This document shows positions 1 through 57,953 of a stretch of 57,953 bases of DNA, piece after piece (the stretch's first letter is position 1; the number at the start of each line of letters is the position of its first letter). Origin of the DNA: Patescibacteria group bacterium (GTDB lineage Bacteria > Patescibacteriota > Microgenomatia > UBA8517). The stretch spans positions 1 to 57,953 of the forward strand of contig JBGPAU010000002.1 of NCBI GenBank assembly GCA_041480845.1, in the 5' to 3' direction. The position numbers and the translations under genes are program-made. A model generated the notes under the pieces. The model was given only the letters and a program-made list of their open reading frames with translations, had not been told where the DNA came from and did not search any database.

Positions 1-679
1 AACCCAGTCTTATAACACCCGACCAATCAATACCTTTAAGATGATTTAATTCAGGGTGGTCAAGATTCTTTTTTTCGACTTTATAAGCCTGTTTCCCAGC
101 AATAACTAATGTAATGTTTGCAATTTTACAGGCCTTAATAAGATTCGGGATGTTTTTATTGTAGTTTACATCCCCTACATACAAAGCAAACTTTTTGGGA
201 ACAGTCATTCCATCAATTTCCATTTTCCAACCTTTAATTTCAATTTTTTTGAAAATGGAACGCGGAGCCAGATAAATAACATGCACAATTTTGGGATCAA
301 CACCCAGGAATCTGCAAATATCTTTTTTGGAAGTTTCGGAAATCGTGATAATCGCATCAACATTTTTCTTAATAAGATATTTGTTTATCTGCCAGTTAAG
401 CCACCCTTTAATCCCGGAAGGATAGTGTTCAGGATAAATAAGAGGAATAAGATCATAAATCGTCAGAACAAACTTTGTACCTTTGGGCTTTGAAAAAGGA
501 AGAGAAATATTAAAGGGCTTAAATGAGGTAAGGTGAACCACGTCATATTGATTAAGATCGGTCTTCGAAATATCAACCCCGGGGGTTTTCAAAGCCTTAA
601 GAAGCTCTCTTGTGTATACCCCGATCCCCCTCAAAGCATGCCCGGAGGTTAAGGGTCCTGAATCAATCGCAACCTTCAT
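1..679 (-). CDS. Glycosyltransferase family 4 (GT-B fold), 5' portion; the 3' end lies beyond the window start
   Basis: Absent from the ORF track because it has no in-window stop. Reverse complement from the ATG at 679 reads MKVAIDSGPLTSGHALRGIGVYTRELLKALK..., a typical GT4 N-terminus. The frame stays open to position 1. Confidence 0.7.
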   Translation of the reverse strand, partial: MKVAIDSGPLTSGHALRGIGVYTRELLKALKTPGVDISKTDLNQYDVVHLTSFKPFNISLPFSKPKGTKFVLTIYDLIPLIYPEHYPSGIKGWLNWQINKYLIKKNVDAIITISETSKKDICRFLGVDPKIVHVIYLAPRSIFKKIEIKGWKMEIDGMTVPKKFALYVGDVNYNKNIPNLIKACKIANITLVIAGKQAYKVEKKNLDHPELNHLKGIDWSGVIRLG

Positions 680-694
680 GAGTATATTTTACGC

Positions 695-1543
695 TTAAAT
701 TTGCTTAGAAGAAATATATTTAAAATAGGCAATTGGAAAGTGCATGGCCGAAAAGAAACTCCAAAGGAAGCCGTTTCCTCCGTCCAAAAGTCCCAGATAA
801 CGGAAGTATAAGTTACAGAAAGTATACAGGGGCTTAAAAACAGCATATAGGAGAAAATAAAAGACATTTTTAGGAACGTGTTTCTCTTTCAACTCTCGTG
901 CTTGCAAATCGGTATAACGATTTAGTCTTGTTAAATAGCGCTTGAGGGTTGGTGAGTCATGGTGCTCAAGATCATTAACGAGCCAGGCAACTTCTCCATC
1001 AAGTTCCATTTGCTCGTGCACGGATTTTTGGGGAAAGTGTGCTTTTCCTTTTTTAACTAAGCGGATTACCCCGTCAGGATAAACTCCGGCATGAATTAAG
1101 GGCCTGCCTAAAAAAATATTTCTTCTCGGAATAAAGTATCCAACTATTTCACCGGTATCTTTGCCAATCTTTCCGTCTCTTGCTTCAATTAAAGCCTGAT
1201 GACGTTGAAATAGTTTGTTGGGTTTGATGATCGATGACGGGTGATTGATGACCGAAACAATTTCGCGGGCTAGTTCAGGAGTCACAACCTCATCTGCATC
1301 AAGTTGGAGTATCCATTCCCCGGCGGCTTTTTCCAAAGCTATTTGTTTTGTGATATGAAAGATGTCGTGATGGGGCTCGGCAAATACCTTAGCTCCATAT
1401 TTTTTGGCAATCTCAACCGTTTTATCCGTGGAATATTCATCCACCACAACAATTTCACCGGCTATATCTTTTACCGATTCAAGACATCTACCAACATTTA
1501 CTTCCTCATTTCTTGTTGCAATTACTATAGATAATTTCTTCAT
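695..1543 (-). CDS. GT2 glycosyltransferase (KdtX/WaaE-like subgroup)
   Basis: 282 aa. Starts LSIVIATRNEE...VVVDEYSTDKT and contains LQLDADEV (DxD-like) and RRNIFLGRPLIHAGVYPDGVIRLVKKG. Paralogous to 23370-24095 and 24097-24993. Confidence 0.85.
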   Translation of the reverse strand: MKKLSIVIATRNEEVNVGRCLESVKDIAGEIVVVDEYSTDKTVEIAKKYGAKVFAEPHHDIFHITKQIALEKAAGEWILQLDADEVVTPELAREIVSVINHPSSIIKPNKLFQRHQALIEARDGKIGKDTGEIVGYFIPRRNIFLGRPLIHAGVYPDGVIRLVKKGKAHFPQKSVHEQMELDGEVAWLVNDLEHHDSPTLKRYLTRLNRYTDLQARELKEKHVPKNVFYFLLYAVFKPLYTFCNLYFRYLGLLDGGNGFLWSFFSAMHFPIAYFKYISSKQI

Positions 1544-3111
1544 TTTAATGGTGTGCCGACTATGTAAAACGCGTTGTTACCGTTGGGGTATTTTATCAGA
1601 TCCTTAACCTTAAACATGTTTATATACTTTAAACCCGTGTAAAAACTCGGTGTCATAATATAAAGTACTTTATCATTAGGGTAGCTTTCTATTATATCCC
1701 AGCCTCCGAATTGATAGTTATCAAACGACAAAACCGTATTATAGCTTTTCGATTCACTTTCATCGTACCGAACACTTGCAAGTAATTCGGGTAAGGGTAC
1801 TTTAAAATAAAAAAGAAAGAATATATAAGGCTGCTGCCTGATTTTATCCATGTAAACCTGAACATAACCCGGATTATCCTTCAGATATTCAACAATTTGC
1901 TTCATTCCATATTGCCATTCTATGGCCTCTTTCTTTGGATACTCCGTAAAGTAATAGTTAAGATAATGGACAGTCTCCCAACTTAAAATTATTATTAAAA
2001 TGCCGGCAACAACAAATCTAATCCAATTTTTCTTGGATAGTAAAATAAGTGTGCCGGCTCCAGATGCCGAGAAAAGTATCACGGGCGGAATCATAAAAAT
2101 TCCCCTTGTCGCACCGGGTTCTACCGTTGAAACTGCTCCCGGAATCGGTGACAGCGCCAGCCAAGAAATAAGTATAAGCAAAGCTTGCCACTTCTTTCGT
2201 AAAACTAACGCAGCAAAACCAACTAGAGAAAGTATTAAGTCGATTTTGTAAAATTCTCCGATAACTTTTACAGAACCTCTTGCGCTTTGGTCTCCGCTTT
2301 GGAATAGGTACAAATATGTAAAATAGCTTTTGTAATTATTTAGCACCATCCCCAATTCACCGCCGTATTTTTTAACTACATCTTCAGAAAATTTGGTTTG
2401 ATTTATCCTGGCAAACCCCAAAATCCGAGGTTCTTTTATTATCAAACCCGCAAACAGTAAAACTACTAAGATCGACCAAATCATAATTTTTTTATTTTCA
2501 ATCAACTTCCTAAAATGAATTAAACAGAGAAGAAAAACTACCGGAGGAACTACGACTTTTGCCGAATGATACGAGAAAAAACTTAAACCCCAAAATACAA
2601 AAGACAGCGGAATCAGCCAATTATTTTTTCTAATCCCTATAAAAAAGACTGCTAAACCGGCTAAAAAGAAAAACAACGCAAAATTTGCCTCCCATAGACC
2701 TCTTGAAAAGTGGATCGCGTACGGAGAAACCGCCAAAAATAGTCCAGATAAAAGACCAGCCAAGTCGCTTTTTAAAAGCTCTTTTGCCAGAAAATAAATC
2801 GCAAAAACCGCGAGTACTCCGACCATTGCACTACCGGAGCGGGTCGAAAAATCCGAAAGTCCAAATATTTTTATGACAGCCGCAGTCAAATAAATATGAA
2901 CAGGGTGTTTATCATCACCGAAAGACTTGAAAACCAGTGGAAATTTGTTTCCATATTCATCTGCTCCCCAATTTGCAATTGTATAGGCGTTATAACCGGC
3001 GGCAATCTCATCCCAATTAAGCGAAGGCGGAATTTTATCCAGTTTGTAAAACCTTAAAATCGCAGCCAATATCAAAATCACAACCAAAACAATGAGTTTT
3101 AATTTTTTCAT
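1540..3111 (-). CDS. GT39/PMT-like polytopic membrane glycosyltransferase (GT-C), paralog A1
   Basis: 523 aa with many hydrophobic segments. Loop-1 motif is NWDEIAAGYNAYTI...EYGNKFPLVFKSFG. Clear paralogy to 3112-4470, 4460-6121, 7653-9065 and 56429-57953. Overlaps the next gene by 4 nt. Confidence 0.8.
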   Translation of the reverse strand: MKKLKLIVLVVILILAAILRFYKLDKIPPSLNWDEIAAGYNAYTIANWGADEYGNKFPLVFKSFGDDKHPVHIYLTAAVIKIFGLSDFSTRSGSAMVGVLAVFAIYFLAKELLKSDLAGLLSGLFLAVSPYAIHFSRGLWEANFALFFFLAGLAVFFIGIRKNNWLIPLSFVFWGLSFFSYHSAKVVVPPVVFLLCLIHFRKLIENKKIMIWSILVVLLFAGLIIKEPRILGFARINQTKFSEDVVKKYGGELGMVLNNYKSYFTYLYLFQSGDQSARGSVKVIGEFYKIDLILSLVGFAALVLRKKWQALLILISWLALSPIPGAVSTVEPGATRGIFMIPPVILFSASGAGTLILLSKKNWIRFVVAGILIIILSWETVHYLNYYFTEYPKKEAIEWQYGMKQIVEYLKDNPGYVQVYMDKIRQQPYIFFLFYFKVPLPELLASVRYDESESKSYNTVLSFDNYQFGGWDIIESYPNDKVLYIMTPSFYTGLKYINMFKVKDLIKYPNGNNAFYIVGTPLK

Positions 3112-4470
3112 CTATTTGAATTGAAATCCGTTAAACGATGCAACCTTTGAAAATCCCCAATCGTTAACGGGGTTAAGCTTTACCTCTTGCCTAAATTTTT
3201 CAGGAGGATATTTAAGGTAGTAAAGAGCAAAAATATACGGCTGGGCATATTTATCGGTAACCTCTCCGCTTTTTTGTTTCGCAAAAATTTCTTTATATTG
3301 GTATTGCCAATCGGTAGCCGTCTCAGCAGAATATTTAGTCATAAAATCAACCATATAATTCTCAAAAGACAGGTAATAAGCCGCAATCACAACTAAAAGG
3401 ATAACCGCGCTAAATTTTTTTACATTTTCTCTCAAAAACCCAATACCCAAGGCAGACAACATAGCAAATGATGGAGCCGCAAGAAGTGCCCTTAACGCAT
3501 GTGGGGATTCTTTTGTCAATGCCGCGGGGATTGGGGCAATCAAGAGTGTCGCCAGAGGCAAAAAGTAAAGAATTTTTTTACTTTTGATAATCACAACCAG
3601 ACCAAGAAGGATTAAAGGTATTTCAAACAAATAAAGCTGTCCGTGTCCGGGAATTTGACTGCGCGGATTGGTGTCCCCTTTTAGGAATAAAAAGTTGGGA
3701 TCAAAATGAGAATAATAGTTTTTTATAAAACCTAATTCACTTGCGACCTCAACTTGTGCAAAACGTACCCCTCCTGCGTCATATTTATAAAGTCTATAAA
3801 CAGGAATTAAACTCAGAATAAAGAAGAGCAAAGATACGACGACCAATATCCAATTTTTCTTTAGACTAGCAAGGTCGTGAAATTTATACAAAAACAGAAG
3901 AACCAACCATATGGGGATAATTATCCGGAAAGAGTTATAGCTGTAAAAAGATAATATGAAACTTAACATTGCCATTAACAATAAATATCTGCTTTTATCC
4001 AAAAGAAGAAATAGATACGTTCCAAGTAAAAAGAAAAATAGTCCTGCAGTGGCCTCATATCCGGTTCTTGAGAATATAAAAAACCATGGCGAGAAACTGA
4101 GAATAAAACTTGCCAGAACTGCCACACTCTTCTTGTCTGTAATCTTCCTGACTAGCAGGTAAACAATAATTAGCGTCCCTAAAGAATATATAACTGCGGG
4201 AAGCCTGACAGCGTATTCATTAAGACCTATTGCCTTAACAAATACTGCCACCGAATAAATATAAACCGGGAGTTTAAACTCTCCGAAGGCGCGGAAATGT
4301 AGAGGTAACTTTACCCCCCATTCATCTTTCAGATCGGTTGCAATCGAATATGCGTTATAACCAATTGAGGCTTCATCCCAATAAGCTGACGCAGGTATTT
4401 CGGCTATTTTATAAATCCGCGAAACTAAAAAAATAATTAATACAAAGGCAAAGATTATTCTATTTCGCAT
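3112..4470 (-). CDS. GT39/PMT-like polytopic membrane glycosyltransferase (GT-C), paralog A2
   Basis: Contains YWDEASIGYNAYSI...DEWGVKLPLHFRAFG, FLFLKGDTNPRS and PIPAALTKESPHALRALL. I prefer the ATG at 4470 (MRNRIIFAFVLIIF..., matching paralog N-termini) over the track start at 4503. Confidence 0.8.
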   Translation of the reverse strand: MRNRIIFAFVLIIFLVSRIYKIAEIPASAYWDEASIGYNAYSIATDLKDEWGVKLPLHFRAFGEFKLPVYIYSVAVFVKAIGLNEYAVRLPAVIYSLGTLIIVYLLVRKITDKKSVAVLASFILSFSPWFFIFSRTGYEATAGLFFFLLGTYLFLLLDKSRYLLLMAMLSFILSFYSYNSFRIIIPIWLVLLFLYKFHDLASLKKNWILVVVSLLFFILSLIPVYRLYKYDAGGVRFAQVEVASELGFIKNYYSHFDPNFLFLKGDTNPRSQIPGHGQLYLFEIPLILLGLVVIIKSKKILYFLPLATLLIAPIPAALTKESPHALRALLAAPSFAMLSALGIGFLRENVKKFSAVILLVVIAAYYLSFENYMVDFMTKYSAETATDWQYQYKEIFAKQKSGEVTDKYAQPYIFALYYLKYPPEKFRQEVKLNPVNDWGFSKVASFNGFQFK

Positions 4471-6121
4471 TTTTTTCGACAATATCAAATGCTCTATTCC
4501 CATTCAGGAAATCAACTGTCAAAAGTCTTGGTAAACCGTCGGGAAAATCTCCGGATTTACCTATAAACAAAATTTTCTTTCCGGGATTCGCGTTAACGAT
4601 ATCTTGATAATGGGTTCCGTTATCCCCCAAGTCCGGAAAATAAAACTTGTCAAACTTTAAAACCCATATCCATTGATTAGCCTCAAAACGGTCAAGACTC
4701 GGATCTTTCTGATAACTTCCAGGGTCCCAGTTCAGGAAAAAAAGAGTAAACATATGCGGTTCCCCATAAGTTCTGCTAAAGACTATTAGGTCATAATCCG
4801 CGTAATGCCCCTTTATATATGAAACTACCTGTTTGTAGCCGTATTGCCAATCGCGAGAATAAAGCTTTGGGTAAATATTGTAGAAATTATTTATATACCC
4901 TTTAAAACTAACTGCCAGAGCTATTACCGAAATACCCGCCACGATCCAACAGAGAATTTTCTTCCGACTTAGCATTTTAAATATTTCGTAAATACCCAGT
5001 GCAGTAAATATCTGATAAGGAATTACCGCCAGGAGGGTTCTTAGAGCATTGGGAATACTATCAACTGTTGCCGATACCGGAATGAAAGCCAGGAAAAGCC
5101 AGGAGATAAGAAGCCATCTCCATTTATTTTTCTTTCTAAAAAGAAAATATAAACCGATTAATATAAACGGCGCCTGAATAGCATAAAGTTCTCCAATCTC
5201 CTGAACATGTTGTTGTTTATGTCCCGCGCCGTTAATAAAAAGGAAATCCGGCGTAAAGTGACTAAGATAATTTCCTGCAAATACATACACAAAATGAGTT
5301 ACCTTGTTATGAATTAAACGGGGCAATGGTTCGGGAAGATTGGTACTACCTCTTGCTTCGTTAATCCTTAAGGTAAAACCGAGATCGTCCGTAATACTTA
5401 CCAGTTTAAGTCTGGCTGTAGCTTCCCCGCTTATTAAGAAAGCGACAAGAGGTATCATCGATAAAGAAAAAACCAAAAGACCCAGTATAACTATCCTAGT
5501 ATTTTTAAATATATCTTTTCTGTAAATCAGCAAAAGTGTAACTAAAAATAGCGGTGTAAAAACCCGGATGGCATTGTATGTATATATCGAAATGATAAAA
5601 GGAATGGTCGAAACTAACCAATATTTTTTGTCGGTGAACCCCTTAACAAAAAACCATATACCAAGAGTCACCCAAAAAACCGAAAATGAGGACTCAAACG
5701 ATGCCCTAGTCAGTTGTATATGCCAGGGGGAAATCGCCAGAAGAAAAGAGGATAGTAGAGCTATCCACTCATTCTTAAATAACTCTTTGGCCAGGAAATA
5801 AAGCAGCAATATTGTTAACGTGCCGTAAATAACTGGTGTGATTCTTACTCCAAACTCATTAAGGCCAAAGATAGCAACTCCCGGAATCGAGGCATATATC
5901 TGCGCAGGAAGTTTATATTCGCCATAAGATTTAAAATGTACAGGCAATAGCTTCCCCCACTCATCCCTGCCGGTTTTAAGAATAGAAAAAGCGTTATAGC
6001 CAATTGAGACCTCATCCCAATTAAGTGAGGGCGGATCCTGGGTAACCTTGTAGAACCTTAAAGTAAAGGCAACACCTACAATCAAAATTACAAGAATAAT
6101 TCTAAAAAGTCGATTTCCCAT
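4460..6121 (-). CDS. GT39/PMT-like polytopic membrane glycosyltransferase (GT-C), paralog A3
   Basis: 553 aa. Contains NWDEVSIGYNAFSI...DEWGKLLPVHFKSYG, is multi-pass, and has a soluble C-terminal domain. Confidence 0.8.
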   Translation of the reverse strand: MGNRLFRIILVILIVGVAFTLRFYKVTQDPPSLNWDEVSIGYNAFSILKTGRDEWGKLLPVHFKSYGEYKLPAQIYASIPGVAIFGLNEFGVRITPVIYGTLTILLLYFLAKELFKNEWIALLSSFLLAISPWHIQLTRASFESSFSVFWVTLGIWFFVKGFTDKKYWLVSTIPFIISIYTYNAIRVFTPLFLVTLLLIYRKDIFKNTRIVILGLLVFSLSMIPLVAFLISGEATARLKLVSITDDLGFTLRINEARGSTNLPEPLPRLIHNKVTHFVYVFAGNYLSHFTPDFLFINGAGHKQQHVQEIGELYAIQAPFILIGLYFLFRKKNKWRWLLISWLFLAFIPVSATVDSIPNALRTLLAVIPYQIFTALGIYEIFKMLSRKKILCWIVAGISVIALAVSFKGYINNFYNIYPKLYSRDWQYGYKQVVSYIKGHYADYDLIVFSRTYGEPHMFTLFFLNWDPGSYQKDPSLDRFEANQWIWVLKFDKFYFPDLGDNGTHYQDIVNANPGKKILFIGKSGDFPDGLPRLLTVDFLNGNRAFDIVEKNAK

Positions 6122-6148
6122 TTCTATATGTAAAAAAAACTCCCCTAC

Positions 6149-7663
6149 CTAAAACGTTCCCGGTGTATAAATCAGGGGTAGTTTCCCCCAATTTTCAAGA
6201 ATAAAAAACATCGATCTGCGATTTAATATAGCCAAAACGACCAACATGGCAACGACTCCTACATACCACACCTTTTTAAATTTATCCGACTTTTGTGTAA
6301 GTGCCCAAAAGGCTCCCATAGCTACAAATAACAAAAACATTACCCTATATAGCATGAATGGCTGGATTTTTTGGAACACACCATAACCCCAATAGAAACT
6401 ACTGGAAACAAAAACGAAAAAGGTTAAAAGAATCGAGACGAAAGTGGGCTTAATGGCAAGATCATAGAGAAAAACTGCTATTGCAATTGCCATAAAGGGA
6501 ATAAGCGGAATGAAATACCAGGGATAATTTGCTCCCACAAGTGCAAGCGCTGAAAAAAGCCCCGCAACAACGGGGACAGTAATCGGCAGATACTCTTTTT
6601 TTCTGGGAATCACAAGTAGTGCAATAAATCCTCCTATCCACCAGCCATCCAATGGGAAATTGTAAATACTGACTCTGAAAAAAGTAACCAGCAAATTAAT
6701 CGAACCTATGAATTCTCTGCTTCCCTGTAGCAGCAGAATATCCGCAAATAACTTTGGCGAAAGATAAAAACCCCAAGCAAAATATAAAATTCCGATGAAA
6801 AAGGCCGGTACTGCGTAAATTAAAATTTGCTTAAACTTAAATTTCCAAAGGTAAAGAAGAATAATGCTGCCCAATATAAATATCCAGCCGGTAAGTTTTG
6901 TTAACGCTGTCAGTCCCCCGACGATACCTGCCAAAAGAACCAATATTCTAAATAATTTGTCTGCTTTCTTACTTACCAACCTGTTCCTAGCCAGAATAAA
7001 AAGAATTATCCCGGAAAGAACCAGCGGTGAGACCACATTTTCCAAAAGTGCGTACCTGCTCAAAAGCACATACGAAGGAACGGTAGCGTAGACGGTTGAA
7101 GCAATAATCCCTACCAGAGGTTTTTTGGTAATTAAAAATGCCAGAACAAATATAAGTATCTGAGTAACTATCGCCAAGGTAATTGCAGACTGTCTTAAAT
7201 CGTAGTTATTAACATCTGCAAAAGTTTTTGCGTTCTTTGATACTCCCAGGCTAAGAATAAAGGCACCAAAGGGCGGGTGTTCAAGAGATGGCTGCACAAG
7301 TTGTGTTTGAGATAAACCTCTCCCAAAATCGAATTCAGCGACTGCAATTGCCGGCTTTGGGAATGAATGAAAGTTTGTAAATGAAGGTTTTGCATCATTG
7401 ACCGCGATATTAAACCCGTCGACTCTTCCGCCAGCCCCAAATGCTTTTGAGTCAGTGGTGTAAGTACTAAGAATCGACCAGGCAGCGGGTATCCCTGTAC
7501 TTCGAAGGCTAAGGCCATTCCAAACATGGGTATGCTCATCCAAGATGATATATGGATCTGGTATTACATTATAGCCGGGAGTACGCAGACTTCTTCCCAA
7601 AATCAAAGTGAGTAAAAGAAGAACAATCCAAAAAACAGTCTTTACTAAAGATTTATTTATCAT
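6149..7663 (-). CDS. Polytopic membrane protein, probable GT-C glycosyltransferase (distinct group)
   Basis: 504 aa. An N-terminal TM is followed by a long first loop carrying ILDEHTHVWNG (acidic DE motif), then about 10 hydrophobic segments. Confidence 0.6.
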   Translation of the reverse strand: MINKSLVKTVFWIVLLLLTLILGRSLRTPGYNVIPDPYIILDEHTHVWNGLSLRSTGIPAAWSILSTYTTDSKAFGAGGRVDGFNIAVNDAKPSFTNFHSFPKPAIAVAEFDFGRGLSQTQLVQPSLEHPPFGAFILSLGVSKNAKTFADVNNYDLRQSAITLAIVTQILIFVLAFLITKKPLVGIIASTVYATVPSYVLLSRYALLENVVSPLVLSGIILFILARNRLVSKKADKLFRILVLLAGIVGGLTALTKLTGWIFILGSIILLYLWKFKFKQILIYAVPAFFIGILYFAWGFYLSPKLFADILLLQGSREFIGSINLLVTFFRVSIYNFPLDGWWIGGFIALLVIPRKKEYLPITVPVVAGLFSALALVGANYPWYFIPLIPFMAIAIAVFLYDLAIKPTFVSILLTFFVFVSSSFYWGYGVFQKIQPFMLYRVMFLLFVAMGAFWALTQKSDKFKKVWYVGVVAMLVVLAILNRRSMFFILENWGKLPLIYTPGTF

Positions 7664-9065
7664 CTATCCTCACATTTCCGTAGACCTTGGGAAATTTTCC
7701 ATATTGGCTAATAACCAAGTTGGGATCGATTTTTGCATAAACAGGATATGCATATTCAATATTGTCAATTTTGGTCGACAAAACAATTGTCTTACTTTTG
7801 CCCTGATTTGCTATTGCCAGCAGAGATACGTTTTTGGCTTCAACCGACCAAAAAGATGCGAATTTATTTGGCGCTAAAAAGTATACCCGCTGCAGTACAA
7901 AAATAAGCTGAATAAGAATTAGGGCTGTTGATAAAATAATTAATTTTCGCGGAAGATTGGACAGTGCATACGAAGTTAGAAGAATAAAAGGGGGAAGCAT
8001 CAATGCATTTCTTAACCCATGGGCATCATTAATAAACATCGTGGCAAGAGGAGTTATTAATATCCAGGCAACTATTAATGCCAAAGTTTTCTTTTCTTTT
8101 TTCCACAGGTTTAATACACCGATAAATAAAAGCGGCAACTCAACTAAATAAAGCATCCCCCATTCTCCGGGATTGTGTCGAGGATTACCGTCTCCTCTTA
8201 TATACAAAAAATTGATAGAAAGATTTTCCGTATAATTGTCCAGAAGAGTGCGAAAATATTGTAATGGTTTATTGTAAAAAACAGGTTTTAATATTGCCGG
8301 GAGGGTTGAATCGGTTCTTTCCTCGTTAACCAGCTGGATTATTTTCTGCTGCATATTATTATCAGAAAAAATGTTTATACTCAAAAACCTCTCCTCGCTA
8401 AGCCCCTTAAAAGTTTCTCTTACCGCCAAACCCCCAAAAAGTGCAAGAATAATGATAGAGCCAACAAAAAATTTATTTTTTATAATCTTTTTTATTCCTC
8501 CATACCAAAGGAGAATAAAAAATATAAAAGGCAGAGTAAGTTTAAAAGTCGGGTATGTAAAAATAGCCACCCCCCATGAAATAGCCCAAGGTATATACTT
8601 TTCGTAAACGTAGACGGTAATGCCTAAAAGTGCCAAAAATAAGGCAAAATGAGCTTCAAAGCCTCCTCTCGCAAGATATATATCCCAAAGAGAAACGGAT
8701 GCTATAAAACTTGCAACAAACCCGATTTTCTCGCTAAATAATTTCTTCCCCAGAAAATATATTAAAATTATAATTCCCAAGGAAGAAAGTAAAGATAAAC
8801 TTCTTACTCCTAACTCCGTTGGGCCAAAGAGGTAAACAAAAGGGATTGAAGCGTAAATATACCCGCCGGGCCGCCCGGCACCCATTTTAAAAGTTAAAGG
8901 AAATGCCTGACCTGTGGCATCTTTGCCGGTTTTAAGAATCGAATAGGTGTCATAAACCATGGTCAGCTCATCGCCATACATCGGCATAGCAGTAATTCTA
9001 TAAACGCGAAGCAAAAAACCCAGCATTACTATTCCAAAAAGAATCAGAATGGATTTACGGAACAT
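7653..9065 (-). CDS. GT39/PMT-like polytopic membrane glycosyltransferase (GT-C), paralog A4
   Basis: Contains YGDELTMVYDTYSI...FPLTFKMG, FLYIRGDGNPRHNPG and LRNALMLPP. The track start at 9143 would overlap the divergent gene by 53 nt. The ATG at 9065 gives MFRKSILILFGIVMLGF..., which matches the paralogs. Confidence 0.75.
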   Translation of the reverse strand: MFRKSILILFGIVMLGFLLRVYRITAMPMYGDELTMVYDTYSILKTGKDATGQAFPLTFKMGAGRPGGYIYASIPFVYLFGPTELGVRSLSLLSSLGIIILIYFLGKKLFSEKIGFVASFIASVSLWDIYLARGGFEAHFALFLALLGITVYVYEKYIPWAISWGVAIFTYPTFKLTLPFIFFILLWYGGIKKIIKNKFFVGSIIILALFGGLAVRETFKGLSEERFLSINIFSDNNMQQKIIQLVNEERTDSTLPAILKPVFYNKPLQYFRTLLDNYTENLSINFLYIRGDGNPRHNPGEWGMLYLVELPLLFIGVLNLWKKEKKTLALIVAWILITPLATMFINDAHGLRNALMLPPFILLTSYALSNLPRKLIILSTALILIQLIFVLQRVYFLAPNKFASFWSVEAKNVSLLAIANQGKSKTIVLSTKIDNIEYAYPVYAKIDPNLVISQYGKFPKVYGNVRIDDK

Positions 9066-9071
9066 ATAACC

Positions 9072-9079
9072 ATTATAAT
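9072..9079. promoter_or_regulatory. Palindromic ATTATAAT giving a TATAAT -10 hexamer on both strands between divergent genes
   Basis: The 25-nt gap is 9066-9090. Minus-strand TATAAT (9077-9072) is 6 nt from the ATG at 9065. Plus-strand TATAAT (9074-9079) is 11 nt from the ATG at 9091. Confidence 0.4.
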
Positions 9080-9090
9080 TCAATTTAGTT

Positions 9091-10938
9091 ATGGAAAAAA
9101 TACTAATGGGAGGGGTTGTCGGATTCGTCCTCTTTACACTCATTTCCTACCTCCTAATAGTTCTAAACATCCCCTTCCTCATTATCCCAATTGTTCTTTT
9201 GGCAATTTTTATAGGCGCCAAGCCTTTGGTTAAAGAGCTGAGACAAATCAGAATTAAACTTGATAAGACGACTATCATTATCCTTACAGTCTTTACTGTC
9301 GGAATTATCGGACAATTGTTGGTTATTTCACCAAGCGGAATTTTTAAAAACGGGAATTTGCCTTTTTGGTCGGCCCATGGTCACGACGCATCTTGGCATA
9401 TAGCTCTTATGCAGCAAATCAAAAAGGATTATCCTTTTCAAAACCCTGTTTTTGCCGGAGAAAAACTTATTAACTACCATTTCTTTTCTGATATCGCCCC
9501 CGCAATAATCAGCAAATATTTGCCTATATCCGATCTGAATTTGTATTTCAGAATATTTCCTTTTATATACTCCCTTTTCTTCGGCGCATCTGCATACTTT
9601 CTTACCAAGAAAATTACCGGCAGCCGCTTAGCCGGTATCTGGGGAGTGATTTTTTCATATTTTGCCGGAAGTTTTGGGTACATTATCGGCAAGGGTGAAA
9701 GTGTCTTTTGGGCAACTCAACCGCAAAGCGCAAGCGGAAACCCACCACAAATCATCTCGGATTTTATTGTGATGGCAGCACTTTACTACCTTTTTATGCT
9801 CTTGCAGAAAAAGGGCAACAAATTCACTTTCTGGATTTGCGTACTTCTCGCCGGCGCGCTTGCCGAATTTAAAGTCTATGCCGCAATAGTTCTCCTAGGG
9901 GCTTTTTCTTTGGCCGGTGTCTGGCAACTTATTAGGGAAAGGAAGATTCAACTACTGCTTTTGACAATTGTAAGCGGCGCTTTGGCTGCGGTTTTATATT
10001 TACCAAATTCAAGCGGAACGGTATCCTTTTTAATATTTCAGCCCTGGTGGTACATCAGAACCATGATTGTTGAGCCCTCCCGCCTAAACCTACTTGACTG
10101 GGAACTTCGGCGTCAAACATATATTTATGAGCATAACTGGAAAAGAGTGATATTTCTGGAAGGATTAGGATTTCTTATCTTTTTCTTTGGGAATTTGGGA
10201 ATGAGGTTTATCGGTTTGTGGGACGGCTTTAAATTTATAAAAAGTTCGCTCAAGAATTATTTTAATTTAATATTTATTTCAATAATATTAATTTCCCTGA
10301 TCCTCCCGCTAATATTTTTGCAAAAAGGTGTTGCCAGTAACACAAGCCAATTTCTTCAATACTTTGTCCTTTTAACCGGAATACTTGCCGGCATTACGAT
10401 GGCAAAAGTTATAAAACTGGTTAAATTTCCGGTATTTCAAATACTTATAACCACAATGCTCATTGCTGCAATGGTCCCCACCCAAGTTGGGCTTCTACAT
10501 GATTTCTACTCACGCCCTGCTTTTGCCAAAGTTTCAGCAGCTGAAATCCGGGCACTTAACTACATTAAGGACAATGCGCCAAAAGATGCTGTTATATTAA
10601 CCCCTCCCTACAACCAGTACCCGAATCTCGGAGGCGCCACACCAAATATTTGGGGTTGGTTCGATACCGGTTATGTGTCCGCCTTCTCAGCGCGCATTAC
10701 CTACTTTGACGATCACGAACAGGTGGACATCATGGGGTACGAATGGAGAGGACGTCTGGCGATAAAAGAAAGCCTGTTTAAAGAAAAGAATCCGAATGTC
10801 TTCATGGAAAAGTTCAATGAAACAAATTCACAAATCCTCTATTTTCCTAAAGCTCTCCGTCCTGCCGTAGATTTGACAAAAACCGGGTTAACTAAGATTT
10901 ACGAAAACTCTGAGGTAGAAGTCTGGAAAACAAGTTAG
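9091..10938 (+). CDS. Large polytopic membrane protein of an unassigned family (group C1), putative glycosyltransferase/polymerase
   Basis: 615 aa. Contains HDASWHIALMQQI...QNPVFAGEKLINYHFFSD, GESVFWATQPQSASGNPP and a soluble C-terminal domain. Clear paralog of 12664-14325. Confidence 0.7.
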   Translation: MEKILMGGVVGFVLFTLISYLLIVLNIPFLIIPIVLLAIFIGAKPLVKELRQIRIKLDKTTIIILTVFTVGIIGQLLVISPSGIFKNGNLPFWSAHGHDASWHIALMQQIKKDYPFQNPVFAGEKLINYHFFSDIAPAIISKYLPISDLNLYFRIFPFIYSLFFGASAYFLTKKITGSRLAGIWGVIFSYFAGSFGYIIGKGESVFWATQPQSASGNPPQIISDFIVMAALYYLFMLLQKKGNKFTFWICVLLAGALAEFKVYAAIVLLGAFSLAGVWQLIRERKIQLLLLTIVSGALAAVLYLPNSSGTVSFLIFQPWWYIRTMIVEPSRLNLLDWELRRQTYIYEHNWKRVIFLEGLGFLIFFFGNLGMRFIGLWDGFKFIKSSLKNYFNLIFISIILISLILPLIFLQKGVASNTSQFLQYFVLLTGILAGITMAKVIKLVKFPVFQILITTMLIAAMVPTQVGLLHDFYSRPAFAKVSAAEIRALNYIKDNAPKDAVILTPPYNQYPNLGGATPNIWGWFDTGYVSAFSARITYFDDHEQVDIMGYEWRGRLAIKESLFKEKNPNVFMEKFNETNSQILYFPKALRPAVDLTKTGLTKIYENSEVEVWKTS

Positions 10939-11485
10939 AATAAATACTTTTTATAACCATAATTTTACTTACAGGTTTAAAATATAAAACAATCGGAAGA
11001 CCCCCGGGATATGCTTTTTGATCGTAAGTATATTGCTCTATCCAATTCGGCGGGTTTTGAGCAAGAAAAACTTCAACTTTATCTTCCGGTCCTGCTGCAG
11101 GTGAGGCTAATGTAAAAACATAGGTTTTATTTTCCGAGTCAGCGATGGGATCAAATATAAACTTAACAAAACTGCCATCTTCAACATTTTGACCGCTTAT
11201 GACAACGGTCCTTACTACAGTCATTTTCTCTTCAAAAAGATTCAGGATGATATCCTTTTTGTTTTTTAGATTAGGATTTTTTATTGAGGTCCCTATTGCC
11301 GATAAATTTCCACTCTGCGATACAAATTTTTGAGATACATTTCTTATGTCATAAATACTTAATGTATAGTTATAGCCGGGTTGGTCATCTCCCGGAATCA
11401 ATTTTATCCCCAAGGCAAGAATGGCAGGAACAGCAAACACTAAAAGTAATATTGAGATTGTAGTAAACCAAATTAATTTTTTCAT
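10892..11485 (-). CDS. Hypothetical membrane-anchored extracytoplasmic protein
   Basis: 197 aa with a single N-terminal TM (IWFTTISILLLVFAVPAILAL). ATGA overlap with the upstream GT-C-like gene. Its 3' end overlaps the convergent 9091-10938 gene by 47 nt. Confidence 0.55.
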   Translation of the reverse strand: MKKLIWFTTISILLLVFAVPAILALGIKLIPGDDQPGYNYTLSIYDIRNVSQKFVSQSGNLSAIGTSIKNPNLKNKKDIILNLFEEKMTVVRTVVISGQNVEDGSFVKFIFDPIADSENKTYVFTLASPAAGPEDKVEVFLAQNPPNWIEQYTYDQKAYPGGLPIVLYFKPVSKIMVIKSIYSNLFSRLLPQSFRKS

Positions 11486-12657
11486 ATACTTTCCCGTTCC
11501 TTGAAAATCTTATACGTCATTACTAAACTTCCGGCCGCGAGAACCGAATGGAAAACTGACTGCAAATTGGTAGGATCATAAACTTTCTGAATTATTGTAA
11601 ACGGCGTGGGCAAGAGATCATACCATGTGCTATAAACCCTGAAAAGCGAAATCGTCATGTACCTGTCCTGGTAAAGCATCGGTATAGCGAAAGCTATTAT
11701 GCCAAAAAAGAATATAAGCCAGGAAAGGAGTGGTTTTTTTACAGACAATATAACCAAAAACGGTGTGACCCAGAGAAGCCATTGAATATGGAATAGCATA
11801 AAAGAAAAAATCATCAAAAATAACGCAACCCAATAATTAAAGAGGTTTATTTTTTTGTCAATAAGGACAGCGTAAAAGAATAGTGTGGAGAGAGCCAGGG
11901 TTGTAAAATCTGATGTAAAAATACCAGTGGTAAGGCCCGAAACCAGCGCCGATTGGAAAAAGGCAGGTGAAATAAACGGCAATATGATTAATCCAAAAGT
12001 TATCAATGGGGTAATCGTAAGAATAATCTTTTCTTTCAAATCGCGTCCGGCCAAGAATAAAAACGGAATAAATAAAAGTGGATATAGTTTAAATCCGGAG
12101 GCCAAACCGAGAATTAGTGATGCATAAAATAATCTCTGTTTCTTGATCATTAAAAACGCCAGGATTGTCAGAACAACCGGAAAGATATCGATATTGGAAA
12201 AAACATAAATTATAATAATTGTGAATGGATTGAATAGCCAAAAAATAAATGCTTTCTTCTTTTCCTCCTTGTTGTCAAAAAACTTCATAAGAAGAAATGC
12301 AATTGCGATATCTAAAACTAAGTAGGGTAATTTTAGAGCTACCAAATATTTAAAAATATTTGGATCCTTTATCATCGAACTAGAACCTGCATTTGCCAGC
12401 CAAGAATCTAAACTGCTGCCAAAAATCGGCGAAATGACTGCCTGATACCCACCCAGAGCAAAATAAGTTAACGGAAAATATACAAAATCATCTTTTAATG
12501 GCAAAGTCTTCTTGTTTTGCACCAGATAAGTGTAGATATTGAAAATTCCCTTTTTTAGAAAAGAAGCTTGATAGTTGAAAGTTTTAATGTCCGGGTGAAA
12601 TAGAAAGGCTGCAACCAGAAGCCTCAAAGCGATAGCAAGGAGAAGAAGTTTTTTCAT
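11482..12657 (-). CDS. Polytopic membrane protein, GT-C-like (DUF2029/GT87-like by appearance)
   Basis: 391 aa, almost entirely hydrophobic helices. The family assignment comes from general resemblance only. Confidence 0.55.
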   Translation of the reverse strand: MKKLLLLAIALRLLVAAFLFHPDIKTFNYQASFLKKGIFNIYTYLVQNKKTLPLKDDFVYFPLTYFALGGYQAVISPIFGSSLDSWLANAGSSSMIKDPNIFKYLVALKLPYLVLDIAIAFLLMKFFDNKEEKKKAFIFWLFNPFTIIIIYVFSNIDIFPVVLTILAFLMIKKQRLFYASLILGLASGFKLYPLLFIPFLFLAGRDLKEKIILTITPLITFGLIILPFISPAFFQSALVSGLTTGIFTSDFTTLALSTLFFYAVLIDKKINLFNYWVALFLMIFSFMLFHIQWLLWVTPFLVILSVKKPLLSWLIFFFGIIAFAIPMLYQDRYMTISLFRVYSTWYDLLPTPFTIIQKVYDPTNLQSVFHSVLAAGSLVMTYKIFKERESI

Positions 12658-12663
12658 ATTTAC

Positions 12664-14325
12664 TTATAGTACCTTGTAAATATTAACATCATTGTTCTCA
12701 AAAATCTTGATCATGGGATATTCCTGCTCTCCCGCCGGCAGATGATAAATCTTAGGCAAATAAATATAGCGGATATTGTTGTCCTTCAAAAATTTACCCG
12801 ACCAGCGTAAATCTTTCTCTACAAAAAAACGGTTTGCTTCGTCGACTCTGTTTTTGTAATTTGTATCAAGAATAATTTGCTGTTCAGCGTCTTCAATAAA
12901 AACCGATTTCCCGGAAAAAGCCGATACATAGGCATTATCGGCATATACAGATAACAGGTATGGATCCTTAAAATTTCCCCTAAGGGTTGGGTCATATGGG
13001 TGTTTTAAGATAGTTCCGGGTGCTTCTTTCTTTAAAAAATCAAGCGCCCGGTATTCCCCTACAGGTAAATATGCCGGGGGATTTGGATAGAGCCAACTCC
13101 TGAATGTTGCTATGGAACTTATCGGTGTAATTAAAATAATCGCAACCGCTACGGGAATCGCAATTTTTTTGAGTGAGTTAGCAGCATAAAGTCCTGCAAA
13201 AAATAAGAAGTAATAAAAGAACTGAATAACATTCCAGGGGTTTCCCTTTTGTACAAAAAGGAGTGTTGGAATTACTGAGACCACCATCAATGCAAAAATA
13301 AACAGGTGTAAATCGTCTTTGAAATATTTCTTGCCGATCCCCCAAAGGGAAATGATCCTTGTTCCTAAGTTTCCGGCGAAAAATATGAATAAGCTTATCA
13401 CCTCGACTGCAGCGTAATTAATCCATTTGCCGCCGCCTATATAGGCAAATCTTCTGGCGGTAAAATTCGGAATACCTACCCTATCTCCCGCATCAATCAT
13501 TGTATCTATCAGCCAAAGCGGCTGGAACGCGATTAAACCTGCAGCTCCGCGGCTAATTGATAAATAAACAGCTAAAAATATTCCTCCGGAAAGAATAAAA
13601 ACCGGCAGTAGACTGAAATCCTTGTCAAAAAATATTTTCTTTACAGTTAAAATAAAAAGACCTGATAGCATAATTGCCCCGGCATAAGCCTTAAAGCCAA
13701 CCAAAAGACCAATCGCAACTGATAAAATTAGGCCCTTAATGAGGTTTGGTTTTTTAAGATACAGATCCAGTAGAATGATCGCAAATATTATTATCACCAA
13801 CGATATTGCATAAGGTGGGTTTAAGTTTATTGAAACAGGCTGATTTGCCCAAAAGGCTGATTCTCCGGCTAATGGTTGATGCTTGATTAGACTTACTATC
13901 CAGCCGAAACTGCTGCCAAAATAGGTAAAAAATACAGCAAGTAAACTTACTGCTTTGTTTCTAAAAAGCCTTCGGGCAAGAATATATGTCCCGATTCCCA
14001 AAAGAACTGAGAAAATAAACGGAAATAACCGATAGATAAGAAGCGGCGAGGCAATACCTAAAAACTTGGAGGACGCTGCAACCAACAAATCGTAAAAATA
14101 GTGATAGTTAGATAGCGCCTGACCGGCAAACCCCGGGTTTTGAGGAGGAACGGCCAATTTCAATTGATTAACCAGTGCCTCGTGCCAAACTCCATCCCGC
14201 GCAAGCGGCCCGAAATATCCGATTCCGTAATTATAAAGAAGTCCACTTCGAAACATGGCAACACCCTGGAAAACTACACCCACCAATATCAATACGGCTA
14301 AAATAATTTTGGAGAGTTTGGTCAT
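12664..14325 (-). CDS. Large polytopic membrane protein of an unassigned family (group C2)
   Basis: 553 aa. Contains RDGVWHEALVNQL...QNPGFAGQALSNYHYFYD and GESAFWANQPVSINLNPP. Paralog of 9091-10938. Confidence 0.7.
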   Translation of the reverse strand: MTKLSKIILAVLILVGVVFQGVAMFRSGLLYNYGIGYFGPLARDGVWHEALVNQLKLAVPPQNPGFAGQALSNYHYFYDLLVAASSKFLGIASPLLIYRLFPFIFSVLLGIGTYILARRLFRNKAVSLLAVFFTYFGSSFGWIVSLIKHQPLAGESAFWANQPVSINLNPPYAISLVIIIFAIILLDLYLKKPNLIKGLILSVAIGLLVGFKAYAGAIMLSGLFILTVKKIFFDKDFSLLPVFILSGGIFLAVYLSISRGAAGLIAFQPLWLIDTMIDAGDRVGIPNFTARRFAYIGGGKWINYAAVEVISLFIFFAGNLGTRIISLWGIGKKYFKDDLHLFIFALMVVSVIPTLLFVQKGNPWNVIQFFYYFLFFAGLYAANSLKKIAIPVAVAIILITPISSIATFRSWLYPNPPAYLPVGEYRALDFLKKEAPGTILKHPYDPTLRGNFKDPYLLSVYADNAYVSAFSGKSVFIEDAEQQIILDTNYKNRVDEANRFFVEKDLRWSGKFLKDNNIRYIYLPKIYHLPAGEQEYPMIKIFENNDVNIYKVL

Positions 14326-15896
14326 CTTTTTTTGTCTGGTTTTACAATAATTACAACAGCAAAAATTAAGCCAAATAAAGAAATTAAGTCCAATACTCCT
14401 CTAAACAGAGTCTCTTTGAAGGCAACTCTAACTTCGTGTACGCCTGCAGGAACTTTAAATTCTATTTGGCCGTAGGGTTTGCCTGCATAGACTTCAATCT
14501 TTTTGCCGTCAATCCACGCCGTCCATCCCGGGAAATAGTATTTAAAATAATCAAAAGTTGTCTCCTTTGTATAATTTACCTTAAGCGTAGCGTCAAGCCC
14601 CGGGTTCGGAGAAATTTTATCGGGACGTATCTCAGTAGCAACCGGTAATCGCAGATATTCCTCTCCTGTTTTGAGATACTCAGCAGACGCAACAGGAACC
14701 GGAATATACCTGTTTACAAAGTAGTTATCCATTCTGCCCAAAAAGTCGTGTGGCTTAAAATCGATAAAGTTCAGGCCAATAGCGGCAATAATTATTAAAA
14801 CACCGATGATTTTCCCGAATTTAACTTTGTCGAATATTATTACCAGTATTGATGTTGCAAATGTGGTTAAACTTAAAAATCTCCAAGGGAACTGAAAATA
14901 AGGCAAGAGCGGAACCAGGTTCCAAACAAACGTTGATCTGTAATTCATCATAAATACAGAGACGGCGACCATGACAAGTGCCCAGATTGCAATCTTATTC
15001 AGCTTCTTAATTAGTACTAAGGCACATACTATCAAGGCTATATTGATGGCACCCAAAAAGAAGCTCATGCCATCGTATGGGCCCGGAACGCTTGCACCAT
15101 AGCCAAAATAAGGAGTAATAAGCTGCTTAAGAGTCGGAAAATGGTCAACAAAATTGAAAACGGTGTCATATTTCATCAGCCCGCTTTCAACAATCGCAGG
15201 CAGCCAAAAATACAAACTCACCAAGAGTCCCAGTACAAATCCGTAAATTGACCGTACTAATGCCCTGGGCTGCCATAATGCAAATAATGCCAAAAATGGA
15301 ACGAACATGTAAGCCATAATATTGTGTGACAATATGAGTCCGGCGGTTGCGAGTGCTAAAAGTCCGATCCATCTCGCCGCTCTTTCTTTGCCAATTTTTG
15401 AAATGACATAAGCAGCCAGAGGAGGAAAAACAAATGCCAATATTTCTCCTATCGATCCTCTGACATAGATATCGGTTGCTCTATATGGTGTGTAGGTATA
15501 TAAAACTGCGCCGGCAAGAGCAAGAATTTCACCGGTGTGTTCTTTTAAAAACTTGTACATAAAGTACATCGAAAGAGGTACGCTTAGAACAAACACGGCC
15601 TTAATGCTATCAACAAAAGTTAAGCCCAACTTGTGAAAAATTTCTCCAATATAAAACGGTAGTGGAAAAACAAAATTAAAAAGCGGATAGCCAAAACCAA
15701 AACTAAGATCCGGAACAAATCTGGGAGGAAATTTGCCGAAGTTTATAACTCTATCCATTTCATAAAGCCAACCTATATGTAAATCATCGCTGGCTCCATA
15801 AAAACCATGAACAAAAAGTGCCCAAACAGCAGGTATGGATAAGGCAAGAATTATTAAAAGTAAATATTTAGCTGTAAATTTTTGAATTTTTTCCAT
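14322..15896 (-). CDS. PTPS-related/COG5617-like polytopic membrane protein (putative GT-C), paralog B1
   Basis: 524 aa. Contains SDDLHIGWLYEMDRVINFGKFPPRFVPDLSFGFGYPLFNFVFPLPFYIGE and FQFPWRFL, plus a C-terminal beta-rich domain and a terminal TM. Confidence 0.7.
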   Translation of the reverse strand: MEKIQKFTAKYLLLIILALSIPAVWALFVHGFYGASDDLHIGWLYEMDRVINFGKFPPRFVPDLSFGFGYPLFNFVFPLPFYIGEIFHKLGLTFVDSIKAVFVLSVPLSMYFMYKFLKEHTGEILALAGAVLYTYTPYRATDIYVRGSIGEILAFVFPPLAAYVISKIGKERAARWIGLLALATAGLILSHNIMAYMFVPFLALFALWQPRALVRSIYGFVLGLLVSLYFWLPAIVESGLMKYDTVFNFVDHFPTLKQLITPYFGYGASVPGPYDGMSFFLGAINIALIVCALVLIKKLNKIAIWALVMVAVSVFMMNYRSTFVWNLVPLLPYFQFPWRFLSLTTFATSILVIIFDKVKFGKIIGVLIIIAAIGLNFIDFKPHDFLGRMDNYFVNRYIPVPVASAEYLKTGEEYLRLPVATEIRPDKISPNPGLDATLKVNYTKETTFDYFKYYFPGWTAWIDGKKIEVYAGKPYGQIEFKVPAGVHEVRVAFKETLFRGVLDLISLFGLIFAVVIIVKPDKKR

Positions 15897-17526
15897 ATTT
15901 AAGCAGTAATAACAATCCTAAAATACTCGTCAGAGACAGTGTATTGGCTAGTGTTCTTACGAGAGTATTCCTGAACTCTCCTTTAACCTGATACTCGCCC
16001 TTAGGAAGATTAATCTCAATTCTCCCTAAAACATTATTATGGGAGTGTGGAAAAATTTTACCATTCACAATAACCGTCCAGTTCGGAAAATCAAAAACCG
16101 GCACGGCGATGCTCGAATCCTTAATAATTTCTGTATCGAACCTCCAGTTATTTGACTTATTTGTAAAATTTTTTATGGTTCCCAAGCCCCGAATTAAAAA
16201 CGGAGAGGTTGGAGCCAACTCCCTAGGTTCCAGTGCGGTCTTGGGGAGATAATCCAAAAGAGCACCTTTTTGTTGGTCAATAAAGTTTTGCCCCGAAAGA
16301 AGTTCCTTATCGGTCAAGTTGTAATAAAAATGCTCGGGCTTAAAATACTGCCAGTTTAATATTACTGTTAACGCAATAATTATTGTCGAAACTGCTACCA
16401 GATGTTTTCCTTTAAAGAGTGAGGTAAAATAACCTCCCAGCAAACTTGATGAAAAAATTACTATTGATAAAAACCTCCACGGAAACTGAACATAAGCTAA
16501 AATTTTGAAGAGTTCCCAAATCGGGGCAGATTTGTTATGCGTCATTAGTACTCCCAGTCCAAACATCAAGAATAAAAACGTAAAAAGAAGAACATTTTTC
16601 TTTTTCTTACCGACAATTACGGCAAAAAGGGCTAATACCACCAGCCACCACTGAGGCCAGCCTATTTGATAAGAAATTGTATTAGACGACTGTGGCTGTG
16701 AACCAGCATAATTCCATGATCTGTCGATAAATAGCTGCGATACTTTTACAAATTGCGCCCTGAAGTCCAGCTCAGCTCTGGTTAAGGCATCCGTCTGTAC
16801 TAGACCCTTTTCAAAAAATGCCGGAAGGATAAAAAATGCCGAAAGTCCCAGAGCCAATCCCAAACTTAAAAGAGAAACCTTTAAACCTTTCCACTTTCCT
16901 TTATATAGCCAAAAGAATACCCAAATAATTATTAACGGTGTAAAGATTAAGGTCATAATATTGTGCGACACAAAGAATAGGAAAGTCGAAATTGTGGCCA
17001 ATGCGAAATATTTACGATTTTTTGATTTAATTAAGCGTAAAAAGAAGTAAAAAACAAAAGGAATAATTGCAAGTGCAAAACTCTCCCCTACCGCTCCCCT
17101 GACATACGAATCCAATGCTCTATAAGGAGCAAAAAAATAAAGTACAGCTCCGACAAGTCCCGGAACCCTGCCGAAAAGGTCTTTTGCCAAAAGATACATA
17201 CCCACCGCTCCGAAAACCAAAGGTAAAAAGAAAAGTAGTTTTGCCGCCCCGATATAACCCAAGATATAACTTGCAACCGCTCCTAAATAATAAGGTAGCG
17301 GTCCGTAAAAATTAAAAAGCGGGTAGCCGTTTCCATAGCCCATGTCGGGAACCCATCTGCAAGGAATTTGTAAATCGGCAAAGCATTTCCTCATCTCAAA
17401 TACGCGTATCACCTGCAGATTATCGTGATGAGAAAAATACCCGGGAACAAAAAGCGGCCAGGTAATAAGGCCCGATAAAGCCAAAATCAATATTAAGGGC
17501 CAGTTATTTAGAAAAAACTTTTTCAT
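15868..17526 (-). CDS. PTPS-related/COG5617-like polytopic membrane protein (putative GT-C), paralog B2
   Basis: 552 aa. Contains HHDNLQVIRVFEMRKCFADLQIPCRWVPDMGYGNGYPLFNFYGPLPYYLGA, VQFPWRFL and FDFPNW. Confidence 0.7.
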   Translation of the reverse strand: MKKFFLNNWPLILILALSGLITWPLFVPGYFSHHDNLQVIRVFEMRKCFADLQIPCRWVPDMGYGNGYPLFNFYGPLPYYLGAVASYILGYIGAAKLLFFLPLVFGAVGMYLLAKDLFGRVPGLVGAVLYFFAPYRALDSYVRGAVGESFALAIIPFVFYFFLRLIKSKNRKYFALATISTFLFFVSHNIMTLIFTPLIIIWVFFWLYKGKWKGLKVSLLSLGLALGLSAFFILPAFFEKGLVQTDALTRAELDFRAQFVKVSQLFIDRSWNYAGSQPQSSNTISYQIGWPQWWLVVLALFAVIVGKKKKNVLLFTFLFLMFGLGVLMTHNKSAPIWELFKILAYVQFPWRFLSIVIFSSSLLGGYFTSLFKGKHLVAVSTIIIALTVILNWQYFKPEHFYYNLTDKELLSGQNFIDQQKGALLDYLPKTALEPRELAPTSPFLIRGLGTIKNFTNKSNNWRFDTEIIKDSSIAVPVFDFPNWTVIVNGKIFPHSHNNVLGRIEINLPKGEYQVKGEFRNTLVRTLANTLSLTSILGLLLLLKYGKNSKIYS

Positions 17527-19244
17527 AACTTCATTAGTTTCAAGCTTTGCTTATTTCGTTTTAATTTTAGTGATAAATAAATAATAACCCCAAAGTTTAC
17601 CAATGTGATAATATTTCCGATTCTTCTAACAAGTGTGTCTGTTAATCTTGCTTCAACTACGTGATAACCTACCGGTAAATTAAAGGTGATTAGGCCTAAA
17701 CAATATCTTTCACCACTACAGTCGTTATTAACGTGAGGGATAATTTTCCCATCAACCTTTACCTCCATTCCCGGAAAATCAAAAAGAGGAAGGCGGACCC
17801 GAGAATCATTTGAGACCTCAACTATACCGGTTTGAAAATCACTTGCTTTTTTGTATTCTAAAAACTTTACGTTCCCCTTTAAAACTTCAGGTAAATCGGG
17901 TGCTTTCGAGTAAGGTGGAAGTTCTGCATAGATCGGCAGGTAATCAAAAATGCTAATCGTAAGCTGTTTTTCCCAGGAAGTACCCGAAAATTTATCCGTA
18001 TCCGTAATATTTAACCACGCCTTGGGAACAAAATAATTGATGGTCAATGCAAAAGAAGCTAATACTAGAACTATTCCCAATATATACTTGTACTTTCCGG
18101 CAACATAAACCAAAAGCCCGGTCAATAAACAAAGTAAAAATATCGAAACCGCCAAAAATCTCCAGGGAAATTGCATGTACCACAAAAGCGGAATCCTAGC
18201 CCAAATAAAACTCGACTTCATATGAATCATGAAGATACTGGCAAGAGTTACCCCGACCAAACCCAAAATCAAAAGTGAGTTCGTCCTATGCTTCTTAAAT
18301 CCGAGGAATGCAACGGCCGGTGCAATTACTAGACCGGCAACCCATTGGACAATCCCGAGTGATAAATTGAGTTTTTCATTAGGGAATCCCGAAGATCCAT
18401 ATCCCCACTCCCTCGAAATAAAAAGTTTGAATAAACTCACGAAATGCTGACGATAATCAAAATATCCGGATAATAAACCCTCAGTATGAGTAAACTGCCT
18501 CTCGAAAAGAACCGGTAGTACAAAAAAAGCCGAAAGCCCAAATCCTAAAATTCCTCCCCAGATAATTCTCGTAAGGTTCTTCCACTTATTTTGAAATAAC
18601 CAGAAAATCGCCCAAAGGACCGCGACCGGCACAAAAATCATGGTCATTAGTACGTGCGTTGTCATCAGCAGGAAAATAGAAATACACATCCAAATCAAAT
18701 ATTTTGTTTTCCCGGTCTTAACTAGTTTGTAAATTGCCCAAAGGACCAAAGGAAAGAAAATTTGCGCCCAAAACTCACTAAGAGCACCCCGCACATAAAC
18801 TTCCACCGCCTTATATGGAATATATGTGTAAATAATTGCTGCGATTACGCCTGCCCATTTGTCCTTCGATATACTTTTGACAAGAATATATAAAGTTACC
18901 GCCGAAAAAATATAACCTAAAATAAAGAGAATTTTAACCGAATCAATATACTGAAATCCGATCCTGTGAAGCGCTGCTCCCAAATAATACGGCAGCGGCG
19001 GGTAATAATTAAACTGTGGGTAACCATATTGATACCCCGCATCAGGCACCCACCTGCAGGGAATTTGTAAATCGGTATAGCATTTATCCATCTCATAAAC
19101 TCTAAAGGCCTGCAAATCGTCCTGCATCGGAAAAAAACCGGATCTAAGTAGTTTTGAACAAGTCGGAAGTATCAATAGTATTAAGACAAGAATAGGCACT
19201 AACTGCTTCCACCAATTGCCAGGTTTAGATGTTATTTTAAGCAT
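17523..19244 (-). CDS. PTPS-related/COG5617-like polytopic membrane protein (putative GT-C), paralog B3
   Basis: 573 aa. Contains MQDDLQAFRVYEMDKCYTDLQIPCRWVPDAGYQYGYPQFNYYPPLPYYLGA, MQFPWRFL and FDFPGM. Confidence 0.7.
   Translation of the reverse strand: MLKITSKPGNWWKQLVPILVLILLILPTCSKLLRSGFFPMQDDLQAFRVYEMDKCYTDLQIPCRWVPDAGYQYGYPQFNYYPPLPYYLGAALHRIGFQYIDSVKILFILGYIFSAVTLYILVKSISKDKWAGVIAAIIYTYIPYKAVEVYVRGALSEFWAQIFFPLVLWAIYKLVKTGKTKYLIWMCISIFLLMTTHVLMTMIFVPVAVLWAIFWLFQNKWKNLTRIIWGGILGFGLSAFFVLPVLFERQFTHTEGLLSGYFDYRQHFVSLFKLFISREWGYGSSGFPNEKLNLSLGIVQWVAGLVIAPAVAFLGFKKHRTNSLLILGLVGVTLASIFMIHMKSSFIWARIPLLWYMQFPWRFLAVSIFLLCLLTGLLVYVAGKYKYILGIVLVLASFALTINYFVPKAWLNITDTDKFSGTSWEKQLTISIFDYLPIYAELPPYSKAPDLPEVLKGNVKFLEYKKASDFQTGIVEVSNDSRVRLPLFDFPGMEVKVDGKIIPHVNNDCSGERYCLGLITFNLPVGYHVVEARLTDTLVRRIGNIITLVNFGVIIYLSLKLKRNKQSLKLMKL
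17541..17569 (-). promoter_or_regulatory. -10-like TAAAAT (17564-17569) followed 10 nt later by TAAGCAAAGCTTG (17541-17553), upstream of the ATG at 17526
   Basis: Same geometry as the 28.1-kb and 41.3-kb loci. It lies within the last codons of 17523-19244. Confidence 0.35.
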
Positions 19245-19252
19245 GATCGTAT

Positions 19253-20149
19253 TTAAAACCTTGAAAATAGTGTTTCATCAGAAATCTTAGCTTCCTTTAT
19301 CTCCTTATGCCTTGCTTTAATAAGTACACCAAGTCTCCTTACGGCCATCAACACTACCCTTACATATCCCGGGTGCTTAGCCAGCCTTTTTAAAAGACCG
19401 GCAATATGTTTTCTAAAAAGGTTTGCGCTTGTAAGGTTTTTCCATATAAATAGAAGCTGATTTCGTTCCAATATTCTCTGAACATATTTTTTTGGAAGAC
19501 GGTTAATGGTGGCTTCATGTATATGTTTAACTTTTGCATCAGGATCCCAAGCAAGCCTGTAACCCCTTTTGAGCGCCCTGTAACATAAATCAACATCCTC
19601 CCAATAAAAAGGCGACAGAAGTCTTTCGTCCATTCCCCCTAGCTTCATCCAAACGTTCCTTCTAAAAACTCCACTGCCGCCGCTGACCCAAAAAGTATCA
19701 TGCGAAGTCAACGATTTCTGCCCAGAAACATGCCCAATAAAACCATCAACAAAGGATCCGCGAGTCCAACCGAAATCCCCCACCTCATTTAGAGAAACTG
19801 CAAAAACTTTAGGGTTAAGAAAATGGGGAAAAACAGATTCCAAAAAGTTATTTTCCGGTACAACATCCGAGTTAAGAAGACATAATAAATCCCCCTTTGC
19901 GGTTCTCACACCTGTATTTACCGCCACAGAAAAACCTCTGTTTTTACTGTGTTTTATTAATTTTACATGGGGAAACATAGATGTAATTAGTTTCACACTT
20001 CCGTCACGGGACCCATCATCTACCACGATAATTTCACCTATTTGATTTCTTGTGTTCTGTTCGGCCTTTAAAAGAAACGGTAAATTTTTTTCCAAAAGAT
20101 GCTCACCATTAAAATTCGGAATAACCACCGACACCGTAAAATTATTCAT
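19253..20149 (-). CDS. GT2 glycosyltransferase
   Basis: Contains VSVVIPNFNGE...IIVVDDGSRDGS and a later WEDVDLCYR motif. The ATG at 20149 (MNNFTVSV...) is preferred over 20179 and overlaps the upstream stop by 8 nt. Confidence 0.85.
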   Translation of the reverse strand: MNNFTVSVVIPNFNGEHLLEKNLPFLLKAEQNTRNQIGEIIVVDDGSRDGSVKLITSMFPHVKLIKHSKNRGFSVAVNTGVRTAKGDLLCLLNSDVVPENNFLESVFPHFLNPKVFAVSLNEVGDFGWTRGSFVDGFIGHVSGQKSLTSHDTFWVSGGSGVFRRNVWMKLGGMDERLLSPFYWEDVDLCYRALKRGYRLAWDPDAKVKHIHEATINRLPKKYVQRILERNQLLFIWKNLTSANLFRKHIAGLLKRLAKHPGYVRVVLMAVRRLGVLIKARHKEIKEAKISDETLFSRF

Positions 20150-20864
20150 TTTTAACTTTAACAAGATGCAACATCCCAAAGAGAAATTTTTTATCCGTAA
20201 GTATTTTAAAGCCGGCTTTCTTTGAAATTCTTGTTAAGAAATTACCTCTATAAGTTTGAATATGGGTTTCTTTCCAAACATTGCCCCGTGGATAAAAATT
20301 AAGCCAAAAAAACCAGATCGTGCGGAATAGAAAGCTGTCCGACGGAACCAAAAAAATGGCATATCCGTTCTTTTTTAAAACCCTTTTTACCTCATTCAAT
20401 ACTTTAGCCGGATCAAAAACATGTTCCAAAACCTCAAGAGCAAATGCAGCATCAAAAGTTTCTGATTTGAACGGAAGCTTCTCTGCGTCTGCAACTATAA
20501 ATTTCATTTTGCCTGTTTTTCCCCAATGATCATTTCCCCAATTTACAGTTTTTTTAACCACATCTATGCCAACCAATTTCTCGGCACCCGATTTGTCAAG
20601 GATAACTTTTGAAAAGGTTCCATCATTACACCCTATGTCCAAAATTTTACCTCCCACAGGTTCTACCAATGCAGATACCTCTTCAAATCTCCTTTTATGC
20701 CAAAAGCGTTGAAAAATATCCACCTGGATCGACTCAAAATACCAGTTTTTGGGGACATTTTTGTGCAACTCCTCGGCAATCACCTGGCTTTTAGAACTTT
20801 CTTTTGCTTTCATAAAATGTGGCAGACTTTTTTCCGATAATCTTGTACTTTCATTATTTTGCAT
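20142..20864 (-). CDS. Class I SAM-dependent methyltransferase
   Basis: 240 aa. Has the GKILDIGCNDGTFS glycine-rich SAM motif and ALEVLEHVFDP. Confidence 0.8.
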   Translation of the reverse strand: MQNNESTRLSEKSLPHFMKAKESSKSQVIAEELHKNVPKNWYFESIQVDIFQRFWHKRRFEEVSALVEPVGGKILDIGCNDGTFSKVILDKSGAEKLVGIDVVKKTVNWGNDHWGKTGKMKFIVADAEKLPFKSETFDAAFALEVLEHVFDPAKVLNEVKRVLKKNGYAIFLVPSDSFLFRTIWFFWLNFYPRGNVWKETHIQTYRGNFLTRISKKAGFKILTDKKFLFGMLHLVKVKNE

Positions 20865-22410
20865 CTTTCGTTATTCTTTCCTGAACAATTATTTGTCCGA
20901 ACGATTTTTGTTCTACCAAGTTTGATATTGAATCCTGATCGCCTTTAGCATAAGTTATCCATATATCCGGAATTCCCGATATTGGTTCCTCGATAAAAAA
21001 GTGTTCTTTAAGTCCCTCTGGTGCAGATAGAAGATTATTGCCCAGTTGGCCTACCTGGTCATTCCCCACCCAATAAGGAAGGTAACCATATTTTTCAAAT
21101 CCATACCAATTGTACAAATATGACCAAAGAGTATTTATAAATAAGGGAGCCGTTAACGTACTGATACTGAAAGGTTTTAGCCCGGATTTCTGATAAGTAT
21201 AATCAATTACTTTAAGTTCCGTAGACAAAAGATAATCATTTGTAAAATAATCCGGATGTGTACCTTCATTCTGTTTTACAAACTTCAATAAATTGATTAA
21301 CAAAATAATCAATAAGACGGAAAATAGCAGGGTTTTATTTTGCCCAAACGATTCCCATAGGAATATTGCTAAAAAGACTGTAATGGCGGGTATTACACCA
21401 ATCATAATGTAGGGCGTGATCGATCCCCCGAATGGAGAGGCTATTATACTGGCGGGTATATAAGTAATCAAAAAGGCCTTCCAATTTAGAAGATCCTTAC
21501 TTTTGTCGACAGTCTTTTTAACAAGGGAGTAAACTATCATTCCAAAGCCCAGAAGACTGCCGAAAGAAATATTGAAAGGATAAATTGTGCTTGCAAGTCT
21601 TTCTCCTATTTGATTTATAAAAGTTACCAGAAAGTCACTAAATTGTTTACCCTGGATAGCTGTATCTTGGCCGGAAAACAAATAATAGAGACCCTTCAGT
21701 CCGGGAAAAGAAAACTTAACCTCAGAAATAATCATTGTCGAAATTGCTATAACAAAAGACAAAATAAATACAAATACTTCCCTTCGTACGATTTTCTTTC
21801 TGTTGACAAGGAGCCAGAGCAGAATGGGAACAATATAAAAATAAAAGGCTATCTCGCTTTGCACCGCCAGGCCAAATGCCAAACCCGTCACAAGTGGTGC
21901 ATATTTAGATAACTTTTTAACCCATAGGAGAAGACCAATATATATCACGGGGACAAATATAATGCCCAATGAAACGTTTGAAATGAAATCTGAAAATTGA
22001 ATCGCATCAAATGAAAAGGCAAAAATAAGTGCAGAAATAATCGCAGGTGTATTCTTATTAGTCAAGAGACGTGTAAGGTAAAAAACGGCAAACACCCCCA
22101 GAGCATTGACAAAGGCTATCCAGTAAGCAACTGCCAGAGGGTCTCCGTGCCCCAAAAAATATGCGGGAGCCACAACATAATAATATAAAATTCCATGAAA
22201 AAGCCCAGGGGCTCCGCTTGTGGGTGGACCAAGAATTTTCAAGTGACCCTCAAGAATCTGCTGTACTGTAAATGCGTCTCTGGCTTGATCATAAATAAAA
22301 TTTATATTTCTATTTGGCAGGTACCACCATCGCAGAATAACTGCTACTGCAAAAATAGAAATTAAAAGATATTTATAATATTTTTGTAATATTTTTTCCA
22401 AATTCATCAT
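20854..22410 (-). CDS. Polytopic membrane protein, ArnT/GT39-like GT-C, group D (DQxRD motif)
   Basis: Contains IYDQARDAFTVQQILEGHLKILGPPTSGAPGLFHGILYYYVVAP, which aligns with 28860-30350 and 31314-32828. The start is probably the ATG at 22410 or 22407 rather than 22449. Confidence 0.7.
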   Translation of the reverse strand: MMNLEKILQKYYKYLLISIFAVAVILRWWYLPNRNINFIYDQARDAFTVQQILEGHLKILGPPTSGAPGLFHGILYYYVVAPAYFLGHGDPLAVAYWIAFVNALGVFAVFYLTRLLTNKNTPAIISALIFAFSFDAIQFSDFISNVSLGIIFVPVIYIGLLLWVKKLSKYAPLVTGLAFGLAVQSEIAFYFYIVPILLWLLVNRKKIVRREVFVFILSFVIAISTMIISEVKFSFPGLKGLYYLFSGQDTAIQGKQFSDFLVTFINQIGERLASTIYPFNISFGSLLGFGMIVYSLVKKTVDKSKDLLNWKAFLITYIPASIIASPFGGSITPYIMIGVIPAITVFLAIFLWESFGQNKTLLFSVLLIILLINLLKFVKQNEGTHPDYFTNDYLLSTELKVIDYTYQKSGLKPFSISTLTAPLFINTLWSYLYNWYGFEKYGYLPYWVGNDQVGQLGNNLLSAPEGLKEHFFIEEPISGIPDIWITYAKGDQDSISNLVEQKSFGQIIVQERITKDAK

Positions 22411-23389
22411 ATGAATAGTGTTCACTGGAGGAAACCGCACTCTTCGCAAACTTCACTTTACTATTTAATACATCGTTTGTTTTTTTAATCAGTTCATGGA
22501 CGTTGTGCCATAAATATCCATTCACACCATCCGTAATAATTTCTTTATGACCGCCGGCTTCATAGATAAGAGGTACAGCGCCCCCCGCCATTGCCTCAAC
22601 AACAGTTATTCCAAAGTGTTCTACTTTTTCCGGGTTTTTATTTTCATCCACCCCATATCCGGAAGCACTCCAGAAAATTTTAGCTTTTCCATATAAATCT
22701 TTCAGGGTTTTATAATCAGGGCTTTCAATAATTTCTATCGGGTAGTTTGTCGCCATTTTCCTTAGTTTGTCAAGATAATCCCCGACACCAATTTCAACAC
22801 CCCCCGCCAATACCAACCTCCAATCCTTAAGTTCATTGTCGTATATCTTCTTAAAAGCTTCGATTAGAATACCTTGCCCCTTATTTTGCAATATTTGAGA
22901 AAATCTACCGACAAATAAAATCAAGTTTTCTTTTCTTTTGGGTTTGATACCCAGAGTGTCAACCGGCGGATAAATTACCACACTTTCAACTCCATATTCT
23001 TTATCTATAATTCTTTTTGTAAAAAAAGAATTGCATACGATTTTGTTAATTCTGAAGAGCTTCATTCTATTTAACAAGCTTTTGCCTCCAACATCGCGGA
23101 AGGGTACTTGAAAGTGAAGGGCATTATTTCTCGCGCGAAGAAGCGGGATGCTCCCGTCCGAAACCCAAAAACAAAGATCGTAGTTATCTCCTCTTTTGAT
23201 GTCTTTTACGACATTGATTCCGTCCATGTTAATTCCAAATCGATTTTCGAGGATATCTTTTATCCCCACATCTTTCCACTGTAAATCAACCACATATCCG
23301 TTTTTCGCAAGAACTTTTGCAAAAACACTGGTATAGCGTTCTCCCCCTCCCAAAGTATCTAAATATGGATTATAAATGGCTGCCCGCAT
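22373..23389 (-). CDS. GT4 glycosyltransferase (GT-B)
   Basis: 338 aa. N-terminus is NPYLDTLGGGERYT. The C-terminal half has EHFGITVVEAMAGGAVPLIYEAGGHKEII (the EX7E region of Glycos_transf_1). Confidence 0.85.
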   Translation of the reverse strand: MRAAIYNPYLDTLGGGERYTSVFAKVLAKNGYVVDLQWKDVGIKDILENRFGINMDGINVVKDIKRGDNYDLCFWVSDGSIPLLRARNNALHFQVPFRDVGGKSLLNRMKLFRINKIVCNSFFTKRIIDKEYGVESVVIYPPVDTLGIKPKRKENLILFVGRFSQILQNKGQGILIEAFKKIYDNELKDWRLVLAGGVEIGVGDYLDKLRKMATNYPIEIIESPDYKTLKDLYGKAKIFWSASGYGVDENKNPEKVEHFGITVVEAMAGGAVPLIYEAGGHKEIITDGVNGYLWHNVHELIKKTNDVLNSKVKFAKSAVSSSEHYSYDEFGKNITKIL

Positions 23390-24095
23390 TTTTTGTTTGT
23401 AACTCCCAAAGTTTGGAATAAGTAATAAGTCTGCTAAAAGTCTGGTAAATTATTTCTATAACCCCGACGGTTCCGTCCAGAAAACCGAGTTTTACAACTC
23501 CTCTATGCCATGCTTCCCGAAACCCCGCAGTAAAAAATCTAAAAATATTCATTTTCGGATGCCCCGAATCATATAAAAGTTTGGCTTCTATTTCGGACCA
23601 CATATTTGTTTTTTCAACCATGTCAGTTAAATTCCTGTGGCTTACATGAGTTAACGGTTCTTTCAAATGGCAAATTGTACCTATGATTTCCGGCTGCTCA
23701 TGGAGTTCTCCAAACCAACCCTTCAACTTGTCCTTTTTGATAAGTCTGACTACAAAATCCGGCCGCCACCCGCCCCAACGCATTTCATGACCCAAAAATA
23801 TATTTCTTCTGGGAATTGCGTAAGCAGCAAATTCGCCTGACGGTATGACCTTCAGAATCATCTCTTTTAGTTCCAGTGTAACCACCTCGTCAGCATCGAC
23901 ATAAAATAGCCAATCACCCTTGGCTCTTTTGGCTCCTAAGTTGCGCCAATCGGCAAAACTTCCTTTCAGATCTTCTGTTTCAACTTTAATAATCTCGTCG
24001 GCCCAAGAAACGGAGTCCAAACATTTTTCCAGCAACGTTTTATCAAAACTTCCGCCTATCAAAATTATTACGGAGACCTTGGATGTGATGGTCAT
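23370..24095 (-). CDS. GT2 glycosyltransferase (KdtX/WaaE-like subgroup)
   Basis: 241 aa. Contains VSVIILIGG, FYVDADEV and RRNIFLGHEMRWGGWRPDFVVRLIKK. Confidence 0.8.
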   Translation of the reverse strand: MTITSKVSVIILIGGSFDKTLLEKCLDSVSWADEIIKVETEDLKGSFADWRNLGAKRAKGDWLFYVDADEVVTLELKEMILKVIPSGEFAAYAIPRRNIFLGHEMRWGGWRPDFVVRLIKKDKLKGWFGELHEQPEIIGTICHLKEPLTHVSHRNLTDMVEKTNMWSEIEAKLLYDSGHPKMNIFRFFTAGFREAWHRGVVKLGFLDGTVGVIEIIYQTFSRLITYSKLWELQTKNAGSHL

Positions 24096-24096
24096 A

Positions 24097-24993
24097 TCAA
24101 ATCTTAAATTTCCTCCGGATCCTGTCGCTTAAATTTCCGCTTTCTTTAAAAAGGGCGTCGGATTCCCAATAATGAAGATTTTTCCCCTCTTCCCTGATAA
24201 CAGAAATAACCTCATTCAATTTGGGGTTTTGGTCTGTAAATTTCTCTTTCTGCCAAATTTTAAGGTAAACCGTCAGTTCCGAAAAAGCCTGAAGAAGCGA
24301 AAGCGCTAAACCGTGCAGTCCGTCCTTATAACCCTCTCCAAAAAAATAGCGGCTTAAAAACTCGTTTGAGGGCTTAATTATTAAATCCTTCCAGGAAAAT
24401 TTATACCCTTCCTTGACTTTCAGGATTGCATGCTCGGTAGAATACCTGTTCATCCGCGTAAGATAATCCTCAATTGAATTGTAGTTATGGTGAATTATTG
24501 CGAATTCTTCCTTAGCCTCAATTTCCCCGCCGGTTCCCTGCGTCATCGGAACCGCATGAATCACTTCATTCCAGGAAACCGAACCCTTTTTAAATAGGCG
24601 TAGGTTGTAATCCGGCCACCAGCGCGAATGCTTCATCCAGTGACCAAAAATTATATTTTTCCGGGGAATTCTAAAATAATCTGATTTGGGGTTTTTGATA
24701 ATTTGTATTATTTTTTGTGCAAGTTTATCGGGAACTTCTTCGTCGGCATCCAAAATCATCACCCATGGGTTAACCGCTTTTGAAACGGCAAAATTTCTGG
24801 CCGGTTCTACATATCCTGCTTTTTTATGGGTAAAGGCTTTTGCACCGAGTGATCTCGCCACTTCCATGGTTTTATCCTCAGACTCCATATCGCAAACGAC
24901 AATTTCATTGGCCAAGCCTTTTACAGAAGCAATTGCCCGAGGCAGGTTTTTCTCTTCATTAAGGGTATTGATAACTACCGAGATTTTGGCCAC
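24097..24993 (-). CDS. GT2 glycosyltransferase (KdtX/WaaE-like subgroup)
   Basis: 298 aa with a GTG start. Contains ISVVINTLNEE, ILDADEEV and RKNIIFGHWMKHSRWWPDYNLRLFKKG. Confidence 0.85.
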   Translation of the reverse strand: MAKISVVINTLNEEKNLPRAIASVKGLANEIVVCDMESEDKTMEVARSLGAKAFTHKKAGYVEPARNFAVSKAVNPWVMILDADEEVPDKLAQKIIQIIKNPKSDYFRIPRKNIIFGHWMKHSRWWPDYNLRLFKKGSVSWNEVIHAVPMTQGTGGEIEAKEEFAIIHHNYNSIEDYLTRMNRYSTEHAILKVKEGYKFSWKDLIIKPSNEFLSRYFFGEGYKDGLHGLALSLLQAFSELTVYLKIWQKEKFTDQNPKLNEVISVIREEGKNLHYWESDALFKESGNLSDRIRRKFKI

Positions 24994-24998
24994 CCCCT

Positions 24999-25007
24999 AT
25001 TTTATCA
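24999..25007 (-). promoter_or_regulatory. Extended -10 box TGATAAAAT, 5 nt before the GTG at 24993
   Basis: Minus-strand match in the 21-nt gap after the flippase gene. The spacing is tight, so this is less certain. Confidence 0.3.
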
Positions 25008-25014
25008 CCTATTC

Positions 25015-26496
25015 CTACCTGTGGAGAAGTGTATTTAGGCTCCTTTTAATATCAGCCACTAAGGACAGTCCCATCATGGACAGCATCGAAGCAGCATAAA
25101 TAACTGCTCCCCCTGCAGCAAGTAGAATCATGGAGTTAATACTGACAGGCAAGAATCTTTTCGCAATGGTTAGAATTACACCCATAACGAAAGCTCCCGT
25201 CGCCGGTTTGATCATTGAATCGGTAAGAGAAAAATTTACGTACTTTTTGGCAATAAATATTGCCACCACGGACGATGCTCCGACCAGCGAATAGCCGATT
25301 GAGGCTCCGATTACACTAAACTTTAGTGCCAAAACCGGAATAAAAGCCCAGGTTAATACTGTCCACATGATCATTAAATAAAAGGTAATTTTAATTTTAC
25401 CGATGGCATTTAGGAGGTTTGTTAACTGAGTCGTGGCGGCAGCAAATATAAAGTTTATCGAAACAAAAACAATAGGAATAAGTGCCGGAATCCATTGGTT
25501 ATATCTGGGTATAACACGGACCAGGATTGGAGCTAAAACCGATATTCCGACCAAGCTTGGAAATACCAAAAGACAAATGAAAAATATCGATCTCGTCACG
25601 CTTCTTTCAAGATGATCCGGAGAATCTTGCATCCTGGAAAACGCCGGGAAAGTCACACGCGTAACGGTATCCATAAAGAATGTCAGCGGAATTCTCGCTA
25701 ACTTTTGAGCAAATGATAATATTCCTACTCCTATTGGCCCCAGTATTCCGCCCAATATAAGGGTTATTCCGTCATCCTTAAAAGTTGCCAGAAAAGTGTT
25801 GATTTGATAGGGAACCCCAAACTTAAAAAGGCCAGACAAGGTTTTTCTTGAGAAGGCAAAACCGGGAATCCAGGGCTGGAGAATATAAATTGCGGCAAGA
25901 CCTACAATACCTCTTGAAATTACCGCATATGTAAAACTCATCAGTCCGAACCCTTTCATTGCAAATACGACTAAAATGGCGTTGTAAACCAGCTGTTCCA
26001 ATATCTGGGGAAAAACCAGTTTGACAAATTCGAGTTTTCTCTCCAGGAGCACCGAGGGAATACTTTTCAGTGACGAAAAAAGCAGAGAGAGAGCCAGTGC
26101 ATACAGAAGAATTTGACCGTCATGGTTCAAAGAGTATTTTTTGGTAAAAAGGGGGGTCAGGGCGATAACAACTGCAATAATGGAAAGTACTAGCACCTGC
26201 TGAATAAGGAAGGTTGTTTTTAAGTCCGTATCCGTGGGTTTTTCCTTTTTTTGAATCAAAGCCGCAGCTAAGCCTATATCTGAAAAATAAACCAGAAAAT
26301 TTATAATCGCGCTGACAATCGCAAAAACTCCGAATTCGTATTTGCCTAAATATGCGAACAGAAAAAGCTGGGCGACAAGTGAAATCACTTGTAGAAGAAA
26401 TGTACGCCCGGTTAAAACTACTACCCCGCGAACAGAGCGCTCTTTTACAGTCTCCAGATTTATTTCAGTAGTGGGCTCTAAATGTTCATTTTCCAT
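25015..26496 (-). CDS. Oligo/polysaccharide flippase (MOP superfamily, Wzx-like)
   Basis: 493 aa with about 12-14 TM segments. The N-terminal RSVRGVVVLTGRTFLLQVISLVAQLFLFAYL is typical of the Polysacc_synt family. Confidence 0.75.
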   Translation of the reverse strand: MENEHLEPTTEINLETVKERSVRGVVVLTGRTFLLQVISLVAQLFLFAYLGKYEFGVFAIVSAIINFLVYFSDIGLAAALIQKKEKPTDTDLKTTFLIQQVLVLSIIAVVIALTPLFTKKYSLNHDGQILLYALALSLLFSSLKSIPSVLLERKLEFVKLVFPQILEQLVYNAILVVFAMKGFGLMSFTYAVISRGIVGLAAIYILQPWIPGFAFSRKTLSGLFKFGVPYQINTFLATFKDDGITLILGGILGPIGVGILSFAQKLARIPLTFFMDTVTRVTFPAFSRMQDSPDHLERSVTRSIFFICLLVFPSLVGISVLAPILVRVIPRYNQWIPALIPIVFVSINFIFAAATTQLTNLLNAIGKIKITFYLMIMWTVLTWAFIPVLALKFSVIGASIGYSLVGASSVVAIFIAKKYVNFSLTDSMIKPATGAFVMGVILTIAKRFLPVSINSMILLAAGGAVIYAASMLSMMGLSLVADIKRSLNTLLHR

Positions 26497-28033
26497 TTAA
26501 TACTTCAAAGAAATATAACGCGTCCTGCGGACCAAGTTGCTGGTACTCCATGGTTCCCGGAGTACGAGGTTCTTTAGGATATGACGCAATAAGCCTAAGG
26601 TTTAATTTAGCAGGATCAGCTGCCAGACGAGATTTGTTAATTATAAAATATGTTAAATTTCCGGAAAGTTTGGATTCAACCAGGGGCTCGGGTATTTTAG
26701 TCATCCATAGGCCCGTACCAATAACAATAATGTTCGGTAAATCCTGAACGTACATCGTGAACCCATCAGGCAGGGTACCAAAATACCCTTCGGTTCCCAC
26801 GACAATTCTCTTATTAGGATCCTCATTGTGCTTATTTCTAATATAATCCGCCGCTTCTTTTATGCCAATTCCTGACGTCCACTCTTGAAAATATCCTGAT
26901 CTTTCGCGCCATGGAAAATTGGCTTTCTCAGGGTTAGTTACCAAGAACCAGTCAAAGACTCCCGCCTGGACTATAAAGATAGCAAAAGCCAAAAGCGTTA
27001 TATATTTCCACTTACCAACTAAACTACTGAAAGCCCCGGCGGCAAACACATAAAGAGGCGGAACCAAAAAGAGAATATATCTTAAAGTAAAGCTTTTTGT
27101 ATATTCGGCCTCAAACATTAGCGGTGCCAAAAACCAAGCACCGAGTATCAGAATATATTTTCTGTGCTTCTTGAAATTTATTATTATTCCAATGGCCGCC
27201 AAAAGCATTAGCCCTAAAGGCCCCATTGCATATAGCCAGCTAAAAGTTACCGGAAGATTGTATTTAATCGGGTCAGTCGGATTAGTTAAGATTCTTGAAA
27301 GCGGAAAAACATAATCCTGAGTGCGGGAGGCTAGCATCCCAAAGCCGGGTCCCAAACGTTGAATGTTATACATTCCGAATGCAATAAAATAAATTACCGC
27401 CAAAAGCCCCATATATTTGAACAGATCCTTCGGTTTTTTAAGTAAAATTACTGCCACCGGAATTAACGCGGCGAAAAAAAGTGCGGGAGATTTGGTTAAG
27501 GACGCCAGGCCCAGTACAAAACCCGCTATCATTGCCAAATCAAGTCTTAAAGACTCGGACACCCGAAGACTCAGATAAAGGGTCCATATGCCTAAGCATG
27601 TCAGCATTGAATCAACCAAAGCCATCCTGTCAAAAAAGAGGGATAGGGGTGATAGCGCCCAAAGTACTGAGGCAAAAAGAGCAGCCAACTTTGACTTAAA
27701 GATATAGTAAGTCAAAACGAATAAACCGATCATGCTCCCAATCCCTGAGACAGCCGAAAGCAGTCTCCCTGCGAAAAGCGGAACTGTTAAACGCTTGACG
27801 TAAAACATCAGGATCCACATAAAAAGAGGCTGTTTTCCGTCAGATAACGGCAAAAATCTTAAGGTTGGCTCAGAATTCATAATCTGACTCCAACGTATAT
27901 AAATAGCCTCGTCCGCAAACACAGGGAGAATGGTCAGGTGGAATATTCTGAGGCCAAATCCGATAACAAAAACACCCAATCCGGCCAATACAACCCATCC
28001 CCACTCTTTCCAAAACTTCTTCACAAAATTCAT
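26486..28033 (-). CDS. ArnT-like (GT83/GT39-type) polytopic membrane glycosyltransferase
   Basis: 515 aa. Contains ILPVFADEAIYIRWSQ (acidic DE loop-1 motif) and LTKSPALFF. Multi-pass with a soluble C-terminal domain. Confidence 0.75.
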   Translation of the reverse strand: MNFVKKFWKEWGWVVLAGLGVFVIGFGLRIFHLTILPVFADEAIYIRWSQIMNSEPTLRFLPLSDGKQPLFMWILMFYVKRLTVPLFAGRLLSAVSGIGSMIGLFVLTYYIFKSKLAALFASVLWALSPLSLFFDRMALVDSMLTCLGIWTLYLSLRVSESLRLDLAMIAGFVLGLASLTKSPALFFAALIPVAVILLKKPKDLFKYMGLLAVIYFIAFGMYNIQRLGPGFGMLASRTQDYVFPLSRILTNPTDPIKYNLPVTFSWLYAMGPLGLMLLAAIGIIINFKKHRKYILILGAWFLAPLMFEAEYTKSFTLRYILFLVPPLYVFAAGAFSSLVGKWKYITLLAFAIFIVQAGVFDWFLVTNPEKANFPWRERSGYFQEWTSGIGIKEAADYIRNKHNEDPNKRIVVGTEGYFGTLPDGFTMYVQDLPNIIVIGTGLWMTKIPEPLVESKLSGNLTYFIINKSRLAADPAKLNLRLIASYPKEPRTPGTMEYQQLGPQDALYFFEVLNGK

Positions 28034-28039
28034 AATTTT

Positions 28040-28084
28040 GCCAAGCTTTGCTTACTAGGGCTTTGACTGGCCAAGCTTTGCTTA
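28040..28084 (-). promoter_or_regulatory. Two perfect 15-nt direct repeats (plus-strand GCCAAGCTTTGCTTA at 28040-28054 and 28070-28084) in the 83-nt gap upstream of the ArnT-like gene
   Basis: Read directly from the sequence. The minus-strand form is TAAGCAAAGCTTGGC. The proximal copy ends 6 nt before the ATG at 28033. Confidence 0.5.
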
Positions 28085-28095
28085 TTCGTACTCAA

Positions 28096-28104
28096 ATTTT
28101 AACA
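28096..28104 (-). promoter_or_regulatory. Extended -10 box TGTTAAAAT
   Basis: Minus-strand TGnTAnnnT match, 11 nt upstream of the distal TAAGCAAAGCTTGGC repeat. Confidence 0.4.
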
Positions 28105-28116
28105 TAAAGGGCTCCT

Positions 28117-28863
28117 TTAGACACGGTATTTTCCCTGAAGAGCGTTGATACGTACCATAAGAAGACCCCGAAGGCCTTCGATTGAATCTTTAATCGGATC
28201 TACTTTTGTTCCTTCCTTGTGATACCAATCAACCGGAACTTCAGCAACTTTATAACCTAGTTTTCTGGCAACATATAAGACCTCCAAATCAAATCCGGCG
28301 GTAACTGAGGCGCCTTCACTTTTATTTTTTGAACTGAATATCTCAAGGTGTTTGAAAATTTCTTTTGCTGCTTGCGTCGTAAAGGCTTTGAAGCCACATT
28401 GTGTATCTCTAAATGGAAGTCTCAAAACCAAAAATCTCAATACCGAAAATCCATAGGCCATAATTTTCCGGATTAAAGGAGCCCCCTCTCTTCCATGACG
28501 CGATCCGATAACCACATCATATCTTTCCTCAAATTTAGGAAGTATTTTCCCAAGTTGGTCGATGGGCGTCGCCTGATCAGTATCCGTAAATATGATTACA
28601 CTACCTTTAGCTTTTAACATTCCCGCAATCACTGTTCCACCTTTTCCTCTATGAGGTTCTTTCATGACTGTAAACCCGTTGTGTCGGCCGCTAAATTCTT
28701 CCGCAATTTTTACAGTTCCGTCTGTCGATCCGTCATCAACAAATAAGATCTCCCAGGAATAACTCTGCTTTTTCAGGTAATTATAAACCGAGTCCAACAC
28801 TCCGGTACGGAGATTGTGTTCTTCGTTAAACGCCGGCATCACAACGCTAAGAAATGTTTTCAC
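28117..28863 (-). CDS. GT2 polyprenyl-phosphate sugar synthase (DPG/DPM-synthase or GtrB/ArnC type)
   Basis: 248 aa. Contains LSVVMPAFNEEHNL...ILFVDDGSTDGT, FTDTDQATP and RDTQCGFKAF. Confidence 0.8.
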   Translation of the reverse strand: MKTFLSVVMPAFNEEHNLRTGVLDSVYNYLKKQSYSWEILFVDDGSTDGTVKIAEEFSGRHNGFTVMKEPHRGKGGTVIAGMLKAKGSVIIFTDTDQATPIDQLGKILPKFEERYDVVIGSRHGREGAPLIRKIMAYGFSVLRFLVLRLPFRDTQCGFKAFTTQAAKEIFKHLEIFSSKNKSEGASVTAGFDLEVLYVARKLGYKVAEVPVDWYHKEGTKVDPIKDSIEGLRGLLMVRINALQGKYRV

Positions 28864-30350
28864 TTTTTTGGTATTCTTTGTCTCTCCTGAACGACTATTC
28901 CCCCAAATCTATCCTCCTTTATAATCCTACCAATTCCTTCCTGCCTATCAAGCCAGGCCTGAAGACGTTCGGGATGATCAGGATCAGCTTCATACAAAGT
29001 ATAAAGTAACGGTATGTTTTTATCCAACGGCAGTCGTTGATATTTTTGGCTACCTTGCCATTCAAAAAGGTATTGATAAGCATATGGAATGACAGGGGGA
29101 ACATATTCATCGACATTAAAGTCTCTTCCATTGGAAGCTGCGTACACCCAGTCAATCGCCTTCAGTTGATTTGAAAAGGTAATGATTTTCGGGTCATTCA
29201 GAGAAATAAAATATGTTTCTTTAAATCCAATCGCATTTTTAACAAGTAGCGTGATAACAAAAACAACAATTGTCACTCTTCCTAACCATTTATTTGAAAT
29301 TGACATAAAAATATAGGAAAAAATTAAAATCCAAATCAAATAATATCCGGTAAAGTAGTAGTCATAAATTGCACCAAGATTACCTATAAAGAATAACGTA
29401 CCGATAAATGGTGCTGTCGAAAGAATAAACAGGATCTTGAATTTATCATCCTTCCAGAATTTTTTCCAACCGGCGACCATAAGAGCTATAAAAATAACAA
29501 AAAATGGAGCGAACAATATTCCTCCGTTTATCCAAAATTTTGAATAAAACAAATTATAATCATACGGAAGTCGATCGCCTATTATTTGTAAAAAATTAAT
29601 GGTGAATGTTTTTTCATGGAAAATAAATTGATATAGAGCACCACTCAAAACACCAGGGTGGCGAAGTTCAAAAAGGCCCTGGGGAACTAAGGTAACAAGA
29701 AAAGAAATTAAAGTTAAAAGAATTATTTTGAAATTGGGTAAAATATTCCTTTTTAGATAAAGGATAAAAATAATTGCAGGGATGTAAAATATTTCCGTTG
29801 CGGCACTAAATTGAAGAGATAGGCCTACCATAAGACCAATCAAAGGAAGAGCCCATACCCGCTTATCAAGAAATTTGAAAAGCGCCCAAATCAAAATAAC
29901 GCTGACCAGAAGTGTGGGGGTCGGATCCGAAAGCCAGCGGGAGGCTCCGACTATATAATATGAGACTGAGGCAATAAATGCCGCCAAAATCCCGACCTTT
30001 CTTCCCCCGATTTTTTCACCCAATTTATAGAGAATAAATACTGCAGAGATTGAAGTCAGTATTAAAAAAATATTGGGCCAAAGGGGATTCCCACTACCCA
30101 AAAAGTAAAATGGTGTAATCAGCCAGTAATACCATGCACCCCTAAACATCCCTGTAAAACCCATCATCGGCCCGATTAAAAATGTTTTACCTTTATGAAT
30201 AAAGTCCCAGATTACAAGGGCATCCCTGCCCTGGTCATACCAAAAACCAAGAAGTTCATTAATACGAAATAGTCTAAGAAATGATGCTAATGACAAAATG
30301 ATTATCGGGAGATGATTGTCCGAAAAGAACTTCTTAACTTTTTTTGGCAT
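28860..30350 (-). CDS. Polytopic membrane protein, ArnT/GT39-like GT-C, group D (DQxRD motif)
   Basis: Contains WYDQGRDALVIWDFIHKGKTFLIGPMMGFTGMFRGAWYYWLITP. The ATG at 30350 (MPKKVKKFF...) is preferred over 30473 because the longer form would overlap nrnA by 140 nt. Confidence 0.7.
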   Translation of the reverse strand: MPKKVKKFFSDNHLPIIILSLASFLRLFRINELLGFWYDQGRDALVIWDFIHKGKTFLIGPMMGFTGMFRGAWYYWLITPFYFLGSGNPLWPNIFLILTSISAVFILYKLGEKIGGRKVGILAAFIASVSYYIVGASRWLSDPTPTLLVSVILIWALFKFLDKRVWALPLIGLMVGLSLQFSAATEIFYIPAIIFILYLKRNILPNFKIILLTLISFLVTLVPQGLFELRHPGVLSGALYQFIFHEKTFTINFLQIIGDRLPYDYNLFYSKFWINGGILFAPFFVIFIALMVAGWKKFWKDDKFKILFILSTAPFIGTLFFIGNLGAIYDYYFTGYYLIWILIFSYIFMSISNKWLGRVTIVVFVITLLVKNAIGFKETYFISLNDPKIITFSNQLKAIDWVYAASNGRDFNVDEYVPPVIPYAYQYLFEWQGSQKYQRLPLDKNIPLLYTLYEADPDHPERLQAWLDRQEGIGRIIKEDRFGGIVVQERQRIPKK

Positions 30351-31317
30351 ACTTTCTGGCAGCCCTAAGAACTTTATCGACAGCCTGATCAAACGGCAAC
30401 CCTTCGATTCTTGCTCCGGCTGCGGCTTTGTGGCCCCCGCCTCCGACCTCCTCCGCAATTTTGGAAACATCAAAACCGGAACGGGATCTAAAACTTACAG
30501 AAAGAACTTGATCGTTTGTTTCCACCATTACTATTCCGAAATCCGTTCCTTTGACTATAGGGAAAAACAAATTGGCAACGTCCTCCTTGGCATAAGGATA
30601 CTCCCCAAAATCCTTATATGTGGAAAGTGAAATCGCTGACCAAATAAAATTATCTTCAATTTTCATATTTTCAATAAATTTACCCCACATTTTTACTTCT
30701 TTAAAATCAATATTTCTGTAAATGTTATAAATTATTTTGTCCTTATCGGCCCCTAAATCCATAAGCGATGCTGCAATTCTAAGGGTTCCCTCTCCAACAT
30801 TTTGATATTGAAATGATCCCGTATCTCCGATTATTCCGGTCAAAAGGCATTCTCCCACCTCTTTATCTACTACAACGCCCCAATCCTCAAAAATTTTATA
30901 TAAAAGTTCTCCTGTAGAAGTAATTTTAGTATCTATCAAATTAACTTTTCCAAACTTTTCGTTTGAAATATGATGATCGATCACAATAGTATTAATACTG
31001 GGCTTGTCACTGTCTTTCAATCCGGTAACCATTGCGTAAGTTGATGAATCAATTACAAGAAAAAGATCATAGCTTGAAAAATCGAAGGTTGAAAAATTTA
31101 CCCTCCAAATAGAATCCGCTCCGTTGAGAAAACCCAAATCGGACGGGATGTCACTTGGACAAATTATTGTTACATCCTTGCCTAATTTTTTCAGCACCAT
31201 GGAAAGGGCTAAGGCACTCCCCACGGAATCCGAATCAGGACCCCTGTGGCAGTTGACCAAAATCTTTTTAGCCTTTTTAATACTTTCTAAAATTTCTGTA
31301 GATTTTTTGTAATTCAT
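30334..31317 (-). CDS. nrnA: DHH/DHHA1 phosphoesterase, NrnA-like (oligoribonuclease/pAp phosphatase)
   Basis: 327 aa. Contains CHRGPDSDSVGSALAL, VIDHHISN (DHH motif) and GGGGHKAAAG (DHHA1 motif). Confidence 0.8.
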   Translation of the reverse strand: MNYKKSTEILESIKKAKKILVNCHRGPDSDSVGSALALSMVLKKLGKDVTIICPSDIPSDLGFLNGADSIWRVNFSTFDFSSYDLFLVIDSSTYAMVTGLKDSDKPSINTIVIDHHISNEKFGKVNLIDTKITSTGELLYKIFEDWGVVVDKEVGECLLTGIIGDTGSFQYQNVGEGTLRIAASLMDLGADKDKIIYNIYRNIDFKEVKMWGKFIENMKIEDNFIWSAISLSTYKDFGEYPYAKEDVANLFFPIVKGTDFGIVMVETNDQVLSVSFRSRSGFDVSKIAEEVGGGGHKAAAGARIEGLPFDQAVDKVLRAARKYAKKS

Positions 31318-32828
31318 TTTGTATGACCAAGCTTAAAAAGCGTCCCTCCCCAAACCGGCCATTCGTCAACTATTTTAGTCCATCCGAAATTAGTAATCCA
31401 GGCGGAAGGATTATGAACCGGGTCACATTTTTCTCTTGGGAATTCGCAAACAACAAAAAGCTGATCTGTCACCGTGAATTTGAGTGATGAGGGGTCGGTA
31501 TCAACTACCTTAGCTCCCCAAATAATCAGAAAGTATTGGTAAACATCCCGATTGTTAAGATCTGAAATAGTAGCTATATTAAACCTCTTCCCACTTGCCT
31601 TTTCCTGTATTACCTTTGCTACTGAAATAGCCCGCTGCATTTGATAGGTCGGGTCAGACAATACTGGTGAATTTATCAGATTAATTGACACCAAAGACAA
31701 AAAATATACCGAAAATACTGAATACCAAATTTTCGATTTCCAGATATTCCCCGCAATGGCGCCAATTATCAAAAACGGAGCGGGAAAAAGGAAACCAAGA
31801 TAGTGATCAAAAACAGGGTTCTTGTAAACAGAAAATCCCGCCAGTCCCAGTGCCAACCATAAAAGCACCAAGCCTAATGAACTTTTAATTTTTTTATTTA
31901 TAAATGCCCAAATAAAAATAAACAAGAAAAGTGCCAGTGTAATAACGCTCAGACATAAATTTTTTGAAGAAATTAAATTAGATGCAACCATAAATGCCGC
32001 AGAGCCGACCCTTGAAAAAGCGGGTCCGAGTAAAAAGCCGACGTCTTTCCCACTGGTAACAAGCGTTTCAATGGCCTTAAGATTTGTACCTCCGTGCCGG
32101 ATATCAAAAATCAAAAGCGGCGACATCAACACCAAAAATAAAGAAGCACCAATTATGGATTTTTTAACGAAGAGACTGCCTGGATCGGTTTTCCTTACAT
32201 TGATAAATGATAAAATCCAAAATATAAATAAAGTTGGTGACAAAAGTAGTCCTAGGTAGTGAGACTGTAAAACAAATGCAAACGAAATTCCCAAAACGAT
32301 TAACCAATTAAACTTGTTTTCCTTCCAGACTTTCCAGATAGAATAAATGCAAAGGAGCGCAAAAAATGGCATTATATTTGGGTTCCACGAAGACCTTGAA
32401 AAATTTATTACTGTCGGCGAAATTGCATATAATCCGGCGGATATTAAACCTGCAGTTTTGCCAAACCATTCGCGCCCAGCTAACCAGACGAAAAACACAG
32501 TAACAACGCCCAACAACGCAATCTGCACCGCCGGCCCCACCGGAGAAAAGTTGGCGATTAGTAGTGCCGGAGCCATCATGTAGTAATAGAGCGGTCCCAA
32601 ATACATATTGCCGATAGAAGTACCGGGCCCGATAAGAGGAGGGTGAAGTTCTGTAAGAAACCTTCTGACTATAATGACATCGCGTCCTTCATCCCCTAAA
32701 AAAGTCATGTACTGGTCAATTTTATACAGCCGCAAAAATGCGCTGACTGCCAAAATTATCAGCAATACCCAAAATTCCACGGGGCTTTCTTTAATCCAAT
32801 TTTTAAATTTTAATGCAATTTTTTCCAC
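31314..32828 (-). CDS. Polytopic membrane protein, ArnT/GT39-like GT-C, group D
   Basis: 504 aa with a GTG start. Contains FLGDEGRDVIIVRRFLTELHPPLIGPGTSIGNMYLGPLYYYMMAP. Overlaps the upstream polyprenyl-P GT2 by 19 nt. Confidence 0.75.
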   Translation of the reverse strand: MEKIALKFKNWIKESPVEFWVLLIILAVSAFLRLYKIDQYMTFLGDEGRDVIIVRRFLTELHPPLIGPGTSIGNMYLGPLYYYMMAPALLIANFSPVGPAVQIALLGVVTVFFVWLAGREWFGKTAGLISAGLYAISPTVINFSRSSWNPNIMPFFALLCIYSIWKVWKENKFNWLIVLGISFAFVLQSHYLGLLLSPTLFIFWILSFINVRKTDPGSLFVKKSIIGASLFLVLMSPLLIFDIRHGGTNLKAIETLVTSGKDVGFLLGPAFSRVGSAAFMVASNLISSKNLCLSVITLALFLFIFIWAFINKKIKSSLGLVLLWLALGLAGFSVYKNPVFDHYLGFLFPAPFLIIGAIAGNIWKSKIWYSVFSVYFLSLVSINLINSPVLSDPTYQMQRAISVAKVIQEKASGKRFNIATISDLNNRDVYQYFLIIWGAKVVDTDPSSLKFTVTDQLFVVCEFPREKCDPVHNPSAWITNFGWTKIVDEWPVWGGTLFKLGHTK

Positions 32829-33520
32829 AGCCGCAGTAAATCAATAAAACTCTTAAATATAACATTCAAATTTCTACCCGTGCCAACGCCTTTCAACCTG
32901 GGATAATGCGTTACGGAAATCTCTGCTATTCTGAAACCTTCATTTCTGGCTTTTATTAAAAGTTCACTGCTGATAAAAGCTCCCCTTTGGCTCTCAAGAT
33001 GTGGAATCGTTTCGATAACTTTCTTGGAAATCAATTTAAATCCGCAATCTATGTCGCGGACTTTCAGGCCAAAAAGCATAAAGACCGTCAATTCCCAAAG
33101 TTTGCTTGTTATTTTTTTAAAAGTGGAGACTTGTCTTTTTTTATAATAACCGATGACAAGATCTGCATTGGCTTCTCGACGCTTCGCGATAAAATCCGTA
33201 ATTTCGGCAAAATCAAATTGCCCGTCCGAATCCGTAAAAGCAATCCACGGGTATTTGCTTTCATATAAACCGGATGCGATAGAAGCACCATATCCTTCAT
33301 TCACTTTGTGTGTTATAACACGAATTCTTTTTTCCGACTGTGCCAGCTCTCTAATTAATTCCGGTGACTTGTCGGTTGACCCGTCATTAATGATAATTAG
33401 CTCCCACTCCTCCGCCACATTCTGAAGTACTTCTTTTGTAGCCAAAACCACACTTTCAAGATTTGCTTCTTCATTATAAATGGGTAAAAAAACCGAAAGT
33501 TCGTCAATTATCTTGGCCAC
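32810..33520 (-). CDS. GT2 polyprenyl-phosphate sugar synthase (DPM1/GtrB type)
   Basis: 236 aa with a GTG start. Contains LSVFLPIYNEEANL...LIIINDGSTDKS, FTDSDGQFD and RDIDCGFKL. Confidence 0.8.
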   Translation of the reverse strand: MAKIIDELSVFLPIYNEEANLESVVLATKEVLQNVAEEWELIIINDGSTDKSPELIRELAQSEKRIRVITHKVNEGYGASIASGLYESKYPWIAFTDSDGQFDFAEITDFIAKRREANADLVIGYYKKRQVSTFKKITSKLWELTVFMLFGLKVRDIDCGFKLISKKVIETIPHLESQRGAFISSELLIKARNEGFRIAEISVTHYPRLKGVGTGRNLNVIFKSFIDLLRLWKKLH

Positions 33521-33551
33521 ATACGCAGTCTAGCATATTACGCCTGCATCG

Positions 33552-33560
33552 TGCTAATAT
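33552..33560 (+). promoter_or_regulatory. Extended -10 box TGCTAATAT, 9 nt before the ATG at 33570
   Basis: TGnTAnnnT match in the 49-nt divergent gap. A minus-strand TAATAT at 33535-33540 lies 14 nt before the GTG at 33520. Confidence 0.4.
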
Positions 33561-33569
33561 CTAAGGTAC

Positions 33570-34730
33570 ATGAAGGGAGTATTTAAGGGACTGGCTATTG
33601 CCACCTTGTTATCGCTTGTTCCGACGTTTTTGATTTGGCTTCCATTAATATTGCGTATGGGCACATTCTGGAGTATTCCTTTACCCCAAAACGGTATGGC
33701 TACAATTGTTGCTAACTATGATGGTCCTCTTTATTTGGTCGCCGCAAAAACACTCTATAATAAGACGCAAATTGGGGCTAATTTTCAGTTTCCATTACCC
33801 ACAGAATACTACACCGCGCATTTTCCCCTTTTCCCTATTCTTATAAGACTTTTCGGCTTAGTAACTAATTACCCGTATGCGATGTTGATTGTTACGGCCC
33901 TATCGTCAATTTTGGCCATCTATTTTTTTATGAAACTAATCTCTCAGTATGTTGAGAGGAAAGGTGTTTTATTCCTAACTTTTCTTTTTTCAATATTCCC
34001 GGCAAGATGGCTTATTGTAAGATCCGTCGGGTCTGCCGATCCTCTTTTCGTGGCTTCGGTAATTGCATCTCTTTACTTCTTCAAAAATAAGAAATACTGG
34101 TTGGCCGGGCTCTTGGGTGCAATCGCCCAATTGACTAAATCCCCCGGAATCTTACTCTTTATCTCCTATTTGATTTTTCTTTTGATACCGGTTATCAAAA
34201 ATAAGATTTTTGTACCTGCCGGCAAATGGATTGAGAATCTTAATCTTAAAAAAACCTTCCCGATTTTGCTAATTCCGCTAAGCCTTATAGCCGTTTTTAG
34301 TTTTTATAAGATTGTTCAGGGAGATTTTTGGGCATATTTCCATTCGGGAGATAACATTCACCTGATTTTCCCGCCATTCCAAATATTCAACTATTCGTCC
34401 CCCTGGGTAGGAACATTCTGGCTGGAAGAAATAATTTTTATATATTTATTGGGGGCAATCGGAGTTTACAAGCTTTTTCAAAGGAAAGAATACGAACTGG
34501 GTACATTTGGAGTAATATTTTTCTTCCTGTCGCTATTTATCGCACACCGGGATTTAATGAGATATTCCCTTCCTCTGGTACCTTGCTTATTTGTGGCATT
34601 TTCCGATACTTTAATTAAGAAAGAATTTAAAATCGGGCTCATGGTAGTAATTATTCCGATTTACTTGTATTGCCTGGCATTCATTTCCCAAAACGTGATG
34701 CCAATTGCAAACTGGGGGCCATTCCTGTAA
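33570..34730 (+). CDS. Polytopic membrane protein, GT-C-like (PIG-V/DUF2029-like by appearance)
   Basis: 386 aa. Contains NYDGPLYLVAAKTLY in the first loop and LTKSPGILLF, with about 10 hydrophobic segments. Confidence 0.55.
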   Translation: MKGVFKGLAIATLLSLVPTFLIWLPLILRMGTFWSIPLPQNGMATIVANYDGPLYLVAAKTLYNKTQIGANFQFPLPTEYYTAHFPLFPILIRLFGLVTNYPYAMLIVTALSSILAIYFFMKLISQYVERKGVLFLTFLFSIFPARWLIVRSVGSADPLFVASVIASLYFFKNKKYWLAGLLGAIAQLTKSPGILLFISYLIFLLIPVIKNKIFVPAGKWIENLNLKKTFPILLIPLSLIAVFSFYKIVQGDFWAYFHSGDNIHLIFPPFQIFNYSSPWVGTFWLEEIIFIYLLGAIGVYKLFQRKEYELGTFGVIFFFLSLFIAHRDLMRYSLPLVPCLFVAFSDTLIKKEFKIGLMVVIIPIYLYCLAFISQNVMPIANWGPFL

Positions 34731-34770
34731 ATAAGCATGGGTTTTTACCAAAACTTCAGTCTAATCTTGT

Positions 34771-34974
34771 ATGAGCGAGGTTCCCCGGCATTGGAGACTT
34801 AACCAACAAAGATACAATCTCGTAGGAGAGAAATGTCCCCATTGTGAAACTTTGATGTTTCCCCCAAGAGATATTTGTATTGACTGTGGGCAGTCGGCGA
34901 AAGAAACAACGGGAGAAATATATTCGAGCCTTAAGATTTCTTTGCCCAGGGAAGTTCCCACGTCTTCCAAATAA
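34771..34974 (+). CDS. Short zinc-ribbon ORF resembling the N-terminus of DUF35 (Zn-ribbon/OB-fold) proteins; possibly a gene remnant
   Basis: 67 aa. Contains RHWRLNQQRYNLVGEKCPHCETLMFPPRDICIDCG (CxxC...CxxC). No OB-fold follows. The 3' end overlaps the convergent 34931-36079 gene. Confidence 0.35.
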   Translation: MSEVPRHWRLNQQRYNLVGEKCPHCETLMFPPRDICIDCGQSAKETTGEIYSSLKISLPREVPTSSK

Positions 34975-36079
34975 ATAAGTTATAAACGACGTAGTTGTAT
35001 GGAACTACTACAAAAATGAGTGCAAATACCAACGCCACCAGATGAACCAGGGATGTATCTCCGAATAATTTAGTTGCTCCCGAAACAATAAACGGCTGAA
35101 CAATAACAGCAAAAAGTGATGAGAAATTAAATTTAAGGAATTGAACAATCAAATCTTTAAATGAAGTAATAATTTTATCTTTAAAAGTCCAAATATTATT
35201 GAATATAAAGTTCGATATTATTGCCATTTCCGTCGCAAAAAGAGTGGCCCAGTAAGTTGTGAGTCCAAAACGCTTAAGGAATTCCAGTCCCAGATAATTG
35301 ACCACAAAGCCGGTAAAACCTACAACCGCAAACTTCAAAAATCTCATCTTATCTTTGATACCCAATATAATTGCCAGTTTAAATGTGGCAACCATTTCCT
35401 TCCAATTAAATTTGGATTTATCCGATACGCGTGACGCAAATTCGAGCGGGACTTCGACAGTTTTGCCCGAGTTTTTCATGGATTGATATAAGAGATCGAC
35501 TTTATAGGCAAACTTGTCCAAATCGCGTAATTTCTCCAAATCAATTTTATCTAGTACCCCTTTGACCCTTGTTAATCTGAAACCGGTCGTTAAATCATGA
35601 ATTTTGAAATTAAGAAGGACTGTACGAATAAATAAATTTCCAAAAAAGCTTACCGCTTTCCGACTTGCCGCCCACTCCTTGGGAACTGATCCACCTTTTA
35701 TGTATCTGCTACCGATAACATATTCGGCCCCGTTCAGGTACGCATCAACCATCGGCTTTACAAAACGCGGGGGATGCTGAAAATCGGCATCCATTTCCAT
35801 CACAGCATCCGCTTTAAGTTCGCGGACGGCATACTGCATTCCTCTTACATAAGCCCAGCCAAGACCGGATTTGTCCTGCTCAATAATATGAATGTTCGCA
35901 TAAGCTTTTGTAGCTTTTTCTACGATATCAGTTGTTCCGTCAGTTGAATGATTATCAACGATAAGCAGCTGCATATCAGCGTCGATTGCCGGAAACTCTC
36001 TTTTTACGAGTTCCTCGATTATTCTTTTGATATTTTCCGCCTCGTTCCACGCAGGCATCACAATCACAACTCTGCTCAT
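34931..36079 (-). CDS. GT2 polyprenyl-phosphate mannose/glucose synthase fused to a C-terminal GtrA-like membrane domain
   Basis: 382 aa. N-terminal part has VVIVMPAWNEAENI...LLIVDNHSTDGT and EMDADFQHPP. C-terminal part has FLKFAVVGFTGFVVNYLGLEFL plus 3-4 TM segments typical of GtrA. Confidence 0.8.
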   Translation of the reverse strand: MSRVVIVMPAWNEAENIKRIIEELVKREFPAIDADMQLLIVDNHSTDGTTDIVEKATKAYANIHIIEQDKSGLGWAYVRGMQYAVRELKADAVMEMDADFQHPPRFVKPMVDAYLNGAEYVIGSRYIKGGSVPKEWAASRKAVSFFGNLFIRTVLLNFKIHDLTTGFRLTRVKGVLDKIDLEKLRDLDKFAYKVDLLYQSMKNSGKTVEVPLEFASRVSDKSKFNWKEMVATFKLAIILGIKDKMRFLKFAVVGFTGFVVNYLGLEFLKRFGLTTYWATLFATEMAIISNFIFNNIWTFKDKIITSFKDLIVQFLKFNFSSLFAVIVQPFIVSGATKLFGDTSLVHLVALVFALIFVVVPYNYVVYNLFIWKTWELPWAKKS

Positions 36080-36087
36080 ACCGTTTA

Positions 36088-36096
36088 ACTTTATCA
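36088..36096 (-). promoter_or_regulatory. Extended -10 box TGATAAAGT, 8 nt before the ATG at 36079
   Basis: Minus-strand TGnTAnnnT match in the same divergent gap. Confidence 0.35.
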
Positions 36097-36104
36097 GCTT
36101 TCAC

Positions 36105-36113
36105 TGGTAAAAT
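36105..36113 (+). promoter_or_regulatory. Extended -10 box TGGTAAAAT, 9 nt before the trmD ATG
   Basis: TGnTAnnnT match in the 43-nt divergent gap 36080-36122. Confidence 0.4.
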
Positions 36114-36122
36114 ACAAGAAGT

Positions 36123-36749
36123 ATGAAAATTGATGTTTTAACACTTTTCCCCGAAATGTTCACGGGGCCTTTTGATGCCTCGATTATCAAACGTGCGCAA
36201 AGCAAAGGACTAATAGAAGTCTGTGTACACGATCTGAGGATTTGGGGTGAAGGCGCCAGGCGTAATGTAGATGATAGGCCTTACGGCGGAGGTGTGGGTA
36301 TGATACTCCGTGTAGATATCCTCGACACGGCAATCTCAAAACTAAAAACCCAAAACTCTAAAGTAATACTTTTCGACGCCACGGGAGAAAGATACACCCA
36401 AACTAAGGCTCAAGAACTTTCGAAACAGGAACATTTAATCCTAATCGCCGGTCACTATGAAGGAGTTGATCACCGGGTTCACGAACATTTGGTTAATGAG
36501 GTAATCTCAATCGGAGATTATGTTTTAACCGGAGGGGAAATTCCGGCAATGGTACTAGTCGATTCCGTTATCCGTCTACTTCCAGGGGTTTTGGGCAAAG
36601 ACGAGTCATCTGCTGATGAATCCCACAAGGAACCAGGCTATTTGGAATACCCACAGTACACACGCCCCGAAAATTACAAAGGCTGGAAAGTACCAAAAGT
36701 TCTTCTTTCCGGAAATCACAAGGAAATTGAAAAGTGGAGAAAATCTTAA
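36123..36749 (+). CDS. trmD: tRNA (guanine37-N1)-methyltransferase TrmD, short form
   Basis: 208 aa. Contains MKIDVLTLFPEMF, DDRPYGGGVGMIL, GHYEGVDHRV, VLTGGE and LLSGNHKEIEKWR. It ends right after the WR motif. Confidence 0.9.
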   Translation: MKIDVLTLFPEMFTGPFDASIIKRAQSKGLIEVCVHDLRIWGEGARRNVDDRPYGGGVGMILRVDILDTAISKLKTQNSKVILFDATGERYTQTKAQELSKQEHLILIAGHYEGVDHRVHEHLVNEVISIGDYVLTGGEIPAMVLVDSVIRLLPGVLGKDESSADESHKEPGYLEYPQYTRPENYKGWKVPKVLLSGNHKEIEKWRKS

Positions 36750-38518
36750 TTTTCCTTCTTCCACCTCGAAGCTGGAGCGGTAACTCTACCAAGTTTTTGA
36801 CCGGCCCACAAAATTGCGGTTACAAGAAAATATTGTAACGGTCCGTGATACCATTTTGCGGCTTTTACCAATCTTTCGTTTGATAAACCGAGACCGGCTT
36901 TTTTTGATGCCTGACCGTGATGATGAATAAAATCTGCATCCGGAACATAATAAACCGGAATATTGTTTTCTTTTGCCCTCCGACAATAATCAATGTCTTC
37001 AAAATACATAAATGTTGCCTCCTGTAACATTCCAATTTCATCTTTTACACGATCTGGTATTAGAAAACAGGCCATTACGGCACCTTCTACTTTAGTAATA
37101 TTTTTGTCGGGAGGGGGAAACATAAAATAACTCCCATGACGGCCTAAAAAATATTCCTCAAAGGCATGCCAGGGCGTTGGTAGCATAAAACATGAGTCTT
37201 GGAGTTTGCCATCGTCAAAAAATAATCTGCCACTATATATGGCTCTGTCTCCGTATTTCTTTTCTGCCTCGAGAATATTCGTTATACCATTCGGCATAAC
37301 TTCTATATCAGAATTAAGCATTAGAATATTTTTACCCAACGAAAAATTGATCATTTGATTATTCCCGGCCGCAAAACCATTATTTTCTTTATTTGAAATA
37401 AACTTAACCTGAGGGTAAGCGGATTGCACCTCTTTTCGACACGGATCATCAGGAGAATTATCCAGAACAATAACTTCTGCGCCTTCCCCAATATCACTAA
37501 ACCCCGATTTTCTATCATAGATACTTTTTAACAGTCGAAGAATTAAATCGGTTGTTTTGTAATTAATAATGATGATAGAAAGCTCAAGTGGATATTCTAC
37601 ATTCTCAGGTTGTTTAGCCCCTTTCCATCCCCACATTCCCCGAAAATAATCGATAATTCCCTCCCTTTGCGCCGGTCTTCCTGTAATCAAAAGCCTAAAA
37701 GCTTCCCTAAATAGGGCAAATTTTGTTCTGAAACCGGCATATTTGCTTCCAAACCATAACCTGTTCCTTGTAATGAGATAGTCGCTCCAGGAAGATCCGA
37801 TTCCAGTAGTCCGCGATACTTTATGATAAATATAAGTGCTGCCTACATACCACTGTTCGTATTCTGCACGTTTTATCCGCTCGATCCAATCTGCATCTTC
37901 ATAGTAAGCAAATAATTTCTTTTCAAAATAACCAACTTTCTCAAGTACCTCGCGTTTTACAAGAACACAGCATCCTGTCGTGAAACCCGTTTTCTCTGTT
38001 TTATTAAACTGCCCTTCATCGACTTGGTCTATACCTCTATGGACAGACCTGACATTATCCCAATCAAAACTGCCCCCTGCATACCAGATAACTCTTCCCC
38101 AGTCCTTTTTTGTATATTTCTCTTTATAAAATTCAAATTCAGGAGCGAAATAAATTTTCGGTGAAACGAGTCCGGCTTTTGGATTATCTTCAAACACCTC
38201 AAGCATCTTCTTTAATAAATTCTTGTCCGCTAGAAGTGTATCGTTATTAATAATCAAGATAAAATCCGCACCCCACTCCTTTGCATATTTCATCCCGATA
38301 TTAAATCCACCCGCAAATCCCAAATTCTTACCCGTCTGCTTCCAGACAACATTCGAAAATTTTTCTATAACTCCGCGTACCGAAATATCAGAGCCGTTAT
38401 CAACCACAAGCCATAATACTTCCAAACCGTCTGTATCCAGGTTTTTTGATGATTCAAGATACTCTTCAGTATCCAGGTGATTATTAAAGTCTACCGTGAC
38501 AACTGCTACTTTAGTCAT
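36746..38518 (-). CDS. Double-domain GT2 glycosyltransferase (two tandem GT2 modules, rhamnosyltransferase-like)
   Basis: 590 aa. First module has VAVVTVDFNN...VVDNGSDI and YEDADW. Second module has LSIIIINYKT...VLDNSPDD and FEDIDYCRR. Confidence 0.8.
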   Translation of the reverse strand: MTKVAVVTVDFNNHLDTEEYLESSKNLDTDGLEVLWLVVDNGSDISVRGVIEKFSNVVWKQTGKNLGFAGGFNIGMKYAKEWGADFILIINNDTLLADKNLLKKMLEVFEDNPKAGLVSPKIYFAPEFEFYKEKYTKKDWGRVIWYAGGSFDWDNVRSVHRGIDQVDEGQFNKTEKTGFTTGCCVLVKREVLEKVGYFEKKLFAYYEDADWIERIKRAEYEQWYVGSTYIYHKVSRTTGIGSSWSDYLITRNRLWFGSKYAGFRTKFALFREAFRLLITGRPAQREGIIDYFRGMWGWKGAKQPENVEYPLELSIIIINYKTTDLILRLLKSIYDRKSGFSDIGEGAEVIVLDNSPDDPCRKEVQSAYPQVKFISNKENNGFAAGNNQMINFSLGKNILMLNSDIEVMPNGITNILEAEKKYGDRAIYSGRLFFDDGKLQDSCFMLPTPWHAFEEYFLGRHGSYFMFPPPDKNITKVEGAVMACFLIPDRVKDEIGMLQEATFMYFEDIDYCRRAKENNIPVYYVPDADFIHHHGQASKKAGLGLSNERLVKAAKWYHGPLQYFLVTAILWAGQKLGRVTAPASRWKKEN

Positions 38519-39417
38519 ACAAATTTCAATATATCATGGTAAATGCCGGCGCGGAGTTTATCTCCAATTAGACTAAAAATTAGCCACCTCTCTGCTACCC
38601 CAAACCAAATAACAACTTTCATCATTAAATCGTAATTCGGGTAGTATCTTTTAAGGTAGTACTTTAGACCTTGGATCTCACGAGTCAAGGGTTTTCCTTT
38701 ATCAAAACCTGAGCTAGCTTTGTCCAAGTGGGTAATTTCAAATGAGGGTGTATACCAAATTTCAAATTTCAGGTTATTAATCCTACGGCACCATTCAACC
38801 TCCTCCATATACATAAAAAAATTTTCATCAAAACCTTTGGTTTTCTCTACAACCTCACGCTTCATAAATAAAAATGCCCCCATAACCCAGCCCACCTGAC
38901 GATCTTTCTCAAAAAATTGTTTTTGTCTTGGATGAACCGGTCTTACCGAAAATCTATCCAAACCGAGCATCCAGAGAACTGTATTAAAAGGGTCAGGCAA
39001 AAAACCGGCTGATGGCTGCATTCTGCCATCTCCAAATTTCAATCTGCAACCCAACACGTCACAGCTTTCACTGTCCTTTATAAATTGGGTGGCTCTTGAT
39101 AAAGTTTCAGGAGCGACTAATACGTCTGTGTTAAGAAATAAATAATATTTTGTTCTTTTGTTTGAGGCTTTAATACCTAAATTGTTACCTTTGGCAAATC
39201 CTAAGTTTTCAGCAGGTTCCAAAAGTTTTACCCAAGAATATTTATCTTTAATAACGTTTCCCGTTCCATCCATTCCGTTTTCAATAACAATTGTTTCAAC
39301 AGGTCTTCCTAAGTAATCAATACTTTTTTTCAGTTTGTCTAAACACTCACAAGTCAAACCCTTGGTATTATATGTACAAATAATTACTGTTATTTCAGGA
39401 GTTGCGTCTTTATGCAT
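38515..39417 (-). CDS. GT2 glycosyltransferase (rhamnosyltransferase-like)
   Basis: 300 aa. Contains ITVIICTYNT, VIENGMDGT, GFAKGNNLG and MEEVEWCRR. Confidence 0.8.
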   Translation of the reverse strand: MHKDATPEITVIICTYNTKGLTCECLDKLKKSIDYLGRPVETIVIENGMDGTGNVIKDKYSWVKLLEPAENLGFAKGNNLGIKASNKRTKYYLFLNTDVLVAPETLSRATQFIKDSESCDVLGCRLKFGDGRMQPSAGFLPDPFNTVLWMLGLDRFSVRPVHPRQKQFFEKDRQVGWVMGAFLFMKREVVEKTKGFDENFFMYMEEVEWCRRINNLKFEIWYTPSFEITHLDKASSGFDKGKPLTREIQGLKYYLKRYYPNYDLMMKVVIWFGVAERWLIFSLIGDKLRAGIYHDILKFV

Positions 39418-40312
39418 AATTTATCCCCTTTTCGATTTTCCACAAACGATATTTTTCTAAAATGGAAATTCCCAATTTTACGATAATCATAATGGGCCAC
39501 GGTCCCAGTTCTTTCGAGTGCTTATTGACAAATATCCTCATTGCCATCGCGGCTGATTTTGCCGATTTTATTTTTGTTTCTTTAGCTACAACCACTTTTG
39601 ATGTAGACCATAGACCGGAAGATGACCCTTTATAATGCACCATTATTTCTGACGGTTCATACCAAATCTTATAGCCCGCTTTTTTTATTCTGTAGCAAAG
39701 CTCTATATCTTCACCATTCCACCAGTAGTCTTCATCCCACCAATTAATTTTATCCAATACTTTCCGTTTAATCATTAAGAATGTTCCAGAGATGCAATCA
39801 ATAAAGTGGTCTTCATTTGTATCTAAATATGTGGCCTCATATCCGGCAAGGAGCTTTACTTTAGGAAACAGCTTTGAAAGTCTTGTCCAATAACAGATAG
39901 AATTCCAAATCGTAGGAAGTCCCCTGTGACATGAATAATCAAGTTTTCCGTTAGGAAGCATAACCTTACAGGTTATAGCCCCTAGCTCACCCCGGTTTGT
40001 CAGAATTTCCAAACATTTTTTAATCGCCCTGCCTTTTACCTCAGTGTCTGGATTTAAAAACAAAACCACGTCACCCTTAGTAATTTTTCGAGCCAAATTA
40101 TTGCCCACCGCAAATCCCGTATTTATATCACTTGTAACCAGGTCTACTTCAGGGAAATTTTTCTTGACCATATCGATACTGCCGTCAGACGAAGCATTAT
40201 CAACCACTATTATTTGAAGATTTTTTTCATTATAGGAGTCATAAACAGCCTGAATAGCTTTCTTCAGCAATTTTTCTACATTATGAGATAGAATTACTAC
40301 GGACAAGGTCAT
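39410..40312 (-). CDS. GT2 glycosyltransferase (rhamnosyltransferase-like)
   Basis: 300 aa. Contains LSVVILSHN, VVDNASSDGS, GFAVGNNLA and GEDIELCYR. Confidence 0.8.
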   Translation of the reverse strand: MTLSVVILSHNVEKLLKKAIQAVYDSYNEKNLQIIVVDNASSDGSIDMVKKNFPEVDLVTSDINTGFAVGNNLARKITKGDVVLFLNPDTEVKGRAIKKCLEILTNRGELGAITCKVMLPNGKLDYSCHRGLPTIWNSICYWTRLSKLFPKVKLLAGYEATYLDTNEDHFIDCISGTFLMIKRKVLDKINWWDEDYWWNGEDIELCYRIKKAGYKIWYEPSEIMVHYKGSSSGLWSTSKVVVAKETKIKSAKSAAMAMRIFVNKHSKELGPWPIMIIVKLGISILEKYRLWKIEKGINYA

Positions 40313-40320
40313 ATGAGGCT

Positions 40321-40326
40321 ATTATA
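40321..40326 (-). promoter_or_regulatory. -10 hexamer TATAAT, 8 nt before the ATG at 40312
   Basis: Consensus hexamer overlapping the rfbD stop codon. Confidence 0.3.
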
Positions 40327-41221
40327 CAGCTCTATAGACAAGCTTATCTACTATCTGCTTCCAGGAGCTGAATTTAATTTCTAATTCTTTTTCAGTCCTT
40401 ACCACCTTCAGCCCCCCAAATTTTGGGTATCTAACTGGACTATCTGCATTTTTAAGAAAATCGTCAATACTAATTCCTTTTACCGCTTCTTTCTTACCTC
40501 TTACCCTCTCAATCAAATAAGACACCAGTTCAAATGGGGTTGCTGTATCACTAGAGCTGGCATGAAATATTCCCTTAAGATTTCCGTCAATAATTTTTTC
40601 TAAAGCCTTGGCAACCTCGTCTACAAATGCAATTGAGACTTGCTGATCGATAAACATTGGGTGAAGCTTCCCTTCATCATATAGAGAGAGTGGTTTTCTT
40701 AAATAATCGAGCTTCAAGTCATATTTGACACTCACAGGATAAATTAACCTTAAAATCGTCGCATCTTTCCCAAACCTCTTAATTACTTCCTTTTCTCCAA
40801 GATTTTTTGTGTAGCCGTACCAAGTTAGTTCATCCTCTTTATAAGAACTCGGATGGTTTTCTTCATAAGGTCCTGGGTCTTTCCCAGATCCCGAAAAAAT
40901 CATATCTGTCGAGATCTGAATAAAATGACAATCGGCAGGAAGTGCCTCAATCAAGTTCTCAACTCCGACAACATTTATTCTGTAACAATCAGCGTTTTTA
41001 TCGCCTCTTTGTTTTTCAGCCTCGCCAACATTCGTATACGCGGCAAAGTTTACCACGGCATCAGGATTTACGCGCCTAACAGTTTTGGCCACATCTTCTT
41101 TATGTGTCAGGTCAAATTGGGGATACCCCGGAGTTATAAAATCATACTTATTTTTATAAAGTTCAATAAATTTGGATCCAACCAAACCAGAGGCGCCCGT
41201 AACTAATATTTTCTTCATCAT
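40322..41221 (-). CDS. rfbD: dTDP-4-dehydrorhamnose reductase (RmlD-type SDR)
   Basis: 299 aa. Contains KILVTGASGLVGS, ISTDMIFSG and YGYTK (YxxxK). Sits directly downstream of rfbA and the rfbB-rfbC fusion. Confidence 0.75.
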   Translation of the reverse strand: MMKKILVTGASGLVGSKFIELYKNKYDFITPGYPQFDLTHKEDVAKTVRRVNPDAVVNFAAYTNVGEAEKQRGDKNADCYRINVVGVENLIEALPADCHFIQISTDMIFSGSGKDPGPYEENHPSSYKEDELTWYGYTKNLGEKEVIKRFGKDATILRLIYPVSVKYDLKLDYLRKPLSLYDEGKLHPMFIDQQVSIAFVDEVAKALEKIIDGNLKGIFHASSSDTATPFELVSYLIERVRGKKEAVKGISIDDFLKNADSPVRYPKFGGLKVVRTEKELEIKFSSWKQIVDKLVYRAV

Positions 41222-41230
41222 CTGATTGAA

Positions 41231-41267
41231 AAGCTTCGCTTACCTCACAAGTGGCAAGCTTCGCTTA
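41231..41267 (-). promoter_or_regulatory. Two copies of TAAGCGAAGCTT (41231-41242 and 41256-41267) in the gap upstream of rfbD
   Basis: Plus strand reads AAGCTTCGCTTA twice, 25 nt apart. The distal copy includes the rfbB-rfbC stop codon. The proximal copy ends 9 nt before the ATG at 41221. Confidence 0.5.
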
Positions 41268-42845
41268 TCTTCCCATGAATTTATCAGGAAACACGTCCCT
41301 TAATCTAGGGTTACTTTTGTCTCTAGCCGAAATAACAGGTTTCTTGACCGGCCAATCTATCGCTAAATCAGGATCATTCCAAGCAATAGCGGTTGTGTCC
41401 TTACCATTGTAATACTCATCAACCAAATAAAAATATTCAACATCTTTCTTCCCCGTCACACATATTGAGTTTGCAACACCTTTGGGGATAAACAAGGCTT
41501 TGTGACTCTTTTCATCAAAACTAAATGTTTCCACCTTTCCAAAAGTTGGTGAGTCGGGTCTGATATCTACAAGTGCGGAAAACATTTTGCCGGTCGCCGG
41601 ATAAACCAGCTTATTCCAGTTCTCGGCGTGCAGAGCCCTAATTACCCCCGGCTTTGATTTGGCATGATTCCATTGCTTAACATTGAACTCAAACTTGTTT
41701 ACTTTTTCTAAGGCATTAAGCCTGACATTTTCCCTAAAAAAACCTCTATTGTCTTCGAAAGTGGGCATTTCAATTACTAAAAGCCCGGGAATTGATGTTT
41801 CTTTTATGTATTCTGCAAATTTTTCTGCCTGACGCCCCTCCTCGACTCCGTTATAGAATTTTTCGGAGTCTTCCTTAATCGGCCTCCACCAGGCCTCGTT
41901 TTCCCTAAACCACTTAACAGTTTCGGCGAGTTTGGCCTCAAAATCACGTGAGGGTTCCCAACCAAGCTCCTTTTTGATCTTTGAATAATCAATGGAGTAT
42001 CTCCTGTCGTGACCAGGTCTATCTTTAACAAACTCAATATAGGAATCGTCTCTACCAAATAACTTCAAAAGCATTTTTGCAACAGCCAAATTATCAACTT
42101 TGTCATTGCCACCACCCACAAGATATGTCTCACCACTCTTGCCCCTATGTAAAACCGTATCAACCGCCCGGCAGTGATCACCAACATAAATCCAATCGCG
42201 AATGTATTTTCCGTCGCCGTAAATCGGGATTTTCTTTCCGTCAATTAAATTGGTAATGGCACGGGGAATAAATTTCTCAGTATCATGAAATGGCCCAAAA
42301 TTGTTTGAGGAATTGGTAATTATTGCATCCATTCCGAAAGTCTCGTGATAGGCACGAACCAAGTGGTCCGAGGCTGCTTTACTGGCCGAGTATGGACTTC
42401 TGGGATCGTAAGGGGTATTCTCCGAAAACTTTTCTTTTCCGGTTAAAGGAAGTTCTCCAAAAACCTCATCTGTCGAAATATGATGAAACCTCTCAACCTT
42501 ATTTTTAAGACAAGCGTCCAAGAGATTTCGGGTTCCCAGGACATTTGTTAAGATAAAGTTTTCCGGGTTTTCAATGGATCTGTCCACATGGGTTTCGGCG
42601 GCAAAATTAACAACATGCGTAATTTTATTTTCCTTCATAACCGTGTCAACTCTATCCCGATCGGCAATATCGCCCTTAACAAATTTATAATTTGGGTTTA
42701 ACTCCACATCGCTCAAACTCGATAGATGCCCGGCGTAAGTAAGTTTGTCATAATTAACAACAAAATAATCCGGATATTTATTCAAAATATAGCGAATGAA
42801 GTTAGAACCAATAAATCCTGCGCCCCCGGTTACAAGAAGTCTCAT
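41265..42845 (-). CDS. rfbB: Fusion protein: dTDP-glucose 4,6-dehydratase (RmlB) N-terminal + dTDP-4-dehydrorhamnose 3,5-epimerase-like cupin (RmlC) C-terminal
   Basis: N-terminal part has MRLLVTGGAGFIGSNF, STDEVFG, YSASKAASD and PGHDRRYSID. C-terminal part has IPGLLVIEMPTFEDNRGFFRE...IRALHAE...FIPKGVANS. The ATG at 42845 forms an ATGA overlap with the rfbA stop. Confidence 0.85.
   Translation of the reverse strand: MRLLVTGGAGFIGSNFIRYILNKYPDYFVVNYDKLTYAGHLSSLSDVELNPNYKFVKGDIADRDRVDTVMKENKITHVVNFAAETHVDRSIENPENFILTNVLGTRNLLDACLKNKVERFHHISTDEVFGELPLTGKEKFSENTPYDPRSPYSASKAASDHLVRAYHETFGMDAIITNSSNNFGPFHDTEKFIPRAITNLIDGKKIPIYGDGKYIRDWIYVGDHCRAVDTVLHRGKSGETYLVGGGNDKVDNLAVAKMLLKLFGRDDSYIEFVKDRPGHDRRYSIDYSKIKKELGWEPSRDFEAKLAETVKWFRENEAWWRPIKEDSEKFYNGVEEGRQAEKFAEYIKETSIPGLLVIEMPTFEDNRGFFRENVRLNALEKVNKFEFNVKQWNHAKSKPGVIRALHAENWNKLVYPATGKMFSALVDIRPDSPTFGKVETFSFDEKSHKALFIPKGVANSICVTGKKDVEYFYLVDEYYNGKDTTAIAWNDPDLAIDWPVKKPVISARDKSNPRLRDVFPDKFMGR
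41278..41286 (-). promoter_or_regulatory. Extended -10 box TGATAAATT inside the 3' end of the rfbB-rfbC fusion
   Basis: Minus-strand TGnTAnnnT match, 10 nt upstream of the distal TAAGCGAAGCTT copy. Confidence 0.35.
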
Positions 42846-43585
42846 TCCAGATTCACTCCTTTCCTCATAGCCCAATATAAATTGGTCTTAAGAAGTGAGG
42901 CGGGGGTACCGGCGTCTGACCAAAAACCCTTAAGTTCTACCCAATCAAGCTTGCCCCTTCTCAAATATTCATTGTTTATATCGGTTACCTCAAGCTGTCC
43001 TCTTTCTGAAGGTTTAAGAGTCCTAATTATGTCAAAAACATCGTTATCGTAGATATATAAGCCGGTAACGGCAAAGTCTGACTTCGGCTCTTTGGGTTTT
43101 TCCTCAATCTCGAGAATTTTTCTCTTTAGGTCACTTTTTGGACGGGAAAAGACCGGAACTCCAAATCTCTCAGGATCCGCGACTTTTTTCAAAAATATGA
43201 AGGCTCCATCCTTGAATGACTTGACTGCCTGACTTATATCTGTATCTGTGGTGTTGTCACCCAAAATTACTGTAACTGGGCCTCCGTCTGCAAAATCCTG
43301 CGCGAGTCCCAAAGCATCCGCAATTCCCCCGTCAGTTTTTTCCTGAAATGTGTACTCGATATGTTTTATACCGAAATCTGCCCCGTTCTTTATAACACTC
43401 AAAAAATCCCCTGCGTGGGGGCCCCCGGTAACGATTAATATTTCTGTTATACCGGCATTGACCAAAGTTTGGATAGGATAATAGACCATCGGTTGGTCAA
43501 AAACCGGCAAAAGATGTTTGTTTGTAGCGTGAGTCAGAGGATAAAGTCTGGTCCCCAACCCTCCTGCTAATATGATTCCTTTCAT
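42842..43585 (-). CDS. rfbA: Glucose-1-phosphate thymidylyltransferase-type sugar nucleotidyltransferase (short form)
   Basis: 247 aa. Contains MKGIILAGGLGTRLYPLTHATNKHLLPV and ILGDN. Sits at the head of the rfb block. Confidence 0.8.
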   Translation of the reverse strand: MKGIILAGGLGTRLYPLTHATNKHLLPVFDQPMVYYPIQTLVNAGITEILIVTGGPHAGDFLSVIKNGADFGIKHIEYTFQEKTDGGIADALGLAQDFADGGPVTVILGDNTTDTDISQAVKSFKDGAFIFLKKVADPERFGVPVFSRPKSDLKRKILEIEEKPKEPKSDFAVTGLYIYDNDVFDIIRTLKPSERGQLEVTDINNEYLRRGKLDWVELKGFWSDAGTPASLLKTNLYWAMRKGVNLE

Positions 43586-43639
43586 ATAAATTTATAAGAT
43601 GAAGTGCAAATATAGCATAGAGGGAAAACAAAGTCAAAT

Positions 43640-43665
43640 AACTTATAGTCTTAATACTATAAGTT
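43640..43665 (-). terminator. Candidate intrinsic terminator after the YkuK-like gene
   Basis: Perfect 10-bp inverted repeat AACTTATAGT / ACTATAAGTT with a 6-nt loop, starting 3 nt after the stop at 43669. On the minus strand it is followed by ATTTGACTTTGTTTT. The stem is AT-rich, so stability is modest. Confidence 0.4.
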
Positions 43666-43668
43666 GTA

Positions 43669-44169
43669 TCAGGTGTGTTTGTCGGCTACAGTAGAAGCTC
43701 CCCAGCTTTCAGGCTTGGTTTTAGCCTTATAACCGTTGCCTTGAACCATGCCCACTACTTCCCTGATCATTTCCCGGGTGGGCCCCATCGGGCCAACATC
43801 TATGTGTATCTCAAGGTCGTATTTGGCCGGTGAAACGGCTTCCCTAAGAAGCGGCACTATCTCCTCGGCTGTAGCCAGCGACATGGCTGTTTCCATATAG
43901 ATTTTATCCCTTAAAACGGGCACTTTTTGCACTTTTATTTTTTTCCAAAAATACCTCGCTCCGCTTCCCGTCCTATGCACAATCAGGGCCGTGACAAAGT
44001 CTATTTCGCCTATTCCTTTAACATGCTTAGTCTGCGAATCCGAGCCTATCACGACACGATAAAATCTCTCAGGCTCCTCATTGATAAATTCCGATATCTC
44101 CGATACTGCCTGAGACGGGGTCATCTTACCTTTGGTTGGGCTTATAAATAGGCCATCTTTTGTGTCCAT
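43669..44169 (-). CDS. DUF458/YkuK-like (RNase H-like fold) protein
   Basis: 166 aa. Contains FYRVVIGSDSQ...FVTALIVHRTGSGARYFW, which I recall as YkuK-family. The assignment is from memory only. Confidence 0.5.
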   Translation of the reverse strand: MDTKDGLFISPTKGKMTPSQAVSEISEFINEEPERFYRVVIGSDSQTKHVKGIGEIDFVTALIVHRTGSGARYFWKKIKVQKVPVLRDKIYMETAMSLATAEEIVPLLREAVSPAKYDLEIHIDVGPMGPTREMIREVVGMVQGNGYKAKTKPESWGASTVADKHT

Positions 44170-44180
44170 TCAGGTTTAAG

Positions 44181-44186
44181 ATTATA
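44181..44186 (-). promoter_or_regulatory. -10 hexamer TATAAT, 11 nt before the ATG at 44169
   Basis: Consensus hexamer in the 36-nt gap after galU. Confidence 0.35.
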
Positions 44187-44205
44187 CGCTTTTTGTGCCT
44201 CGAAG

Positions 44206-45093
44206 TTAAATTTTGAGGTTTTTAAGGTATTCCCTGAAATCACCGTTTATATCAGGGTGGTCCAGGGCAAATTCGACTACAGTTTTTAAATATTCGATCT
44301 TATTGCCGGTATCGTAATATTTTCCATTTTCAATTTCGCATGCATAAATAGGAACTCCCTGCTCGCGCAGAACATTAATAGCATCAACTAACCATATTTC
44401 TCCACCTTTGCCGGGCTTAAGTTTTCTAAGAGCGTCAAATATTTCCGGAGGCAATATGTAGGCCCCGTGCGTGGCCAAATTCGAAGGAGCCTCTTCGGGA
44501 ATGGGTTTTTCGACAATTTTTTTGATTTTAAAAACTTTACCTTCAACCGGTTCAAGTTCGGCGATACCGTATCTTGAGAGGTGATCCTTGCTTTCAATCC
44601 GCACTCCCGAAATAACCACTCCCCCGTACTTATTCCAAACATCAATCATTTGTTTAAGTCTGGGGGGGTCGGACTTTATAAACTCGTCTCCCCACATAAC
44701 AGCAAAGCTTTCGTTTCCGATAACTGCCTCCGCAGCAAGTACCGGAGTACCGTTTCCATAGGCTCCCTTCTGACGGACGTAAACAAAATTTGCCATTTCG
44801 GCAATCCTTCTGAGTTCCTCGAGTTGTTTTACTTTTCCCGCGGCCAGCAAGTTATTGACCAATTCGGCATTCGGACTATCAAAGTGGTCCTCAATTGCAC
44901 GTTTCGAGGCGCCTGTAACTATAACAATATCCTCAACCCCGCTTTCCACGGCCTCCTCTACAACATATTGAATCACGGGTTTATCGACTATCGGAAGCAT
45001 CTCTTTAGGCATAGCCTTTGTTTGAGGAAGAAAACGGGTACCAAAACCTGCTGCAGGGATTACAGCTTTCCTAATTTTCTTTGTATCAGGCAT
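44206..45093 (-). CDS. galU: UTP-glucose-1-phosphate uridylyltransferase
   Basis: 295 aa. Contains KAVIPAAGFGTRFLPQTKAMPKEMLPIVDKPVIQYVVEEA and VMWGDE. Confidence 0.9.
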   Translation of the reverse strand: MPDTKKIRKAVIPAAGFGTRFLPQTKAMPKEMLPIVDKPVIQYVVEEAVESGVEDIVIVTGASKRAIEDHFDSPNAELVNNLLAAGKVKQLEELRRIAEMANFVYVRQKGAYGNGTPVLAAEAVIGNESFAVMWGDEFIKSDPPRLKQMIDVWNKYGGVVISGVRIESKDHLSRYGIAELEPVEGKVFKIKKIVEKPIPEEAPSNLATHGAYILPPEIFDALRKLKPGKGGEIWLVDAINVLREQGVPIYACEIENGKYYDTGNKIEYLKTVVEFALDHPDINGDFREYLKNLKI

Positions 45094-45100
45094 AGTTTGA

Positions 45101-45109
45101 AGTATATCA
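45101..45109 (-). promoter_or_regulatory. Extended -10 box TGATATACT, 7 nt before the galU ATG at 45093
   Basis: Minus-strand match overlapping the stop codon of the small membrane ORF. Confidence 0.4.
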
Positions 45110-45367
45110 CGTTCGAAGAAGCAAAGAGAAAATAATTACAAAGCCCAGTGCCGCAACGACAAGGTACTCAATAAAAGTTTCTATATGTAAATCCTTATGA
45201 AGATAATGGTGTGTAACTCCCCAGGCAACATAGGAAAGGGAAAGAGCCAGAGCTACCGCGACCTGAAAATTTTTATCGTAGGAAAAAAGGATTAAGCCCG
45301 CAAAGCCCGCAAGAAGAATCCCAAAAAGTGCCATGTAGTGAGATAAGTGTTTAGAAATAGATTTCAT
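45107..45367 (-). CDS. Small hypothetical membrane protein (3 TM)
   Basis: 86 aa, hydrophobic. ATGA overlap with the upstream CAP-domain gene. Confidence 0.5.
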   Translation of the reverse strand: MKSISKHLSHYMALFGILLAGFAGLILFSYDKNFQVAVALALSLSYVAWGVTHHYLHKDLHIETFIEYLVVAALGFVIIFSLLLRT

Positions 45368-46278
45368 ATAATCTGTCCCGCCTTTAATATTAATATTACA
45401 GCTAAAATCATTCCAAAATAAGCCAGGTGTGCCAGGGTTCGCCCGCCGATGCGTGCAATCCTTTGTCTTCGAACCACGATTAAATCAATCGACAAAACCA
45501 AAATTAATATTCCTGTTACCAGAAGCGAAATATTTTTAGTTGAATTAAACGGCGAAATGAAGATGACAGCCTCACCCGAAGCGGGTGTTGGAGTCATTGT
45601 GGGGGCTGGTGTTGGAGTAGGAATAGGAGTAGAAGTAGGTGCGGAAGTTGATTTCACCGTCGATGGAAGTACCTCTTTTGCTTTAGCTACAGGAATGGCA
45701 GCTTCGCCCGACAGGGGTGCTCCAAAAAATTGAACTATCACGGTTGTATCTGCTCCTGCCAAATTTCCTTCAACCACGCCTATCCCGATCTCACGGTAAT
45801 TTGGATTTAAAATATTTTCTTTATGGGAAGGCGAATTCATCCAGGCGTTAATGGCCGAGGCGGCATCCGGAAAATCCCGGGCCAAATTTTCCCCGGCATA
45901 TTTATATTTATAGCCAAATTTAAGAAAAAAGCTCCAGGGAGAAGTTCCGTCAGGGGCAAAATGAGCCCAGTAGCCTTTAGCAAGCATATCGTTGCCTTTT
46001 GCAAGTGCGGCTCCGTCTAGAGTCGAATTTTCGGTTAATGCCCCAAGCCCGTTTGCCACCCTTTGGGTATTGGTTAATCTAATGACTTCGGCAGGAGAAA
46101 TATTGGCTGCATATCCCAAAACCTGAGGAAAGGCTTTATGCGCAAATCCCAATACCAACTGAAAAGCAATAAGGCCGACGGCAAGAAGTGAAAGACTACT
46201 TGAATGCAAAAGCTTAGCCTTCTGGTTGTTGCTTTCGTGAGGAATGAATAAATGTCTTAAGAGCTTAAAAAACTGCAT
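45364..46278 (-). CDS. CAP/SCP (YkwD-like) domain protein with Pro/Thr-rich linker and C-terminal TM segments
   Basis: 304 aa. Has an N-terminal TM, then GYWAHFAPDG...AGENLARDF...AWMNSPSHKENIL, followed by STSAPTSTPIPTPTPAPTMTPTPAS. Confidence 0.75.
   Translation of the reverse strand: MQFFKLLRHLFIPHESNNQKAKLLHSSSLSLLAVGLIAFQLVLGFAHKAFPQVLGYAANISPAEVIRLTNTQRVANGLGALTENSTLDGAALAKGNDMLAKGYWAHFAPDGTSPWSFFLKFGYKYKYAGENLARDFPDAASAINAWMNSPSHKENILNPNYREIGIGVVEGNLAGADTTVIVQFFGAPLSGEAAIPVAKAKEVLPSTVKSTSAPTSTPIPTPTPAPTMTPTPASGEAVIFISPFNSTKNISLLVTGILILVLSIDLIVVRRQRIARIGGRTLAHLAYFGMILAVILILKAGQII
45580..45666 (-). repeat. Low-complexity Pro/Thr-rich coding tract
   Basis: Encodes PSTVKSTSAPTSTPIPTPTPAPTMTPTPA within the CAP-domain gene. 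Confidence 0.75.
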
Positions 46279-47270
46279 TAATCCATATTACCATACCCAT
46301 CAGGGTGATTTTTGTGCCAAAGGTAAGCGGTTTCTACAATTTCTTTCAGGCCGTATTTTGGCTGCCAGGCAAAATCTTTTTTGATTTTGGTAGTAGAGGC
46401 ATAAAGCTCATCCGCATCCCCGGCCCGCCTTGTACTATATTTTATTTTTAGATCCATTCCCGTAACACTTTTTACCATGTCTATCACTTCTTTATTGGAA
46501 AAACCTTTACCGATTCCGGCGTTGTAGAAATTACTTTCCGCTCCACCAATCAGCTTTTGCATCGCAATCGAATGTGTTTCTACCAAATCCAAAACGTGGA
46601 TATAGTCCCTGATATTGGTTCCATCCGGGGTTTTATAATCATTCCCAAAAATCTCAATTTCTTCACCTTTTAAGGCTTTTTTAATAATATTCGGGATCAG
46701 GTGGCTTTCCTCGGGGTGATCCTCGCCAATGCTTCCGTCAAGTGCCGCGCCGGCGGCGTTGAAATATCTGATTCCAATAAATTTTATTCCGTATGCCGCG
46801 TCATAATCTTCAAGCATTCTTTCCATTATGTATTTAGTTTCGCCGTAAGGGTTTAGGGGGTTTTGGGGATCATCCTCGGCTATCGGAAGTTTAACGGGAT
46901 TTCCGTAAATTCCGGCGCTACTTGATAAAATAATTTTGTTCGTGCCGGCCTTTTTCATCGAATCGAGTAGATTCATAAATCCCAAAACATTATTTTCATA
47001 ATATTTTTGGGGGTTTATAAACGATTCTCCCATTTGAATAAAGCTGGCCATATGAATTACCCCGTCAAATTTTTCCGAAGCAAGGAAGCCATCCAATTTC
47101 TCTTTCTCTGTAACTAAATCTATAATCTCCAATTTATAATCTTTAACCGCCTCCTTATGTCCCTGAGAAAGATTGTCTAAAATTACAGGGTCAAATCCTT
47201 TAGATTTAAGTTCACGAACCATGAAGCTTCCTATATACCCCGCTCCACCTGTTACCAGTATTTTTTCCAT
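46278..47270 (-). CDS. galE: UDP-glucose 4-epimerase
   Basis: 330 aa. Contains KILVTGGAGYIGS, SSSAGIYG, YGETKYIME and RYFNAAGA. Confidence 0.9.
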   Translation of the reverse strand: MEKILVTGGAGYIGSFMVRELKSKGFDPVILDNLSQGHKEAVKDYKLEIIDLVTEKEKLDGFLASEKFDGVIHMASFIQMGESFINPQKYYENNVLGFMNLLDSMKKAGTNKIILSSSAGIYGNPVKLPIAEDDPQNPLNPYGETKYIMERMLEDYDAAYGIKFIGIRYFNAAGAALDGSIGEDHPEESHLIPNIIKKALKGEEIEIFGNDYKTPDGTNIRDYIHVLDLVETHSIAMQKLIGGAESNFYNAGIGKGFSNKEVIDMVKSVTGMDLKIKYSTRRAGDADELYASTTKIKKDFAWQPKYGLKEIVETAYLWHKNHPDGYGNMD

Positions 47271-47750
47271 TTAATTAATTCCGAATTGTAGCAAAAATGT
47301 TTGAATTTTTTTAGGAAGCTTGGGTAAAAACCGGTAAATATAATAAATAACTACTCCTGCGCCAATTCCGTCAATGAGAACATCCCTTAGCCTGGCTTCT
47401 CTCCCTTGGGTAAACATTTGGTGATATTCGTCTGTTGCCCCGTATAAAAACGCTATTGCTACCGCCCAAACGGCAGCTTTTTTACGGCTTATACCATGCC
47501 CAATCAGACCCCGGTAAATTAGAACCGAAAGCACGCCAAATAAAAGAAAGTGTCCGATTTTTTTAACGGCAAAATCCTGCCAGTAAATTTGTGAGGTGGA
47601 AAGAACCGTTCCTGAAGAAAATTTAAAAATTAGGCCTGCCCACAATACCACCGGAAGCCAAAGGCTAAGAGATTTGATTATTTTTATTTTCACTCTCAAT
47701 AGTATAGCTTTTTTTGGCACTCTTAATAATACTGAAAACCGAAAAACCAA
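47271..47750 (-). CDS. VanZ family membrane protein (start uncertain)
   Basis: Contains GATDEYHQMFTQGREARLRDVLIDGIGAG. The track start at 47750 is TTG. GTG at 47720 or 47693 would reduce the overlap with the upstream gene. Confidence 0.7.
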   Translation of the reverse strand: MVFRFSVLLRVPKKAILLRVKIKIIKSLSLWLPVVLWAGLIFKFSSGTVLSTSQIYWQDFAVKKIGHFLLFGVLSVLIYRGLIGHGISRKKAAVWAVAIAFLYGATDEYHQMFTQGREARLRDVLIDGIGAGVVIYYIYRFLPKLPKKIQTFLLQFGIN

Positions 47751-48495
47751 TTAGTCCCACACCTAAGGCGATAAGCCCGATAGCCAGTAGCGGCAACTTT
47801 ATTTTTGGATTTTCGGTTAAATTCAGAGGAGGTTCTGTTGCGGGAGGACTCGGAAAAACTGTACTTTCCCCCAAAACCGCTTCCTCCGGTGTATTTAATG
47901 GCGTGGGGCTCGGAGTTGGTGTTGGCTTCGGAGAGGGTGTGCGAGCCGGAGTTGGAGATGGAGATGGAGTTTTGCTCGGGATAGGAGTAGAGGTAGGGTT
48001 ACTCGTGGGAGAAAGAGTTGGAGACGGAGATGGGGTCGGCAAATTTAACGCAACAAAAATTGCATTACTATCCGAATAACTCGAGCAGCTGGAGGTATAC
48101 CGTCGTAACTTTAATGTATAATTTCCATTATCCACCGAATTATCCTCACCGATTTTTACTATTAAAATTAGAGCACTGGTACTCGCGTCCGATACCTTAA
48201 AATAATTATGGCAGTCCTGACTTGTCATAATTTTGACCCAATCTCCGACATTATTTTTCATATATCCAAAATACGATTGCCCCGAACTTTGTTGGAAAGC
48301 GACCCTAAAATATGACTCGCTGGGAAGACCACTTATGCTTCCTGTCGTTGGCACTTCCTGTTCGTTGGAAGTTACATTAGTATCCGACAAATCCTGAAGG
48401 CTCATCGAAAACGCCGCCAGGACTTTTGAACAAAAAGAAAAACTGATAACTACAAATAAAACAGTTGTAAATATGTTTTTGATGACCCGATTCAT
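47665..48495 (-). CDS. Secreted/anchored hypothetical protein: signal peptide, ~120-aa domain, long Pro/Thr/Ser-rich linker, C-terminal TM
   Basis: 276 aa. The linker PTPSPSPTLSPTSNPTSTPIPSKTPSPSPTPARTPSPKPTPTPSPTPLNTP is followed by LLAIGLIALGVGLIGFSVFSII. Confidence 0.65.
   Translation of the reverse strand: MNRVIKNIFTTVLFVVISFSFCSKVLAAFSMSLQDLSDTNVTSNEQEVPTTGSISGLPSESYFRVAFQQSSGQSYFGYMKNNVGDWVKIMTSQDCHNYFKVSDASTSALILIVKIGEDNSVDNGNYTLKLRRYTSSCSSYSDSNAIFVALNLPTPSPSPTLSPTSNPTSTPIPSKTPSPSPTPARTPSPKPTPTPSPTPLNTPEEAVLGESTVFPSPPATEPPLNLTENPKIKLPLLAIGLIALGVGLIGFSVFSIIKSAKKSYTIESENKNNQIS
47887..48042 (-). repeat. Low-complexity Pro/Thr/Ser-rich coding tract (about 52 codons)
   Basis: Encodes PTPSPSPTLSPTSNPTSTPIPSKTPSPSPTPARTPSPKPTPTPSPTPLNTP within 47665-48495. 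Confidence 0.8.
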
Positions 48496-48589
48496 CGAAG
48501 TGTATAGAATTACAATATATACATCATATCATATACTTGTAGTTTAATATTTTAGAATTATTGAAACTATGGGGTTTAATTTATGAAAC

Positions 48590-49774
48590 CTACAATACGT
48601 AATTTATATGAAGATAAAGCACGTCAAGACCTCCGTCATCATTACGGACTCGATCATACCTCAGAGAACAGCCTCCCCCACCAACATAGCTTCCTCTAAA
48701 TAAAATCCCGCTTTTAACAGCATGAACGTCACTTGAGGCATCGCTATCAATATCAATACCGTTGTGTGCACTATAAATCCTGCCAATATAAGTATTTCTT
48801 ACTGCCCAAGTTGACCCGTATCCCTGATTAAACTGTATTTTCGGACTGACGGGCCAATCCCAAGATCCTGACGGATTGAAAGAATCGCCATCAGAGCTAC
48901 CACAGGATGAACCTGAACAATCTGTAAAATCAATTCCACTTTTTAAGTAATTAAAAGGGTTTTGGGCAATACTTCCCTGACTCACTGTAAAATGAAGGTG
49001 TGTTCCCCCGGAGTTGCATGATGAGCCCTGAATGATTGTTGCAATCTTATCGCCCTGGTTAACATGTCCCACTTCAGTCTCCTGACCTCTCCCTGCGAGA
49101 ATACCTTGTATAGCCTCATACTCTGCACTAGCTTCGGCTAATAGTCGTTTATAATTCGCTTCGCTATTTTGTGTATCCTTAAGCAGTCTTGCCTTTGCAG
49201 CTTTTTGAGTATTAAGGTTTGCTTGTTGAACTGTTAATTGTTTCTTCAAAGTTTCCTGATCAGTTTTTTGGCCTTGATAGGTTGTCTGAGCAGTTTGCAA
49301 TTTATCAAGTAAATTTCTGTCTTCCTCTTGGATTTTTTGGAGATAATGCAGTCTGGAAGTCGCATCGCTTATGTCTATTGCCGAGAGTATAAAGATAAAA
49401 TTATTTTCAAACCTAGAAAGTTTATATGTCTCAACAGCCCTCGAAGAAAAAGCGGCGGTTAAGGAGGTTAATGAATCTCCGAGTTGGTCAATCCTGCCAC
49501 CGAGAAGAGTAATTTGGTCCTGAGTCTGAGAAATTTTGAGAGTCATTAATTTTATTTGGGCGTCGAACTGGGCAATTTGATTCGCGAGAGTATTTGCTTG
49601 CCCCTGAAGGTTCGTAACTTTCTGTTGACAATCGTTAATCCTGCTTGTAAGGCAAGATACGTCACCTTGATTGCATACCGAATCGCACGTCTGGGCACGG
49701 ACAAAAACTACAGAACCCAAAAATAAAATTGAGGTTAGTATGAGGAGAAAGAATTTCTTTCCATCTATTTTCAT
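48590..49774 (-). CDS. Coiled-coil M23 (LytM-type) metallopeptidase, EnvC/PcsB-like partner of FtsEX; M23 domain apparently circularly permuted
   Basis: 394 aa. Has a signal peptide and a long Q/L/T-rich coiled coil. GGTHLHFTV (HxH) at aa 257-265 precedes WPV...SAHNGIDID (HxxxD) at aa 306-343 and YLH at aa 387-389. ATGA overlap with ftsX. Confidence 0.8.
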   Translation of the reverse strand: MKIDGKKFFLLILTSILFLGSVVFVRAQTCDSVCNQGDVSCLTSRINDCQQKVTNLQGQANTLANQIAQFDAQIKLMTLKISQTQDQITLLGGRIDQLGDSLTSLTAAFSSRAVETYKLSRFENNFIFILSAIDISDATSRLHYLQKIQEEDRNLLDKLQTAQTTYQGQKTDQETLKKQLTVQQANLNTQKAAKARLLKDTQNSEANYKRLLAEASAEYEAIQGILAGRGQETEVGHVNQGDKIATIIQGSSCNSGGTHLHFTVSQGSIAQNPFNYLKSGIDFTDCSGSSCGSSDGDSFNPSGSWDWPVSPKIQFNQGYGSTWAVRNTYIGRIYSAHNGIDIDSDASSDVHAVKSGILFRGSYVGGGGCSLRYDRVRNDDGGLDVLYLHINYVL

Positions 49775-50685
49775 CTTTCTTTTTTAACTCTGGAAATTGC
49801 TATCAGACTACCTGAAAGAGCTAAAAGGACACCGGCAAATAATTCGATGGTTAAAATTATTCCAAACAGTTCAAAGATCCCAATTGCGTCCCGCGGGAGG
49901 ATTGGAATTTCTCCGAAATAGGCAACGACTGTCGGAGCCAAATATAAAACTGAAATAAACGAAACCGCCCATCCCAAGACCACGCCGAAAAGCGTGTATA
50001 TAAAAGCTTCAATGATAATCGGACTTCTTATAAAGCCTTTGGTCGCTCCGATCAAATTAAGAATTTCCACTTCTTCCCGCCTGCCAACAACTCGCATACT
50101 GGTGATTACGAGAAGAACAACCAAAGATGTAGTAACCAGAAGCCCCACAAAGACAATTCCTCCGATCCTCACGTAAGTTGTAATTGTTTTTAACCTCGCA
50201 ACAACGTCGTTTAGGCTGGTCTCGCCCCCCAAAGCCGCGGTAAAACCAACCGAGTCAACGATGCTTTCTCCCTTAACCTTATCAATAATACTTTGGGCAA
50301 AAGATAAATCCGTCACCGAAAATTCAAGTGATGCCGGAAAAATTGACGGGCTAACAAGCTGCCCCAAAAGCGGGTTATCGCTTGTAGCTTTTTTATAAAT
50401 CGACAGGGCTTCCTCTTTGCTCACATATTTAATGTCTTTAATATGCGCGTCCGAAGCCAGATTGTGTTGCAAGCCGGCAATGCTGGTATCTGTAGCGTCA
50501 GACTTCAAAAACGCAATCACCTGAGGCCTGGTCTCAAAATAAGTAATCAGTTGTGAAGAGGAATAAACCAGAACCGAAACTAAAGTTGTCACAAAAAATG
50601 TCAGGGTAAGAACAAATGAGGCAGCCAAGGCTTGAAAGGGAGAACGTCTTATATAATCCCAGGCAGTTTTAAAATGAATATTCAT
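49771..50685 (-). CDS. ftsX: Cell-division ABC transporter permease-like protein FtsX
   Basis: 304 aa. Has an N-terminal TM, an extracytoplasmic loop domain, and three C-terminal TM segments. Lies directly after ftsE. Confidence 0.85.
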   Translation of the reverse strand: MNIHFKTAWDYIRRSPFQALAASFVLTLTFFVTTLVSVLVYSSSQLITYFETRPQVIAFLKSDATDTSIAGLQHNLASDAHIKDIKYVSKEEALSIYKKATSDNPLLGQLVSPSIFPASLEFSVTDLSFAQSIIDKVKGESIVDSVGFTAALGGETSLNDVVARLKTITTYVRIGGIVFVGLLVTTSLVVLLVITSMRVVGRREEVEILNLIGATKGFIRSPIIIEAFIYTLFGVVLGWAVSFISVLYLAPTVVAYFGEIPILPRDAIGIFELFGIILTIELFAGVLLALSGSLIAISRVKKER

Positions 50686-51356
50686 TTATCTAATATTTTA
50701 CCACCAATGATATTAATAACTCTTTTTTTATTTTTTTTGACAATTTCCAAGTTATGTGTTGCCATAATAATCGTCTTACCTTCTTTATTTATTTTTTCAA
50801 ACAGATCTATTAGCTTATCGGAAGTATCCCAATCGAGGTTTCCCGTTGGTTCATCCGCCAGAAGAATTTTTGGGTTAACCGCAAGAGCACGGGCCAAGGA
50901 AACCCTTTGGAGCTCCCCCCCGGAAAGTTGAGAGGGGAAAAGATTGGTTTGCCGGGAGAGCCCGGCAAGTTTTAATACATGCTCCACCCGGGAGTTCCAT
51001 TCGGCTTCCGGCAGTCCTATGACCGCAAGGGCAACGGCGACATTTTCGGCTATGGTGCGTTCCGGAAGAACCTTGAAATCCTGAAAAACAGTTCCGATTT
51101 TTTGGCGGTAATGGGGCAGGTCTTTACTTCCCAGCGTAGCCACTTTAAATCCATCGACAGTTACCTCCCCTGCGTCGGCGGTAAGACCACCCAATATCAA
51201 TTTTAAAATTGTGGTTTTACCGGCACCGGAAGGGCCTGTTATAAAAACAAATTCGCCCTTTTTTACATCAAAGGAAATATCGCTTAATGCCACGAGTGTT
51301 CCAAATTTTTTGGTAACACCCTTAAAATGAACAATCCCGTTTTCTTCAGCGGCCAT
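50682..51356 (-). CDS. ftsE: Cell-division ATP-binding protein FtsE
   Basis: Contains GPSGAGKTT (Walker A), LSGGELQRVSLARAL (signature) and LLADEPTGNLD (Walker B). The ATG at 51356 is preferred over the TTG at 51398. Confidence 0.9.
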   Translation of the reverse strand: MAAEENGIVHFKGVTKKFGTLVALSDISFDVKKGEFVFITGPSGAGKTTILKLILGGLTADAGEVTVDGFKVATLGSKDLPHYRQKIGTVFQDFKVLPERTIAENVAVALAVIGLPEAEWNSRVEHVLKLAGLSRQTNLFPSQLSGGELQRVSLARALAVNPKILLADEPTGNLDWDTSDKLIDLFEKINKEGKTIIMATHNLEIVKKNKKRVINIIGGKILDK

Positions 51357-51418
51357 AAATAATGTTTGAAACAGTTCTAGAGTAGCAAGTGAAAACAAAG
51401 AAAGCCAGTATTAAACCC

Positions 51419-51859
51419 TTACGGAGCCACTTTTATCTTGGCTACATCCATTAGCCAGCCAACCTTCTTTGAAGCAAGGGTTTGGCCCCAAATCTGAACT
51501 TTTTTATCAACAAAATTGGTCAAATCAACAACACTTGATGTTAAATAAACACTTTTTGAAACTCCTCCCTCACGAACCAAATGATAAGTCCCCTCACCGT
51601 TAAGCCCACCCGACTGCAAAGTTCCCTCCGCAGTATCATATTTAATTTTAGGATCAAGTGCCCCGGCTTCGGTCGATGTTACTTTGGCCCCCGGTGCAGC
51701 CGCGGAATTACCTTTCGCCATACGCCCGGAAATCATCCAGGCAGTTCCAATTCCGATTAAAACTACCAAAAAGGCGCCGGCAATATAAGGCCACACCTTT
51801 TTAATTCCGCCTTTTGGAAGACTGTTAACTATCGGAGCGACCGGGCTTGGTGATTCCAT
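51419..51859 (-). CDS. Hypothetical membrane-anchored protein
   Basis: Single TM (WPYIAGAFLVVLIGIGTAWMI) followed by a ~100-aa extracytoplasmic domain. The ATG at 51859 is preferred over the TTG at 51901. Confidence 0.5.
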   Translation of the reverse strand: MESPSPVAPIVNSLPKGGIKKVWPYIAGAFLVVLIGIGTAWMISGRMAKGNSAAAPGAKVTSTEAGALDPKIKYDTAEGTLQSGGLNGEGTYHLVREGGVSKSVYLTSSVVDLTNFVDKKVQIWGQTLASKKVGWLMDVAKIKVAP

Positions 51860-51910
51860 ATCCTTAAGGACAATATAACACTTAAAAAAGTTAAAATGCA
51901 AATCGGGTAA

Positions 51911-52960
51911 CTAAAGCTTGAGTTCCGCGTCGATAAATTCATCAATTTCGCCGTCAAGTACTCCCTCGGTATTTCCGGTTTCAACGTCAGTTCTAAGATC
52001 TTTAACCATTTTATAAGGGTGAAGGACGTAAGATCGGATCTGGGTTCCCCAAGATGCCGGGCGGTAGTCCCCTTTTAACTCTTTTTTAACACCCTTGGCA
52101 ACTTCCTGCTGCCTTAACCAAAGCTTGCCGCGGAGAAGTTCCAGTGCGATTTTTCTATTTTGTTCCTGAAAACGCTCGGTAGAAGCCGTAATCACAATTC
52201 CCGTAGGAATGTGAGTAAGCCGTACCGCTGTTGCGACTTTATTTACATTCTGTCCACCATGTCCCCCTGCATGGATAAACTGCCAGTCAAGTTCCTCGTC
52301 TTTAATTTTAACATCCTTAAGATCGATATCTTCCAATTCCGGCATGACCTCCACAAGGGCAAAAGAAGTTTGACGAAGCTTATCCGCATTAAAGGGAGAC
52401 TGCCTGACAAGCCTGTGGGTGCCGGCTTCACCCTTCAGATATCCGTAGGCATAATGCCCAGCAGCCTTGAAAGTAACACTTTTTATGCCTGCCTCCTCAC
52501 CCGCAGTATAGTCCAGATTCTCTGTGGACCATCCCCTACGCTCACAAAAACGCAGGTACATGCGGTATAGCATGTTGGCCCAATCCATGGCTTCCGTGCC
52601 TCCCTGGCCCGCATGGATTGAAATTAGGGCATTTTTGGCATCATATTCGCCCGAAAGGTAAGATATAAGTTCAAGCTTGGCAAGCGTCTTTTCGGCACGC
52701 CTCACTTCAGCCTCATCCGGCACCTCTTTCAGTATTTCCAAAGTCTCGGAAAGATTGTTAATCTCCTCCACTTCTTTTTTGAGATCAGAAAGCTCCTGAG
52801 TTACAGCTCTGGCATTGGTTGGATCACTCCAAAGAGTAGGCTCGGCGCTCTTTATTTCAAGCTCTCCAATTTTTTTCTTTTTATCGGCGGGCTTAATAAC
52901 CTCGATAAGTTTACCCAAGCGCAGTTTAAGCTCGTTGATTTTTTGTTTGATATCCTGCAT
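51911..52960 (-). CDS. prfB: Peptide chain release factor 2, encoded without a programmed frameshift
   Basis: Contains RQSPFNA (SPF tripeptide), GGHGGQNVNKV (GGQ) and GQGGTEAMDW. The frame is continuous from the ATG at 52960 (the track start at 52978 is TTG). Confidence 0.9.
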   Translation of the reverse strand: MQDIKQKINELKLRLGKLIEVIKPADKKKKIGELEIKSAEPTLWSDPTNARAVTQELSDLKKEVEEINNLSETLEILKEVPDEAEVRRAEKTLAKLELISYLSGEYDAKNALISIHAGQGGTEAMDWANMLYRMYLRFCERRGWSTENLDYTAGEEAGIKSVTFKAAGHYAYGYLKGEAGTHRLVRQSPFNADKLRQTSFALVEVMPELEDIDLKDVKIKDEELDWQFIHAGGHGGQNVNKVATAVRLTHIPTGIVITASTERFQEQNRKIALELLRGKLWLRQQEVAKGVKKELKGDYRPASWGTQIRSYVLHPYKMVKDLRTDVETGNTEGVLDGEIDEFIDAELKL

Positions 52961-52968
52961 ACATCTGA

Positions 52969-52977
52969 AGTATATCA
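52969..52977 (-). promoter_or_regulatory. Extended -10 box TGATATACT, 8 nt before the prfB ATG at 52960
   Basis: Minus-strand TGnTAnnnT match. The identical 9-mer sits before galU. Confidence 0.4.
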
Positions 52978-53002
52978 AAAGGCAGGAAAAACGGGGATCA
53001 AT

Positions 53003-53464
53003 CTATGGCTGGCAGAAGATTGTTTTAACTTTTTTGATATCTGCGGGGTTAAGACTTTGAAGAAGATCGATAGCACCGGTAACGGTAGCATTTTCTTTGG
53101 CAAACGATGACGGAACTTGATCCTTAATCCCCAAAACCTGAATCAGTTTATTTCTTCCGGCGTCCAAGGCCAGAGAAATCGGAGCCGGGGCATTCTTCCA
53201 GCCCAAGATCCCGGTTAGCACCGTTCGTCCCCCGATTATCAAAAATCCTTCCAGAATAAGCGCGAGTAAAAACCCAAAGAAAATTCCGAAAAGAGCGCCT
53301 TTGACAGACCAGTCAAAAAAGTGACGGCGGAATTGGGCCAGAACTAAAACTAGAATAAAGATTAAAAAAACTATCACGGCGGCTTGAATATAAGAAACAG
53401 GAAAAGAAATCTTCCCGATATTTATATCAAACTTTCCAACAAACACCTTTAGGATGTTACCCAT
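53003..53464 (-). CDS. Hypothetical membrane protein (2-3 TM)
   Basis: 153 aa with hydrophobic segments AAVIVFLIFILVLVLA and ALFGIFFGFLLALILEGFLII. No family recognised. Confidence 0.5.
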   Translation of the reverse strand: MGNILKVFVGKFDINIGKISFPVSYIQAAVIVFLIFILVLVLAQFRRHFFDWSVKGALFGIFFGFLLALILEGFLIIGGRTVLTGILGWKNAPAPISLALDAGRNKLIQVLGIKDQVPSSFAKENATVTGAIDLLQSLNPADIKKVKTIFCQP

Positions 53465-53472
53465 GATAATTT

Positions 53473-53481
53473 ATTGTAGCA
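53473..53481 (-). promoter_or_regulatory. Extended -10 box TGCTACAAT, 8 nt before the ATG at 53464
   Basis: Minus-strand TGnTAnnnT match in the 25-nt gap. Confidence 0.4.
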
Positions 53482-53489
53482 CAGGCAAA

Positions 53490-54191
53490 TTAGGGAGTGG
53501 CCGTTGGGGTTGGGGTAGGCGAGGTAGAAGGTGTGGGAGTCACAGACGGCTTGGGTGTAGCAGAAGGTTTAGCGGTTGCGCCTTTCCTCAAACCTGTCGT
53601 AATCACTGCATCGTAAGCCGTGGATGCTGAGGTTGTTGTGGTTACACTTTGATAAATCGTATTAAGTTTGGTCGTAATCTCCGTAACGATAGCACCCGAA
53701 AGCGAGCCTGCAAAACTAACTTGGGTAACGGTTAAATTTTGTTGTGCAGAATTGCCTATAGAAATATTTGTGTAACCCAACCCTTTGAGCTGAGTTTGAA
53801 GATAGGCAGCCTCGCCGTTTATACCGGTTCCGTTCTGAACCTGAATCTTTACTTTTGTTTTATCGGCTGCCACCGGAGTGGCGCTGGCAACAGGTGTGGA
53901 AACGGTTTCATTCGGAGAAGTAGTATTCAAATTTTCAAAAGGAGTCGGTTCGCCCAGATTTTCTGTATTTTTATTGCTTGCACTTTTATAAATAACAAAT
54001 CCTAAAATTCCGACCAAAATAAGTACTCCGACGATCAAAAGAGTTTTAGCACTACCCGATTTTTTTGGTTCACCGACTGTAGGAAAAGAAACTCCGCTTG
54101 AGGGAGGGGAAACGGTTTCTTGGGGGGCTTCTTGAGTTTGTACTTCCTGGTTTTGATCCTCTTCCATATTCGTGTCGCAGTATAAACGCAT
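53490..54191 (-). CDS. LytR_C-domain membrane-anchored protein with Pro/Thr-rich C-terminal tail
   Basis: Has a TM (LLIVGVLILVGILGFVIY), then KVKIQVQNGTGINGEAAYLQTQLKGLGYTNISIGNS (LytR_C-like), and a tail KPSATPKPSVTPTPSTSPTPTPTATP. An alternative ATG lies at 54167. Confidence 0.65.
   Translation of the reverse strand: MRLYCDTNMEEDQNQEVQTQEAPQETVSPPSSGVSFPTVGEPKKSGSAKTLLIVGVLILVGILGFVIYKSASNKNTENLGEPTPFENLNTTSPNETVSTPVASATPVAADKTKVKIQVQNGTGINGEAAYLQTQLKGLGYTNISIGNSAQQNLTVTQVSFAGSLSGAIVTEITTKLNTIYQSVTTTTSASTAYDAVITTGLRKGATAKPSATPKPSVTPTPSTSPTPTPTATP
53493..53582 (-). repeat. Low-complexity Pro/Thr/Ser-rich C-terminal tail coding tract
   Basis: Encodes GATAKPSATPKPSVTPTPSTSPTPTPTATP at the C-terminus of the LytR_C protein. 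Confidence 0.75.
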
Positions 54192-54194
54192 AAA

Positions 54195-55298
54195 TTACTT
54201 TCTGTCAAGTGCTTCCCGAAGTTTTTCCGTAAGTATCCCGTAAAAACGCAGATTATGAATGGTCGCAAGGCGTCCCGCAGTAAAATCTTCTATCCGGAAC
54301 AGATGGGCAAGGTATGCTTTTGAATACTTTGTACAAAGAAGGCAGTCGCATGCCGCACTCACCGGAGTTTTATCCGAAAAGTATTTTTGCTTTTCCGGAT
54401 TGTAAAATGAATAAAAGTTAGGCTTCATTATATTGATTTCATCAATCGACTCGGCGTCGTAAACGTAAAGCCTTCCATGCCGTGCGTCACGGGTGGGCAG
54501 CACACAATCAAAAATGTTGTATCCAAGGCCTGCGCAGGCGACAAGGTCATCGGGTTTGCCTACTCCAAGTCCATAAAGAAAATAATTTTCGGGAGAATTT
54601 TGGGCTATTGTTTTTGCCGAATCCAAATCAAATTTTCCCTCATCGGTGATGGGCCAGCCTCCGTAACCAAATCCGTCAAAACCGATTTTGGCAAGTTCCC
54701 GGGCACAATATTTTCTCAAATCCTGAAACTTCCCTCCCTGAACAACACCCAAAATATATGGCTTTTCACTTTTCGCAAGGGTCCGTTCTTTGCAGATACG
54801 TTCAAACTCCGCCTTAGATCTTTTGGCCCAACTAATCGTCCTTTCAACCGAAATTTTCGCCTCAGCCTTGCCGGCTTTGGGATCTGTAAAATCATCAAGA
54901 ACAATAACCATATCGGTCTTTAATTCAAACTGAAATTGAATTGATTTTTCCGGAGTCAGAATAACTTTTTCATTTTTCGAGGGATAAAAGACAACCCCCT
55001 CGTCAATTATTTTTCCTTTCATGACACCGGATTTGATCACTGACATCACCTGGAATCCTCCCGAATCGGAAATTATTCCTCCTTTCCAATTCATAAAATT
55101 GCCTATACCTCCAAATTTTTCCATGACATCTTCCCCAAGTTCCCGCCAAAGATGAAAAGTATTTACCAAAATTCCGGAAGTTTTTGTAGATTCAAGATCT
55201 GAAGTATCAAGGCAACGGACAACTGCCCGAGTAGCATCGGGAAAAAATACGGGCAGAGGGATGTTTCCGCTTCGGGATTTAAAAAATTTCCGCGTCAT
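54195..55298 (-). CDS. tgt: tRNA-guanine transglycosylase (queuine tRNA-ribosyltransferase family), divergent
   Basis: 367 aa. Contains DSGGFQV, GLGVGKPDD, DCVLPTR and CDCLLCTKYSKAYLAHL (CxCxxC...H zinc site). Confidence 0.8.
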   Translation of the reverse strand: MTRKFFKSRSGNIPLPVFFPDATRAVVRCLDTSDLESTKTSGILVNTFHLWRELGEDVMEKFGGIGNFMNWKGGIISDSGGFQVMSVIKSGVMKGKIIDEGVVFYPSKNEKVILTPEKSIQFQFELKTDMVIVLDDFTDPKAGKAEAKISVERTISWAKRSKAEFERICKERTLAKSEKPYILGVVQGGKFQDLRKYCARELAKIGFDGFGYGGWPITDEGKFDLDSAKTIAQNSPENYFLYGLGVGKPDDLVACAGLGYNIFDCVLPTRDARHGRLYVYDAESIDEINIMKPNFYSFYNPEKQKYFSDKTPVSAACDCLLCTKYSKAYLAHLFRIEDFTAGRLATIHNLRFYGILTEKLREALDRK

Positions 55299-55304
55299 AT
55301 GGAA

Positions 55305-55310
55305 AGTCTA
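55305..55310 (-). promoter_or_regulatory. -10-like TAGACT, 6 nt before the tgt ATG at 55298
   Basis: TAnnnT match in the 27-nt gap. No TG extension. Confidence 0.3.
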
Positions 55311-55325
55311 CGGAAAAAGGCAGCT

Positions 55326-55883
55326 TCAAACAAACTTGTCGATTATATTTATAGATCCTGCACCTATATACGAAATTGTGACAAACTTAATCAACTTTCC
55401 CAGCCAAACTACAATAAGATACTTATAAATTGGGATTTTTGTTGCACCCGCAACAATTCCGGCTATGTCAAAAAGTGGATTTGGGACAGCAGCAAGAATA
55501 AAAAGGGTCCAAAGTCCATATTTTTCCATCCACTTTCTAATTTTTTGCACCCTTGGATTCTTTTCGACAATTTCACCCCCACCCGCTCCTGCCAGATAAC
55601 CCGTCAATTCCCCAATTGTAGCCCCCAAAGAAATTACTACCCCAACAATGAGGGGATTAAATACAGCACCTCCTATAAATGCGGTTAGAATTATCGGAAC
55701 CGGCAAAACTATAGTTGCATTTCCCAAAATGCTAAGTGTAAAAAGGCCCAAGTATCCATAACTTTGAAGACTTTCAAATTTATCCCGGAAAACAAAAACA
55801 AGAACCGAAATCGCGATCGCAAACAACAAACCGAAGACGGGCAAGTATTTCTTAAAAAAAAATTTAATAGTTACATTGTTCAT
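55326..55883 (-). CDS. DedA/VTT-domain membrane protein (YqaA-like)
   Basis: 185 aa. Contains [21 protein letters not shown] and [13 protein letters not shown], with 4-5 TM segments. Confidence 0.7.
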
Positions 55884-56389
55884 TCAACACCTAAAAGCTC
55901 AACTTCAAAAACCAGAGCCGCTCCTCCCGGAATTACCCCGGGAATTCCCTGTGCACCATATCCCAAGGATGGAGGAATTGTAAGTTTTCTTTTTCCTCCA
56001 ACCTTCATACCGCCTACCCCCTGATCCCATCCTTGAATAACTTCACCCGCTCCCAAATTAAAACTGAACGGCGTTCCACGGTCATAGGAACTGTCAAATT
56101 TTGTTCCGTCCGCCAATGTTCCCACATAATTAACAGTAACTTTTTTACCGGCGGTAGCGATAGTTCCGGTTCCGACTTTTTCATCCAGAATAATCAATTT
56201 AGCTACTTCCATTGTTGGTTTTCCCGAACCTGTCGCGGTCGGTTCAATCGTAGCTTCAATTGTACCGGTTGGAAGAGGTGTTGCCAATAACTGTTTTTGC
56301 GAAGCACCTTTCCCGGAAAAAACGGCAATTCCTCCAATAACGATCACTATTACAAGAAAAATTGCTGCGAATAAATATTTTTTGTTCAT
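55880..56389 (-). CDS. FKBP-type peptidyl-prolyl cis-trans isomerase, membrane-anchored/secreted
   Basis: 169 aa with an N-terminal TM. Contains [57 protein letters not shown]...LVFEVELL. Confidence 0.9.
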
Positions 56390-56395
56390 TGGAAA

Positions 56396-56404
56396 ATTAT
56401 ATCA
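56396..56404 (-). promoter_or_regulatory. Extended -10 box TGATATAAT, 6 nt before the FKBP ATG at 56389
   Basis: Perfect TGnTATAAT on the minus strand in the 39-nt gap. Confidence 0.45.
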
Positions 56405-56428
56405 GATTTATTTCAAAAATAGGATGCC

Positions 56429-57953
56429 TCACAGGTTTTTTAGTCGAACGCAATGAGGATCAATCTCCTTACCCGGGCGGGGTATACATTTTTTAACAGG
56501 ATCAGTCAAAAAACCTCGAAGTGCAATATTTCCAGACAAATCCTTTATCTCAAAGACCAGCTTCAAATCGTGTTCTTTAATTTGCTGGTCAGAGATGGCT
56601 ATTGGATTTCCCACCAGAATTTGTTTGCGATACACATCTTCCTGCCAAAAAATTGGTCTAATTTCTATATTATCTAAAATATATTTTTCATCAAAGTTCA
56701 TCTGATTGTAATATCCTTGTACTAATCGTGGAGTAGATTGAGCCTGCATTTTTTGTGGGTCATATTTGGTATAAAAGGCCAAAAGAATATAAGTGGGGTA
56801 CTCTAACTCAGTGTTAACGACAACGTGTTGATCCTTATATTTTTCCAGCACGACTGAGAGCTCTCGGTATTGATATCCGAATTCGGATGATCGTTCGCGT
56901 GGCAGCAACACAAAATAGGAAGAATATAAAGAATAAAAAGACAAAGATAAGATAAGGCAAATTGTTATGATTTTAATTGGCTTTGATAATCTTTCGAGAA
57001 TATCGATAACACCCAATCCAATTACCAGAGATAAAGCCCAAAGTAAGGGGAGAACTCGAGAAGTATAAAACGGATCTCTCGTAACAGCAGCGGGTATGGG
57101 AGTAGTTATAATTGTAAAGATCAGTAACTTAAAGAGAAAGCTATTTCTTTTTTTCCATAAAACTACCATTCCAAAAAAGAAAGGGATTATCATCCATGAA
57201 TAGAAAACACTCGAATCAGGCATCGATCGGGACAGTTGAGAATCGGGGTTAAAAAAGAGGTTTCTTGGAGAAAAATAGGCTGAATATTGAGATAGAAACT
57301 CCCTGGCATAATAAATTTGTTCGCCCAGTACTACATTTTGATATTTGCCATATTGGCTATAAAATTCATGATTTAAGAAATTTTGTTGTGTATATCTTCT
57401 GGTTGCCCCACCTGTGTTTAATAGAAAAAGCTGTGGTAATTGAATAATGATAAATATAATTACTCCTAAAATTAAAATCCGTTTATTTTTCAAGAATGTA
57501 TTTCTTAACATGTAAATTATCCCCATTAAAAAAATAATTCCCATTACCCGTTCAGCCGCATAGGCATAGGCTGAAAGAGCAAAAAAGGCTGAAGTCGCAA
57601 TAAATAACCAAGGTTTCTTCTTAATGAAAAGTGCAAATAAAAATCCTATTAATACTATAAACAGCGCTAAATTATTCTCTATTGCCAACCGGGAAAAAAT
57701 AATTGACCACGGAGCAAAAGCCACTATTAGTGAAGTGGCCAATGCCAGTTTAATAGGGTGCGAATTTTGCGAGTAATATATAAGAAGATAGGTAATAATA
57801 ATTATAAACACGCCTACCAATACTGCTGGCAGACGGATACTAAAAATAGAAAGGCCCAGAAATTTAATGGGAATAATTGACAGGTACGTATACAAAGGAG
57901 AGGGGTAGGTACCAAAAGACCGTAAGAAAATTGGCAAAGATTTCCCCCATTCA
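56429..57953 (-). CDS. GT39/PMT-like polytopic membrane glycosyltransferase (GT-C), paralog A5; 5' end beyond the window
   Basis: The frame stays open to the window edge. The codons before the track's TTG start read EWGKSLPIFLRSFG, aligning with DEWGKLLPVHFKSYG of paralog A3. It also has PIPAAVTRDPFYTSRVLPLLW. Confidence 0.8.
   Translation of the reverse strand, partial: EWGKSLPIFLRSFGTYPSPLYTYLSIIPIKFLGLSIFSIRLPAVLVGVFIIIITYLLIYYSQNSHPIKLALATSLIVAFAPWSIIFSRLAIENNLALFIVLIGFLFALFIKKKPWLFIATSAFFALSAYAYAAERVMGIIFLMGIIYMLRNTFLKNKRILILGVIIFIIIQLPQLFLLNTGGATRRYTQQNFLNHEFYSQYGKYQNVVLGEQIYYAREFLSQYSAYFSPRNLFFNPDSQLSRSMPDSSVFYSWMIIPFFFGMVVLWKKRNSFLFKLLIFTIITTPIPAAVTRDPFYTSRVLPLLWALSLVIGLGVIDILERLSKPIKIITICLILSLSFYSLYSSYFVLLPRERSSEFGYQYRELSVVLEKYKDQHVVVNTELEYPTYILLAFYTKYDPQKMQAQSTPRLVQGYYNQMNFDEKYILDNIEIRPIFWQEDVYRKQILVGNPIAISDQQIKEHDLKLVFEIKDLSGNIALRGFLTDPVKKCIPRPGKEIDPHCVRLKNL

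Follow-up and report, generated by a model that had tools for sequence, protein, structure and literature searches.

The window analyzed here is a 58-kb stretch of DNA from a member of Candidatus Woesebacteria (CPR, class Microgenomatia), a groundwater bacterium with a tiny genome. In agreement with the earlier note, the ORF list and hydropathy across the whole window gave 17 polytopic ORFs of 386-615 aa as candidate GT-C glycosyltransferases, named below by their start coordinates. Sixteen lie within positions 1540-34730 and the other extends from 56429 to the window end, where it runs off. Together they total 8,722 aa, or 26.2 kb (45% of the window). An 18th polytopic ORF (25015..26496) is a Wzx flippase and was counted apart. 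Profile searches also returned the remaining glycan genes as they had been reported: 10 GT2 and two GT4 genes (one of the latter truncated by the window start), wzx, a SAM methyltransferase, rmlA, an rmlB-rmlC fusion, rmlD, galU and galE. The GT-C block also contains trmD and the genes of an NrnA-like DHH protein and an RNaseH-like protein. The array had been described as running on one strand, mostly with overlaps of 1-30 nt. Most genes are indeed on the minus strand (the strand of every gene below unless marked +); trmD and the GT-C genes at 9091-10938 and 33570-34730 run on the plus strand. Some overlaps appear longer (-140 and -77 nt), an artefact of choosing the first possible start codon.

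All 17 polytopic ORFs can be assigned to the GT-C superfamily, 33570 with only moderate support. Twelve pass the Pfam gathering threshold for PMT_2, PMT, PTPS_related or GT87, all of them GT-C families; three are homologous to assigned members (including the second copy of family C), one (12664, of the same family) was assigned by a confident AlphaFold model, and 33570 is the moderate case. No Pfam match was obtained for 9091, 12664 and 56429, and the PMT_2 matches of 20854 and 33570 fall slightly under the Pfam cut-off. All 16 GT-C proteins with complete N-termini have, directly after TM1 in the predicted first extracytoplasmic loop, an acidic residue or motif that is conserved across their orthologues. 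We rejected a transporter identity for the 17 given their Pfam GT-C families and the best structure matches of family C and, more weakly, of 33570, all of which are GT-C.

All-against-all BLASTP reproduced the sequence groups proposed earlier. Group A comprises five genes: 1540..3111 (PMT_2/PMT-like; PMT_2 59 bits, PMT 30 bits; 10 hydrophobic segments; a WDE motif after TM1, D34-E35), 3112..4503 (PMT_2 37 bits; 32% identity to 1540 and to 4460; D43-E44 motif), 4460..6121 (PMT_2 47 bits, PMT 42 bits; D36-E37 in 25/25 orthologues), 7653..9143 (PMT_2 29.7 bits; D58-E59 in 24/24 orthologues; orthologues in 40 of 80 loci) and 56429..57953. The last is open to the final base of the window, lacks about 60 N-terminal residues, and belongs here by BLASTP to 3112, 4460 and 1540 (E 3e-25 to 1e-15) and by hhalign (probability 100% to group A). 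Group B contains 14322..15896 (PTPS_related/PMT_2; PMT_2 34.5 bits, PTPS_related sub-threshold; D37-D38 in 24/24), 15868..17526 (PTPS_related 75.9 bits; D35 in 24/24) and 17523..19244 (PTPS_related/YfhO-like; PTPS_related 36 bits, YfhO weak; D42-D43 conserved). Group D contains 20854..22449, which carries a DQxRD motif (PMT_2 24.4 bits, narrowly under the cut-off; homology to 28860 with E 9e-26; hhalign probability 100%; D54 and D58 conserved), 28860..30473 (PMT_2 40 bits; D80 and D84 conserved) and 31314..32828 (PMT_2 52 bits; a GD[EQ]GRD motif in all N-complete orthologues).

Four genes remained ungrouped. The PMT-like 6149..7663 has a long first loop (PMT 40.5 bits; hhalign probability 93% to 4460 and to 26486; D42-E43 conserved), and the PMT/PMT_2-like 26486..28033 has an ADE motif (PMT_2 39 bits, PMT 35 bits; D41-E42 in 26/26). 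The GT87-like 11482..12657 matches the family of PimE and the polyprenol-P-mannose mannosyltransferases (Pfam GT87 38.3 bits vs a cut-off of 25; D56-D57 conserved). The fourth, 33570..34730 (+), is a probable, moderately supported GT-C protein of the Gpi18/PIG-V type (PMT_2 22.4 bits, sub-threshold; AZOBR_p60025 family E 5e-12; D51 invariant). Its AlphaFold2 model has a pLDDT of 66.5, and its best 24 PDB matches by Foldseek are all GT-C (E 0.02-1). It is also the most conserved of the set, with 3,105 homologues, among which the top 120 clusters are at least 70% identical, and JGI names it 'Gpi18-like mannosyltransferase'.

Family C consists of 12664..14325 and its paralogue 9091..10938 (+), which share 32.5% identity over 566 aa (E 4e-83; hhalign probability 100%). 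No Pfam or NCBIfam model matches either. The model of 12664 (pLDDT 89, pTM 0.88) has an OST/DPY19-like fold: the 32 PDB structures that Foldseek ranks highest are without exception GT-C enzymes, namely DPY19, AglB/STT3/PglB, AftA, AftD, ArnT and Pmt. The acidic residue is invariant in 12664 (D44) and present in 25/25 for 9091 (D99), whose opposite-strand placement recurs in relatives. The family comprises 1,838 representative clusters.

The soluble glycosyltransferases are interspersed with these genes. At the window start lies the N-terminal part of a GT4 (GT-B) enzyme (1..673; open frame; weak GT4-type NCBIfam match, glgA_Coryne, E 4e-8), followed by a soluble GT2 (695..1543; Pfam Glycos_transf_2 E 1e-19). 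Farther on are GT2 19253..20179 (Glycos_transf_2 E 9e-24), GT4 22373..23389 (Glycos_transf_1 E 1e-24), and GT2s 23370..24095 (Glycos_transf_2 E 1e-6) and 24097..24993 (Glycos_transf_2 E 5e-19). Beyond the GT-C block, 36746..38518 has two GT2 stretches and is rhamnosyltransferase/GlfT1-like (TIGR01556 rhamnosyltransferase E 1e-30); GT2s 38515..39417 (with a weak rhamnosyltransferase match) and 39410..40312 both match Pfam Glycos_transf_2.

Three further GT2 proteins resemble polyprenyl-phosphate sugar synthases. The soluble 28117..28863 and 32810..33520 both match the NCBIfam Dol-P-hexose, ArnC, PgfS and PpgS models. For 28117 the best matches are PgfS, Dol-P-hexose transferase, ArnC and PpgS (E 1e-19 to 1e-9), every one under its equivalog cut-off. 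For 32810, which is ArnC/GtrB-like, the matches include the catalytic domains of ArnC (structures 9bhc and 8vxh, E 1e-17) and GtrB (5ekp, E 1e-15), together with NCBIfam ArnC (E 4e-21). Each overlaps a group D gene: 28117 overlaps 28860 by 4 nt, and 32810 overlaps 31314 by 19 nt. The third, 34931..36079, is a DPMS-type polyprenyl-phosphate hexose synthase in which a GT2 domain is fused to a GtrA-like TM domain (Pfam GT2 and GtrA_DPMS_TM); it matches the Dol-P-Man synthase of Pyrococcus furiosus (5mlz) along its entire length (E 7.5e-36) and is convergent with 33570.

The sugar-nucleotide genes follow: rmlD (40322..41221, dTDP-4-dehydrorhamnose reductase; RmlD_sub_bind E 5e-38, TIGR01214 E 4e-35), the rmlB-rmlC fusion (41265..42875, dTDP-glucose 4,6-dehydratase and 3,5-epimerase; TIGR01181 472 bits, over the cut-off; RmlC domain at residues 357-527), rmlA (42842..43585, glucose-1-phosphate thymidylyltransferase; NTP_transferase E 5e-54, rmlA E 7e-69), galU (44206..45093, UTP-glucose-1-phosphate uridylyltransferase; TIGR01099 E 5e-95) and galE (46278..47270, UDP-glucose 4-epimerase; TIGR01179 385 bits, over the cut-off). 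The SAM-dependent methyltransferase (20142..20864; Methyltransf_11 E 4e-23) may O-methylate a sugar. The product of 10892..11485 (197 aa, a single N-terminal TM helix) has no Pfam or NCBIfam match, and its homologues hold the same place beside the GT87-like gene in about 25 related loci. The NrnA-like DHH/DHHA1 phosphoesterase (30334..31317; DHH and DHHA1; NrnA E 6e-30) sits between two GT-C genes, with an equivalent placement in three related loci (L088, L089 and L090). A DedA/VTT-domain membrane protein is encoded at 55326..55883 (VTT_dom E 3e-18). Published work suggests that DedA/UptA proteins recycle polyprenyl phosphate, and this protein is a candidate recycler of the carrier released outside the membrane.

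To place the array in context, we compared 80 species-level relatives' loci from Woesebacteria, Daviesbacteria and Shapirobacteria. Most full-length 21.6-kb loci carry 7-12 GT-C genes across the three groups, and orthologues of individual GT-C paralogues keep their order in Daviesbacteria and Shapirobacteria. A complete 983-kb chromosome (OY970314.1) contains a syntenic locus of at least 41.6 kb. The array is thus a lineage-wide chromosomal locus and is not peculiar to the window genome. The term 'island' used in the earlier note should not be taken to mean a mobile or horizontally acquired element. Its view of a maintained repertoire is supported by the conserved order of the orthologues. The GT-C paralogues share 20-38% pairwise identity by BLASTP and DNA-level repeats in the window are limited to 55-166-nt remnants of 60-75% identity, so the array is not the product of a recent amplification.

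The relatives also connect family C with the Wzx-type (MOP) flippase of lipid-linked oligosaccharides (Polysacc_synt_3 E 5e-51; MOP flippase E 2e-34). In 65 of the 80 loci, Wzx is the gene immediately upstream of the family C gene (the identity of this neighbor was confirmed by Pfam in two loci). Within 10 kb of the family C gene, Wzx occurs in 66 loci, a 24097-like GT2 in 57, a 23370-like GT2 in 49 and a GT4 homologous to 22373 in 47. One predicted protein fuses Wzx to family C, possibly as a gene-calling artefact. The link rests on the relatives, as the two genes are separated by 10.7 kb in the window genome. Family C probably consumes the flipped lipid-linked glycan. The new element here is a GT-C family without a Pfam model whose gene directly follows wzx in 65 of 80 loci.

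The families represented and their genomic setting lead us to infer that the locus performs many distinct extracytoplasmic glycosyl transfers. We consider it likely that the region is one chromosomal locus that builds a complex cell-envelope glycan in two stages, first in the cytoplasm and then outside the membrane. In the cytoplasm, RmlA, RmlB-C and RmlD would supply dTDP-L-rhamnose, and GalU and GalE would supply UDP-glucose and UDP-galactose; the soluble GT2 and GT4 enzymes and the methyltransferase would assemble an oligosaccharide on a polyprenyl (di)phosphate carrier. The wzx, rml, galU and galE genes and the rhamnosyltransferase-like GT2s support this stage. Three GT2 proteins would place single sugars on polyprenyl phosphate, 28117 and 32810 as ArnC/GtrB types and 34931 as a Dol-P-Man-synthase type. 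Wzx would then flip the lipid-linked oligosaccharide. Outside, the 17 GT-C enzymes, which belong to five or more deeply diverged families, would transfer, extend and branch the glycan using lipid-linked sugars, each probably making one linkage, and family C would take the flipped glycan as its substrate, acting as a polymerase, a ligase or an oligosaccharyltransferase-like enzyme.

The analysis shows the genes present, their families and folds, the conserved catalytic-type residues, and the synteny and conservation of the locus across the lineage; the donors, the order of the steps, the acceptor and the family C role in this scheme are ones we infer. One point against the pathway is the small number of candidate monosaccharide-donor synthases, three for 17 GT-C enzymes. 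Profile searches of the window found no initiating phosphoglycosyltransferase (WecA/MraY-type or WbaP/PglC-type) and no Wzy, WaaL, Wzz or LCP catalytic domain, so the start and end of the pathway are missing or unrecognized. Candidates for the final acceptor are a wall-linked polysaccharide, a lipoglycan and surface proteins. The PMT and PMT_2 families are both broad, and thus sequence cannot separate a polysaccharide from a protein acceptor; we favor a polysaccharide or lipoglycan.

The mycobacterial arabinogalactan cluster holds about six GT-C genes (Rv3779, aftA, embC, embA, embB and aftB), and the earlier statement that characterized loci carry one or two was too strong. That cluster spans Rv3779-Rv3809c, and the mycobacterial paradigm is of cytoplasmic GT-A/B steps followed by extracytoplasmic GT-C steps with polyprenyl-phosphate sugars (PMC3229680). 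On the reading favored here, the Woesebacteria locus would be analogous to mycobacterial arabinogalactan/LAM synthesis, with a glycan assembled outside the membrane. In the searchable literature we found neither a functional study nor a description of such a GT-C array, nor an equally dense one already characterized. A tiny genome holds an unusually large sugar-assembly locus, and this locus is common to Woesebacteria, Daviesbacteria and Shapirobacteria.

The window contains 53 open reading frames (ORFs) of at least 150 amino acids, closely packed and almost all on the minus strand, with a GC content of 0.36-0.42 over 1-43 kb and 0.40-0.45 in the housekeeping flank. ORFs are named here by their lower coordinate and lie on the minus strand unless marked (+). 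By simple hydropathy 18 of them are polytopic; one (25015-26496) is a Wzx/MOP flippase, and the other 17, with 7-12 hydrophobic segments each, are candidate GT-C glycosyltransferases. The earlier note had counted 17 such ORFs, 16 between 1540 and 34730 and one from 56429 off the window end, occupying about 45% of the window. The hydropathy analysis returned the same set, and the ORFs sum to 8,722 amino acids, that is 26.2 kb or 45%. The frame of 56429 is open to the last base, and its BLASTP alignments begin at residue 58-66 of its paralogues.

Membership in the GT-C class was then assessed by profile searches. The Pfam gathering score of a GT-C family was reached by 12 of the 17 proteins, in agreement with the class proposed by the note: PMT_2 and/or PMT in 1540, 3112, 4460, 6149, 7653, 14322, 26486, 28860 and 31314, PTPS_related in 15868 and 17523, and GT87 in 11482 (38.3 bits against a cut-off of 25). 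PF02366 was above its cut-off in 1540, 4460, 6149 and 26486, together with a DE motif. Two further proteins fall just below a cut-off, and three have no match but are tied in by BLASTP, hhalign or structure. For instance, 20854 lies 1.7 bits under the PMT_2 cut-off and is a clear homologue of 28860 and 31314 (E 9e-26; hhalign probability 100%), and 56429, which has no Pfam match, is a paralogue of 1540, 3112, 4460 and 7653 (E 3e-25 to 1e-15; hhalign probability 100%). No equivalog cut-off was reached in the NCBIfam scans of the GT2 ORFs and of 10 GT-C ORFs; among these 10, a set without 26486, 28860 and 31314, 6149 alone matched the ArnT equivalog model, with 22 bits where the cut-off is 567. 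NCBIfam returned no family for 9091, 12664, 20854, 11482, 7653 or 14322.

By the note, the lack of a conserved acidic residue in the first extracytoplasmic loop would have counted against the GT-C reading. Such a residue or motif, with D or E soon after the first transmembrane helix, is present in 16 out of 16 proteins with a complete N-terminus and is conserved across orthologues; the N-terminus of the seventeenth (56429) lies beyond the window end, so this protein is outside the count. The loop-1 motifs differ between groups: WDE or GDE in the N-complete members of group A (the five PMT-like copies 1540, 3112, 4460, 7653 and 56429, of which the last is cut), ADE in 26486, LDE in 6149, DQxRD or GD(E/Q)GRD in 20854, 28860 and 31314 (group D), and DD or HHD in 14322, 15868 and 17523 (group B). 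The GT87-like protein has DD (D56-D57 of 11482), the pair 12664 and 9091(+), hereafter family C, has D44, and 33570(+) has D51. Within the reach of sequence data, predicted structures and genome comparison, the interpretation given in the note is supported, and we infer function from it.

The weakest GT-C case is the Gpi18-like member 33570(+). It has a sub-threshold PMT_2 match, a match to AZOBR_p60025 ("cell surface glycopolymer formation", E 5e-12) and the JGI name "Gpi18-like mannosyltransferase". The profile built from its alignment (A2) retrieved nothing meaningful among PDB sequences. Its structural model has a pLDDT of 66.5, and the 24 best PDB matches of this model are all GT-C enzymes (STT3, PIG-U, ALG12, PimE and Pmt; E 0.02-1), which gives moderate support to a predicted GT-C fold. 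The protein also stands out from the other GT-C genes by its far stronger conservation: 3,105 homologues are known, identity in the top 120 clusters is 70-100%, with some clusters labelled Saccharimonadales or Patescibacteria, and its homologue always lies near a DPMS-type synthase in three related loci (L088, L089 and L090). These features suggest a core role shared by many CPR lineages.

BLASTP and profile-profile comparison reproduced the division of the 17 proteins into five or more sequence groups. A broad PMT_2-like supergroup unites group A (5 copies), group D (3 copies), 26486 and 6149, with mutual hhalign probabilities mostly at or above 94%. Group B (3 copies, PTPS_related/YfhO-like) joins this supergroup at 65-97%, family C (2 copies) is weakly joined to the other groups (at most 83%), and the GT87-like 11482 and the Gpi18-like 33570 are isolated. 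Paralogues are 20-38% identical, and the only DNA repeats are remnants of 55-166 nt at 60-75% identity around conserved motifs. Without long DNA repeats a recent amplification is ruled out, so the note was right to regard the paralogues as deeply diverged; judged by their sequences, the GT-C copies are old.

The list of soluble genes given in the note was recovered in full: 10 GT2 and 2 GT4 genes (the window start truncates one of the latter), a SAM methyltransferase, rmlD, an rmlB-rmlC fusion, rmlA, galU and galE. The dTDP-L-rhamnose pathway is complete, with RmlB above its equivalog cut-off and RmlA, RmlC and RmlD matching at E 4e-35 to 7e-69. The flippase matches Polysacc_synt_3 (E 5e-51) and MOP flippases (E 2e-34). 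The GT2 protein 36746 has two GT2 domains and is rhamnosyltransferase/GlfT1-like. Three other GT2 proteins (34931, 32810 and 28117) look like polyprenyl-phosphate sugar synthases. The first, which carries a GtrA_DPMS_TM domain, matches the Pyrococcus Dol-P-Man synthase 5mlz over its full length (E 7.5e-36); 32810 matches the structures of ArnC (E 1e-17) and GtrB (E 1e-15). Both 28117 and 32810 match Dol-P-hexose transferase, ArnC, PgfS and PpgS models, all under the equivalog cut-offs, and do so over the catalytic domain only, with no transmembrane helix. Each of the three adjoins a GT-C gene: the overlap is 19 nt between 32810 and 31314 and 4 nt between 28117 and 28860, and 34931 is convergent with 33570. 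From these adjoining ArnC/GtrB/DPMS-like genes we predict that the GT-C enzymes act on the outside of the membrane with sugar donors linked to a lipid phosphate. The Pfam scan of window ORFs of at least 150 amino acids found no initiating phosphoglycosyltransferase, Wzy, WaaL, Wzz or LCP catalytic domain; the initiating enzyme, Wzy and Wzz may be encoded elsewhere, or their roles may be held by unrecognised proteins.

Several other genes of the region deserve mention. The rmlB-rmlC fusion is a single 536-aa ORF (41265-42875, minus strand); in OY970314.1 (L088, 17613-19177) the two genes are separate (335 and 186 aa), and in L090 the dehydratase gene encodes 638 aa with rmlC separate. A 197-aa protein with one N-terminal transmembrane helix (10892-11485, minus strand), for which neither Pfam nor NCBIfam has a family, sits directly beside the GT87-like gene in ~25 related loci and may be an accessory subunit. 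An NrnA-like DHH/DHHA1 phosphoesterase (30334-31317, minus strand), a cytoplasmic nanoRNase/pAp phosphatase type with no obvious role in glycan assembly, lies between two group D genes. It occurs in 1 of 80 loci centred on family C, a survey that does not extend to the position of this gene, whereas three relatives (L088, L089 and L090) keep it between the same GT-C genes; it may or may not be a mere passenger. Two more genes, trmD (36123-36749, plus strand) and an RNaseH-like PF04308 gene (43669-44169, minus strand), are inside the glycan locus and occupy the same places in relatives. Further along, a membrane-anchored CAP (cysteine-rich secretory protein) domain protein (45364-46278, minus strand) lies between galU and galE, and 47271-48495 (minus strand) contains two more genes, one for a VanZ-like protein and one for a protein of 276 aa that has two hydrophobic segments but no assigned family. 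The genes at 48590-52978 (minus strand), for an M23/PcsB-like peptidase, FtsX, FtsE and prfB (PCRF and RF-1 domains), form a block for cell division and translation and are ordinary housekeeping genes unrelated to the GT-C locus.

The two members of family C, 12664 and 9091(+), share 32.5% identity and match no family in Pfam or NCBIfam. The profile from an alignment of 31 homologues (A1) found nothing meaningful among PDB sequences, and fold comparison alone was informative. The AlphaFold2 model (pLDDT 89, pTM 0.88) was searched against the PDB with Foldseek, and the 32 best matches are all GT-C enzymes (E down to 1e-8, TM ~0.5), among them the C-mannosyltransferase DPY19, AglB/STT3/PglB, AftA, AftD, ArnT, Pmt and Emb; transporter folds appeared only at probabilities of 0.2 or less. 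The C-terminal domain is similar to the globular domain of AglB (3vu0, probability 0.99). The predicted fold is nearest to oligosaccharyltransferases, a likeness in fold only. Identity with STT3-type oligosaccharyltransferases was rejected: the WWD[YFW]G motif occurs in 0 of the 31 members, and there is no STT3 Pfam match at E <= 1.

Genomic context ties this family to the flippase. The family C alignment was used to scan GTDB at one genome per species; this gave 482 loci, of which we examined the best 80. The Wzx gene lies within 10 kb of the family C gene in 66 of these 80, a GT2 gene like 24097 in 57, one like 23370 in 49 and a GT4 gene in 47. In 65 of the 80 loci Wzx is directly upstream on the same strand (its identity was confirmed with Pfam in one Shapirobacteria and one Daviesbacteria locus). 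The lineage of the window itself has the pair separated, with Wzx at 25015 and family C at 12664. One predicted protein of 1,639 aa fuses Wzx, a soluble domain and family C. The family has 1,838 members among 1.84 billion representative proteins (about 1,800 clusters at 50% identity), many of them ~1,000-1,160 aa long; in the two inspected, the extra length is an N-terminal soluble domain. The Daviesbacteria enzyme is ~1,150 aa (L020, 8189-11668; L025, 8216-11641). Two homologues, P0241 and P0242, are long fusion proteins; in P0241, the one protein of the Daviesbacteria length that was inspected, a secreted N-terminal domain of ~470 aa accounts for the size, and no Pfam domain was found in this soluble part. 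From the pairing with Wzx we infer that the substrate of family C would be the flipped lipid-linked glycan, on which the enzyme would act as a polymerase, ligase or en-bloc transferase, in the place of the missing Wzy or WaaL.

We propose the following mechanism. Cytoplasmic GT2 and GT4 enzymes would use dTDP-rhamnose, UDP-glucose and UDP-galactose to build a carrier-linked oligosaccharide, which Wzx would flip and family C would hand on. The other GT-C enzymes would extend and branch the product with single sugars on polyprenyl phosphate, supplied by the three ArnC/GtrB/DPMS-like synthases (34931, 32810 and 28117). DedA proteins have been reported to recycle undecaprenyl phosphate, which heavy use of GT-C enzymes would demand; by analogy with that published work, a DedA/VTT-domain membrane protein (55326-55883, minus strand) that adjoins the seventeenth GT-C gene could recycle the carrier. 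As acceptor, a polysaccharide or lipoglycan is favoured over the less likely protein. Taken as a whole, our tentative proposal is that the Microgenomatia (Woesebacteria, Daviesbacteria, Shapirobacteria and relatives) may, as mycobacteria do, assemble a complex heteroglycan on the outer side of the membrane, with the largest contiguous GT-C line known, in which family C, with its oligosaccharyltransferase-like fold, would replace Wzy, WaaL or PglB.

A different reading is that the locus serves mainly protein glycosylation, with the PMT-like paralogues O-glycosylating different surface proteins (S-layer proteins, pilins, adhesins) and family C transferring the glycan flipped by Wzx en bloc to proteins, in the role of an oligosaccharyltransferase. 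For most copies PMT or PMT_2 is indeed the best Pfam match, and group A, 26486 and 6149 share with GT39 enzymes (eukaryotic PMT, actinobacterial Pmt) the N-terminal match and the DE motif of loop 1, as found in protein O-mannosyltransferases. The structures nearest to family C belong to protein-modifying enzymes (DPY19, STT3, AglB and PglB), the AglB-like C-terminal domain points the same way, and the GT2 matches include PgfS and AglJ from protein-glycosylation pathways. However, the PMT_4TMC and MIR domains of true PMTs are absent among the Pfam matches of the GT-C ORFs at E <= 0.01, the PMT scores are modest (22-59 bits), and PMT_2 also takes in ArnT-like enzymes whose acceptors are lipids or polysaccharides. 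In the known cases of protein O-mannosylation in bacteria one Pmt is enough, whereas the window has multiple divergent copies. The missing WWDYG motif (31 of 31 members) and STT3 match also count against an oligosaccharyltransferase, and the GT87, PTPS_related/YfhO and Gpi18-like members indicate glycolipid or polymer acceptors. We therefore regard protein glycosylation as an unlikely main function, though one that deserves consideration.

An extracytoplasmic heteroglycan has its closest parallel in mycobacteria. To our knowledge, the densest characterised GT-C locus is the mycobacterial Rv3779-Rv3809c cluster. In Mycobacterium tuberculosis this cluster has about six GT-C genes in roughly 35 kb; the window has 17 in 58 kb, and a single run of 17.7 kb contains 12 of these. 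As in the arabinogalactan and LM/LAM systems of mycobacteria and corynebacteria (PimE, MptA/B/C, EmbA/B/C and AftA-D, with donors from Ppm1, PpgS and DPA), GT-A/B enzymes would start the glycan in the cytoplasm, GT2 synthases would make polyprenyl-monophosphate sugars, and many GT-C enzymes would extend and branch it outside. The window likewise has a GT87 member, soluble GT2s with weak matches to PpgS and Dol-P-hexose models, and several GT-C genes clustered with supply genes. Unlike mycobacteria, it has Wzx instead of an ABC transporter, no DPA pathway genes (UbiA, DprE1/2) or Emb/Aft family matches were found in it, and it comes from a ~1 Mb genome of an unrelated phylum with other enzyme families. 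In arabinogalactan and LAM synthesis, GT-A/B enzymes act first, inside the cell, and GT-C enzymes that use polyprenyl-phosphate donors then continue outside; the Rv3779-Rv3809c cluster is named in the same work (PMC3229680).

Other known systems match parts of the locus. The pairs 32810/31314, 28117/28860 and 34931/33570 recall ArnC/ArnT, GtrA/GtrB/GtrC, CsbB/YfhO, GacI/GacL and PgfS/PgfM, in which a synthase-like GT2 adjoins a GT-C enzyme. In such two-gene systems one GT-C enzyme makes one decoration, whereas at least five GT-C families are chained in the window; a GtrA-like domain is present only as the fusion in 34931, and the window GT2 and scanned GT-C ORFs all score under the equivalog cut-offs. 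The dTDP-rhamnose genes and rhamnosyltransferase-like GT2s are reminiscent of streptococcal rhamnose polysaccharide loci. As in the Wzx/Wzy pathway, Wzx is present and a polytopic protein, here family C, lies directly downstream of it in 65 of 80 related loci, as wzy often does, and the family C fold is nearest to STT3, AglB and PglB. In contrast to the Wzx/Wzy and oligosaccharyltransferase systems, there is no Wzy, Wzy_C or STT3 Pfam match and no WWDYG motif, and an initiating phosphoglycosyltransferase and Wzz were not found in the window. The parts are thus of known kinds. What differs is the scale, with 17 GT-C enzymes in 58 kb of a ~1 Mb genome, the class-wide arrangement, and an unclassified GT-C family coupled to Wzx. 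The note knew of no described locus with so many divergent GT-C paralogues, and we found no description of such arrays in the open-access literature on CPR lineages that was searched; two CPR genome papers note just multiple copies of "dolichol-phosphate mannosyltransferase".

We also examined how far the array is conserved. An identical 14.7-kb piece is present in JGI metagenome 3300052989, and the best named homologues are from Candidatus Woesebacteria. The best 80 of the 482 loci belong to Woesebacteria, Daviesbacteria, Shapirobacteria and MAGs labelled "Microgenomates/Patescibacteria group". ORFs were called in these 80 loci and compared with the 17 proteins of the window; most full-length 21.6-kb loci have 7-12 GT-C-like genes. 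Orthologues of 17523, 15868, 14322, 12664, 9091 and 7653 hold the same order in Daviesbacteria, and therefore the duplications are older than the split of these orders; the note's description of a maintained repertoire fits this well. In the complete OY970314.1 (983 kb), two overlapping loci span 561.6-603.2 kb and are syntenic with ~1-45 kb of the window, so that the locus covers at least 41.6 kb, about 4% of the chromosome. The complete CP066686.1 (1.08 Mb) has the same backbone in the same order plus three extra GT-C genes: YfhO-like (774 aa), GT87-like (450 aa) and PTPS-like (584 aa). Modules thus come and go while the scaffold is conserved.

Two side observations came from the survey. Related arrays contain GT-C families absent from the window, namely ALG6/ALG8-like proteins, the MptA_B_family and YfhO proteins of 774-797 aa (examples are L085, 17159-18469; L006, 21100-21974; and L004, 3122-5446). 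In addition, a Microgenomatia-type array with up to 75% identity to a window protein occurs in dozens of TPA records of MAGs that bear the title "uncultured Gammaproteobacteria bacterium" (L010, L014, L016, L017, L019 and others), and these titles look like placeholder or wrong taxonomy.

The word "island" in the note finds no support in the sense of a horizontally acquired element. A mobile or tRNA-flanked island was rejected: no tRNA, repeats, switches or mobile-element genes were seen, GC is slightly below that of the flank, and synteny extends across the class. Phase-variation elements were ruled out as well, the window having a single, trivial tandem repeat and neither a convincing inverted-repeat switch nor an Rfam match. 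This bears on the idea that the array is a collection of decoration modules that can stand in for one another, as the serotype-converting gtr cassettes do, with only some active at a time and with fast diversification against phages or for host attachment, rather than one fixed assembly line. The variable content of related species on a shared backbone, exemplified by CP066686.1, is as this idea predicts; group A copy number and best-match patterns vary, and the two-gene GT2 and GT-C cassettes resemble GtrB/GtrC. It is nevertheless improbable, given that one-to-one orthologues of most paralogues occur in unchanged order even in the distant Daviesbacteria, that invertible elements, long repeats and simple-sequence tracts for on/off switching are missing, that the genes are operon-like, tightly packed and co-directional, and that no mobile-element genes were seen. 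The suggestion that the polytopic proteins are transporters or other membrane proteins, and the array an annotation illusion, could appeal to three ORFs without a Pfam match, two sub-threshold ones and the low-confidence model of 33570, but it is close to refuted by the Pfam gathering scores of 12 of the 17, the homology or structure that links the Pfam-less ORFs to GT-C enzymes, the fold search (transporters at 0.2 or less) and the conserved loop-1 acids.

CPR bacteria (Patescibacteria) make up a large share of bacterial diversity, with ~1 Mb genomes, almost no biosynthesis of their own and an essentially unknown surface chemistry, and their cell surface is their contact with hosts and phages. 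A class-wide locus that spans at least 41.6 kb (~4% of the chromosome in a genome of 983 kb) and encodes 14-17 GT-C enzymes therefore points to heavy investment in an elaborate surface glycan. The locus offers defined genes that can be targeted by metatranscriptomics, by glycan chemistry in enrichments and by heterologous enzymology, as well as a large, diverse and compact GT-C set for structural and mechanistic work, including an unclassified family genetically tied to Wzx. If the proposed extracytoplasmic assembly is true, it would add a new branch to the pathways that depend on Wzx, and its product would be a defining structure of the envelope in a major CPR class.
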